Assembly (NCBI GenBank): GCA_945865855.1
Contig: CAMBES010000001.1
Coordinates: 1-31,714 of the forward strand
DNA: 31,714 nt
Reading direction: 5' to 3'
Source of the DNA: Rhizobium sp. Q54
GTDB taxonomy: Bacteria > Pseudomonadota > Alphaproteobacteria > Rickettsiales > UBA1997
The stretch's first letter is position 1, and each line of letters opens with the position of its first letter. This document shows positions 1-31,714 of this stretch, one piece after another. The notes below the pieces were generated by a model, which was not told the origin of the DNA, made no database searches, and saw only the letters and a list, made by a program, of their open reading frames with translations. A program made the translations under genes and the position numbers.

Positions 1-124
1 AAAAAAGCAAAGACGCCGCGATAAGAAACCACATTTTATGTGATTTTTTTTCCGCTAAAAAATGATAGGAAAAAAGACAAATAGGAAGAAAGACAAAGAT
101 GAAGGCTAGAGAGTTAAATAACAT
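1..124 (-). CDS. MBOAT family O-acyltransferase (AlgI/PatA-like), N-terminal fragment running off the window start
   Basis: Not in the ORF track. ATG at 124, directly after the stop of the upstream GT (125-127). Hand translation: MLFNSLAFIFVFLPICLFSYHFLAEKKSHKMWFLIAASLLF. The MLFNSxxFxFxFLP start and the LIAASLLF helix are typical of AlgI-type MBOATs. Confidence 0.8.
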   Translation of the reverse strand, partial: MLFNSLAFIFVFLPICLFSYHFLAEKKSHKMWFLIAASLLF

Positions 125-2044
125 TTAACGCCCTTTAATTGATTTAAAAACACCCAAAAAAGACTTCGACGCAGCTTTTAATTTTCCAATCCCAGCTCTT
201 ATTTTAAGTAATTTTTTAGCAATCTTCTCAACCTCTCTTTCTCTTTGCCTTAAACTTAACAACTCTCTCCAAGTAGCAATACCAAGAACTCGCATCGCAA
301 TTCTATTTTTTATTTTCACCTCTTCTTGGGCAGAAATTTTACTATTAGAATCGTGAATATTCATCTGCATCGTTAATTCTGGCATCCAATAAAACTTCAG
401 CCCTTCTTTGTACATTAGCGCCGCAAAATACAAATCTTCGCAATCGTGAATGAGTGGATCGATTAAAATATCGGACGTTAAGCTGCTTTTCTTAATCATA
501 AAACATGGATGAACAGGATGGTTTAAGCTCATCATCTCTTCGTAATTAACCTTACCAAACCCTCCCAAATTATAAGAGCTTTCCTTACCAGTAAGCTTAC
601 CCAGACTCATCATAAGATCGGTCATGCAAGCTCCTGGAAGAGTTTTTGCCAAAGAACTATTGTTTTTATAAACCCTTCCGGAATACACAAAATCGGCATC
701 ATATTTCGCATCAAAAAACTCCACCATTTTGGAAGCGTGGTTTGGATACCACAAATCGTCATCATCAAGCAAAGCTACGTATTCACCGCTTGAAGCTTTG
801 ATGCCATTTAGAATTAAGCTACTGCGAATATTTGACACCGACTCAATTATGACTAATTTTTCAAAACAATCTTCCAAAGATTTTGTAAGTTCGAGCAATT
901 CTTGATTTTTTTTATACAACACGAGTATCAACTCGATTCTTTTGTAAGTTTGATCAGCTAAAGATTTCAAGGTCTTTAAAACCATATCCTTCGATCTTCC
1001 TCCAGATCTAACAATCACACTAACCAAAGGGGCCTCGCCATCTTTTTTATAGCCAATACTAAGGTAATTTTTTCTCATAACTTCGTGATGAAAAGCTATT
1101 AACTTACTCAACATTTTTTCAGCAGAGAGCTTGTGGCAAAAAATTTCATGAGCTTTTTTGGCTTTAATTTTTGCATCTTCCGGATTTTTTCTAGCCCACT
1201 GCACATGAGACAAAATCTGCTTCGACATCTCATTTTCATCCCGACTTGTTACGTAAAGCAACGAATCTCCAAAAATTTCTCGGTAAAATTTTAGATCATC
1301 CGCAATACACAAAGCTCCGCTTGCGACCACTTCATATATTCTATTGTTTCCCAGACCATCTTCATAAAAATCATGAGAGCTTAGAGCCAAGCCAATTCCA
1401 CAAGATCTGTAAATGTCTAATAAATTTTCTGAATCTTCAAAATCAACCGCACCCTTAACGCAATTTTTATTTTTTATCCAAGACCATCCTTCCGCTTTTC
1501 CGTAAAGCTCTAAAAAGTTTTCTTTCTCTGACAAAATTGACAAAAGCCTTTCAAACCTAGGCCTCTTTTTCCCACCAAAGCCACCGCTGATCATCTCCCA
1601 ATTATTACCAAAATAGGCTAGTCTAGGCTCTTTGAAATTAACTTGATCACTAAACTTGGTTTCCAGCTGAGAGTTTGCAAATGTAAGCAAGTTGCAATTC
1701 TTTGAATAAAAAAAACACATATCTGAAATGGCCTGAGCAACGGTTTCGGACTGAGTTAAGTAGCCATCAAAAGTTAAATATGCTCGTAGGTCATTTTCAT
1801 TTTTTAACCTTAAACTTATCGCCTCGTTAAAAATGACGTAAGTTGGAATCTCGCAAAATTTAGGAGTAAAGCTTGAATGAGAGACGATAAAATTCGGAGC
1901 AAATTTTACAATTTCATCGCCGTCACAAAAGGACTCGATCTCTAAATCAGTTCCATCAAGAGACTTAATTTTTTTATAAACGGAATCGGACGCATTCTCA
2001 GCAGCAACTTTCTTTTTGTAGGGATTAAAAATTGCAATTTTCAT
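125..2044 (-). CDS. Two-domain glycosyltransferase: N-terminal CgeB/Glyco_trans_1_2-like GT-B domain plus C-terminal GT2 domain
   Basis: N-part has LELYGKAEGW...NNRIYEVVASGALCIAD (CgeB-like NxRxFE motif). C-part has PLVSVIV...SLADQTY...GEYVALLDDDDLWYPNH (GT2 DxD). Confidence 0.75.
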   Translation of the reverse strand: MKIAIFNPYKKKVAAENASDSVYKKIKSLDGTDLEIESFCDGDEIVKFAPNFIVSHSSFTPKFCEIPTYVIFNEAISLRLKNENDLRAYLTFDGYLTQSETVAQAISDMCFFYSKNCNLLTFANSQLETKFSDQVNFKEPRLAYFGNNWEMISGGFGGKKRPRFERLLSILSEKENFLELYGKAEGWSWIKNKNCVKGAVDFEDSENLLDIYRSCGIGLALSSHDFYEDGLGNNRIYEVVASGALCIADDLKFYREIFGDSLLYVTSRDENEMSKQILSHVQWARKNPEDAKIKAKKAHEIFCHKLSAEKMLSKLIAFHHEVMRKNYLSIGYKKDGEAPLVSVIVRSGGRSKDMVLKTLKSLADQTYKRIELILVLYKKNQELLELTKSLEDCFEKLVIIESVSNIRSSLILNGIKASSGEYVALLDDDDLWYPNHASKMVEFFDAKYDADFVYSGRVYKNNSSLAKTLPGACMTDLMMSLGKLTGKESSYNLGGFGKVNYEEMMSLNHPVHPCFMIKKSSLTSDILIDPLIHDCEDLYFAALMYKEGLKFYWMPELTMQMNIHDSNSKISAQEEVKIKNRIAMRVLGIATWRELLSLRQREREVEKIAKKLLKIRAGIGKLKAASKSFLGVFKSIKGR

Positions 2045-2046
2045 TA

Positions 2047-4098
2047 TTAAAACGGCCCTTTAAATTCTTCTAACTCTTCGTTTTTTACATTAAGTTTTGA
2101 CCAGTCAATCCTCTCACATGCAAGCATTTCACAGACTTTATTCGAGATGGTTTTGCTGTTTGGATAGAATAAATCTTCGAGTGATTTTGTTGTCGGACAC
2201 GTTGTCGCTGCAAAGCCCCTGCGCGCGATTTGGATTTTCTTATTCGGGAATTCTTCGCAAATTCTTGCGATGATTTCTGCCGATGTTCCGAACTCAACCC
2301 AACCATTATCAACCACTAAAATTTTTCCGGTTTTAGCGACAGATTTTTTGATCAATTCAATATCGAGTGGATTTATCCAAATTGGATCAATCACTTCGGC
2401 ACTAACTCCAATCGACTCAAGATGATGCGCTGCACGAGTCGCCTCCAGAGCCATGTGCGAGATGCCAACAACAGTAATATCTTTTCCTTCTTTGACGATT
2501 CTACCTTTACCAATTTCCATTTCAAAAGCGTCTACAGGCACGTAACTCTTAGAATTACAAAGCAAACGATGCTCCATAAAAATCACCGGATTATTGTCGC
2601 GAATCGCCGCGATCAAACATCCTTTCGCATCGTGAGCATTAGACGGAGCTACAACACGCATTCCAGGAATATGCGCGAATAGTGAATGGAGAGCTTGTGA
2701 ATGTTGTGCACCCTGCCCCCAAGATCTACCAATCATCGTACGCACAACCAGTGGAATAGACAGCGCGCCATTATACATGTAATGCGCTTTTGCTGCCATG
2801 TTGATGAGTTGATTCGCTGCCAGCGTCATAAAATCCATTCTGATGTGAACGTGAATTGGACGTAAGCCATACATCGCCGCACCTACCGCTACACCAGTCA
2901 TCGCATCTTCAGAAAGTGGGGTTCCGAATAATCTTTCTGGTCCGAATTTTTCGATTCCATCAGTTGAGCCTTGGATTTTTTTGTGATCGTCAACATCTAA
3001 ACCAAAAACAAAAACTTTTTCATCGCGCGCCATTTCTTGAATGCAGGCTTCCGCAATTGCATCAACGTAGCGAATTAATTTCTGCTCAGATTTTTTTGTG
3101 ATCACTTTGTCTTTGATCTTCTCAAGCCTTGGTGCGAGGACGTTCTCGAATAATTCTTTTACGCCAGGAAATTTTGATTTCTCAGAAAAATCGATTGAGT
3201 CAGAAATTTTTTTCTCAACTTTTTTGGTAATTTTTTTCACTTCATCAGCATCAAGCATTTTTGCCAAAACGGCAATCTGATCATTGGCAAGCCAGGTTTT
3301 ATATGTGTCGAGACAGCGATAATCTTCGTTTAAATCTTCAGTTGGACCAACATGTTCTTTGTAGCGATAAGTATGACATTCGATAAAAATTGGCCCGCTT
3401 TCTGGATTATTTTTAATCTCATTTAGAGCTTTTTCGGTCACTTCGCGAATCTTAAAAACATCGCCGTCAGTAACGCGGAAAGTCTTGATTCCGTAGGTCG
3501 CAATACGTTCACAAATTTTGTCAGTTGGCCATCTGCGCTCGATTGGATTATGAATCGCCAAACCATTATTTTCGCACAAGAAAATCATCGGCAACTTATG
3601 AAGTGCGGCAAAATTTATACTTTCAGAAAAACATCCTTCTTCAGTTGCGCCGTCACCAAAAAATGAAACGACAACTCTTTGCTTACCAGTTTTTTTTGCT
3701 TCACGCTTCAATGCCATCGCATAGCCTGTAGCCACGGGAATCGTGGTTCCAACCACGGCAGACGCGCCCATGATTCCGTGATTCATATCGATCAAATGCA
3801 TCGACCCAGCCTTACCGCCAGCGCAGCCATCTTTTTTTCCGTAAAGTTCCGCCATCATTTTATTGAGATCTCCACCCTTGGCAATGTGAGTGGCGTGACA
3901 TCTGTAAGTGTTCGAAACGATATCATCTTTCGCTAAAATATCACAAACGCCGACAGCTACAGCCTCTTGACCAATCGATAAATGCACAGGACTTTTAATG
4001 GCATCAGTGTGATAAATTCCCGCGATCTTTTCTTCGAATTTTCTGATAAGTAACATCGACTCATAAAGACGTGAAACTAGATTCTTGCTTTGTGTCAT
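2047..4098 (-). CDS. ThDP-dependent 2-oxoacid dehydrogenase E1 alpha/beta fusion protein (no E2/E3 nearby)
   Basis: Alpha part: HLSIGQEA, GDGATEEG...CENN ThDP motif, TYRYKEH. Beta part: TPLSEDAMTG, GAQHSQ, PVIFMEH, EVIDP. 683 aa single ORF. Confidence 0.9.
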   Translation of the reverse strand: MTQSKNLVSRLYESMLLIRKFEEKIAGIYHTDAIKSPVHLSIGQEAVAVGVCDILAKDDIVSNTYRCHATHIAKGGDLNKMMAELYGKKDGCAGGKAGSMHLIDMNHGIMGASAVVGTTIPVATGYAMALKREAKKTGKQRVVVSFFGDGATEEGCFSESINFAALHKLPMIFLCENNGLAIHNPIERRWPTDKICERIATYGIKTFRVTDGDVFKIREVTEKALNEIKNNPESGPIFIECHTYRYKEHVGPTEDLNEDYRCLDTYKTWLANDQIAVLAKMLDADEVKKITKKVEKKISDSIDFSEKSKFPGVKELFENVLAPRLEKIKDKVITKKSEQKLIRYVDAIAEACIQEMARDEKVFVFGLDVDDHKKIQGSTDGIEKFGPERLFGTPLSEDAMTGVAVGAAMYGLRPIHVHIRMDFMTLAANQLINMAAKAHYMYNGALSIPLVVRTMIGRSWGQGAQHSQALHSLFAHIPGMRVVAPSNAHDAKGCLIAAIRDNNPVIFMEHRLLCNSKSYVPVDAFEMEIGKGRIVKEGKDITVVGISHMALEATRAAHHLESIGVSAEVIDPIWINPLDIELIKKSVAKTGKILVVDNGWVEFGTSAEIIARICEEFPNKKIQIARRGFAATTCPTTKSLEDLFYPNSKTISNKVCEMLACERIDWSKLNVKNEELEEFKGPF

Positions 4099-4114
4099 AA
4101 TTAAAATTTTAAAA

Positions 4115-5041
4115 ATGGTTTATCCTAAAATCACAATCATCACTCCGGTAAAAAATTCAGCAAAAACTTTGGAGAAATCCATTAAAAGTTTGTTGCAACA
4201 AAATTACCCAAATCTGGAATATATTATCATGGATGGAGGCTCAATTGACGGCACTCTAGACGTTATAAAAAAATACGAAAAAAATATCACTTATTGGCAA
4301 AGCAAGAACGATGGTAGCAACGTAGTAGCGCACATTGAAGGAATAAAAAAAGCCAGTGGAGAAATTGTCGCCTTTCTCAATGCTGATGATTTTTATGAAC
4401 CAGAAATTTTGAAAAAAGCTGGCGCAGACTTTGCAGAAGATTCTTCGCTAGATATCATTTCCTTCCGTTTTAGAACCATAAAAAATGATAAGGTTAATGA
4501 AGAAGTAGCCCTTCAAGACATCGATCTAAACAAAAATAAAGTTACAGCCGCACTCGGAATTAATGCGCGCTTTTTCAAGAAAGATCTGTTTTATAAATAT
4601 GGCTTTCCCCTTACAAATGACGACCGCGGCAGAGTTCTCATCAGCAATGATTTAGAATATATTACCCGTCTTCTTCTCAAAGGCGTCAAAAACAAAAGTG
4701 TCGATTATATCGGGTATAATTACGTCATCCATGATGATTCTTTGACCTTCTCTAAAAGCCACGCAACTAAGATTCGTCTTTGCGAGGATAAAATTTTTAT
4801 CGCTAAAAAATTTCTCAATTCATCTGAATTCAATTTAGCAAAAACCTGGCGCAAAACTTTTAAGAAATGGATCAAGAAATATCGCGCGATGCTTGTAGCT
4901 AGCCACCTCAAGCAAGGTCACCTAAAAGAAGCGAAAGAAAATTTTCTTGCTGGAAGCGAAGAAAATGGATTCATCAAATTTGCTTTCTACTCAGTTAAGA
5001 CACTGATTCGAAGCAGAAAAGAGAAGGGAGTTGGTTTTTAA
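4115..5041 (+). CDS. Glycosyltransferase family 2, antisense to the surrounding cluster
   Basis: PKITIITPVKN...SLLQQNYPNLEYIIMDGGSIDGT...GEIVAFLNADD. Start moved from TTG 4085 (which overlaps the E1 gene) to ATG 4115. Confidence 0.85.
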   Translation: MVYPKITIITPVKNSAKTLEKSIKSLLQQNYPNLEYIIMDGGSIDGTLDVIKKYEKNITYWQSKNDGSNVVAHIEGIKKASGEIVAFLNADDFYEPEILKKAGADFAEDSSLDIISFRFRTIKNDKVNEEVALQDIDLNKNKVTAALGINARFFKKDLFYKYGFPLTNDDRGRVLISNDLEYITRLLLKGVKNKSVDYIGYNYVIHDDSLTFSKSHATKIRLCEDKIFIAKKFLNSSEFNLAKTWRKTFKKWIKKYRAMLVASHLKQGHLKEAKENFLAGSEENGFIKFAFYSVKTLIRSRKEKGVGF

Positions 5042-6203
5042 GCACCAAGAATTTCTTCCCGATTCTCGACGCTTCAGCCGCCCTCATATCGGTTTCATTA
5101 TCGCCAAGCATTAGAGATTTTTTTGGATCGATGTTAAATTCTTCAATTGCCTTCAGAAGCATGCCAGGAGAGGGTTTGCGATCAAATGAGTTTTGGCGAT
5201 ATTTTTCAATTTTTCCTTCTGGGTGACATGGGCAGTAAAAAGTTTTGGTGATTTTTATTTCGCGTTTTTGGAACTCACTTTCCATCCATTTCGTTAGCTC
5301 GAGAAATTCTTCTTCGCTGTAAAAACCTTTGGCGATTCCGCCTTGGTTTGTTACTACGATTAACAAATATCCAAGATCTTGTGCGCGTTTGCAGAGATCA
5401 AAAATTCCATCGATAAAATCAAATTTTTCCTTCTCAAAAACATGGCCATGATCGATGTTAATTACTCCGTCGCGATCGAGAAATAATGCTTTGTTTTTAA
5501 TGAAATTTGACAGCTCTTTTTGTGCTCTTGCGTAATCTTCAGGAATGCCAATATCGATGAAATATCCTTCAGCTGTAAAGGCTTGCGGCTCAAGCCATGA
5601 AAGCTCTTTTGCTAAAAAGTCTGACTCAAAAGAAAATGCTTCTGGAACTGAGAATCTTTTAAAAATTTTTGGATCCAAAAGATAAATCCCCCCATTAATG
5701 AATCCTTCACTCGATGTCATCCCGAGTTTGTCTAAGGGTTTTTCTTCGAAATTTTTGATCACAAAATTCTCATCAAAAACTACGCGTCCGTAACGACTAC
5801 AATCATCCATCTTGCGCAAAACCATTGTCAGATTTTTCTTGTGAGCGGCGAATAATTTTTGGTAATCAACTTGCAAAAAACTGTCACCATTCAACACCAA
5901 AACTGGCTGATTTTGATCAATAAATTTTAGTGAATTTATAATTGCTCCACCGGTACCTAGAGGCTTGTCTTCTCTCGCGTAAGAGACGCTCATCCCCAAA
6001 TAATTATCACTAAAATATTCAACGATTTTTTCTTGCAGATAACCAACTGAAATCACCACTTTTTTTACGCCGTGATTGCGCAAATTCTGCAAAAGATAAG
6101 CCAAAAAAGGTTTACCAGCAATATCCGCCAACGGTTTTGGTACATCCTTTACAACCTCTTTTAATCTAGTTCCAAAGCCACCCGCTAAAATTATCGCCTG
6201 CAT
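4995..6203 (-). CDS. hddC: Fusion of heptose-1-phosphate guanylyltransferase (HddC-like) and heptose-1,7-bisphosphate phosphatase (GmhB)
   Basis: N-terminal LAGGFGTRL...PKPLA...FIDIGIPEDY. C-terminal KALFLDRDGVIN, VTNQGGIAKG, CPCHP, RKPSPGM, GDNETD (GmhB motifs). Sits with gmhA and hddA. Confidence 0.88.
   Translation of the reverse strand: MQAIILAGGFGTRLKEVVKDVPKPLADIAGKPFLAYLLQNLRNHGVKKVVISVGYLQEKIVEYFSDNYLGMSVSYAREDKPLGTGGAIINSLKFIDQNQPVLVLNGDSFLQVDYQKLFAAHKKNLTMVLRKMDDCSRYGRVVFDENFVIKNFEEKPLDKLGMTSSEGFINGGIYLLDPKIFKRFSVPEAFSFESDFLAKELSWLEPQAFTAEGYFIDIGIPEDYARAQKELSNFIKNKALFLDRDGVINIDHGHVFEKEKFDFIDGIFDLCKRAQDLGYLLIVVTNQGGIAKGFYSEEEFLELTKWMESEFQKREIKITKTFYCPCHPEGKIEKYRQNSFDRKPSPGMLLKAIEEFNIDPKKSLMLGDNETDMRAAEASRIGKKFLVLKNQLPSLFCFESVS
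5716..5738. repeat. Degenerate REP-like half element inside the hddC coding sequence
   Basis: GTCATCCCGAGTTTGTCTAAGGG resembles the GTCATCCTGAGCTTGTCGAAGG palindromic repeat class (recalled, not searched). It is read in frame as PLDKLGMT. Confidence 0.5.
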
Positions 6204-6225
6204 TTATTTTAAGTAATTATTCATC

Positions 6226-6310
6226 GCTTCATCCCTGCGAAGGCGGGGATCCAGGAGAACTCACAGCACGCTGGAAAATTACTGGATCCCCGCCTTCGCG
6301 GGGATGACGC
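6226..6310. repeat. REP doublet (REPIN/RPE4-like hairpin element)
   Basis: TCATCCCTGCGAAGGCGGGGATCCAG, then a 27-nt loop (6255-6281), then CTGGATCCCCGCCTTCGCGGGGATGAC. The arms are inverted repeats; intergenic between gmhA and hddC. Confidence 0.92.
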
Positions 6311-6321
6311 GGAGAAATATG

Positions 6322-6924
6322 TTATTTTTTATTTTTTGGGTCGTGAGTTGCGCCGAAAAAATAATCTTCAATCAAAGCGCAAATTATGTGACCAGCGGCA
6401 ATGTGACCTTCTTGAATTTTAGGAGTTTCGTCGGAAGGAATATTGATTTGGTAATCAGCAATCGCGCCAATATCACGACCATTTTCACCTAAGAATCCAA
6501 CCGCGATGATTTTTTTTGCTTTCGCTGCCTTCAAGGCTTCGAGCACATTTTTGCTACGACCGGAAGTTGAAATTCCGATCAATACATCGCCAGCCTGCCC
6601 TACGGCCTCAAGCTGACGCGAGAATGAATGAAGATAACCGTAATCATTGCCAATAGCCGTCAAGGCAGATGTATCAACGCTTAACGCCATCGCATTTAAA
6701 GGTGGACGATCGTAGGAAAGTTTGCTCACCAGCTCCGCTGACAAATGTTGTGAATCAGCAGCGCTGCCGCCATTGCCGCAAAATATGATTTTTCTGCCCT
6801 GCTTCAATGATTCGATACAGGTTTTCGCAACAGTTTCGATGTCGCGATGTAATTTTTCGTCAGCTAAAATTTTTTCAAAAACATCGCGCGTTTTTGTGAA
6901 TTCAGAAATTATGTAATTTTTCAT
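6322..6924 (-). CDS. gmhA: Sedoheptulose-7-phosphate isomerase
   Basis: CGNGGSAADSQH, TAIGNDYG, GISTSGRSKNV, TPKIQEGH. Confidence 0.95.
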   Translation of the reverse strand: MKNYIISEFTKTRDVFEKILADEKLHRDIETVAKTCIESLKQGRKIIFCGNGGSAADSQHLSAELVSKLSYDRPPLNAMALSVDTSALTAIGNDYGYLHSFSRQLEAVGQAGDVLIGISTSGRSKNVLEALKAAKAKKIIAVGFLGENGRDIGAIADYQINIPSDETPKIQEGHIAAGHIICALIEDYFFGATHDPKNKK

Positions 6925-7970
6925 TTGTTGATTCTCCAGCTCTGCGAACCCTCGTCAACAAAGTGACAAGGCATGGTTCGACCAGCTTTTTCTTGTTCAA
7001 GTAAGCGTATAATTTTCATTCTTTTTGACGGCGGTACCAAAAACATAATGAAGCCACCGCCGCCAGCACCGGAAATTTTTCCAGACATAGCGCCAGCATC
7101 CATAACCAGGTCATAAATGCGGTCGATATTAGAATTAGAAATTTTTGCTGAGGCTGATTTTTTTGCTTCCCATCCTCGCCTCATTGATTCGGCAATTGCT
7201 TTAATGTCACCTCTCAACAATGCATCCTTCATTTCAAAAGACTCTTGCTTGATTGCTAACATTGACTTGATGACCTCTTCTGATTTATTTTCGATGTTAT
7301 TATTTTGCTCTTCAATGATTGCTCCTGAGTCACGCGAGACGCCGGTATAGAATAAAATTAGAGATTGCTCGAGTTCAGATAAAATCCACTTACGCACCTT
7401 CAATGGATTGATGATCGTTCGGTCATTTTTGTAAAATTCCATGAAATTTACACCGCCAAAAGTTGCAGCATATTGATCCTGCTTTCCGCCTTTCATCTGC
7501 AAATCTTGACGCTCAATTTCGTAAGCAAGTTTAGCGATATCGTAATCTCCGAAAGGAATGGAGAGAAATTCGACGTAAGCCTTGATTATTGATACCACTA
7601 AGGTTGAAGAGGAACCAAGCCCTGACCCAGGGGGAGAATCGCAATAAGTCGTCATCTTAAAAGCACCGATCGGATGACCTTTATTACAATCTTTAACGAT
7701 GCGATTGTAGATCGCCTTATGTAGCTTCAGAGCTCCTGTTGGCTCAATGTAATCGGTAAGCGCAATTTCAAATTCTTCGCCAATGTCGGAAGCAACGAAT
7801 CTAATTTTTCCGTTATGTTTTGGCTTCAGAGTGCAGCATGCGTAAAGATCAATTGTCGCATTCAAAACACAGCCGCCATAATTAGAATAGAAAGATTCCA
7901 TGTCTGTTCCGCCACCGGCTAAACCTAGGCGAAGTGGTGATCGCGAGCGAACTAAAAATAATTCTGACAT
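6921..7970 (-). CDS. hddA: D-glycero-alpha-D-manno-heptose-7-phosphate kinase (GHMP family)
   Basis: RSPLRLGLAGGGTD, PPGSGLGSSS, GGKQDQY, GKISGAGGGGF. Confidence 0.92.
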   Translation of the reverse strand: MSELFLVRSRSPLRLGLAGGGTDMESFYSNYGGCVLNATIDLYACCTLKPKHNGKIRFVASDIGEEFEIALTDYIEPTGALKLHKAIYNRIVKDCNKGHPIGAFKMTTYCDSPPGSGLGSSSTLVVSIIKAYVEFLSIPFGDYDIAKLAYEIERQDLQMKGGKQDQYAATFGGVNFMEFYKNDRTIINPLKVRKWILSELEQSLILFYTGVSRDSGAIIEEQNNNIENKSEEVIKSMLAIKQESFEMKDALLRGDIKAIAESMRRGWEAKKSASAKISNSNIDRIYDLVMDAGAMSGKISGAGGGGFIMFLVPPSKRMKIIRLLEQEKAGRTMPCHFVDEGSQSWRINK

Positions 7971-7974
7971 TGAG

Positions 7975-8991
7975 TTACCTTGTTAAAAACTTCTCGCCTT
8001 TTGCAACTCGATCACGCCAGTAATCGAGAAGATCTTGCATGATTTGCTCAAATTCTATTTCAGGCTTCCAACCAGTATGTTGCTCAAATTTTTTAGTATT
8101 TGGAACCTGCAAATCGGCATCAATCGGACGCAATCTTTCTGGATCGGTTTCGATTTTAATTTTGTCTTTCGCAGTCGAAATCGAGATTAGGTGGCTCAAC
8201 ATTTCGCGAATTGTGCAGCTGAAAGTTCCGCCGATATTGTAATATTCTCCGGCCTTTGGATTGACTGTTACCAGCATATAATAAGCCTTCACCGCATCAC
8301 GCACATCAGCAAAAGTTCTAAGCGAATCGAGATTACCAACCTTAATAACTGGCGGAATTATGCCAGCTTCAATCAAGGCGATTTGTTTAGCAAAAGAGCT
8401 CTCAGCAAAAACATCGCCACGACGTGGACCAGTGTGAGTAAACATACGCGTTGTCATCACCGTTAAGCCATAAGCTTCAGCGTAATAACGACCAACTAAA
8501 TCAGTTCCAACTTTTGAAATCGCGTAAGGCGAAGCGGGATGAAATGTGCATTCTTCATCGATCGGAAGCTTCTCTTTTGGTACGCGACCAAAAACTTCTG
8601 ACGAAGCACAAACGTGAATTACCGGCTTTAATTCTGGCATTTTGCGCACCGCCTCAAGAACGCGTGCAGTGCCTTGGATATTTGTTTCAAAAGTATCGAG
8701 CGGAGATTCAAAGCTAGTTTGCGGATAGCTCTGAGCTGCTAAGTGAAAAATGTAATCCGGCTTAGATTTTTTCATCACATCGTGAACAGAAATGTAATCG
8801 CGCAGATCGCCGTAAAGCAAATGAACGCGATCTTTTTTATTAATGCGCTCAAGCAGGTGAGAAATATTGTCAAGAGGACTGCGCCAGCGACACATTCCAT
8901 AAATTTCCCAATCGGTATTTTCGAGTAAAAAGTCGGTCAAATGAGAGCCAACCATTCCGGTGATTCCTGTGATTAATGCGCGTTTAGTCAT
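7975..8991 (-). CDS. dmhA: GDP-D-glycero-D-manno-heptose 4,6-dehydratase (DmhA/WcbK-like, Gmd family SDR)
   Basis: ALITGITGMVGSHL, CRWRSPLDN, HLAAQSYP, SSEVFG, SPYAISK (YxxxK), FTHTGPRRGDVFAES. The N-terminus and the heptose-gene context favour DmhA over canonical Gmd. Confidence 0.82.
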   Translation of the reverse strand: MTKRALITGITGMVGSHLTDFLLENTDWEIYGMCRWRSPLDNISHLLERINKKDRVHLLYGDLRDYISVHDVMKKSKPDYIFHLAAQSYPQTSFESPLDTFETNIQGTARVLEAVRKMPELKPVIHVCASSEVFGRVPKEKLPIDEECTFHPASPYAISKVGTDLVGRYYAEAYGLTVMTTRMFTHTGPRRGDVFAESSFAKQIALIEAGIIPPVIKVGNLDSLRTFADVRDAVKAYYMLVTVNPKAGEYYNIGGTFSCTIREMLSHLISISTAKDKIKIETDPERLRPIDADLQVPNTKKFEQHTGWKPEIEFEQIMQDLLDYWRDRVAKGEKFLTR

Positions 8992-9015
8992 TAGATTAAT
9001 TCCTCATAAATTTTC

Positions 9016-10062
9016 TTACTGATTCAGTATTTTTTTAATATTGGCCTCAAACTCAACCACATCTACGATCTGGTCGGTATGAAATTCATTCAAATAGGTA
9101 TTGGTTTTATCGACTTCGCAATATTGGTAAAAATGTTTGAGATTAAACGCTTGCGAAGCCTCGGCAATCATGATCGCCCCCGGAAGATCGTCATATTCTT
9201 TTCTCGGGTAAAGTTCGAGAATTTTAGTGCCGGCCTGACAGAACATAACGTTGGTCAAATTCGATCCACACTGACTAACAATAACCTTCGCATTGTAAGC
9301 AATCGCAACACTGTCAGCGAAACTAAAATCTTCCATGTAAACTGTGGTAAACCCGTATTTAGACAAAACTTTATCTACCTCGGTCTGATTCAAAATAATG
9401 CGTTTTTTTTGCTTACTGCGCGAAATGAAAATTCTTTCGCCGAGACTGAAATTTAAAGCATTATTCTTCTTACAATAATCAAGAATGGTGTTGGCAACCT
9501 CAACGGTCACCGAGTCGTAAGTTGTAGTCGGCCCGCCTCCCCCAAGCATGAAAGTAGGAAAAATTATATGATTAGATGTCACTGCTTCGCGCTTATCAAA
9601 TTTGATAACTTGCTCTTTAGGAATTCCGATCATTTCCAAAGTTTCTAAGCAAAAATTGCTCTCATAAAAAATCTTAGGAAGTGCGACCTTAAAATCATTT
9701 TTGTAATGCTTTTTAACCAGATAAGCTCTGATCAAATTATCACACATCCAGTGGCTAAAATAAGGCGAATATCCATCAGCAATAACAAGCACCGGCATAT
9801 CTTTCATGTCGATGATTTTGCTCTTGAAATAGAGATGAACTAATATTTTTTGGAGGCAGTAAAAGCTCTTTGAAAAATCAGGGCGCGACTCTTTCATCAA
9901 GCGTAATCCACGAAAAATAAGATTGTCGAGATTGACGTAAGCCTTGCCGTAATCGATTAATTTTACTTCGCTCGTTTTCCCCAAATAAGCTCTCGGCGCA
10001 GAATAATTTGATGGCAGAGTGCGGCTGATTTCGATTTGTGGTAAAATGATTTCTGATTTCAT
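9016..10062 (-). CDS. Glycosyltransferase family 61 (DUF563-like)
   Basis: YFSHWMCD, RIFISRSKQKKRIILNQ, EDFSFADSV...AKVIVSQCGSNLTNVMF...ILEL, matching the GT61 pattern. Confidence 0.75.
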   Translation of the reverse strand: MKSEIILPQIEISRTLPSNYSAPRAYLGKTSEVKLIDYGKAYVNLDNLIFRGLRLMKESRPDFSKSFYCLQKILVHLYFKSKIIDMKDMPVLVIADGYSPYFSHWMCDNLIRAYLVKKHYKNDFKVALPKIFYESNFCLETLEMIGIPKEQVIKFDKREAVTSNHIIFPTFMLGGGGPTTTYDSVTVEVANTILDYCKKNNALNFSLGERIFISRSKQKKRIILNQTEVDKVLSKYGFTTVYMEDFSFADSVAIAYNAKVIVSQCGSNLTNVMFCQAGTKILELYPRKEYDDLPGAIMIAEASQAFNLKHFYQYCEVDKTNTYLNEFHTDQIVDVVEFEANIKKILNQ

Positions 10063-10079
10063 GATGTAATCTTTTGGGG

Positions 10080-10994
10080 TTAATTAAGAAGTTTCAGAAC
10101 CTCCGATTCAACTGCTTTTGAAGATAATAAATTTTTCTGATATAAAAATTTTTCACTGCCGTAAAAACCATCAGATAAAGACTCAACCGCCATTCTTTTT
10201 AACTTACAGTTAAGTGAATTTTCAGCAATAATTTCAGCGATCATTGAGCCAATTCCGCCATTGGCGTAGTGAGCTTCGAGCGTAATCACATTCTGATGTT
10301 TTTTGAGTAAATTTTTGATCTCTTCCAAAACTTCTTTTTCAAAAGTTGGGATCATCGCGAAAGTGATTTTAATATTTTTTTGCAGCAGATTTTTAACGGC
10401 AATTTCGGCTTCTGCGCCAATAGTTCCAAGAGAGAGTAAAATTAAATTTTTGCCACTTTGCACAATTTGTAATTTATGTGGATCGAACTCTGTTTGCTCC
10501 GCTAAAATTTTTGTCGTGCCTTTACCAATGCGATAAAAAATTGGGCCAGAATATTGATAAGTTTTTTCTAACGCTTGCGGCGATTGAACATCATTGCTCG
10601 GAGCAACATACATAAAGCCCGGCTGAGATCTGACTAGAGCAACATCTTCAAGCAAATGGTGCGTTGAACCCAGAAGGCCATATTCAAATCCGCAACCGAT
10701 ACCAACAAATCTTACTGGCAAACGATGAAAAACTGGGCCATTTCTTATAAATTCAAAAGGACGCAAAAGAACAAAAGGTGAAATTGAATAAACAAAAGGA
10801 ATGAAGCCATCTTTAGCTAAGCCAGTTGCAATGCCGACCATATTTTGCTCAGAAACTCCGACGTTGTAAAAACGATCAGGAAAGTTTTTTTGGAATTCTT
10901 CAACAACAGAAAAACCTAAATCTGCAGTGAGTAAAACAATGCGCTGATCTGTTTTTGCGAGCTCAATTAATTTTTTGATAAAATCGTTACGCAT
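10080..10994 (-). CDS. Split transketolase, C-terminal (pyrimidine-binding/C-domain) subunit
   Basis: LLTADLG, FPDRFYNVGVSEQNMVGIATGLA, GSTHH, EAHYANGGIGS. Confidence 0.9.
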   Translation of the reverse strand: MRNDFIKKLIELAKTDQRIVLLTADLGFSVVEEFQKNFPDRFYNVGVSEQNMVGIATGLAKDGFIPFVYSISPFVLLRPFEFIRNGPVFHRLPVRFVGIGCGFEYGLLGSTHHLLEDVALVRSQPGFMYVAPSNDVQSPQALEKTYQYSGPIFYRIGKGTTKILAEQTEFDPHKLQIVQSGKNLILLSLGTIGAEAEIAVKNLLQKNIKITFAMIPTFEKEVLEEIKNLLKKHQNVITLEAHYANGGIGSMIAEIIAENSLNCKLKRMAVESLSDGFYGSEKFLYQKNLLSSKAVESEVLKLLN

Positions 10995-11775
10995 TCAACT
11001 CCTGCATGGCTTGTTGATATTCCTGCTCATTCATTGATTTGTAATGCCAAGGAATTGATTTCTCCATGAATGACACACCTTTCCCGGAAATTGTTTTAGC
11101 GGAAATGAAAGTTGGCTGATCAATTTTTTGTTCAATGAATTTTTTCAAAGTAGTTCTAATTTTTTCTTGATCATGGCCATTAATTTCCTCAACAAAAAAT
11201 CCGAAAGTTTTTATTTTTTGTGCAACATCAGAAATATTAATTACTTGATCAGTAAAGCCCAAAGCCTGTTGCCCGTTGAGATCAAGAATAATGCATAAAT
11301 TATTTAGCTTGTGATGCGCGGCAAATAAAATCGCTTCCCAGAAAGAACCTTCGTCAAGTTCAGCGTCGCTAATTAGACAATAAATTTTGCGATTACTTTT
11401 TTGAATTTTTGCTGCCAAAGCTGCACCAGTTGCGAAAGTAATGCCCTGCCCTAATGAGCCAGTTGTAAATTCAATTCCAGGTACAAAATGTTTTGGGTGA
11501 ACAGCAATTCTCGTACCATCAACACAGTAGCTATCGAGCTCTTCTCTGCTCAATAAACCTTTCAAAAACAAAGCGGCATAAAGAGCTAAAACGGCATGAC
11601 CCTTTGATAAAACAAAACGATCTCGCTCAGGATTCTTTGGGTCATCAATTATGATTGCATCCTGATACAAAACACCAATCAAATCAGCAATGGAAAGGGC
11701 TGAGCCAATATGCCCAACTCCGGCCACTTTAGAGTTTTTGATGACAATTTTTCTAATTTCGTCGGAGAAATTCAT
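10987..11775 (-). CDS. Split transketolase, N-terminal (ThDP-binding) subunit
   Basis: GHIGSALS, RDRFVLSKGHA, TTGSLGQG, SDAELDEGSFWE...DLNGQQ, KGVSFME. Start moved to ATG 11775 because the track start at 11868 overlaps rfbF. Confidence 0.9.
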   Translation of the reverse strand: MNFSDEIRKIVIKNSKVAGVGHIGSALSIADLIGVLYQDAIIIDDPKNPERDRFVLSKGHAVLALYAALFLKGLLSREELDSYCVDGTRIAVHPKHFVPGIEFTTGSLGQGITFATGAALAAKIQKSNRKIYCLISDAELDEGSFWEAILFAAHHKLNNLCIILDLNGQQALGFTDQVINISDVAQKIKTFGFFVEEINGHDQEKIRTTLKKFIEQKIDQPTFISAKTISGKGVSFMEKSIPWHYKSMNEQEYQQAMQELNA

Positions 11776-11783
11776 ATTTTTTA

Positions 11784-12560
11784 CTACCAGATTTTCCACG
11801 GCGCTTTGCCCGCAGACCATAAATTTTCGAGATGAATTTTGTCGCGCTGAGTATCCATCGCATACCAAAAATCTTCGTGCTTGAAGGAAAGAAGCTGATT
11901 GGCTTTAACCATATTTCTTAATGGCTCCTGTTCTAAAATCACCTCCTCGCCATTCGGAATATAATCAAAAACCTGCGGCGAAAAAACAAAAAATCCGCCA
12001 TTGATGTAATTGCCGTCGCCAGAAGGTTTTTCATGAAAATTGCGCACAGTTTCTTCATCGTCAGATAATTCTAGAACACCAAATCTTCCCGCTGGCTTTA
12101 CTGCGGTAAGGGTTGCAGCCTTGCCATGCGATTTATGAAATTTGATTGTCTCTGAAATATTGGCGTCGCAAACACCGTCTCCGTAGGTAAGACAGAAATC
12201 TTCGTCGCCAACATATTTTTGGATTTTTTTGATGCGCGCGCCAGTCATCGCGTGCTCACCAGTTTCAACTAGAGTCACTTTCCAATCTTCTGAAGAGTTG
12301 TTGTGAATAACTTGAGTATTGTTCGCCAAATCAAAAGTGATGTCCGACATGTGGCGGTAATAGTTAGCGAAATATTCCTTCACCACGTAGCCCTTGTAAC
12401 CCAAGCAAATCACGAATTCTTTGATGCCGTGAGCTGAATAAATTTTCATAATGTGCCACAAAATCGGCTTTCCGCCAATCTCAATCATCGGCTTTGGCTT
12501 AAGACCAGTCTCTTCGCTAAGTCTTGTGCCAAGGCCACCGGCAAGGATTACTGCTTTCAT
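11784..12560 (-). CDS. rfbF: Glucose-1-phosphate cytidylyltransferase
   Basis: LAGGLGTRLSEET, KPMIEIGGKPILWHIMK, LTYGDGV, FWYAMDTQRDK, APWKIW. Confidence 0.95.
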   Translation of the reverse strand: MKAVILAGGLGTRLSEETGLKPKPMIEIGGKPILWHIMKIYSAHGIKEFVICLGYKGYVVKEYFANYYRHMSDITFDLANNTQVIHNNSSEDWKVTLVETGEHAMTGARIKKIQKYVGDEDFCLTYGDGVCDANISETIKFHKSHGKAATLTAVKPAGRFGVLELSDDEETVRNFHEKPSGDGNYINGGFFVFSPQVFDYIPNGEEVILEQEPLRNMVKANQLLSFKHEDFWYAMDTQRDKIHLENLWSAGKAPWKIW

Positions 12561-12561
12561 C

Positions 12562-14343
12562 TTATTTTAATTTCATTGTCACAAAATATTTCTCTGCCAC
12601 AAAATATGGATCAGAAATAACCTCTTTCCAAAAAACATTTCCGTCTTTTTCTTCTTTGCGCAGCGGAATGCGAATGATTTCTGCAAAGCCAATATTGTTG
12701 TAAATATTTACCGCTGATTGGTTATCAGCAAAAACACGCAAATAAACTTTACTGATCTGCAATTCTTTCTTAGCAAATTCAATAATTCTCTGACAGGCTA
12801 AAGTCATCAAGCCTTTAGCAGTGCCATTAACGCCGCGGATAATGTTATCAAGCTCGCAAGCTTGCTTTTGATAATCGAATCTGAATAGCCCTACATGTCC
12901 AATCAGCTGATTTTTTTCATCAGCAACAAAATATAAAATACGATCTGTTTGTTCTAAAACTTGTTTTTCAGTCCAAGCTTTTGTTCCTTCGAAAGTAACT
13001 TTAAATTGCGACGGGAAGGCGTGCTGGCTCTCTTTGCGCCAATTGGTTAAAAGAGTGATTTTTGCATCATCCTTTAAAGTTGCGGCAGTGATTGGAATTA
13101 ATTTTCCGACAACTTTGCCCCCATCTTTAATTTCCATCTCAGTTGAACCATCTGTTTTATTGGTTTTAAGGGTTACTTCAACTTTTTCACGATATTCTAA
13201 AAATCCTGAAATCTTTTTGTCTTTTGATTTCGCGCCCAAAATATCACGAACGTGAGAGCAGATATAATCTACTTCTTCCTCAGTTCTATTGTGACCACTT
13301 GGTAAGTTAATGCCGCGTAAGCCTACGTGATAAGCATCTTTATTATCAACTTTCGAGAACATTGGCAACGAACTCAAAGGGTAAAAAATTGGACGAGAAT
13401 CAATCATTCTCTCTTTCAACTTTCCTATAAATTCATCGCGCGAAAATTTCACTTTTTCCTCAAGCACAATTGAGCTCATCCAATAGATATTTTTTGCCCA
13501 AGGCTTTTGTGCATTAAGTGCAATTAGATCGGATAAATCGCCCAATCTTTCTTGATACCATTTGAAAATCTGAATCTTGCGCTCAACAATTTCTTCAACC
13601 CTTTCAATCTGCGCCAAACCAATAGCTGCTTGAGCATTAGACATTTTATACTTATAGCCAATGTCAAGGTTATAGAGAGTTCTTTTTGGATCTCGACCTT
13701 GATCCCAATAGAATTTAAATTTCTCGTTAATTTCATCATTATTGGAAACATAGATTCCACCTTCACCAGTTACGATTGCCTTAGCGCCTTGAAAGCTAAA
13801 AGCACCAACGTCACCCAAACTTCCGGTTTTTTGACCTTTATATTCCGCGCCAATTGATTGCGCAGCATCTTCAATAATTATCAAATTATGCTTTTTTGCC
13901 AAGGCCCAGATTGGCTCCATATCGCAAGGATGCCCATAAATGTGAACCGGCATAATAGCTTTCGTTCTTGGCGTGATCGCCTTTTCTAAAGACTCTGGAC
14001 ACATCGTCCAAGAAGCGCGATCAACATCACAAAATACAGGAGTTGCTCCAACGTATTTCACCGCCGCCGCCGTGGCGATCCAAGTAATTTCAGGAAGAAT
14101 AATCTCATCTCCCGGACCATAACCAAGAGCAATCATCGTCAAATGCATCGCTCCAGTGCAACTTGAGGTAGCAATCGCATGCTTCGTTCCGACATATTCG
14201 CCAAATTTGGTTTCGAATTTTTTGATGTAATCGGAATGATGCATGTTCCAGCCGTTCTTGATAGCGTCAGCCCCATACTCAATTTCTTTCTGAGTAATTG
14301 AAGGCCCAGCGGTCAGAATCATTTGATTGATGATGTCTTTCAT
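12562..14343 (-). CDS. DegT/DnrJ (perosamine-synthase-like) PLP aminotransferase fused to a C-terminal GNAT N-acetyltransferase
   Basis: SSCTGAMHL, PVHIYGHPCDM, IEDAAQS, FSFQGAKAIVTGEGG (catalytic Lys present), NIYWMS. The last ~200 aa contain IGHVGL and LRVFADNQSAVNIYNNIGF (GNAT). Start uncertain (14343 or 14322). Confidence 0.85.
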   Translation of the reverse strand: MKDIINQMILTAGPSITQKEIEYGADAIKNGWNMHHSDYIKKFETKFGEYVGTKHAIATSSCTGAMHLTMIALGYGPGDEIILPEITWIATAAAVKYVGATPVFCDVDRASWTMCPESLEKAITPRTKAIMPVHIYGHPCDMEPIWALAKKHNLIIIEDAAQSIGAEYKGQKTGSLGDVGAFSFQGAKAIVTGEGGIYVSNNDEINEKFKFYWDQGRDPKRTLYNLDIGYKYKMSNAQAAIGLAQIERVEEIVERKIQIFKWYQERLGDLSDLIALNAQKPWAKNIYWMSSIVLEEKVKFSRDEFIGKLKERMIDSRPIFYPLSSLPMFSKVDNKDAYHVGLRGINLPSGHNRTEEEVDYICSHVRDILGAKSKDKKISGFLEYREKVEVTLKTNKTDGSTEMEIKDGGKVVGKLIPITAATLKDDAKITLLTNWRKESQHAFPSQFKVTFEGTKAWTEKQVLEQTDRILYFVADEKNQLIGHVGLFRFDYQKQACELDNIIRGVNGTAKGLMTLACQRIIEFAKKELQISKVYLRVFADNQSAVNIYNNIGFAEIIRIPLRKEEKDGNVFWKEVISDPYFVAEKYFVTMKLK

Positions 14344-14362
14344 AATTGGAGAATTTTTGAAC

Positions 14363-15553
14363 TTAATATTGCGACAGGAATTCACTGATTGTCGAATGCA
14401 TATGCGCGATCATCTCTTCATTTAGGCCGTGATGACAAGCAAGTAAAGTACCGCCGCGCATCACGTTATCAGAATTAGCGAGATTTGCAGCTTTGCGCAT
14501 TTCAATATTTTTAAAACCGGGCTGACGCGTGATATTGCCGGTGAAAAGAACGCGAGTTTGAACATTTCTTTTTTCCAAGAAAATTTGGAAGTCGCGACGT
14601 TCGAAAGGCGCTGAATCTTTAACAATAATTGGAAAAGCTAACCAGCCAGTGCGCGTATTTTTTGTCTCTTCTGGCAGTGTAAAAAACTCTTCATATTTTT
14701 TGAAAAAGTTTATTTGTGTTTGGTAATTTTTACGACGTGTATCGATGTTATTTTCCAAATCATTGAGCTGTTCGAGACCAAATGCTGCACCGATTTCAGA
14801 GCCTTCTAAATTATAGCCGATAGATTCAAAAACGAATTTTGCGTCGTAATTAATTCCGTCAATATCAACGTTAAAACGGTTCTCGATTGCTTCAGATTTT
14901 TCGTCAAAAATTGATGAGCTGCGACCCCAAGAACGCAGAAGTTTAGAATTTTTTACATGCTCTTCATCATTGATGCAAAGCGCGCCACCATTGCCGGCGC
15001 AGTTGATGATGTGCGATCCGTAAAAACTGGTGATCGACATGTCAGACCAGGCGCCACTTGATTTGCCGTTTAGAGTTGATCCTAAAGCATCAGCAGAATC
15101 TTCGATTATTCTTAAATTATATTTCTTGGCGATCTCGGCAATTTTGTCCCACTCGCAAATATTTCCAATCAAGTTTGGCGCGAGAATTGCTACGGTTTTT
15201 GGCGAAATCATTTCTTCAATTTTTGCCGGATCGATGCAGAAATCAGCAAAACCAACATCAACAAAAACTGGGATCAAACCTGCTTTTACGATAGAGCCGA
15301 CAGTCGTTGAGAATGTAAGTGCGGGGGTGATTACTTCAGAACCTTTTTCAAAACCAAAAGCTTCAACACCAATGTAAAGCGCGGAAGAGCCAGAGTTAAC
15401 GTAGAGACAATGTTTTTTTGCAAAAAGTGCAGCGATTTTTGCTTCAAATTCGCGCGCATATTTTCCCATTTGCGTGCCTTCTTTCAGGCATTTTACGACG
15501 GCATCAATTTCCTTTTTACCGTAGACGGTTCTGGCGTAAGAGACGGAGATCAT
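14363..15553 (-). CDS. PMP-dependent NDP-4-keto-6-deoxyhexose 3-dehydratase (RfbH/DdhC/ColD family)
   Basis: DegT fold with His in place of the Schiff-base Lys (SFYGSHII). Also NSGSSAL, IIEDSADALG, LRSWGR, FESIGYNL. Confidence 0.8.
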   Translation of the reverse strand: MISVSYARTVYGKKEIDAVVKCLKEGTQMGKYAREFEAKIAALFAKKHCLYVNSGSSALYIGVEAFGFEKGSEVITPALTFSTTVGSIVKAGLIPVFVDVGFADFCIDPAKIEEMISPKTVAILAPNLIGNICEWDKIAEIAKKYNLRIIEDSADALGSTLNGKSSGAWSDMSITSFYGSHIINCAGNGGALCINDEEHVKNSKLLRSWGRSSSIFDEKSEAIENRFNVDIDGINYDAKFVFESIGYNLEGSEIGAAFGLEQLNDLENNIDTRRKNYQTQINFFKKYEEFFTLPEETKNTRTGWLAFPIIVKDSAPFERRDFQIFLEKRNVQTRVLFTGNITRQPGFKNIEMRKAANLANSDNVMRGGTLLACHHGLNEEMIAHMHSTISEFLSQY

Positions 15554-15580
15554 TTGTTTAAATTTAGAGTTGGTATGAAA

Positions 15581-15596
15581 GCGTCATCCACGCGCA
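15581..15596. repeat. Truncated REP arm
   Basis: GCGTCATCCACGCGCA versus GCGTCATCCCCGCGCA at 15639-15654 (15/16). Confidence 0.7.
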
Positions 15597-15640
15597 AGTT
15601 CACCAATTCGGTTCTTTAACATTTCCCCGAAAAGTATCGC

Positions 15641-15721
15641 GTCATCCCCGCGCAGGCGGGGATCCAGGGGGGCTCGCAATGTGCTGGAACTTTCCTAGAT
15701 CCCCGCCTGCGCGGGGATGAC
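15641..15721. repeat. REP doublet (same family as 6226-6310)
   Basis: GTCATCCCCGCGCAGGCGGGGATCCAG, then a 27-nt loop (15668-15694), then CTAGATCCCCGCCTGCGCGGGGATGAC. Confidence 0.92.
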
Positions 15722-15785
15722 GAAAAAGAGAAGATCGGGAATAAATTACGGAACTTAAGTTGGTGAATTTTTACAGGATGAAGTG

Positions 15786-16904
15786 TTACTTAAGTTTTAG
15801 TAAAAGGAAATAGTCGGTTAAAGCCAGCTGTAATTTAACGAATTTTTTACGCAGAGAATTTTTCATTCTTTGGAAAAAATTCTTTTTCTTCACGATTAAA
15901 AAATCTGGATTTAGCGCCAGAAAATGATCCCAATTTTTCAGAGAGATCGTCTCTTTCTTACTGTATTTACCTGCATCTGCAGCAACAATCTCAGAAATTA
16001 AATTGTAAAGATTGTGCTTATCCATCACCAAATCTTTCGCCTGTAAAATTTTCTCTTTCGATTTCTCGTAAGTATTTTCGGCGATCACTTTTTCAATTAT
16101 CGCCAAAGCAGTTTTTGGATGTTTGATGTCAATTTGCGTGAGCATTTCGCGATCGAAATAATCATGAATATTCGGAGCGCCATAATAAATCGGGTAAGCA
16201 CCAGCCATGAAAGCGTCTGCTAATTTTTCCGTCCAATAATCGTTGGAACTGCTATTTTCAAGCGAGAGGTGATATTTGTAAGGCGCGATGCCGTCCCATT
16301 TATTTGGCATGTCGCGAACTCCGGCACCAAACCAATCTAGCTGATCGCCAAAATGTTCTTTGGCTTTAAGGCAGAAATCGAGGCGAGCTCTGTGCCCAGG
16401 GCTGCAGACTTTGTTTGAACAAAAAACCGAAATTAGTTTTGGTTTTTCATATTCGCGCATCTTTTTGAAATCATCATAACCAAAACCTTCGCCTTTCCAT
16501 TCGTTGAAATCGTCACCGCTTTTAATGGGATGCCCGGCATCAACCCACCAATTCATCGGTGAATGCGCCTTGTAAACTCTAGGGTGCTTGGCCTGTTCGT
16601 GTGAAACGTAGAGGCGATAAAATTGATTAATAAATGGCGATAGAGAGTCGTAGCGAATTGTTTGTGGCGGCTCGCAAGCCATAAAAATCACGTTTTCTTT
16701 CGGACAAAGACAAGTTTCGTGAATAAAACTTTCGCCAATCACAACCCAATAATCAGCCTCGATAATTGAAGCATCATTGTAAAAAAACTCACAATTCTTC
16801 CAAAGATTTCCGCGCCCCGGCAAAAATTTATTCATCATTGGATTGGAATGATCTTGCGCCGCAAGACTTACGTTTCCGGCGCTAATTTTTACTCTTACCT
16901 TCAT
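15786..16904 (-). CDS. Glycosyltransferase family 10 (alpha-1,3-fucosyltransferase-like)
   Basis: YKYHLSLENSSSNDYWTEKLADAFMAGAYPIYYGAPNI is the GT10 signature. FCSNK is also present. Confidence 0.82.
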   Translation of the reverse strand: MKVRVKISAGNVSLAAQDHSNPMMNKFLPGRGNLWKNCEFFYNDASIIEADYWVVIGESFIHETCLCPKENVIFMACEPPQTIRYDSLSPFINQFYRLYVSHEQAKHPRVYKAHSPMNWWVDAGHPIKSGDDFNEWKGEGFGYDDFKKMREYEKPKLISVFCSNKVCSPGHRARLDFCLKAKEHFGDQLDWFGAGVRDMPNKWDGIAPYKYHLSLENSSSNDYWTEKLADAFMAGAYPIYYGAPNIHDYFDREMLTQIDIKHPKTALAIIEKVIAENTYEKSKEKILQAKDLVMDKHNLYNLISEIVAADAGKYSKKETISLKNWDHFLALNPDFLIVKKKNFFQRMKNSLRKKFVKLQLALTDYFLLLKLK

Positions 16905-17743
16905 TATTTACCGAATCTTTTTTGTAATTTTTTTTTGGCTTTTTTTACTAAACAGAATTTAGCAAAAAGCCCATATCCCCTAGAACTACAATTCTTCAAA
17001 ATATCCAATTGATCTTGCTGCATTTCTTTTCTTGAGGGCAAGATTTTATTCTCAGAATTTCCTAGAGATTTTTGCCAAGCCTTAACTTGCTCCTCATCAG
17101 ACAATTCTATTTTTGTCTGACGCCAATTGTAAATCGAGCGTGGCGAATAAATTAATTTCCCTTCGCGCGCCATATTGCAAACAAAAACGTGATCATTACC
17201 GATCATCGCTTTCATCGGAAATTTTTGCGCAACTTTCGTACGAAAAATTCCAAAAAGTGCTGAGACTTCATGAAGATGAGCGATCAGGCAATATATGCGC
17301 TCTGCCGCATAATCAGAAGTTAGGCGATTGGCATACCAAAAGTCGTAAATGCCGATTTCAACATCCTCATTATCAATCGCCCGAGAAGCGGGATAGCAAC
17401 CAACAGCATCACTATTTTCAAGAATGTGCAGCATGTGCTTGGTGTATCCTTCATCCAAATAATCATGACCACCCATCCACATAAAATATTTGGTCTTCGC
17501 CTCCTTGAGTAGAAAATTGAAATTCGCCGTTCCGCCAACATTTTCAGCATGTCGGATGTAAACTAGGCTTGAATATTTCTGCGCCAATTCTTCGCAAATT
17601 TTCTGTGTATCGTCGGTTGATGCATTGTCAGAAACGATCACAAATCCCGCTTGATCAATACAAGATTCTATCGTTTTTTTGATATGCCTCGCCTCATTGT
17701 AAGCAGGAATACCAATGGTTAGCAGGTTTTTGTAATATTTCAT
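16904..17743 (-). CDS. Glycosyltransferase family 2
   Basis: LTIGIPAYNE, VSDNASTDDT, ENVGGTANF, YFMWMGGHD (DxD position is degenerate). Confidence 0.82.
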   Translation of the reverse strand: MKYYKNLLTIGIPAYNEARHIKKTIESCIDQAGFVIVSDNASTDDTQKICEELAQKYSSLVYIRHAENVGGTANFNFLLKEAKTKYFMWMGGHDYLDEGYTKHMLHILENSDAVGCYPASRAIDNEDVEIGIYDFWYANRLTSDYAAERIYCLIAHLHEVSALFGIFRTKVAQKFPMKAMIGNDHVFVCNMAREGKLIYSPRSIYNWRQTKIELSDEEQVKAWQKSLGNSENKILPSRKEMQQDQLDILKNCSSRGYGLFAKFCLVKKAKKKLQKRFGK

Positions 17744-18849
17744 GCAGTGAATTTTCTGATTTGTTCGGTGGTAAAAATTTTTACATCAGACTTTTTTTCA
17801 AGGTAATTCCCGTACCACTCCGCCGTCCATTCAAGCGTTTCTTCAAAAGATAATTTTGGCTGCCAGTTAAGTTCTTTTGTGGCGCGAGAATGGTTTAATT
17901 TAAGGATTCCCGCCTCGTGTAAGTTTTTTGCACCCCCCATCGTCGCGCTACGCGTCGACTCGATCCCCCCTAAATAGCGAGGATCCTGCGCGTCAGTAGC
18001 TATTTCATAAGAACCTGTTCCAATTTTCTCGATTAAAGTTTTAGTCAGAATTTCAACATTTTGCTCCGCATCTTTATTTGGACCAAAATTGTAAGCCTTA
18101 GCAAAATCTTCGCCTTTTTCGTAAAGATTTTGCGTTAAAAGCAAATATCCGTAAAGCGGCTCAAGCACGTGCTGCCAAGGTCTGATCGAATTTGGCGAGC
18201 GCAATTTAACTTTTTCTCCGGCGCGAATTGCGCGAAAAATATCCGGAATAATTCGATCAATAGAAAAATCGCCACCACCAATCACATTGCCGGCGCGAGC
18301 TGAGGCGAGCTGAATATTTTCTTTTTGAAAAAATGAACGGCGATAAGAAGAAGTTAAAATTTCTGCACAAGCCTTGCTCGACGAGTAAGGATCGTAGCCG
18401 CCTAACGCGTCTTCTTCTTGGTAGGCGTAATCAGTCTCGCGATTTTCGTAGCATTTGTCGGTGGTAATATTTGTGATCACCCTCACCGAACCCGCTTTGC
18501 GCGCCGCTTCAAAAACATTGAGCGTGCCAATCACATTAGTCTCGTAAGTTTTTCGCGGATCAAAATAAGAGTCGCGCACCAAGGGCTGCGCCGCCAAATG
18601 CAAAATAATTTCCGGCTGAAAATTTTTTACCGCCGCCGCGATTTCGTCAGAATTTCTAATGTCACCGATTATTGATTTTTCTAGCCCCAACGCAACTTCC
18701 GCCGAGTTAAATAAACTTTCTTCATCAGCTTTTAGCGAAAATCCCGCCACTTTCGCACCCAACATTGTAAGCCAAAGCGAGAGCCACGAACCCTTGAAAC
18801 CAGTGTGCCCGGTGAGAAAGATTTTTTTTCCTGAGTAGAAATTTTTCAT
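17740..18849 (-). CDS. rfbG: CDP-glucose 4,6-dehydratase
   Basis: TGHTGFKGSWL, HLAAQPLVRDSY, ITTDKCYEN, DPYSSSK, RAGNVIGGGD, RPWQHVLEPL. Confidence 0.95.
   Translation of the reverse strand: MKNFYSGKKIFLTGHTGFKGSWLSLWLTMLGAKVAGFSLKADEESLFNSAEVALGLEKSIIGDIRNSDEIAAAVKNFQPEIILHLAAQPLVRDSYFDPRKTYETNVIGTLNVFEAARKAGSVRVITNITTDKCYENRETDYAYQEEDALGGYDPYSSSKACAEILTSSYRRSFFQKENIQLASARAGNVIGGGDFSIDRIIPDIFRAIRAGEKVKLRSPNSIRPWQHVLEPLYGYLLLTQNLYEKGEDFAKAYNFGPNKDAEQNVEILTKTLIEKIGTGSYEIATDAQDPRYLGGIESTRSATMGGAKNLHEAGILKLNHSRATKELNWQPKLSFEETLEWTAEWYGNYLEKKSDVKIFTTEQIRKFTA
17932..17991. repeat. GC-rich, imperfectly palindromic 60-nt in-frame insertion in rfbG
   Basis: 39/60 G+C by hand count. Encodes AQDPRYLGGIESTRSATMGG between ...IATD and AKNLHEA. 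Core is CCCCCC-ATCGTCGCGCTACGCGTCGACTCGAT-CCCCCC. Confidence 0.55.
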
Positions 18850-18924
18850 TTAAAAACTTTTCTTAAATAACTGTCTTAAATACGAGAATAACTTTTTTGG
18901 CACCTTAGAATGAAGGTCATACTT

Positions 18925-19836
18925 CTAAAAAGATTTTAAAATATCATTAATCAAATCATCCGAAGACTGCTCATTAAAAACATATTCGGTTAAATTCTTT
19001 TTTATGATCGGCTTCATGCTATAAGTGCTATGGCTCAAATCGTTGTAGATGATGTGAAAATTGACATTGGCACCGCTTATCACCTCACAAAAACCACTTC
19101 TTAAGGCTATTACATGGCCACACATCTGGGCAAAAAGAAATGCTTCTGAAAAATTAAGATAATCAGTTTTAACGCCCTCTATCTCATTTTTCTTATACAT
19201 AATATTCAGAAAAACATCGTAACCTTTTATCCGCAATTTTTCACAAATTTTCTGCCAAAATGATATTGGTAGTGATTTTGCAGAGATTGCTTCTGGCGAG
19301 ATCAATACCGTTTTGCCCTTAGTTAGGGATAGTCTGTCAAATTTATCTTGAGCACTAATCTGATATTTTTCCTGAATTAAGGGGGTAGATAATTCTACAT
19401 CTTTTCCTAGGTGAGCACAGATTTTCAAAACATCAAAATGCGCTATACCATGATTTATAAGGGTGTGCCACAAGCCATTCGTGGAAAGGAAGAAGGTACC
19501 CTTCTTTACATCTAAGTAGTATTTGGGGCGATAGAGGTATTCTTCTTCTAGAAAGAAATACCGATCGATCTGGTGAGTAAACATTTCAAAAATTTGCTGA
19601 TGATACTTTTTGCCGCCAATCAATATAACTTTGTCGACACCATGCTTTTTCTTAAAAGAGTCGATCGCTGAGCATATCAGATATGCCTCTCCACTATTGT
19701 GAGGACATAATATCGCCACTTCGTCTTCTCGCAGTTTAATTTGGTGCTTCAGATATTTTGTATACGCCCTTCTGGAGAGGGCTTTTACCAGAATTCGTTT
19801 TATTAGATTTTCCATCTTGTGAAAGTTTTTTATCAT
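18925..19836 (-). CDS. Hypothetical protein, possible GT-B/GT9 (heptosyltransferase-like) glycosyltransferase
   Basis: ATGA overlap with the upstream HAD gene. VLISPEA...FWQKICEKL...VIALRSGFCEV resembles the C-terminal domain of GT9-like proteins. AT-rich. Confidence 0.45.
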   Translation of the reverse strand: MIKNFHKMENLIKRILVKALSRRAYTKYLKHQIKLREDEVAILCPHNSGEAYLICSAIDSFKKKHGVDKVILIGGKKYHQQIFEMFTHQIDRYFFLEEEYLYRPKYYLDVKKGTFFLSTNGLWHTLINHGIAHFDVLKICAHLGKDVELSTPLIQEKYQISAQDKFDRLSLTKGKTVLISPEAISAKSLPISFWQKICEKLRIKGYDVFLNIMYKKNEIEGVKTDYLNFSEAFLFAQMCGHVIALRSGFCEVISGANVNFHIIYNDLSHSTYSMKPIIKKNLTEYVFNEQSSDDLINDILKSF

Positions 19837-20198
19837 AAATTTTTATCAATCACGAAATTTATCTCCAACTTGTAATCCCTGTCTTTATTGATTGCGTGAG
19901 CTGTTTTGAGGCCAGAATCTTTCTTATCATTTACCAAAATTCTTTCGCCCTGCGGTAAATCGAAAATTATTTGGTTATATCTGATGCCGCTTTTTTCTAA
20001 AAAGGAGAGTAGTTGCTTCTCGTATTTTTTTTCTCGCGCGGTCATCAAAATCACTTTGTCTTCAGTAGAAATTTGTGCAAAAAATTCTTTAACACCTTCA
20101 AGCAATTCGTCGCCTCCATGCAGGTGGCCGTTATGCTTAACGATGGTGCCATCAACATCAAACAACCATGTTTTTGGAAGTGGAGATAGGGTTAGCAT
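19833..20198 (-). CDS. Small HAD-superfamily hydrolase
   Basis: WLFDVDGTI (motif I), LMTAR (motif II), RILVNDKK. Confidence 0.75.
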   Translation of the reverse strand: MLTLSPLPKTWLFDVDGTIVKHNGHLHGGDELLEGVKEFFAQISTEDKVILMTAREKKYEKQLLSFLEKSGIRYNQIIFDLPQGERILVNDKKDSGLKTAHAINKDRDYKLEINFVIDKNL

Positions 20199-21706
20199 TA
20201 CAAGTCCAATTCATTGAGATAAAGCAGGCCGTTGTAAAAAGAGGCGCAGACCGAATCGTAATCTTCCCAAGCATAAGTGGTAAGAGAGAGCCAGATTAGT
20301 GAGTGGAGAATTTTAATTTTGATTTTATCAGCCTTAGTCACCTTGAAAAATTCTTCCTCTAAATCTTCCCAGTCGTTAGAATCAACGCGCAACAAAGCTT
20401 CATTTTCAACTATCTCAAGAGTAAAGTTTTTGCGATTAAATTGGTCGTAATTGCCGACAATTGAATAATAAAGTTTAGCCCAATCGTAATCCTGATCGCC
20501 GTAGAATTTTGAACTACCAAAATAGCCGCGTGGATCGATTAGAACGGGTTCAACTTCCTCATTTCTAATCATTATATTTGAGAAAGTTGGATCGCCGTGG
20601 ATGAGATAAAATTCAGTCGGAAAATACCTCTTCACCAAATCAGAAAATTTTTCTTCGAGGTAAAAAATATTTTTACATTTTTTGCCGTTAATCGTTATAA
20701 ATTCTTGACCTGCAAAAGGTACAAGATTTTTAATTTTGGCAATTCGAGAAAAAGTTTTGCTGACGTAATTATCTAAACAATCTTGGTAATTGGCCTCGAT
20801 CTTTGGCGTTAGATGATGCAGGTGGTTAATTTTGGAAATTATTTTACGTAAAATTTCTTTCTTCTGCGAGAGGGTAAAATTTTTATATTCAAAAACATTT
20901 TTGCCGTCGATTTTTTCTATCGTGAACGGCTCGAAACTAAAAATTTTTGGCACATCTTTAAAGCCCAAATCGGTTACTTTTTTGTACCAATTCAACTCAT
21001 CAACCATGATTGATTTACCATATTCATTAACCGGTATTTTGGTTACGCGGTCTTGCTCAAAGACCATTTTATTGAATGGGCGGCACTTCGCTTCTTTTGA
21101 ATCATTATCGTTGTAAGAAAGCATCGTGCCAATTTCTCTGGCGTGAGAAAGGCCAAAAGAACCGAAGGAAATTTGGTTATTTTGTAACCACAAAACGAAT
21201 TCTCCTTCTTCTGAAACTGCGGCGATTTCTTTCGAACTCTTAATTAAAAATAATCCCGCCACGCCATTTTCTTTTGAAGGAACTTTAACAAATTTGCCGT
21301 CAACAAAAGACCAGCGGCATTCGAAACTTTTGGATAGAGCAACTAAATTTTGGTCAATCTTCTCAGGAATTTGGGTATTTTCTGCGAATAATAAATCGCA
21401 CCAAACCAATGCAAATGACTCATCTTCCGGAATCAGCCTCAACGCATCTTGGATTCCCGAACAAGTTCCCTTCTTGCTTGCACGAACCAATTCGTAATCA
21501 ACAGAGTCGGCAAAAGTTTTGAGATAATTATCCAAAACATCCGCTTTGTAATCACAAATAATAATGAATTTTTTGCCCTTGAATTTCTCAAAGAGATGAA
21601 AAAGCAACGGCTTATTTTCTATCGGCACCAAGCATTTCGGCTTGTTGATGGTCAGTGTTTCAAGCCTAGAACCTCTACCGCCAGCTTGGATGATTACGTA
21701 TTTCAT
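20198..21706 (-). CDS. Nucleotidyltransferase fused to an APH/choline-kinase-like phosphotransferase
   Basis: N-terminal QAGGRGSRL...KPKCL...WCDL. C-terminal HGDPTFSN (Brenner-type motif), IDPRG and YDWAKLYYS. Confidence 0.8.
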   Translation of the reverse strand: MKYVIIQAGGRGSRLETLTINKPKCLVPIENKPLLFHLFEKFKGKKFIIICDYKADVLDNYLKTFADSVDYELVRASKKGTCSGIQDALRLIPEDESFALVWCDLLFAENTQIPEKIDQNLVALSKSFECRWSFVDGKFVKVPSKENGVAGLFLIKSSKEIAAVSEEGEFVLWLQNNQISFGSFGLSHAREIGTMLSYNDNDSKEAKCRPFNKMVFEQDRVTKIPVNEYGKSIMVDELNWYKKVTDLGFKDVPKIFSFEPFTIEKIDGKNVFEYKNFTLSQKKEILRKIISKINHLHHLTPKIEANYQDCLDNYVSKTFSRIAKIKNLVPFAGQEFITINGKKCKNIFYLEEKFSDLVKRYFPTEFYLIHGDPTFSNIMIRNEEVEPVLIDPRGYFGSSKFYGDQDYDWAKLYYSIVGNYDQFNRKNFTLEIVENEALLRVDSNDWEDLEEEFFKVTKADKIKIKILHSLIWLSLTTYAWEDYDSVCASFYNGLLYLNELDL

Positions 21707-22420
21707 TTAGCCGACTCCAATTTCTCTTAAGAACGCCTTGTCTAAGCTATCTTCTTCATGCTTATTCTTAAAGCCTTGCGGGCTGCCGCAATAGACGATT
21801 TGAGCGTTGTTTAAAATCGCAATCGAGTCGCAAATCTCATCCATGTCGGACAAAATATGCGAGCTGAAAAAAATAGTTTTGCCGGAATTTTTGTAGGCGA
21901 TTAGTTCGCGCTTCAAGGCAATGCGCGCCTTTGGATCGAGTCCAGACATGGGCTCATCTAAAATTACTAAATCAGCTTCCGACAAAAAAACAGCGAGAAG
22001 CCCAAGTTTTTGCGTCATTCCTTTTGAATATTTGCTAACTTTTTGCTTCAGCATTTCGAATTTCAGATCGAGATTTTCGCAAAGTTCTTGCGCCTTTGCG
22101 GCGTTATATTTTTTGCCGTAAAAATCCAAAACGAACTGCAAAAATTCTTCACCTTTTTGATGAATTGACGGATGAAATTTTTCTGGCAAATAACAAACGC
22201 GCTTACGGGCTTCTGGCAGGATGCGCGACACGCCAAAAATCTCAACTTCACCGTGATCCTGATCGAGCAAATCTAAAATAATTTTGATCAGAGTGGTTTT
22301 GCCCTGCCCGTTCAAACCGATGAAGCCAAAAATTTCATTTGGTTTTACTTCAAAACTAACCTTGTCGAGCACGGGCTGTGCAAATACTTTGGAGATTTCA
22401 GAAATTTTTAGAGGAAGCAT
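21707..22420 (-). CDS. ABC transporter ATP-binding protein (ABC-2 exporter type); no permease in the window
   Basis: GLNGQGKTT Walker A, YSKGM signature, LVILDEP Walker B, SSH switch. Confidence 0.92.
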   Translation of the reverse strand: MLPLKISEISKVFAQPVLDKVSFEVKPNEIFGFIGLNGQGKTTLIKIILDLLDQDHGEVEIFGVSRILPEARKRVCYLPEKFHPSIHQKGEEFLQFVLDFYGKKYNAAKAQELCENLDLKFEMLKQKVSKYSKGMTQKLGLLAVFLSEADLVILDEPMSGLDPKARIALKRELIAYKNSGKTIFFSSHILSDMDEICDSIAILNNAQIVYCGSPQGFKNKHEEDSLDKAFLREIGVG

Positions 22421-22471
22421 TTTAGAAAAAATTTTTAATTCGGTAATTCAGTTTTTTAGTTTGGTAATTCT

Positions 22472-23007
22472 GTCATCCCCGCGAAGGCGGGGACCCAGAA
22501 TAAAAAACTCGGAGTGAGTTATGAGATCTCCTGGATCCCCGCCTTCGCGGGGATGACGCAAGAAGATGAGAAATAACCGCGTCAACTAACTCACTCAAGT
22601 AAAAATGTTGACGAAATTCTTCACGCTAATTCACTCATCCCCGCTAAGGCGGAGATCAATGGTAATTCAGTCATCCCCGCGAAGGCGGGGATCCAGAATA
22701 AAAACTTGTAGTGAGTTGTGAGAGCTCCTGGATCCCCGCCTTCGCGGGGATGACGCAAGAAGATCAAAAATAACCGCGCCAACTAATTCGAATGTTGACG
22801 GAATTCTTCACGCTAATTCAGTCATTCCAGCGAAGGCGGGGATGACGCAAGAAGAACAGAAATAAACGCGTCAACTAACTCACTCAAGTAAGAATTTTGA
22901 CGAAATTCTTCACGGTAATTCGGTCATCCTCGCGAAGGCGGGGATCCAGAATAAAAACTTGGAGTGAGTTGTGAGATCTCCTGGGTCCCCGCCTTCGCGG
23001 GGATGAC
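22472..23007. repeat. BIME-like mosaic array of REP doublets separated by copies of an aroQ fragment
   Basis: Full doublets at 22472-22557, 22670-22754 and 22923-23007. Degenerate half at 22634-22658; collapsed doublet at 22821-22846. aroQ-like spacers at 22569-22627, 22766-22814 and 22858-22916. Confidence 0.95.
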
Positions 23008-23035
23008 GCAAAAATTAACTCAGTGATCCGCGAGC

Positions 23036-23467
23036 TTAAATCATGTTGTTAATCGCCAGCAGTGCGATTGAGTAACCTTGCACTCCAAGACCAGAAATAA
23101 CCGCGTCAACTACCCCACTCAAGTAAGAATGTTGACGAAATTCTTCGCGCTTAAAAATGTTAGAAATGTGTAACTCAATTTTTGGCTTATTGAACATTTC
23201 TAAAGCATCACGAATCGCCACTGAAGTGTGGGTGTAAGCGGCGGCATTAATGATTATTCCGTCACAATCATCCAAAGCATTTTGAATTGAATCGACTAGC
23301 TCGCCTTCATTATTTGACTGCTGAAAATCAATTTTAATTTCGAGCTCTTTCGCTAATTTTTCGCAATCGGCAGAAATTTTATTCAACGAATAATCGCCGT
23401 AAATACTGTGGTCGCGCCTGTGCAGCAGATTTAAATTCGGACCATTTAGAATTAGAATTTTTTTCAT
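23036..23467 (-). CDS. aroQ: Type II 3-dehydroquinate dehydratase
   Basis: LNGPNLNLL, QSNNEGEL, INAAAYTHTSVAIRDA, ELHISNIFKREEFRQHS. Confidence 0.96.
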   Translation of the reverse strand: MKKILILNGPNLNLLHRRDHSIYGDYSLNKISADCEKLAKELEIKIDFQQSNNEGELVDSIQNALDDCDGIIINAAAYTHTSVAIRDALEMFNKPKIELHISNIFKREEFRQHSYLSGVVDAVISGLGVQGYSIALLAINNMI

Positions 23468-24243
23468 TTTCTTGATTGAAGTTCAATTTTGACGTAGAAA
23501 AAAATTGTGACCGGAATTGAAAGTCCGTAAATAATTCCGAGTGCCGCAAGAGCAATCCAAGGCTTAACGATTAGGCCAATGATGAAAGATCCAAGAATTA
23601 GCAAAGTTAGGTAAGCAGAGTCGTTTTTAATCGGAATTTTTTTGATTGAGATTGTTGGAATGCGGCTTGCCATCAAGACCGCCAAGGTTCCAACGTAATT
23701 AATTACTAAAAGAGGATTTGAATAAAACCCGTCGCCAAATTCGTAAAATAAAACCATTGGCAATATTGCCATTGCTGCGCCAACTGGGGCTGGAATGCCT
23801 TTGAAGAAATATTTTTCTAAGATTGGATTTGGCGCTTCATGCGTAAGATCAACATTAAATCTTGCCAAACGAATGGCACCGCAAACTGCAAAAAATAAAA
23901 CTAGAGCCCAGCTCAGGCCGTGAAAATCATCGTAAGAATTAACCCAAGCGTAAATCACAAAACCAGGAGCAACGCCGAAATTCACGAAATCAACGAGCGA
24001 ATCTAATTGCGCCCCAAAATCCGAAGAAGAATTAAGGAATCTAGCCATGCGGCCGTCTACCCCATCCATGAATCCTGCAATAAGCAGGAAGACTGAGGCG
24101 TGAATAAAATCACCACGCATCGAAAAAAGAATCGCGGTCAAGGCAATGCAGAGGCTGCTTAAGGTAACTAAATTTGGCAGCAAACGAAATAGTGGAAAAC
24201 AGCCGTCTTCGTCGTGACGGATGCGCTGAATAATTTTAGGCAT
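23464..24243 (-). CDS. pssA: CDP-diacylglycerol--serine O-phosphatidyltransferase (CDP-alcohol phosphatidyltransferase family)
   Basis: LPNLVT, DGVDGRMAR...FGAQLDSLVDFVNFGVAP, RLARFN, FKGIPAP. Confidence 0.85.
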   Translation of the reverse strand: MPKIIQRIRHDEDGCFPLFRLLPNLVTLSSLCIALTAILFSMRGDFIHASVFLLIAGFMDGVDGRMARFLNSSSDFGAQLDSLVDFVNFGVAPGFVIYAWVNSYDDFHGLSWALVLFFAVCGAIRLARFNVDLTHEAPNPILEKYFFKGIPAPVGAAMAILPMVLFYEFGDGFYSNPLLVINYVGTLAVLMASRIPTISIKKIPIKNDSAYLTLLILGSFIIGLIVKPWIALAALGIIYGLSIPVTIFFYVKIELQSRK

Positions 24244-24319
24244 TTTGATTTTTGATTTTTGATTTTTGATCTGGAGTATTCATCAGCCTAAATCTCAAAT
24301 CTCAAATCAAAAATCAAAA
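24243..24319. repeat. Inverted pair of 7-nt tandem repeats filling the pssA/tkt divergent spacer
   Basis: About four TTTTTGA units (24243-24270), a 17-nt loop, then AAATCTC x2 and AAATCAA x2 (24290-24319). The arms pair at 25/30 positions by hand alignment. Confidence 0.88.
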
Positions 24320-24322
24320 GTA

Positions 24323-26218
24323 ATGTCAAAACTAGATCTTGCGAACTGCCTTCGCTTTTTGTCAATTGATGCTGTCGAACGCGCGAATTCTGGACACCCA
24401 GGAATGCCAATGGGAATGGCTGATGTTGCTACAATTCTTTTCACTGAGTTTCTTAAATTCGACGCGAAAAATCCAAAATGGTTAAATCGCGATCGTTTTG
24501 TTCTCTCTGCTGGGCACGGCTCAATGCTACTTTATTCACTACTTCATTTGACTGGTTACGAAGACGTAACGATCGAAGATTTAAGAAATTTCCGCCAACT
24601 TGGCGCTAAATGCGCAGGCCATCCCGAGCACGGACATCTCGCCGGAATTGAAACCACAACTGGTCCACTTGGCCAAGGAATTGCCACTGCTGTTGGCTTC
24701 GCAATCGCCGAAAGAATGGCTGAGGCAGACCACAAAACTTACGCCCTCGTTGGCGATGGATGTTTAATGGAGGGCATTTCGCAAGAAGCAATTTCGCTCG
24801 CCGGACACTTGAATCTAAGCAAGCTCGTCGTTCTTTGGGATAATAATTCAATTTCAATCGACGGAAAAACTTCGCTCACAACTTCTGAAAATATGAAGAT
24901 GCGTTTTGAATCTTGTGGCTTTGACGTAATCCAAATTGACGGCCACAATTTCGACGAAATACGCACCGCTTTACAAAAAGCTCAAAGCGCCACGCGCCCT
25001 ACTCTTATCGATTGCAAAACTACGATTGGTTTTGGCTCGCCCGCAAAAGCTGGAACAGAAAAATGTCACGGCTCACCACTTGGTGCCGAAGAAGTTAAGA
25101 AGACGAGAGAAGCTCTTGGTTGGAATTACGAACCGTTTTTCATTCCAGAAAATTTACGCAACGAATGGCTAAAAGCCGGCACCCGCACCAAATCCTCCAA
25201 CTCAATTCCGCCGGTTGAGCGCAGTCGAAACCAAGGAACCTTCGACTCACTTCCGCCGGTTGAGCGCAGTCGAAACCAAGCCACCCGTAAATCCTCCCAA
25301 CAAGTTCTTGAATTTTTGACCGGAAACCTACCAAACCTAGTCGGCGGATCCGCAGATTTAACCGGCTCTGTTCTCACCAAAACCTCGCACACAAAACCAA
25401 TTAACAAAGACGATTTTTCTGGTCGCTACATTCACTACGGCGTACGCGAACACGCAATGGGCGCAGTAATGAACGGCATTGCGCTTCACAGCGATTTCAT
25501 TCCTTACGGTGGAACATTTCTAGTTTTTGCTGACTACATGAAACCAGCAATTCGCCTCGCCGCACTAATGCAGCAGCAGCTGATTTACATTTTCACTCAC
25601 GATTCAATCGGTCTTGGAGAAGACGGCCCAACGCACCAAGCAATCGAACATTTAGCAATGTTGCGTGGAATTCCTAATCTCAATGTTTTGCGCCCGGCAG
25701 ATTCTGAAGAAACTTGGCAATGTTTTGAAATGGCTCTCGCGGCAAAAAAAACTCCCTCAGCAATGATTTTAACAAGACAAGATTTGCCATTTTTAGTAAA
25801 AGAAAAAAGCCACGAGGGTAAAAGTCTAGCCAACCGCGGCGGATACGCGCTTAACAATGTTTTAAATCCCGAAGTTGTAATCATTGCAACTGGCTCAGAA
25901 GTTTCGATTGCGGTTGAGGCAAAAGAAAAATTGCAAGCAAAAGGAATCAATGCCCGCGTGGTTTCAATGCCGTGTTTTGAAATTTTCGAAGAGCAAGACG
26001 AAGCTTACAAAAATGAAGTTTTGGGCGCAAAAAATATTTTACGCGTCGGTGTTGAAGCTGCAATTTCACAGGGCTGGGAAAAATATCTCGGCTTCGACGG
26101 AATTTTTGTTGGAATGAAATCTTTCGGCGCTTCCGGAAAAGCAGAAGATTTGTACAAGCATTTTGGAATTACTTCTGACGCAATTTGTGAACAAGTCGTA
26201 AAAAAATTGCGCGGCTAA
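24323..26218 (+). CDS. tkt: Transketolase (housekeeping, single chain)
   Basis: SGHPG, RDRFVLSAGH, TTGPLGQG, GDGCLMEG, YGVREHAM, THDSIGLGEDGPTHQ. Start moved to ATG 24323 because the track extension runs through the tandem repeats. Confidence 0.96.
   Translation: MSKLDLANCLRFLSIDAVERANSGHPGMPMGMADVATILFTEFLKFDAKNPKWLNRDRFVLSAGHGSMLLYSLLHLTGYEDVTIEDLRNFRQLGAKCAGHPEHGHLAGIETTTGPLGQGIATAVGFAIAERMAEADHKTYALVGDGCLMEGISQEAISLAGHLNLSKLVVLWDNNSISIDGKTSLTTSENMKMRFESCGFDVIQIDGHNFDEIRTALQKAQSATRPTLIDCKTTIGFGSPAKAGTEKCHGSPLGAEEVKKTREALGWNYEPFFIPENLRNEWLKAGTRTKSSNSIPPVERSRNQGTFDSLPPVERSRNQATRKSSQQVLEFLTGNLPNLVGGSADLTGSVLTKTSHTKPINKDDFSGRYIHYGVREHAMGAVMNGIALHSDFIPYGGTFLVFADYMKPAIRLAALMQQQLIYIFTHDSIGLGEDGPTHQAIEHLAMLRGIPNLNVLRPADSEETWQCFEMALAAKKTPSAMILTRQDLPFLVKEKSHEGKSLANRGGYALNNVLNPEVVIIATGSEVSIAVEAKEKLQAKGINARVVSMPCFEIFEEQDEAYKNEVLGAKNILRVGVEAAISQGWEKYLGFDGIFVGMKSFGASGKAEDLYKHFGITSDAICEQVVKKLRG
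25201..25280 (+). repeat. Two direct REP-like hairpin units in frame within tkt
   Basis: TTCCGCCGGTTGAGCGCAGTCGAAACCAAG occurs at 25206-25235 and 25251-25280 (30/30, period 45). Encodes PPVERSRNQ twice. Confidence 0.88.
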
Positions 26219-26223
26219 AACTG

Positions 26224-26247
26224 AATTATCCACTTAAGTGGACAATT
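26224..26247. promoter_or_regulatory. Near-perfect 24-bp palindrome, possible operator
   Basis: AATTA-TCCACTTAAGTGGA-CAATT, with a perfect 14-bp core at 26229-26242, between tkt and the MBL-fold gene. Confidence 0.4.
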
Positions 26248-26313
26248 TGAAAAAAAACCCATTTTAACCAGCAAAATCAAGCCCTTAGACCCAATTCAAA
26301 AAAGAGCGAAAAA

Positions 26314-27342
26314 ATGAAAAAAACTTTGGGTATTTTTTTTCTACTCCTCGCAACTTCTTGTCGCGGCACTTACTATTCTGGTCCAAAATCTGACCATTTT
26401 GACGGCAAGAAATTCATCTCTGAAGACAAAACAAAATTGCGCGAAAACTTACGCTTCGCCTTTACCAACAAGGATTCTTGGGATGCTCCGGAAGAAAAGG
26501 TGAGTTTTGTCAAACCAAACGAGCTCAAAAAAATTAAAAACGCGCGCATTATTTTTGTCGGTCACTCAACTTTTCTAATTCAAATTCCTGGCGCGAATAT
26601 TTTGACCGACCCAATCTGGTCTGAGCGCGCCGGCCCTATTGCCTTACCATTTTTTAGTCCAAAGCGCCACAATCCTCCGGCAATTAATTTTGACGATTTA
26701 CCAAAAATCGATTTTGTTCTTATTGGCCACAGCTCTTACTACCACATGGATTTGCCAACGATTCGAAAATTGCAGAAAAAATTCGCGCCGAAATTCATTA
26801 CTGGGCTTGGCAATTGTCACGTTTTGAATGAGATCGAGAAACTAGGAATTTCCTGCTTCGAGCTCGATTGGGATCAGGAAATAAAATTAGCAAATGGCGC
26901 AGCCAAGGGAACGGAATTAATTTTCCTTCACGCTAAAAATTGGTCGAAGCGCTCTTGGTTCGACACTAACAAAACTCTCTGGGGATCTTTCTTGATCAAA
27001 ACTTCGAAAATCAAAATCTACTTCGCTGGCGACACGGGCTATTCGCGACACTTTAGCGAGATTGGTAAAAAATACGGCAAGCCCGACTTAGCGCTACTTC
27101 CGATCGGATCCTACGAGCCGCGTTGGTACTTACAAGATCACCACATGAACCCTGAAGACGCAGTGGTGGCGCATCGCGAGCTTGGCGCGAAGAAATCAAT
27201 CGGAATGCATTTCAATACTTTTAGAACTAGCGCTGAAGGATATTTAGACGCGGAAAGCGACTTAGAAACAGCCAAGCTTTCTTACCACTTAAAGAAAAAA
27301 GAATTCGTTACGCCAAAATTTGGCGAAATATTTGAGTGGTAG
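26314..27342 (+). CDS. MBL-fold metallo-hydrolase (RomA/NAPE-PLD-like), predicted lipoprotein, degenerate metal site
   Basis: GHSTFLI, ILTDPIWSER, YFAGDTGY, LPIGSYEPRW, HMNPEDA, GMHFNTF. N-terminal MKK..LLLATSC lipobox-like signal. Confidence 0.82.
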   Translation: MKKTLGIFFLLLATSCRGTYYSGPKSDHFDGKKFISEDKTKLRENLRFAFTNKDSWDAPEEKVSFVKPNELKKIKNARIIFVGHSTFLIQIPGANILTDPIWSERAGPIALPFFSPKRHNPPAINFDDLPKIDFVLIGHSSYYHMDLPTIRKLQKKFAPKFITGLGNCHVLNEIEKLGISCFELDWDQEIKLANGAAKGTELIFLHAKNWSKRSWFDTNKTLWGSFLIKTSKIKIYFAGDTGYSRHFSEIGKKYGKPDLALLPIGSYEPRWYLQDHHMNPEDAVVAHRELGAKKSIGMHFNTFRTSAEGYLDAESDLETAKLSYHLKKKEFVTPKFGEIFEW

Positions 27343-27350
27343 AGCCAATT

Positions 27351-28061
27351 TTATTCTTTTGTAAAAACTGCAACGTAATTAACCGAAACATTCGCACTCT
27401 CTTTCCACTCAGAGTTAATGATGTTGTACTCGAACCCGCGCAATTCTTTTAGTTTAAGACCAGCTTTTTCAGCGTAAGAATTAACTTCCGAAGGTTTTAA
27501 AAATTTCTTCCAATCGTGCGTGCCAATTGGCAGCCAACGCAACAAATATTCAACAGCGATTTTAGCCAGCGCGAGTGATTTTAAATTGCGATTAATTGTT
27601 GCGACAAAGACAAGCCCATCCTTATTTGTAAGGTTAGCAAGACTTTGAATAAAACCCTCAGGATTAGCAACGTGCTCAATAATTTCGAGCGCAAGAACTA
27701 CGTTAAATCCCTTGGCAAATTTTTTATTTAATTCTTCCGCCGTCGAAACTTGGTAATCGATTTTTAACCCAGATTTTTCGGCGTGAATTTTTGCAACTTG
27801 AATATTTCTTTCTGAAGCGTCAATTGCGGTAACATCAGCACCAGCAACGGCAAAAGGCTCAGCAACTAAACCTCCACCGCAGCCAACATCCAAAATTTTT
27901 ACGCCAGAAATTTTCGTGAATCTTTCCTCAATTTTTCTTTTTAGATGTAAAATGCGAATTGGGTTGAACTCGTGCAAAGGCTTGAATTTGCCAGACTTAT
28001 TCCACCACTCGTCAGCAATGCGTGAAAATTTTTCTACTTCTTTCGGGTCGATTGAGCTCAT
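27351..28061 (-). CDS. ubiG: Ubiquinone biosynthesis O-methyltransferase
   Basis: SIDPKEVEKF, WWNKSGKFKPLHEFNPIR, ILDVGCGGG, LEIIEHV, GTHDWKKFLKP. Start moved to ATG 28061. Confidence 0.95.
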   Translation of the reverse strand: MSSIDPKEVEKFSRIADEWWNKSGKFKPLHEFNPIRILHLKRKIEERFTKISGVKILDVGCGGGLVAEPFAVAGADVTAIDASERNIQVAKIHAEKSGLKIDYQVSTAEELNKKFAKGFNVVLALEIIEHVANPEGFIQSLANLTNKDGLVFVATINRNLKSLALAKIAVEYLLRWLPIGTHDWKKFLKPSEVNSYAEKAGLKLKELRGFEYNIINSEWKESANVSVNYVAVFTKE

Positions 28062-28215
28062 TTTAATTAATTTATAATTCAATAGAACTCGCCGCAAAAT
28101 ATAGCGCGGAGCTCTCAGAAAATATTTAAAAAAATTTCTAAAATATTCCTTTTGAATTCTTCTTGTTTTGTAGATTTAACTTCACTTCTTCTTAAAATTA
28201 TTTCCCCAATAAATT

Positions 28216-28243
28216 TTGACATTTGCTTAAGTATTTTTACTTT
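28216..28243 (+). promoter_or_regulatory. Putative sigma70 promoter for gcvPA-gcvPB
   Basis: TTGACA (28216-28221), a 16-nt spacer, then TACTTT (28238-28243), 46 nt upstream of the gcvPA ATG. Confidence 0.45.
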
Positions 28244-28289
28244 GCCCCCGCGTTTTTGCCGCCCTCATTTTTAAATCAAATAAAATCAA

Positions 28290-29564
28290 ATGCGCTACCT
28301 AGCCTTGACTGAAAAAGATCGTAAAGAAATGCTCGCTGCAATCGGCGCGACTTCTGTGGATCAACTTTACGATTCAGTTCCATCTGAATTTTTACTTAAA
28401 AAACCAATCGCAAACTTACCCAATCACCGAGGTGAATTAGAGGTAGAAAATATTTTAAATTCTTACGCGAATAAAAATCGCGCCGCTTCAGCTGGACCTT
28501 TTTTCTTAGGCGCTGGATGCTACAAACACCACATTCCCGCTTCTGTTGATCATTTGATTCAACGCTCGGAATTCTTAACTTCTTACACACCTTACCAGCC
28601 AGAAATTTCGCAAGGAACCCTCGCGGTAATCTTTCAATTTCAGAGCATTATTGCCCTGCTCACTGGAATGGAAATTTCTAACGCCTCAATGTATGACGGC
28701 GCAACAGCAATGGCCGAAAGCTGCTTAATGGCAATGCGCATCAAAGATCGTAAAAACATTGCGACTATTGGAAATATTCACCCCGATTATCTAGAAGTTA
28801 CTCGGACTTCCCTCAACCTGCATGACGCAAAATTAGTTTCGCAAATCGACGAAACTTGTGCGGCTGTAGTTGTGCAATATCCCGACTTTCACGGCGAAGT
28901 TGGAAATTTAGACGAGCTTAGAAAGCAATGTGATGCTTCTGGAGCTTTACTAATTGTTGTTACTAGCGAGATCCTTTCTCTCGGTTTACTTGAAGCTCCA
29001 AAACAAGCAGATATTTGTGTTGGTGAAGCCTCTTCAATTGGCGTTGGTCTAAATTTTGGTGGCCCACTTTTAGGATTTTTCTCCTGCAAAAAAGAATTTG
29101 TTCGTCAAATGCCCGGCAGAATTTGCGGCGCAACAACAGACGTTGATGGCAAGCCTGGATACGTGCTAACATTGAGCGCGCGCGAGCAACATATTCGCCG
29201 CGAAAAAGCGACTTCAAATATTTGTTCGAATCAAGGTTTGTGCGCAACGGCATTCACAATTCACACTTCATTACTTGGTGAAATTGGTTTCAAAAAACTC
29301 GCTTTAATCAATCACAAAAGAGCCTGCGACCTTGCAGACCGCCTTGCGACGGTTAAGGGCGTGAAGGTTCTGAATCAAAACTTTTTTAATGAATTCACGA
29401 TTGAACTGTCAAAAGACGCGACCGAAGTAAACAAAAAACTTCTTGCCAAAAACGTAATCGGCGGCTTTGCACAGGGAAATAAAATGATCCTTGCGGTTAG
29501 TGAATTAACTACTGCGCAAGACATTGAAACTTTGGCTAACGAGCTCGAAAAAATATTAAACTAA
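28290..29564 (+). CDS. gcvPA: Glycine dehydrogenase (decarboxylating) subunit 1
   Basis: FLGAGCY, FLTSYTPYQPEISQGTL, NASMYDGATA, REQHIRREKATSNICSNQ. Confidence 0.96.
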   Translation: MRYLALTEKDRKEMLAAIGATSVDQLYDSVPSEFLLKKPIANLPNHRGELEVENILNSYANKNRAASAGPFFLGAGCYKHHIPASVDHLIQRSEFLTSYTPYQPEISQGTLAVIFQFQSIIALLTGMEISNASMYDGATAMAESCLMAMRIKDRKNIATIGNIHPDYLEVTRTSLNLHDAKLVSQIDETCAAVVVQYPDFHGEVGNLDELRKQCDASGALLIVVTSEILSLGLLEAPKQADICVGEASSIGVGLNFGGPLLGFFSCKKEFVRQMPGRICGATTDVDGKPGYVLTLSAREQHIRREKATSNICSNQGLCATAFTIHTSLLGEIGFKKLALINHKRACDLADRLATVKGVKVLNQNFFNEFTIELSKDATEVNKKLLAKNVIGGFAQGNKMILAVSELTTAQDIETLANELEKILN

Positions 29565-29580
29565 ATCATTTCAATTGCAC

Positions 29581-29603
29581 TTCATCCTCGAGAAAGCGGG
29601 GAC
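29581..29603. repeat. Degenerate single REP arm between gcvPA and gcvPB
   Basis: TTCATCCTCGAGAAAGCGGGGAC matches the arm at 22923 at 19/23 positions. Confidence 0.6.
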
Positions 29604-29628
29604 GAAAAACTCTAAAAACAAAATAAAA

Positions 29629-31110
29629 ATGACCTTTACTCCAAAAGAAATCGGCGGACTAAATCACGAAACCGAGTTGCTCATTAAACAATCGCGCGAA
29701 GGAGCTTGTGGCGTGGATTTGCCAGAACTAGAAAAATTTGCGACTCGCACTGGACAAAAATCACGCGAGCAAATTGGCTTGGCACAAGTTAATGAGCCTG
29801 CGGTGATTCGCCACTTTGTGCGCTTGTCGAATCAAAATTATTCGATTGACGCTGGGTTTTATCCTCTTGGTTCTTGCACAATGAAGCACAATCCACGCTT
29901 GAATGAAAAGATGGCCCGCCTTCCTGGCCTTGCTGACATTCACCCGTTGCAAGATCAATCTACCGTTCAAGGCGCACTTGAATTAATGTTCAATTTGCAA
30001 AACTGGCTCGCGACTTTGACTGGACTTGATGCGGTTTCTCTTGCTCCGGCAGCTGGCGCTCAAGGTGAGTTCTCAGGAATTTTAGTAATCAAAAAAGCAC
30101 ACGAGAAAAAAGGTGAAGCGGCTACTCGTAAAATTATTTTAATTCCAGATTCAGCTCACGGAACAAATCCAGCAACTGCTTCAATGTGTGGATTTCAAAT
30201 CAAAGTTATTCCTTCAGACAAAGAGGGTTTAATTGACGTTGCAGCTTTAGAAAAATTGGTGGCAGAGCACGGTGAATCAATTGCCGGAACAATGATCACT
30301 AATCCAAATACTTGCGGAAAGTTCGAAAAAAATATTAAGCATATTGCGGATTTGATTCACTCAGTCGGCGGATATTTCTACTGCGACGGCGCCAATTACA
30401 ACGCGATAGTCGGCAAAGTTCGTCCTGCAGACATCGGCGTTGATGTAATGCATTTTAACTTACACAAGACTTTCTCCACTCCGCATGGTGGCGGTGGACC
30501 TGGCTCTGGACCAATCGCCGTGCGCGCTGAATTAGCAGAATTTTTGCCAACTCCCCATGTCGCCAAAGAAGGTGAAACTTACAAACTTTACGCGCCAAAA
30601 AATACTTGTGGCAAAGTAAAAGGCTTTAACGGGCAATTCGGAATGCACATTCGAGCCCTTACTTACATGCTTTCACATGGAGCTGACGGCTTACAAAAAG
30701 TTGCGGAAGATTCGGTGCTTTCTGCAAATTACATTCTAGCAAAATTGAAGGATCATTACCACGTTCCATTTGAAGGCCATTGCATGCATGAATGTTTGTT
30801 AACTGATAAAATTCAAAAAGCGCAAGGCATCTCAACGCTAGATGTTGCAAAGGCTTTGGTCGAATATGGGATTCATCCAATGACAATTTTCTTCCCTATC
30901 GTTGTGCAAGGCGCGATGCTAATTGAGCCAACTGAAACCGAAGGAAAAGAGACTATTGACCGATTCGTTGACACGATGATTTACATTGCAAAAGAAGTTG
31001 AGGAAGGCCGCGGAGACAGATTCCACAATTATCCTCTCAATACTCCGAGAAGAAGATTAGACGAAGTCAAAGCTGCTAAAACCCCGGTAACAACTTGGTC
31101 ACAAATTTGA
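29629..31110 (+). CDS. gcvPB: Glycine dehydrogenase (decarboxylating) subunit 2
   Basis: YPLGSCTMKHNP, DSAHGTNPA, DGANYNA, HFNLHKTFSTPHGGGGPGSGP (PLP Lys), MLIEPTETE. Start moved to ATG 29629 because the track extension reads through a REP remnant. Confidence 0.96.
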   Translation: MTFTPKEIGGLNHETELLIKQSREGACGVDLPELEKFATRTGQKSREQIGLAQVNEPAVIRHFVRLSNQNYSIDAGFYPLGSCTMKHNPRLNEKMARLPGLADIHPLQDQSTVQGALELMFNLQNWLATLTGLDAVSLAPAAGAQGEFSGILVIKKAHEKKGEAATRKIILIPDSAHGTNPATASMCGFQIKVIPSDKEGLIDVAALEKLVAEHGESIAGTMITNPNTCGKFEKNIKHIADLIHSVGGYFYCDGANYNAIVGKVRPADIGVDVMHFNLHKTFSTPHGGGGPGSGPIAVRAELAEFLPTPHVAKEGETYKLYAPKNTCGKVKGFNGQFGMHIRALTYMLSHGADGLQKVAEDSVLSANYILAKLKDHYHVPFEGHCMHECLLTDKIQKAQGISTLDVAKALVEYGIHPMTIFFPIVVQGAMLIEPTETEGKETIDRFVDTMIYIAKEVEEGRGDRFHNYPLNTPRRRLDEVKAAKTPVTTWSQI

Positions 31111-31714
31111 GAAACAAAGCTTTCTCTCTAGTTGAACTTTCGATCTCACTTGTAGTCATCGCTATATTAATGTCGATTGTGGCTGGGGGTGCAAATTTGA
31201 TAATGTCGGCAAAATTAAGCAGTGCTCGCTCGCTCACCGCAAGATCTCCGGTGCCCAAAATTGCAGGGCTAGTTGCATGGTACGAAACCTCGAGACTTGA
31301 GTCATTTAAAGCGAGCGAAGCAGTGGATGATGGGCAAATCAGCGCTTGGTATGATGTGGGGCCAGGATCAATTACTAAAAAATATAATACCCTAACTAGA
31401 ACCGCCTCCTCTGCAGTAATTTATCAACAGAGCGGCATTAACAGGCTTCCAAGTATTTCATTTAACGGCAGTGGAAGAATCTCAGTTTCTAGTTTTTACC
31501 AAGGAAAGAGCGCGCAAAATACAATATTTTTTGTTTCCTCTCCTTACTCTTTAAGTAACACGCCAGCTCCTATAGATTCAGGAAATAGCTTTACCGCAAC
31601 TCCGATTTCATATCTTAGTAACGGCATTCGCCTTTACGCTGGAAATAATGCCGACTTCACAACATCAGGCTGTTGCTCAACTAATAGTAATTACATTATA
31701 GCGGCCTACTTCAA
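31107..31714 (+). CDS. Prepilin-type N-terminal cleavage/methylation protein with a probable beta-rich (LamG/ConA-like) domain; runs off the window end
   Basis: Not in the ORF track. TTG at 31107 overlaps the gcvPB stop. Hand translation: MRNKAFSLVELSISLVVIAILMSIVAGG...LVAWYETS...ISAWYDV...GINRLPSISFNG, open to the window end. KA|FSLVE is a class III signal. Confidence 0.85.
   Translation, partial: MRNKAFSLVELSISLVVIAILMSIVAGGANLIMSAKLSSARSLTARSPVPKIAGLVAWYETSRLESFKASEAVDDGQISAWYDVGPGSITKKYNTLTRTASSAVIYQQSGINRLPSISFNGSGRISVSSFYQGKSAQNTIFFVSSPYSLSNTPAPIDSGNSFTATPISYLSNGIRLYAGNNADFTTSGCCSTNSNYIIAAYF

Follow-up and report, generated by a model that had tools for sequence, protein, structure and literature searches.

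Two keto-sugar cassettes, each with its own probable two-carbon-branching ThDP enzyme, in a putative surface-glycan locus of an uncultured alphaproteobacterium

Yersinia pseudotuberculosis makes yersiniose A with DdhA-D (RfbF, RfbG, RfbH and RfbI), followed by the ThDP-dependent enzyme YerE and by YerF (PMC9306805), and YerE-like enzymes include ErwE, MyGE and JanthE (PMC9306805, PMC12188165). A different type of branching enzyme, the E1-type (alpha-KADH2) pairs of actinomycete antibiotic pathways, is represented by AviB1/B2, AlmDI/DII, Pau11/12 and KbDH-alpha/beta, and in the examples published so far an NDP-keto-sugar receives an acetyl equivalent from pyruvate (PMC12247030). Split-gene transketolases (TKs) have been proposed to transfer hydroxyacetyl groups in the pathways that make miharamycin and amipurimycin, and keto-sugar branching by TK-type enzymes is unproven even in Streptomyces (PMC12247030).

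Here we describe one locus that joins two keto-sugar cassettes, each with its own non-housekeeping vitamin-B1 enzyme that is a probable two-carbon brancher; this chemistry has so far been shown only in an enzyme family other than these. The window, meaning the whole stretch of 31,714 nucleotides analysed, is an entire contig (C1) of an 84%-complete metagenome-assembled genome from a small uncultured alphaproteobacterium. Every gene named in a first-pass annotation of positions 2,047 to 18,849 is indeed present (Table 1). The E1 alpha/beta fusion and the split TK are extra copies beyond a full housekeeping ThDP set, which comprises the TK in the window and, elsewhere in the genome, DXS, PDH E1 beta and OGDH E1, together with two E2 genes. 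Against the housekeeping families, both enzymes stay under the curated cut-offs.

Table 1. Features of the locus and the housekeeping transketolase in the window.
Feature	Coordinates	Strand	Basis
N-terminus of next gene, 41 aa	2..124	-	tblastn vs L041
Two-domain glycosyltransferase (Glyco_trans_1_2 + GT2), 639 aa	125..2044	-	Pfam
ThDP-dependent E1 alpha/beta fusion, 683 aa	2047..4098	-	Pfam E1_dh + Transket_pyr + Transketolase_C
GT2 glycosyltransferase	4085..5041	+	Pfam
HddC-GmhB fusion (heptose-1-P guanylyltransferase + heptose bisphosphate phosphatase)	4995..6203	-	NCBIfam
GmhA sedoheptulose-7-P isomerase	6322..6924	-	NCBIfam gmhA models, E 1e-54 to 1e-55
HddA D-glycero-D-manno-heptose-7-P kinase (GHMP)	6921..7970	-	NCBIfam NF049969, E 4e-127
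DmhA-type GDP-heptose 4,6-dehydratase (SDR)	7975..8991	-	Best solved relative 7US5, E 2e-111
GT61-family glycosyltransferase, between both cassettes	9016..10062	-	Pfam; position kept in L028, L040
Split TK-like enzyme, Pyr/C-terminal half, non-canonical subfamily	10080..10994	-	Pfam
Split TK-like enzyme, ThDP-binding N-terminal half	10987..11775	-	Pfam Transketolase_N; PDB 6YAK, E 3e-58
RfbF glucose-1-P cytidylyltransferase	11784..12560	-	TIGR02623, 414 bits, over cut-off
Lys-type DegT aminotransferase-GNAT N-acetyltransferase fusion (AT-GNAT)	12562..14385	-	Pfam/NCBIfam; catalytic Lys present
E1/RfbH-like PMP-dependent 3-dehydratase without Fe-S cluster	14363..15553	-	PDB 3BCX (Yersinia E1 dehydratase), E 4e-65
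GT10-like glycosyltransferase	15786..16904	-	Pfam; orthologues in G001, G025 loci
GT2 glycosyltransferase	16904..17743	-	Pfam
RfbG CDP-glucose 4,6-dehydratase	17740..18849	-	TIGR02622, 462 bits, over cut-off
GT9-like protein, right-hand end of locus	18925-19836	-	Pfam
Small HAD, right-hand end of locus	19833-20198	-	Pfam
NTP-transferase + APH/choline-kinase-like fusion, right-hand end of locus	20198-21706	-	Pfam
ABC ATPase, right-hand end of locus	21707-22420	-	Pfam
Full TK (housekeeping)	24266-26218		

The cluster runs past the left edge of the window, as had been anticipated. The first reading frame, cut by the contig end, is 66% identical to residues 1-41 of a 458-aa gene in L041 that follows the orthologue of the window's 639-aa glycosyltransferase. 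The locus is broken by the assembly, and its middle is absent from it. In the relative G001, the right end of the locus is as in the window, adjoining aroQ, pssA and tkt, and CstA bounds the other end. An atlas feature search on the right-end genes yielded leads only. Contig C93 of our genome, likewise bounded by CstA, is the other end of the present locus. On it lie an Fcl/C4-reductase-like SDR and another His-type 3-dehydratase (DegT); in L042, L045 and L047 the E1 locus contains orthologues of both (75-98% identical). By synteny in relatives only, these two genes would belong to the GDP-heptose cassette.

This layout bears on the earlier claim that the system has no 4-ketoreductase. When the whole assembly was scanned with Pfam Epimerase, the two dehydratases proved to be the sole extended SDRs within the window, and to that extent the claim holds. 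It fails for the locus and the genome, given the SDR on C93 and the Gmd, Fcl, GalE and another SDR encoded in trans; the proviso that reductases may lie outside the window was therefore justified. The apparent absence is an assembly artefact and is not usable as an argument.

The CDP-hexose cassette resembles the yersiniose A pathway in having RfbF, RfbG, an E1-type 3-dehydratase (expected product CDP-4-keto-3,6-dideoxyglucose), a ThDP enzyme and a ketone-tailoring step. However, its ThDP enzyme is TK-like and encoded by two genes, whereas YerE has the decarboxylase/AHAS fold. In addition, the 3-dehydratase has no Fe-S cluster, the window holds no E3 (RfbI) gene, and tailoring relies on AT-GNAT instead of the YerF reductase. 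The presence in a sugar pathway of a two-gene TK proposed to act on a ketone also recalls miharamycin and amipurimycin, although those enzymes belong to Streptomyces nucleoside-antibiotic clusters and this one to a CDP-3,6-dideoxyhexose cassette, which occurs in many environmental metagenomes. The RfbH-like enzyme shares with the C93 DegT and with ColD, the GDP-4-keto-6-deoxymannose 3-dehydratase of colitose synthesis, a His in place of the catalytic Lys of aminotransferases (H220 position) and the absence of the E1 Fe-S cysteines. By analogy with ColD, it would need no E3 reductase. Unlike ColD, it is nearer to CDP-specific E1 (224 bits, versus 137 bits to ColD) and is genetically linked to RfbF and RfbG.

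The C-terminal half of the split TK reads 'gigCGfeyGLLGstHH' where the split TK 6YAJ and human TK have 'tHaGltvGEDGasHQ', and 'yRigK' in place of 'iRlgR'. The His and Asp of 'H.G...GEDG' are missing and Lys replaces the second Arg of 'R..R', which places the enzyme in a subfamily without the canonical sugar-phosphate-binding residues. The N-terminal half (open to 11868, with a likely ATG at 11775, 8 bp after rfbF) has a conserved core from near residue 32 in alignment A3 and the ThDP motif SDAE...N. The SDAE, where relatives have GDGE, counts against the branching reading. Among 80 metagenome loci sampled for TK context, RfbF, RfbG or DegT genes accompany 14 of the 29 with the window's motif class compared to 0 of the 30 with the canonical motif (Fisher p = 6e-6).

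An exchange of enzymes in exactly one slot provides the strongest single clue. Between RfbF and GT61, the window and L028 carry the two TK halves, whereas the sister locus G001/L040, about 90% identical overall and 88-92% identical in the flanking genes, carries a 582-aa TPP_enzyme_N/M/C protein of YerE/acetolactate-synthase-like character. The solved structures that match this protein best are 5AHK (315 bits), E. coli AHAS I (277) and 8RPH (271), the last being the YerE-like JanthE (PMC12188165). The slot between the RfbH-like gene and RfbF is similarly variable, with SDR349 in L028, L040, L205 and L207 and AT-GNAT in the window, L206 and L209. Because the two alternate in one slot of the CDP/TK cassette, AT-GNAT is no bystander; it is probably an alternative means of tailoring one and the same ketone, located either at ring C4 or on the branch. 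Among 100 same-family genomes, 6 carry close E1 orthologues and 5 carry close TK orthologues; none of these has both, and therefore the E1 fusion and the TK are separable modules.

The GDP-heptose cassette matches the C. jejuni capsular toolkit in GmhA, HddA, GmhB, HddC and a close DmhA homologue (7US5 is the C. jejuni GDP-D-glycero-D-manno-heptose 4,6-dehydratase). The HddC-GmhB fusion scores 236 bits with NF049965, under its cut-off of 300, and 186 bits with TIGR00213, over cut-off. Where C. jejuni has a C3-dehydratase and C4-reductases, the present locus has the ColD-type DegT and the Fcl-like SDR of C93. It also has the E1 fusion as a conserved member; no ThDP enzyme is known to act in a described C. 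jejuni heptose pathway. Set beside the alpha-KADH2 pairs by their descriptions, the fusion is likewise an orphan PDH-E1-like enzyme without an E2, among deoxysugar genes. It differs in that alpha and beta form one protein, in its link to GDP-heptose rather than dTDP-hexose, and in its setting, a Gram-negative surface-glycan locus rather than an antibiotic cluster.

In the family alignment of the E1 fusion (A1), the ThDP motif and catalytic Glu are invariant, and both active-site His motifs are kept, with residue roles that we presume. Relatives are encoded on at least 576 stretches of a species-genome collection. Within 10 kb on either side of the best 80 of these, which span several phyla, heptose genes occur in 62 loci (HddA in 52, HddC/GmhB in 51), DmhA- or Fcl-like SDRs in 61 and DegT in 46, but RfbF in only 3 and RfbG and E2 in none. 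The earlier assignment of both ThDP enzymes mainly to the CDP-hexose is not supported: co-occurrence places the E1 fusion with GDP-heptose and the split TK with CDP-hexose. A point against the branching reading is that no heptose gene was found within 10 kb in 18 of the 80 loci, 8 of them on full 22-kb stretches. In three distant loci heptose genes directly adjoin the E1 homologue, and in L037 the homologue is fused to a nucleotidyltransferase. The 639-aa glycosyltransferase orthologue (71% identity) follows the fusion in L041, and orthologues of the plus-strand GT2 adjoin it in the close relatives L028, L041, L042 and L045. The DegT proteins beside E1 homologues are of the His (3-dehydratase) type in 42 of 45 cases, including the C93 copy, pointing to a conserved order of 4-keto formation, 3-deoxygenation and then the ThDP enzyme. 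The YerE route follows the same order (PMC9306805). Many E1 loci also include B12 radical SAM and methyltransferase partners, suggesting heavy further tailoring.

Given the co-occurrence of the cassette genes and the YerE-like enzyme in the split TK slot, the best reading, to which we assign a probability of about 0.55, is ThDP-dependent C-branching of 3,6-dideoxy-4-keto sugars. Each cassette is best explained as following the logic of the yersiniose pathway with a different ThDP enzyme class. In the first, RfbF would make CDP-glucose, RfbG would convert it to CDP-4-keto-6-deoxyglucose, and the RfbH-like enzyme would strip the 3-OH to give CDP-4-keto-3,6-dideoxyglucose. The split TK would then place a ThDP-bound two-carbon unit on the C4 carbonyl. 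With TK-like chemistry this unit would be glycolyl, and with pyruvate as donor it would be acetyl. The remaining ketone would become an acetamido group through AT-GNAT, or be reduced by the SDR in sister genomes. In the second cassette, GmhA, HddA, GmhB and HddC would supply GDP-D-glycero-D-manno-heptose, DmhA would produce its 4-keto-6-deoxy form, and the C93 DegT would yield the 3,6-dideoxy-4-keto form. The E1 fusion, our proposed C2 (acetyl) ligase, would move an acetyl equivalent from pyruvate to C4, and the C93 SDR would carry out a reduction. What is observed here are the identities of the genes, the signatures of the active sites, the co-occurrence and the replacement within slots; the acceptor carbon, donors, step order and products are those we infer from them.

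The first-pass annotation therefore stands in part. Its proposal that the orphan ThDP enzymes serve as C-C ligases for NDP-keto-sugars is consistent with all comparative tests run, and branching is still the best reading. As a candidate new system it is not unique to this organism, because both cassettes are widespread across phyla. The locus is best explained as a variable island for a surface glycan (LPS or capsule) in a small-genome alphaproteobacterium, one that joins two independent, horizontally mobile cassettes.

An unlikely alternative is that the products are unbranched and that the ThDP enzymes act off the nucleotide sugar, for example by making a non-sugar substituent. AT-GNAT would then convert CDP-4-keto-3,6-dideoxyhexose to a 4-acetamido sugar (or SDR349, which occupies its slot in G001, to a 4-hydroxy sugar). 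The Fcl-like SDR would reduce GDP-4-keto-3,6-dideoxyheptose to a 3,6-dideoxyheptose, much as for colitose or for the 3,6-dideoxyheptoses of C. jejuni. All the enzymes required are present, the RfbH-like enzyme and AT-GNAT in the window and the DegT and Fcl-like SDR on C93. DmhA, the ColD-like DegT and the Fcl-like SDR alone would complete the plain heptose route, leaving the E1 enzyme without a necessary role. However, this reading gives no account of why the E1 fusion is linked to heptose and His-DegT genes across phyla, why the TK subfamily is linked to RfbF, RfbG and dehydratase genes, or why the TK is exchanged for a YerE-like enzyme in exactly one slot.

It is also improbable, if conceivable, that the ThDP enzymes lengthen the chain or use a carbonyl other than C4, for example a 3-keto group or a C6/C7 aldehyde, which would yield a higher-carbon sugar (C8 from the hexose, C9 from the heptose). 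The co-occurrence evidence favors this equally, the sequence does not fix the acceptor carbon, and the B12 radical SAM and methyltransferase partners would fit. Yet the conserved partners are 4,6- and 3-dehydratases, whose product has its only carbonyl at C4, and known relatives of the interchangeable YerE-like enzyme attack C4 (PMC9306805).

We regard it as very doubtful that the split TK is an ordinary transketolase raising sedoheptulose-7-P supply for the adjoining GmhA pathway. It lies near the heptose genes in the window, and its N-terminal half scores 200 bits to the genuine split TK 6YAK. Nevertheless, a full TK is already at hand, the substrate-binding residues are lost, and a YerE-like enzyme takes its place in G001. 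Moreover, there are close relatives whose heptose cassette comes with no TK (L041, L042, L044-L048) and genus members whose TK cassette comes with neither heptose nor E1 genes (L205-L207).

Least credible is that the fusion serves catabolism, as the E1 of a 2-oxoacid or acetoin dehydrogenase caught in the island by chance: PDH and BCKDH E1 subunits are the best solved relatives of the fusion and its His motifs are kept, but E2 genes are missing from the best 80 loci, housekeeping PDH and OGDH are encoded elsewhere, the fusion falls under the cut-offs of the NCBIfam models for PDH E1 alpha and beta, and it shares 47-54% identity with homologues in glycan loci of other phyla but only 34-38% with its own family's PDH E1.

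Profile and PDB searches recovered all of the genes named in the first-pass annotation, and the E1 alpha/beta fusion, the two transketolase halves and the DegT-GNAT fusion (AT-GNAT) agree with its description. The genes form two cassettes, one joining CDP-hexose genes to the split transketolase and the other joining GDP-heptose genes to the E1 fusion. Given the gene identities, active-site signatures, linkages and slot replacement observed for these cassettes, we assign somewhat less than even odds (about 45%) to the reading that both classes of thiamin diphosphate (ThDP) enzyme attach C2 branches to 3,6-dideoxy-4-keto NDP-sugars. Specifically, the remodelled split transketolase would add a C2 branch to a CDP-3,6-dideoxy-4-keto hexose, and the fused PDH-E1-like enzyme would add one to a GDP-3,6-dideoxy-4-keto heptose. 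If so, one bacterium would display two undescribed C-branched sugars, one with an acetamido group on its branch, made with a combinatorial toolkit (donor unit by ketone tailoring) that occurs widely among phyla and includes a transketolase analogous to YerE.

Features of the glycan locus, its surroundings and its relatives (window positions unless a contig or locus is named)
Feature	Location	Remarks
Start of a glycan-locus gene	2-124	
639-aa glycosyltransferase	125-2044	
Glycan locus	125-22420	minus strand throughout, one GT2 excepted
E1 alpha/beta fusion	2047-4098	ThDP enzyme
Transketolase, C-terminal half	10080-10994	
Transketolase, N-terminal half	10987-11775	
AT-GNAT	12562-14385	Lys-type DegT-GNAT fusion
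303-aa protein	18925-19836	
Third activation module	19833-21706	
Interval without ORF of at least 100 aa	22421-23035	615 bp, between ABC ATPase gene and aroQ
Housekeeping genes	23036 onward	aroQ, pssA, full-length transketolase, MBL-fold protein, methyltransferase, gcvP
Full-length transketolase	24266-26218	
582-aa YerE/acetolactate-synthase-like ThDP enzyme	L040:2974-4722	sister genome G001, contig C15; slot between rfbF and GT61
NUDIX-domain protein	C93:2-796; L042:1607-2824	405 aa when complete
E1 near flagellar genes	L037:10001-12871	metagenome contig; 956-aa protein, E1 fused to nucleotidyltransferase
E1 near flagellar genes	L038:10001-12028	Thalassotalea sp. G2M2-11

In the first cassette, RfbF and RfbG both exceed the cut-offs of their equivalog models and are encoded in one operon with the split transketolase and an RfbH-like DegT protein of 396 aa. 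The latter can be aligned from end to end with 3BCX, the E1 3-dehydratase of Yersinia (E 4e-65), and shares with E1/RfbH a His in place of the PLP-binding Lys: 'SFYGSHII' aligns to 'SFYPAHHIT' of 3BCX, where the position of the catalytic Lys/His is marked by the H220K mutant entry 3BB8. However, the Fe-S cysteines and E3 partner are confined to E1/RfbH. The segment of the window's protein aligned to the E1 Fe-S region has no Cys, and its [2Fe-2S] motif is absent ('WGRSSSIFDEKSEAIENRF' versus 'WGRDCYCAPGCDNTCKKRF'); the score against the NCBIfam RfbH model is 327, below the cut-off of 423. Based on these features, we predict a ColD-like, E3-independent 3-dehydratase. An enzyme of this type would explain why no ferredoxin-reductase-type gene for an E3 partner (RfbI/AscD) occurs among the window's Pfam results. 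AT-GNAT, encoded nearby, retains the catalytic Lys in its DegT part.

The N-terminal half of the split transketolase matches the genuine split transketolase 6YAK with 200 bits. Its ThDP motif and catalytic Glu are shared with canonical enzymes, including 6YAJ and 6YAK: the Asp and Asn of the ThDP/Mg motif are kept, reading SDAE...N versus the canonical GDG...N, and the C-terminal half has an invariant Glu49. In contrast, the substrate-binding residues and the gene context are not shared. Alignment of the C-terminal half to 6YAJ and human transketolase sets 'gigCGfeyGLLGstHH' against the canonical 'tHaGltvGEDGasHQ' and 'yRigK' against 'iRlgR', so that in place of the His and Asp of 'H.G...GEDG' and the second Arg of 'R..R' the window's protein has G, L and K. 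We take these three positions to be H461, D469 and R520 of the E. coli enzyme, which presumably bind the sugar phosphate and the C2-OH. Nor is the split enzyme the only transketolase of the window, which also encodes a full-length copy among housekeeping genes; the context of the split enzyme is not one of central metabolism.

The altered motif tracks with gene context. With the N-terminal half as seed, a scan of metagenomes yielded 80 transketolase loci, among which 30 have the canonical motif, 29 have the window-type motif and 21 are unclassifiable by motif. RfbF (50-60% identical), RfbG and DegT genes, often with an additional gene resembling the SDR that replaces AT-GNAT in relatives (SDR349), are carried by 14 of the 29 window-type loci, whereas CDP-sugar or DegT genes lie near none of the 30 canonical ones (298 kb examined; Fisher p = 6e-6 for CDP-sugar linkage). 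The full-length DegT proteins in those window-type loci comprise eight His-type dehydratases, seven of which have the full E1 Fe-S motif, and six Lys-type aminotransferases, some of them 50-54% identical to AT-GNAT.

Three closely related loci exchange genes at defined positions. In the window, in L028 and in the sister genome G001, the flanking genes are 88-99% identical. The window reads RfbH-like, AT-GNAT, RfbF, the two transketolase halves and GT61; L028 has the same order with SDR349 in place of AT-GNAT; and G001 has RfbH-like, SDR349, RfbF, a 582-aa enzyme and GT61. This last enzyme has the TPP_enzyme_N/M/C single-chain architecture of the YerE family, which neither ThDP enzyme of the window has, and falls under every acetolactate-synthase cut-off. 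Among solved structures it is closest to 5AHK (315 bits), which was deposited as acetolactate synthase II but may be YerE of Pseudomonas protegens; E. coli AHAS I (277 bits) and JanthE 8RPH (271 bits) come next. JanthE is a characterised, ketone-accepting YerE-like enzyme (PMC12188165).

By sequence, then, a probable YerE-type enzyme occupies the exact slot of the split transketolase, beside genes predicted to make the YerE substrate. YerE-like ThDP branching of CDP-4-keto-3,6-dideoxyglucose is established, and both the YerE system and the first cassette are located beside the genes for this sugar; the likeness is one of working and not of family membership. Of all the arguments that the transketolase may do a job analogous to that of YerE, the swap is the strongest. 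If it does, the exchange within a sister locus of about 90% identity would mean that the transketolase and YerE are functional analogues that differ in their donor.

Turning to the second cassette, GmhA, HddA and an HddC-GmhB fusion are clear matches, and the gene for a 338-aa DmhA SDR (C. jejuni GDP-heptose 4,6-dehydratase 7US5, E 2e-111) adjoins the four heptose genes HddA, GmhA, HddC and GmhB. Pfam identifies both E1 alpha and E1 beta domains in the fusion, and GDGA..EG...NN and the Glu are invariant in the family alignment. Scores against PDH E1 models are below their cut-offs (TIGR03182, 283 versus 394; NF006667, 268 versus 321). The active-site His residues of both alpha and beta are also conserved, a feature that does not separate carboligases from dehydrogenases. 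Other ThDP and partner genes are found elsewhere: transketolase in the window, DXS on C43, PDH E1 beta on C35, OGDH E1 and E2 on C29, and a second E2 on C6. Both glycan-locus ThDP enzymes are therefore extra copies beside a housekeeping set.

A word-indexed search returned thousands of relatives of the E1 fusion, three of which, at about 960 aa, carry a fused nucleotidyltransferase. In a species-genome collection, at least 576 stretches encode relatives, and the best 80 loci were annotated within 10 kb on either side against a panel of the window genome's proteins. A heptose gene of any kind occurs in 62 of these 80 loci (HddA in 52, HddC/GmhB in 51), a DmhA- or Fcl-like SDR in 61, a DegT in 46 and a B12 radical SAM protein in 25. 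Split transketolase (7/80), RfbF (3/80) and RfbG (0/80) are rare or absent, and no E2 is present in any of the 80. Among full-length DegT proteins of these loci, 42 of 45 are His-type. Moreover, the window's fusion is 47-54% identical to homologues from cyanobacteria, planctomycetes and verrucomicrobia, versus 34-38% to the PDH E1 of its own family. These counts, the His-type DegTs and the identity pattern together define a conserved unit of GDP-heptose synthesis followed by a 4-keto-forming SDR, a 3-dehydratase and E1.

The main alternative is that the sugars remain unbranched, and every enzyme for unbranched routes is indeed present. However, unbranched products would leave unexplained both of these conserved linkages as well as the YerE swap.

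The first-pass annotation had treated the genes as one set whose co-occurrence should be examined. Both ThDP enzymes are indeed linked to keto-sugar genes, but the split transketolase travels with CDP genes and the E1 fusion with GDP-heptose genes. Each cassette also occurs without the other in relatives: L205-L209, from members of the genus or family, have the CDP/transketolase cassette with AT-GNAT or SDR349 and no heptose or E1 gene, and other relatives have the E1/heptose cassette without the transketolase. Thus, the two cassettes are independent and have been brought together in the window's locus.

C-branched sugars are rare antigenic determinants. To our knowledge, YerE-type enzymes provide the only proven route to them in bacterial surface glycans, and neither split transketolases nor PDH-E1-like enzymes have been shown to act on cell-surface glycans. 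In the YerE route, a keto-sugar and a 3-dehydratase precede the ThDP enzyme (PMC9306805). The E1/heptose unit follows the same step logic, but with an E1-type enzyme such as those accepted, as pairs, for actinomycete antibiotic sugars (PMC12247030). The AviB1/B2-like alpha-KADH2 class and the E1 fusion have in common E1 domains, a ThDP motif, the lack of E2/E3 and a place within an NDP-keto-deoxysugar pathway, a likeness by domains and context. Split transketolases have been only proposed for sugar branching, so far in Streptomyces (PMC12247030). Our literature search found no report in which either class is connected with heptoses or with loci for LPS or capsule, and nothing relevant on transketolase with rfbF in O-antigen clusters or on heptose genes with E1 and radical SAM.

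For both proposed reactions, we infer that C4 is the acceptor carbon. E1 would probably draw on pyruvate as donor and the transketolase on a ketol, hydroxypyruvate or else pyruvate; AT-GNAT, or the SDR in its place, would modify the ketone of the branch and not ring C4. If these proposals are correct, glycan chemistry would greatly under-record how common branched sugars, branched heptoses among them, are in environmental bacteria, and tertiary alcohol synthesis would gain two new families of ketone-accepting ThDP carboligases. The long-proposed activity of split transketolases would be directly testable, with the YerE-like allele of the same slot as a possible natural positive control. Annotations of 'transketolase' and 'pyruvate dehydrogenase E1' within glycan loci should not be equated with central metabolism.

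The argument from a missing 4-ketoreductase was dropped. Within the window, extended SDRs are limited to the two dehydratases, as first reported, but the assembly holds several others: Gmd and Fcl on C37, GalE on C30, a 313-aa SDR adjoining a GT4 on C66, a fragment at the end of C43 and, on C93, an Fcl-like SDR of 323 aa. Assembly has, moreover, broken the locus. The last of these SDRs bears out the earlier caveat that reductases may lie beyond the window, because C93 is the other end of the locus, whose middle is unassembled. In G001, the entire locus is contiguous between CstA and aroQ/pssA/tkt; C93 reads CstA, a 425-aa DegT, the SDR, a NUDIX protein and contig end, the window has the aroQ/pssA/tkt side, and its first bases match the start of the gene that follows the 639-aa glycosyltransferase in L041.

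Orthologues of the C93 SDR (75-87% identical) and DegT (75-98%) lie inside the E1 loci L042, L045 and L047; the L042 pair is found upstream of DmhA, a few genes away and on the same strand. The top solved relatives of the SDR were deposited as GDP-L-fucose synthase chains (8DU0, E 4e-22), and the DegT is His-type with Fe-S cysteines absent. The NUDIX-domain protein, reminiscent of the GDP-sugar hydrolases of colitose clusters, is conserved in the relatives' heptose/E1 locus and is also found in L039, from Microcoleus.

The window, 31,714 bases long, makes up the entire contig C1 of a metagenome-assembled genome of 1.19 Mb in 128 contigs. In public data, the nearest relatives are MAGs from fresh water that carry the label Rickettsiales or Alphaproteobacteria. 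The assembly yielded no homologue of SDR349 or of the B12 radical SAM protein and, by tblastn, no YerE/AHAS-like or acetolactate-synthase-type gene, but at 84% completeness, and with the locus cut, this does not show that the genes are absent.

Some E1 loci have further features. In Thalassotalea, Microcoleus and one metagenome contig, E1 adjoins HddA/HddC (with or without GmhA/GmhB) and B12 radical SAM genes, and two of these three are flagellar regions. The proximity of flagellin or FleQ/FleS/FleR in L037 and L038 suggests flagellin glycosylation. Six others (L083, L084, L085, L088, L092 and L093) contain a second type of split-transketolase-like pair inside heptose/E1 cassettes without rfbF, in which the canonical His is lost and the Asp of the GEDG motif is kept. 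Thus, some loci hold two ThDP enzymes in one heptose pathway.

Within the window, tRNA and Rfam scans found nothing, and no Wzm-type permease gene was recognised beside the ABC ATPase. The interval between the latter and aroQ corresponds to a gap of about 140 bp in G001. The third activation module consists of a 502-aa fusion with an N-terminal nucleotidyltransferase, followed by a 121-aa HAD-like phosphatase, and its role may be the activation of an additional substituent, a sugar or an alcohol; an Atlas lead, with no Pfam match, likens the C-terminal part of the fusion to APH/choline-kinase-type kinases. The adjacent 303-aa protein has no significant Pfam match, but a weak GT9 (heptosyltransferase) hit (E 0.007) and the presence of GT9 clusters among its Atlas neighbours suggest that it may be the transferase for a heptose-derived sugar. 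In G001, an Acyl_transf_3 protein is present at this position.

Follow-up and report, generated by a model that had tools for sequence, protein, structure and literature searches.

A copy-number-variable tandem cluster of REP dimers and aroQ fragments in a lake-water Rickettsiales-like lineage

In Escherichia coli, BIMEs are clusters of alternating REPs that lie between co-transcribed genes, with linkers that are conserved motifs reused genome-wide, and in enterobacteria REPs act as join points for tandem duplications. Microhomology-mediated tandem duplication and slipped-strand deletion are general replication-error mechanisms. Some gene-capturing transposons copy host DNA along with the element.

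Pseudomonas fluorescens SBW25 has 16 ordered REPIN clusters, which are tandem repeats of REPINs including their flanks (Bertels & Rainey 2011, PMC3116915). These clusters contain up to four REPINs plus an extra REP, extend over 700 bp and led to the inference of a second, non-transpositional mechanism (PMC3116915). REPs of the CGTC-1 family, to which the Rickettsia RPE-6 and Neisseria dRS3 types belong, are typical of Alphaproteobacteria (Rickettsia among them) and occur mostly as inverted dimers without an associated transposase gene (Di Nocera et al. 2013, PMC3733652).

The ordered tandem clusters of SBW25 (PMC3116915) are the closest known case to the array described here, which lies between aroQ and an ABC transporter gene and also consists of tandem REPINs repeated with their flanks. 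It differs from them in having a CGTC-type REP, for which no RAYT was found, in that one flank was drawn from the interior of the adjacent coding gene and not from contiguous DNA, and in its variation from 0 to 4 copies in the natural population. With the CGTC-1 family it shares the tag, stem, loop and CCA tail, the inverted dimers, an alphaproteobacterial host and the absence of a linked transposase, but grouped elements are rare in that family (PMC3733652), whereas here they form a large ordered cluster. A preliminary description of this DNA regarded spacers taken from an adjacent gene as unknown, which overlooks the ordered REPIN clusters in which flanking DNA is repeated (PMC3116915). Literature searches on REPs in connection with tandem duplication, template switching and gene fragments gave no direct precedent beyond these two reports (PMC3116915, PMC3733652).

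The REP array and its aroQ fragments

The window analysed (31,714 bp) is the whole of contig C1 from a genome of 1.19 Mb in 128 contigs, 84% complete and with 40% G+C. The runs that hold its sequence are lake-water metagenomes. aroQ is full length, covering positions 1-137 of the 138 of the PF01220 profile, and is separated by 615 bp from the ABC ATPase gene (Table 1). The closest species outside the species cluster (G007) has an aroQ that is 91% identical.

A 27-nt palindrome (GTCATCCCCGCGAAGGCGGGGATCCAG) occurs eight times in the 615-bp spacer, in three inverted pairs, as one solo copy and as one collapsed hairpin. These repeats form units of 166, 151 and 102 bp, 86 to 92% alike, followed by a terminal REPIN, so that near-identical flank-REPIN-flank units follow each other head to tail as in an ordered tandem REPIN cluster. 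The last TAATTC(N) of the REPIN left flank is duplicated along with every unit. The 17 nt of the right flank also follow the last REPIN, ahead of the aroQ stop, in four other alleles (L016, L131, L129 and L116). The 9-nt deletion in the native spacer of the window (Table 1) was judged against L016, L019, L131 and L116.

Table 1. Features of the aroQ-ABC locus (positions in the window)
Feature	Position	Strand	Evidence or remark
ABC transporter ATPase gene	21707..22420	-	PF00005, 82.5 bits; downstream partner of aroQ
REPIN native left flank	22436..22471	+	Repeated GGTAATTCAGT motif inside
REPIN 1, two inverted CGTC-type REPs	22472..22557	.	27-nt arms, 96% complementary
Copy of REPIN native right flank, GCAAGAAGAT-AGAAAT	22558..22574	+	Ends in junction repeat common to aroQ
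aroQ fragment copy 1, codons R107-S125, non-coding relic	22569..22627	-	55/59 versus 23093-23151
36-bp solo-REP unit: left flank plus one REP hairpin (REP 22635-22657)	22628..22663	+	Tandem-repeat unit
REPIN 2	22670..22754	.	27-nt arms, 100% complementary, 31 nt apart
aroQ fragment copy 2, 10-nt internal deletion	22766..22814	-	Alignment
Collapsed REPIN, single hairpin between GTCAT and ATGAC	22821..22843	.	Sequence
aroQ fragment copy 3	22858..22916	-	53/59 versus 23093-23151
REPIN 3, adjoins aroQ	22923..23007	.	Inverted pair
Native spacer, REPIN to aroQ stop	23008..23035	+	9-nt deletion in window versus most alleles
aroQ, intact type II 3-dehydroquinate dehydratase	23036..23467	-	PF01220, 185.9 bits
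Source segment in aroQ	23091..23152	-	CAGAAAT 23091-23097 is the left-junction repeat; right junction after GCT 23150-23152

The core GTCATCCCCGCGAAGGCGGGGATCCAG, searched for genome-wide with at most 3 mismatches, gave 61 matches against 0 for the reversed control. Most copies in the genome are paired in inverted orientation at a distance of about 70 bp, and the loop between them differs from locus to locus. An inverted pair folds, as single-stranded DNA, into one long hairpin (-37.2 kcal/mol, z = -8.9 for REPIN 1), as is characteristic of a REPIN. Each REP has the anatomy ATCCCCGC-GAAG-GCGGGGAT followed by CCA(G), that is, an 8-bp stem starting A-T, a 4-nt loop and a CCA tail. A terminal unpaired CGTC tag (or TGTC/CCTC) is present, with cGTCAT before the stem in most of 64 genome copies; in the array the right arms keep GCGTCAT and the left arms read a/t/gGTCAT. 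In its tag, its stem, loop and tail, its prevalence of inverted dimers and its lack of an adjacent transposase gene the repeat agrees with the published family description (PMC3733652). It is a CGTC-tagged REP of the CGTC-1 family, and its inverted pairs are REPIN-like.

A second palindromic family, with core GGTTGAGCGAAGTCGAAACC, is represented by about 65 cores (at most 3 mismatches) in the same genome. It too occurs in inverted pairs and local tandem duplications, for example at G000:C4:8300-8420, C29:11180-11250 and C83:3890-4000.

The three spacers between the REPs had been recognized in the preliminary description as copies of part of aroQ, in the orientation of that gene. Its hand counts of identity for copies 1 and 3 were reproduced exactly (BLAST E = 1e-18 and 7e-17, respectively), alignment of copy 2 to aroQ 23093-23151 returned the 10-nt internal gap, and all three copies lie on aroQ's own strand. 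Within its own genome (1.19 Mb, 84% complete) the spacer sequence is present at the aroQ locus only. Across the 43 genus genomes searched the fragment is likewise confined to the aroQ-ABC locus: G035 and G048, which represent two other GTDB species of the genus, carry fragments there, and the other 40 gave matches only via their own aroQ or short weak hits that were not inspected. In contrast to the linkers of E. coli BIMEs, which recur at many loci, the spacer is derived from the adjacent gene and is confined to one locus in the own genome and the 43 genus genomes. A candidate second genomic site, in contig C14 of G035, proved to be the ABC-proximal part of this locus, broken off where the contig ends. 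Contigs C14 and C116 of G035 both cover the aroQ-ABC locus with different array alleles, which indicates that this bin mixes strains.

Fragment and REP sequence together produce spurious minus-strand ORFs of 41 and 53 aa (22473-22598 and 22621-22782), the first of which includes the peptide SSPRRRGS. Small ORFs have been called in the aroQ-ABC spacer of other assemblies too, for example one of 53 aa in L119.

Repeats of this kind exceed typical k-mer length, and several contigs from other samples break within the array, so an assembly artefact of a short-read MAG had to be weighed. It is extremely improbable. Diagnostic SNPs and indels tell the units apart, and three other assemblies (L014, L015 and L018) differ from the window at 1 of the 1001 positions of 22300-23300 and give the identical 3-copy structure, so that the misassembly which the preliminary description named as a threat to its reading was not borne out. 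Related alleles with 1, 2 and 4 copies and the same junctions come from assemblies of different projects. Logan unitigs of run X1 cover the array from end to end and bridge every unique junction, at a depth (about 8-13) like that of the flanks. Of the Logan contigs, which attest presence and not absence, those of X6 contained fragment copy 1 and no other, and those of X3 and X4 the flanks with no fragment sequence. Two exact-pattern scans of JGI metagenome contigs gave no match, which carries no information because JGI contigs from the protein look-up contain the locus.

Variation within the species cluster and across the genus

Alleles of the locus were gathered from contigs encoding the window aroQ protein or variants at least 98% identical to it; several projects contributed to the 20 additional public contigs obtained, all within one species cluster. 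Between aroQ and the ABC gene these alleles have 213 to 814 bp with 0 to 4 fragment copies, and all of them come from short-read metagenome assemblies, in which repeat copy numbers may be collapsed or chimeric between co-occurring strains. The copy-number variation predicted from the window is thus present. No fragment copy occurs in L131, one in L016, L112, L116, L117, L118, L121, L124 and L129, two in L017, L113, L114 and L115, three in the window, L014, L015 and L018, and four in L128. The simplest one-copy allele is that of L124, which reads REPIN-fragment-REPIN.

Other parts of the array vary as well. The 36-bp solo-REP unit does so independently, from 1 to 4 tandem copies (one in the window, four in L016), and L117 has an extra copy of a left-flank repeat of about 21 nt. 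Fragment copy 2 with its 10-nt deletion recurs in L017 and L128, and in L128 the collapsed REPIN hairpin is duplicated.

The fragments resemble older states of aroQ. Their synonymous sites match the window lineage and not G007, indicating that the founding event was recent. At codon 118 (23114-23116) the window aroQ has GGG (Gly) and relatives have GAA or GAT; as these encode Glu or Asp, Gly in the window is the derived state. Conspecific aroQ genes have mostly GAA and in some cases GAG (L131, L129 and L116), and most fragments have GAG. At position 23147 both G and A are found among aroQ alleles, with A in all fragments. The preliminary description had argued from substitutions shared by the copies. 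That argument is wrong in part: the GAG codon and CACG also occur in the aroQ of other strains, and not every fragment copy has the remaining change, GTA to TTA. Copies in L122 and L017 lack it, perhaps through an early branching or through gene conversion. Indels of 10, 5 and 1 nt in the fragments show that they are under no coding constraint.

Codon 118 encodes Glu or Asp in all 11 genus relatives examined and Glu in 9 of 12 conspecific protein variants. The likely path from GAA through GAG to GGG is visible among the population alleles.

A neighbouring gene, tkt (transketolase, 24266-26218), also differs in length. It was called at 600, 608, 631, 636, 646, 661, 665 and 705 aa across conspecific assemblies (loci L014, L015, L113, L114, L117, L119, L120 and L128). 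The window tkt contains the in-frame tandem peptide PPVERSRNQ twice, derived from the second REP family, which suggests that an in-frame REP insert varies in copy number within one species.

The order aroQ then ABC is kept in 9 of 11 genus loci, and at the unexpanded loci only 10-30 bp separate the two genes. G001 (locus L003) has a single REPIN of the same family at the same site, with similar loop and flanks, and from this resemblance REPIN 3 of the window appears to be orthologous to it. In G007 the aroQ-ABC spacer holds an unrelated palindromic insert. Throughout the genus, the junction between aroQ and the ABC gene is a hotspot for insertions. Fragments of aroQ were not found in the expanded spacers of G007, G014, G008 and G011.

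The inserts at this junction are diverse. That of G007 (L002 1126-1500) is an element of 375 bp whose terminal inverted repeats read GGACCCCGC...GCGGGGTCC and which has tandem repeats about 50 bp long in its interior. G014 (L005 750-1500) has a small ORF, GIY-YIG-like by eye, between hairpin repeats and a 25-bp tandem repeat, and in G008 and G011 (L006 and L004) small genes of about 600 bp are inserted.

Origin of the repeated unit

The same two junctions recur in all of the approximately 30 fragment copies of 20 alleles, which is evidence of one founding event. It is clear that the preliminary description was right about the direction, from aroQ to the array, and about a single founding event, after which a unit of REP plus fragment, about 165 bp long, was amplified. 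On the left, 17 nt that read GCAAGAAGATCAGAAAT, with minor variation, come before every fragment and are the native right flank of the aroQ-side REPIN; beside aroQ itself this flank is intact in most alleles and has lost 9 nt in the window. The junction falls within the 7-nt direct repeat CAGAAAT, which aroQ also possesses. At the right junction aroQ ends after GCT and is followed by AATTCAGTCAT, which is the REPIN native left flank plus the REPIN start, with microhomology of only 1-3 nt. The repeated unit consists of a REPIN, both its native flanks and 53-60 nt of aroQ, and the piece absent from it is the stretch between two CAGAAAT repeats, comprising the 28-37-bp spacer and the last 19 aroQ codons.

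A reading of the captured segment as a REP-like hairpin in its own right was rejected. Its 7-bp stem is real, but the folding z scores (-1.6, -0.4 and -0.6) are no better than those of shuffles, the stem is lost in some copies and the junctions are not at CGTC motifs.

A REPIN that keeps both flanks and is joined at a 7-nt direct repeat would point to a local segmental duplication trimmed by slipped deletion, or to two template switches. To judge from the junction sequences, this combination is a probable signature of duplication plus slippage; a transposing REPIN is not expected to bring along its old flanks. The likeness to microhomology-mediated duplication and slippage, from which we infer such a process here, extends to the short matches at both junctions and the hairpin-rich DNA.

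The array is a tandem cluster of CGTC-type REP dimers, hypervariable and similar to a minisatellite, and it probably arose through duplication and slippage together with unequal recombination. How replication or recombination proceeded, and in which order, is read from the junctions as follows. The starting point would be an old single REPIN lying 28-37 bp past the end of aroQ. The ancestor of the species cluster would then have undergone a single local rearrangement to REPIN-fragment-REPIN, by either of two routes. A tandem duplication of about 250 bp, from the REPIN left flank into aroQ, may have come first, with the duplicated aroQ tail then lost from the non-functional copy through a slipped deletion from one CAGAAAT repeat to the other. 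Alternatively, two microhomology-guided template switches may have taken place at a fork stalled by hairpins; template switching at hairpins, one of the alternatives in the preliminary description, is compatible with the junctions. As no intermediate allele with a duplicated aroQ tail was found among the alleles examined, the two-step and one-step routes are indistinguishable. The shortness of the microhomology at the right junction, 1-3 nt, also counts against this history. Subsequently the REPIN-plus-fragment unit of about 165 bp and, separately, the 36-bp solo-REP unit would have expanded and contracted between near-identical REPINs, by unequal recombination or slippage, to give the 0-4 fragment copies of present populations. 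The fragments would be freely decaying non-coding relics, and no transposase would be needed.

Further tandem duplications of a REP with its flank were found in the same genome by self-comparison and inspection, on contigs C38, C41, C46, C70, C81 and C29. On C70 (G000:C70:2430-2619) the last 19 nt of dxr (PF02670) are duplicated with the adjacent REP, and on C29 (G000:C29:11098-11437) the last 61 nt of an ATP-grasp gene are duplicated with the second REP family, so other REP arrays do carry the ends of their own neighbours, as the preliminary description had asked of them. Both are small-scale counterparts of the aroQ array. The aroQ array is therefore the most elaborate product of a general tendency and not of a special capture.

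Copying of host DNA by a REP-processing enzyme (a RAYT-like HUH nuclease or other) that cut or read into aroQ and carried the piece along with the REPIN, as proposed in the preliminary description, is improbable. REP ends do bound the fragment on both sides, Y1_Tnp genes are present in 12 of 20 genus genomes and, at 84% completeness of the own genome, an enzyme specific to the REP could have escaped assembly. Against this, no match to the Y1_Tnp profile in that genome lay above the Pfam cut-off (the best PF01797 match, at 21.3 bits, was within a 1279-aa frame), eight genus Y1 genes inspected had no REP of the array family within about 1.5 kb, and a REP-flanked single-copy RAYT, as in REPIN-RAYT systems, was not found in the own genome (84% complete) or 20 genus genomes. 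CGTC REPs are, moreover, reported without a dedicated transposase (PMC3733652). The units have native REPIN flanks on both sides and are joined at the 7-nt direct repeat, not at the CGTC tag. Nor was the unit found at any site other than the aroQ locus in the 43 genus genomes, whereas a gene-capturing element would be expected to move its piece to new loci; matches outside aroQ all lie in the aroQ-ABC spacer. It is very improbable that the unit is the footprint of an enzyme that moves CGTC-type REPs and occasionally reads through or mis-cuts into adjacent host DNA. If it were, the locus and its 0-4-copy variation would provide a handle on the spread of transposase-less CGTC REPs and of Rickettsia-type palindromic elements. 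A larger, older duplicate of the aroQ 3' half that decayed, with REPINs later inserted independently on both sides, is also unlikely. It would suit an insertion hotspot that has received different elements in G001, G007, G014, G008 and G011, but each REPIN brings the same 17-nt right and 7-10-nt left flank, which independent insertions would not do, and no other aroQ-derived sequence exists in any allele.

Selection for the array as a regulatory element of the aroQ-ABC transcript, with mRNA-stabilising or attenuating hairpins and the fragments kept as spacers, would account for its place between co-oriented genes that were ancestrally about 10-30 bp apart, for the very stable folding of the REPINs and for the retention of at least one unit in nearly all alleles. 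This reading of the sequence is nevertheless distinctly unlikely, since copy number and spacer length (213-814 bp) vary freely and a 0-copy allele exists, the fragments gather indels, a scan of 22300-23200 for promoter-like or terminator-like sites found none, and sister species manage with 11-32 bp or unrelated inserts. The free copy number, the 0-copy allele and the tight junctions or unrelated inserts of sister species suggest instead that the fragments are neutral passengers with no indicated function. The REPINs themselves may have a putative effect on mRNA stability or read-through, and the persistence of 1-4 copies in nearly all alleles could hint at some benefit.

Consequences of the array

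Recombination between a fragment and aroQ would delete the 3' end of the gene, an outcome that the preliminary description had considered; no allele with such a deletion was found among those gathered. A 156-aa member of the protein cluster was considered as an aroQ-fragment recombinant and rejected, as it has only an N-terminal start-codon extension.

For annotators the locus is a caution, as the fragments yield small false ORFs and tblastn matches. It reveals no new capture mechanism. What it offers is a clear case from nature in which hairpin repeats have made a close-set operon junction into a rapidly evolving minisatellite, with part of the adjacent gene drawn into it. Preserved in the relic copies are states of aroQ that survive as alleles in other strains, and these copies date the event to within one species cluster. 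The locus could be used as a strain-typing marker (VNTR) for this uncultured freshwater Rickettsiales-like lineage.

Follow-up and report, generated by a model that had tools for sequence, protein, structure and literature searches.

REPINs, in the account of Bertels and Rainey from 2011, are said to be doublets of REPs that form hairpins. REPs have also been described inside the genes of many bacteria, where some copies, dimers and clusters lie wholly within open reading frames, code 20–80 extra residues and are recognized as insertions by alignment with shorter homologues (Di Nocera, De Gregorio and Rocco 2013, BMC Genomics 14:522, PMC3733652). In the sections of later papers that deal with them, Rickettsia palindromic elements (RPEs; Ogata et al., 2000) are presented as selfish elements that occur in frame in many housekeeping genes and give conserved peptides compatible with protein fold and function (PMC10969869, PMC3733652), and as being about 100–150 bp long and specific to Rickettsia (PMC10969869). 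The enzyme considered here has a precedent of its own in the split-gene transketolase of Carboxydothermus hydrogenoformans, which is without a linker of about 70 residues, two helices included, yet is active; loss of this linker has been proposed to broaden the substrate range (PMC7661550). Here we describe a transketolase gene, tkt, with two tandem units that are, very probably, in-frame copies of a dispersed REP/REPIN-like repeat, late and tolerated passengers in a tether that had eroded beforehand and in which they expanded as a minisatellite.

The window, by which we mean the whole 31,714-nucleotide stretch of DNA analyzed, carries on its plus strand the sole full-length transketolase gene of its genome (referred to here as G000), at 24323–26218 with the stop codon included; this annotation draws on the open reading frame list, the translation, Pfam, an alignment of relatives and dN/dS. 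The open frame as such has 650 codons (24266–26218, plus strand) and reaches back to a TTG at 24266. Relatives align only from residue 20 onward, and the ATG at 24323 is therefore the probable start. Transketolase_N (PF00456, 414 bits), Transket_pyr (PF02779, 181 bits) and Transketolase_C_1 (PF22613, 137 bits) were matched by Pfam at E values of 4e-124 to 5e-40, so that the three domains of a full-length TktA-type transketolase (ThDP-binding PP, Pyr and C-terminal) are all present, and the model of the protein aligned with E. coli TktA (1qgd) at a TM-score of 0.93 (Foldseek). All columns invariant across 28 sequences from the genus and order are kept, including GDG, His residues and the Arg of ATRKSS. 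In E. coli TktA numbering, these invariant positions would include ThDP and substrate residues. Outside the linker, dN/dS against four relatives was about 0.08 (0.06–0.11), which points to strong purifying selection on this part of the gene, and by these sequence measures tkt appears to be a functional gene in use. The other transketolase-like matches in the genome were a split-type N-terminal homologue in a sugar cluster and weak E1/DXS-like ones, and a search of genome contigs for loci related to tkt found distant alphaproteobacterial transketolases only, at identities of 65% or less. Two species of the genus, G016 and G003, have 40 extra residues in Tkt; a REP origin of these was rejected, as they form a charged C-terminal extension.

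Identical 30-nt stretches occur twice in tkt, at 25206–25235 and 25251–25280, and are read in frame as IPPVERSRNQ-GTFDSL-PPVERSRNQ directly 5' of the codons for ATRKSS, the conserved motif at the opening of the Pyr domain. This confirms, from sequence and translation alike, the coordinates and reading frame of an earlier examination made from the DNA letters (hereafter the sequence-only reading), which had noted PPVERSRNQ twice before ATRK. A repeat search of the window described the same region as two copies with a 45-nt period and 89% identity; the pair was not reported by Tandem Repeats Finder, even at score 30. Unit 1 (25197–25241, plus strand; 45 nt, 15 codons) contains REP core copy 1 at 25209–25235, with PPVERSRNQ coded at 25208–25234, and is identical in the sister species G007. 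Unit 2 (25242–25280, plus strand), the 3' end of which is cut short, contains core copy 2 at 25254–25280, with PPVERSRNQ coded at 25253–25279; it is missing in G007 and is present, followed by a tail, in the two-unit and three-unit alleles described below (L136 and L137). The two cores are in direct, not inverted, orientation. Each unit had been thought to be an imperfect hairpin, and a stem of 4+4 bp can indeed be drawn, but single units fold no better than shuffled sequences (z −0.1 and +1.3); the whole array gave a z of −0.45.

The left flank of the array (25181–25200, plus strand) codes TRTKSS, which is like the conserved ATRKSS coded at 25283–25300. This resemblance, also remarked on earlier, proved real but modest, with a best local alignment of 12/13 that was equalled in 53 of 5000 shuffles (p about 0.01). 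Because the pattern [TS]R[TS]KS[ST] is common to all four species with a short linker, the resemblance goes back as far as the short linker itself and lies outside the REP event. The likeness of TRTKSS to TRKSS leaves room for an older inverted copy, and also fits an old, small duplication.

The core of the repeat family is 27 nt long (CGCYGGTTGAGCGNAGTCGAAACCAAG). The central 20 nt of the unit were matched in none of 100 shuffled versions of the window, and in the G000 genome (a MAG of 1.19 Mb in 128 contigs, 84% complete) they had 62 matches at up to 3 mismatches versus 0 for a reversed control. The count upholds the earlier suggestion that a repeat spread through the genome gave rise to the peptide. 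Profile search (nhmmer) recovered 63 copies, arranged as 19 adjacent inverted pairs, 4 adjacent direct pairs and 20 singles. Starts within doublets are about 47 nt apart, and −57 kcal/mol (z −11) was calculated for the fold of an example inverted doublet. As in REPINs, it is thus the inverted doublet that makes up the family's palindrome, and a hairpin within the single tkt units gave no significant signal. Within the genus the distribution is patchy, and the family is confined to the genus: 85 copies were counted in G007, 44 in G016, 26 in G003 and 14, mostly imperfect, in G001, with 0–2 elsewhere. A search for RAYT (Y1 transposase, PF01797) gave nothing that passed the Pfam cut-off in G000, G007, G016 or G003, all of them incomplete MAGs; the only RAYT-type match was in G001 (53 bits), and sub-threshold matches in G000 and G007 were treated as false since they lie inside very long open reading frames. 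Rfam gave no match at the gathering threshold in the window or in one REP-rich locus. The ends of the core consensus showed no clear or fixed GTAG/CGTC tag, GTAG appearing only when the N position is T. The element shares dispersed copies and inverted doublets with REPs, and no cognate RAYT was found for it in these incomplete MAGs.

Only 5 of the 63 copies lie inside verified open reading frames: the two in tkt, two in acs (acetyl-CoA synthetase, contig C4), where the core occurs twice within a 51-residue tandem duplication, and one in a MiaB/MtaB-like radical-SAM gene (contig C47), between the UPF0004 and radical-SAM domains. A further copy, near a uvrD/pcrA-like gene on contig C18, was not counted as genic because it is upstream of the likely start. 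All three genes use the VERSRN frame. Of the six frames of the core one contains TGA, a forward one, and the frame in use (VERSRNQ) is the most hydrophilic; hydrophilicity and avoidance of TGA probably explain the frame bias of the genic copies. Other species of the genus carry single units or full doublets in frame in the same acs and MiaB-like loops, the doublets reading VERSRNQ...LGFDxAQP, and in still other species unrelated palindrome families are found there. Since different families occupy them in different species, these loops are permissive landing sites. For the same reason, one ancient insertion for the acs and MiaB-like REPs of distant species was rejected as a general rule.

The tkt array lies where the helical linker that connects the PP domain with the Pyr domain would be expected. 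Transketolase_N is matched up to residue 308, which corresponds to position 300 of its 334-position profile, and Transket_pyr from residue 338, leaving residues 309–337 as a gap. In an AlphaFold2 model of the window's Tkt that drew on 28 sequences from the genus and order (pTM 0.88), residues 286–320 were without secondary structure and pLDDT was below 50 at residues 291–306, and the REP-coded peptide is accordingly predicted to be disordered. The corresponding model for G017 (pTM 0.91), a relative from the genus whose linker is normal, had helices at 297–308, 312–322 and 330–344 with a pLDDT of about 87–95. Because the Pfam match stops early and the model shows coil in place of the three G017 helices, which most of the genus has, the native helical linker, about 60–70 residues long, is gone from the window's protein, as the sequence-only reading had held. 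The tether that stands in its place, mapped from the two models and the Pfam gap, is coded at 25178–25282 (plus strand). The solved transketolase of Campylobacter jejuni (3l84, 632 aa) aligns in one piece across the linker region and is about 8 residues longer. By analogy with this structure and with the active split-gene enzyme, the helical linker of transketolases appears to be dispensable.

To place the loss of the helices and the arrival of the repeat in order, 28 Tkt sequences were aligned and the segment from EALGWN to GGSADL was compared. It is 106 residues long in most of the genus, 90 in G011, 78 in both G005 and G001, 79 in G007 and 84 in the window's genome. A maximum-likelihood tree made with the linker masked gave (G011,(G005,(G001,(G000,G007)))), every fork having support of 100/95 or better. 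G011 still has the beginning of helix 1 and the greater part of helix 3; its linker contains no repeat and its genome no copy of the REP family. G001 and G005 have a short tether without REP, in which the similarity of the forward-core region to REP is no better than in shuffles (p 0.5–0.6), whereas in the sister species G007, whose Tkt is 93% identical, there is one REP unit and no more. Beyond this single-unit sister, close relatives are therefore without the REP peptide, in agreement with the sequence-only reading. The tether of G005 holds another dispersed repeat, a (CTTACCA)n heptamer array with 60 matches in G005, 39 in G011 and 0 in G000.

Taken together, the linker-masked tree, the stepwise segment lengths and the REP-free relatives with short tethers put the loss of the helices before the arrival of REP. 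The claim that the repeat had substituted for native structure finds no support in this order. By the same comparison REP would have entered on the branch to G000 and G007, replacing about 13 residues of a tether that was already degenerate and hypervariable. A partial inverted copy (CCTTCGACTC) had also been proposed between the two units; a match of 7–9 nt to the reverse core is present (p about 0.02–0.04), but TTCGACTTC occurs in REP-free relatives as well. In each of the four species with a short linker, the tail of the tether is weakly similar to the reverse core (p 0.02–0.04), which leaves room for an older inverted copy. These weak similarities of tail and flank leave the order of events unchanged.

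Within and around the REP unit, about one position in 100 nt differs between G000 and G007, versus 9.4% gene-wide (pS 0.32). This excess of conservation could reflect gene conversion from the many other copies of the repeat, a recent exchange, or selection acting on DNA or RNA. The unit is far better conserved than would be expected of neutral passenger DNA, an observation that counts against reading it as a passenger.

A search with the linker alone against a large protein collection (ENA, NCBI, JGI, Logan) returned about 30 clusters of near-identical transketolases with four types of linker. Measured from EWLKAG to ATRKSS, these are 40 residues long with one unit and the tail GTFDFPKSKQ, 55 with two units and the tail, 70 with three units and the tail, and 45 in the window's type, which has two units without the tail. 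The DNA of representative contigs fell into a perfect 45-nt register. The window's allele is the two-unit allele with 30 nt taken out, the lost stretch lying between the AAACCAAG that ends unit 2 and the AAACAAG that closes the tail. The resulting junction of AAACCAAG with CCACCC was placed at 25274–25287 (plus strand) by laying the DNA of the four alleles in this register; the 30-nt tail, coding GTF(D/N)FPKSKQ, is gone after 25280 and is kept in the one-, two- and three-unit alleles and in G001. As G001 is REP-free and has the tail, the tail is ancestral. In tkt DNA the two-unit allele diverges from the window's allele by only 2.3% and the three-unit allele by only 3.9%, so that copy number varies among close strains. 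With 45-nt units arranged head to tail in 1–3 copies within 2–9% tkt divergence, the array is a coding minisatellite (VNTR). The base at the variable N position is uniform within an allele, C in the one- and two-unit alleles and A in the three-unit allele, which fits local expansion and not repeated transposition. An explanation of copy 2 as a 33-nt gene-conversion patch replacing 18 nt was dropped, because the intermediate alleles point to a 45-nt duplication followed by a 30-nt deletion. The further claim that the repeat does more than add to a loop found no support here, as the later copies only lengthen the loop, to one, two or three units.

The sequence relationships, allele series, tree, selection estimates and models lead us to suggest a mechanism of insertion and expansion, with a peptide that would be neutral. 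In a sub-lineage of this freshwater alphaproteobacterial genus, the three-helix linker would have eroded stepwise to a short tether under no sequence constraint. On the branch to G000 and G007 a single REP unit may then have landed in the tether, displacing a stretch of similar length and coming to be read as VERSRNQ, the one frame observed in genes that is hydrophilic and has no stop. Together with its short flanking bases the unit measures 45 nt, which is divisible by three, and slippage or unequal recombination could have expanded it to two or three copies in different strains. The old tail of the tether would finally have been lost from the window's lineage, as 30 nt were deleted between AAACCAAG and AAACAAG, which are nearly identical. 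The product would be a flexible, disordered Pro/Arg-rich loop of variable length, joining two domains able to assemble without a linker.

Other explanations of the array were weighed against this history. The second tkt copy could in principle have arisen as an artefact of assembly, through mis-joining of a repeat or collapse of a duplication, given that the MAG is in 128 contigs and that 14 REP copies lie within 120 nt of a contig end, which indicates that the repeat disturbs assembly. However, the two-copy junction is carried by independent lake metagenomes and is therefore not such an artefact: a 69-nt Logan unitig spanning 25206–25274 (copy 1, the spacer and into copy 2) occurs with 0 differences in lake-water metagenomes of three studies, and a 74-nt unitig (25201–25274) occurs with 2 differences in a fourth. 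In run X1 the depth of the junction unitig (9.2) was like that of the flanking unitigs (10.6 and 9.8), and at least 15 protein clusters from ENA, NCBI, JGI and Logan assemblies have the same two-unit linker; such contigs bear on the existence of the junction and not on allele frequencies. An assembly duplication, which the sequence-only reading had named as fatal to its proposal, is in our judgment practically inconceivable, to the extent that contigs can tell. We also consider it very unlikely that the repeat insertion itself displaced the native helical linker, for example as a doublet with a concomitant deletion in the ancestor of the four short-linker species that later decayed in G001 and G005. 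The partly eroded linker of G011, sister to the short-linker clade, has neither the repeat nor a copy of the family in its genome, and the forward-core region of G001 has no REP similarity (p 0.5), although the tail (TTCGACTTC...) is weakly like the reverse core in G007, G001 and G005 (p 0.02–0.04). The heptamer array of G005 would mean that repeats occupied the site repeatedly, and full doublets do occur in frame within acs and the MiaB-like gene, both in keeping with displacement; yet copy 1 has a perfect core while its supposed inverted partner matches at about 9 of 27 positions, and an equal age of the two needs extra assumptions.

Selection for the REP-coded tether is another alternative. 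The tether may have been domesticated, its peptide or length tuning transketolase through domain spacing or substrate scope, or the core acting as a functional site in DNA or RNA. The near-invariance of the unit between species 9.4% apart across the gene is what one would expect in that case, but near-identical strains have anywhere from 1 to 3 copies, disorder is predicted for the peptide, and relatives place unrelated sequence or another repeat family at the site. All genic forward copies seen, in three unrelated genes, share one frame; this bias is explained by the TGA in one forward frame and the more hydrophobic character of the others. The proposal that linker loss widens the substrate range of split transketolases (PMC7661550) is in keeping with a selected tether, whereas the different palindrome families held by the acs and MiaB-like loops in different species fit permissive sites. 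On balance we find domestication very improbable. A related version, in which the REP core is actively maintained in coding regions as a DNA or RNA site or the number of units sets a tether length that tunes the enzyme, is to us a likewise very improbable one. It rests on the near-invariance of the unit between tkt genes 9.4% apart and on its recurrence at the same acs and MiaB-like loops across the genus. If true, the array would be a selected, evolvable linker module and not junk.

With tolerated insertion into a previously eroded tether as our preferred reading, the tkt array can be compared with the systems described above. Like intragenic REPs, the family consists of short, dispersed palindromic repeats that are mostly intergenic and often form inverted dimers; unlike them, it has no clear GTAG/CGTC tag, no RAYT was found, and in tkt it forms a 45-nt tandem array with 1–3 units among wild strains, in a linker already without helices. 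RPEs are likewise selfish palindromic repeats found in frame in a small-genome alphaproteobacterium, but the present element has a 27-nt core (45 nt with flanks), a lake bacterium as its host and no sequence similarity to them, so that by size and sequence the tkt repeat falls outside the RPE family. The usual form of the family, an inverted doublet that makes one long hairpin, is that of REPINs, whereas the tkt copies are direct and not a doublet, and the REP-rich genomes gave no RAYT above the cut-off. The split-gene enzyme of C. hydrogenoformans (PMC7661550) and the C. jejuni protein (3l84) resemble the window's Tkt in that linker helices are absent or shortened and the fold is kept. In those two the linker is absent, or short and native, and here the domains are joined by a covalent tether that is largely repeat-derived; activity was measured for the split enzyme (PMC7661550), while the window's Tkt is known from sequence and model. 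A transketolase under strong purifying selection seems to tolerate a disordered tether differing by 30 residues between one- and three-unit wild alleles, in agreement with the activity of linker-less split transketolases, and this may interest enzyme engineers. In-frame intragenic repeats are already known, both as REPs and as RPEs, of which the latter are the textbook example, and no new mechanism is revealed here. What tkt adds to them is a clean, population-level example of selfish repeats entering essential enzymes: they would come to lie at places whose structure is already gone, read in a frame with a hydrophilic and harmless peptide, and then slip in length.

The REP unit of tkt and its flanking sequence (window 25100-25300) differ from the corresponding sequence of the sister species G007 (L010) at about one position in 100 nt, while tkt as a whole has diverged by 9.4% between the two species. 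Concerted evolution, or a DNA-level constraint on the genic REP, may account for this low divergence and is here considered a candidate explanation.

In-frame repeats were also found at the linkers or loops of two further enzymes. In the MiaB/MtaB-like radical-SAM gene of the window's genome, G000, a single REP unit translated as LPVERSRNQ (contig C47, 659-691, minus strand; L120) lies between the UPF0004 and radical-SAM domains. The equivalent position is occupied by a full doublet (an inverted REP pair) in G007, by one unit in G016 and by a (CTTACCA)n palindrome in G011. The acetyl-CoA synthetase gene of G000 (contig C4, about 477-974, minus strand; L119) contains a tandem duplication of 153 nt (51 residues); in each copy, native sequence is accompanied by a forward REP core (PSVERSRN/K) and by a reverse core that has decayed. 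At the corresponding loop, G005 and G016 carry in-frame doublets, and G007 and G001 carry unrelated palindromes.

Tandem CTTACCA heptamers form a second dispersed repeat family, found genome-wide in G005 (60 matches) and G011 (39 matches) and frequently arranged as inverted arrays. In G005, this repeat fills the Tkt tether, the stretch joining the PP domain to the Pyr domain (contig C16, 2538-2559; L012), where it is translated as LPLTTYPLPL.

Among five genomes searched, the only clear Y1 transposase (PF01797, 53 bits) was located in G001 (contig C51, 26116-26442; L123), whose REP copies are few and mostly degenerate; the REP-rich genomes in this search gave no clear match to this family.

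Perfect heptamer tandem repeats (TTTTGAT x4, AAATCTC x2.7 and AAATCAA x2.3; window 24243-24320) lie directly upstream of, and also overlap, the likely tkt start. The TTG that opens the frame at 24266 falls within these repeats; translation probably begins instead at 24323, with an ATG. At the 3' end of the gene, the Tkt of G016 (L025) and G003 (L030), the remaining two REP-rich species, has a highly charged C-terminal extension of ~40 residues (KYKDKDD...EDDED) that is without counterpart in the rest of the genus; this extension does not derive from REP sequence.

The window also holds a 305-residue open frame on the minus strand (11014-11790), within a sugar-nucleotide gene cluster. This frame shares 34% identity with the N-terminal (PP) half of Tkt and looks like a subunit of a split-type transketolase.
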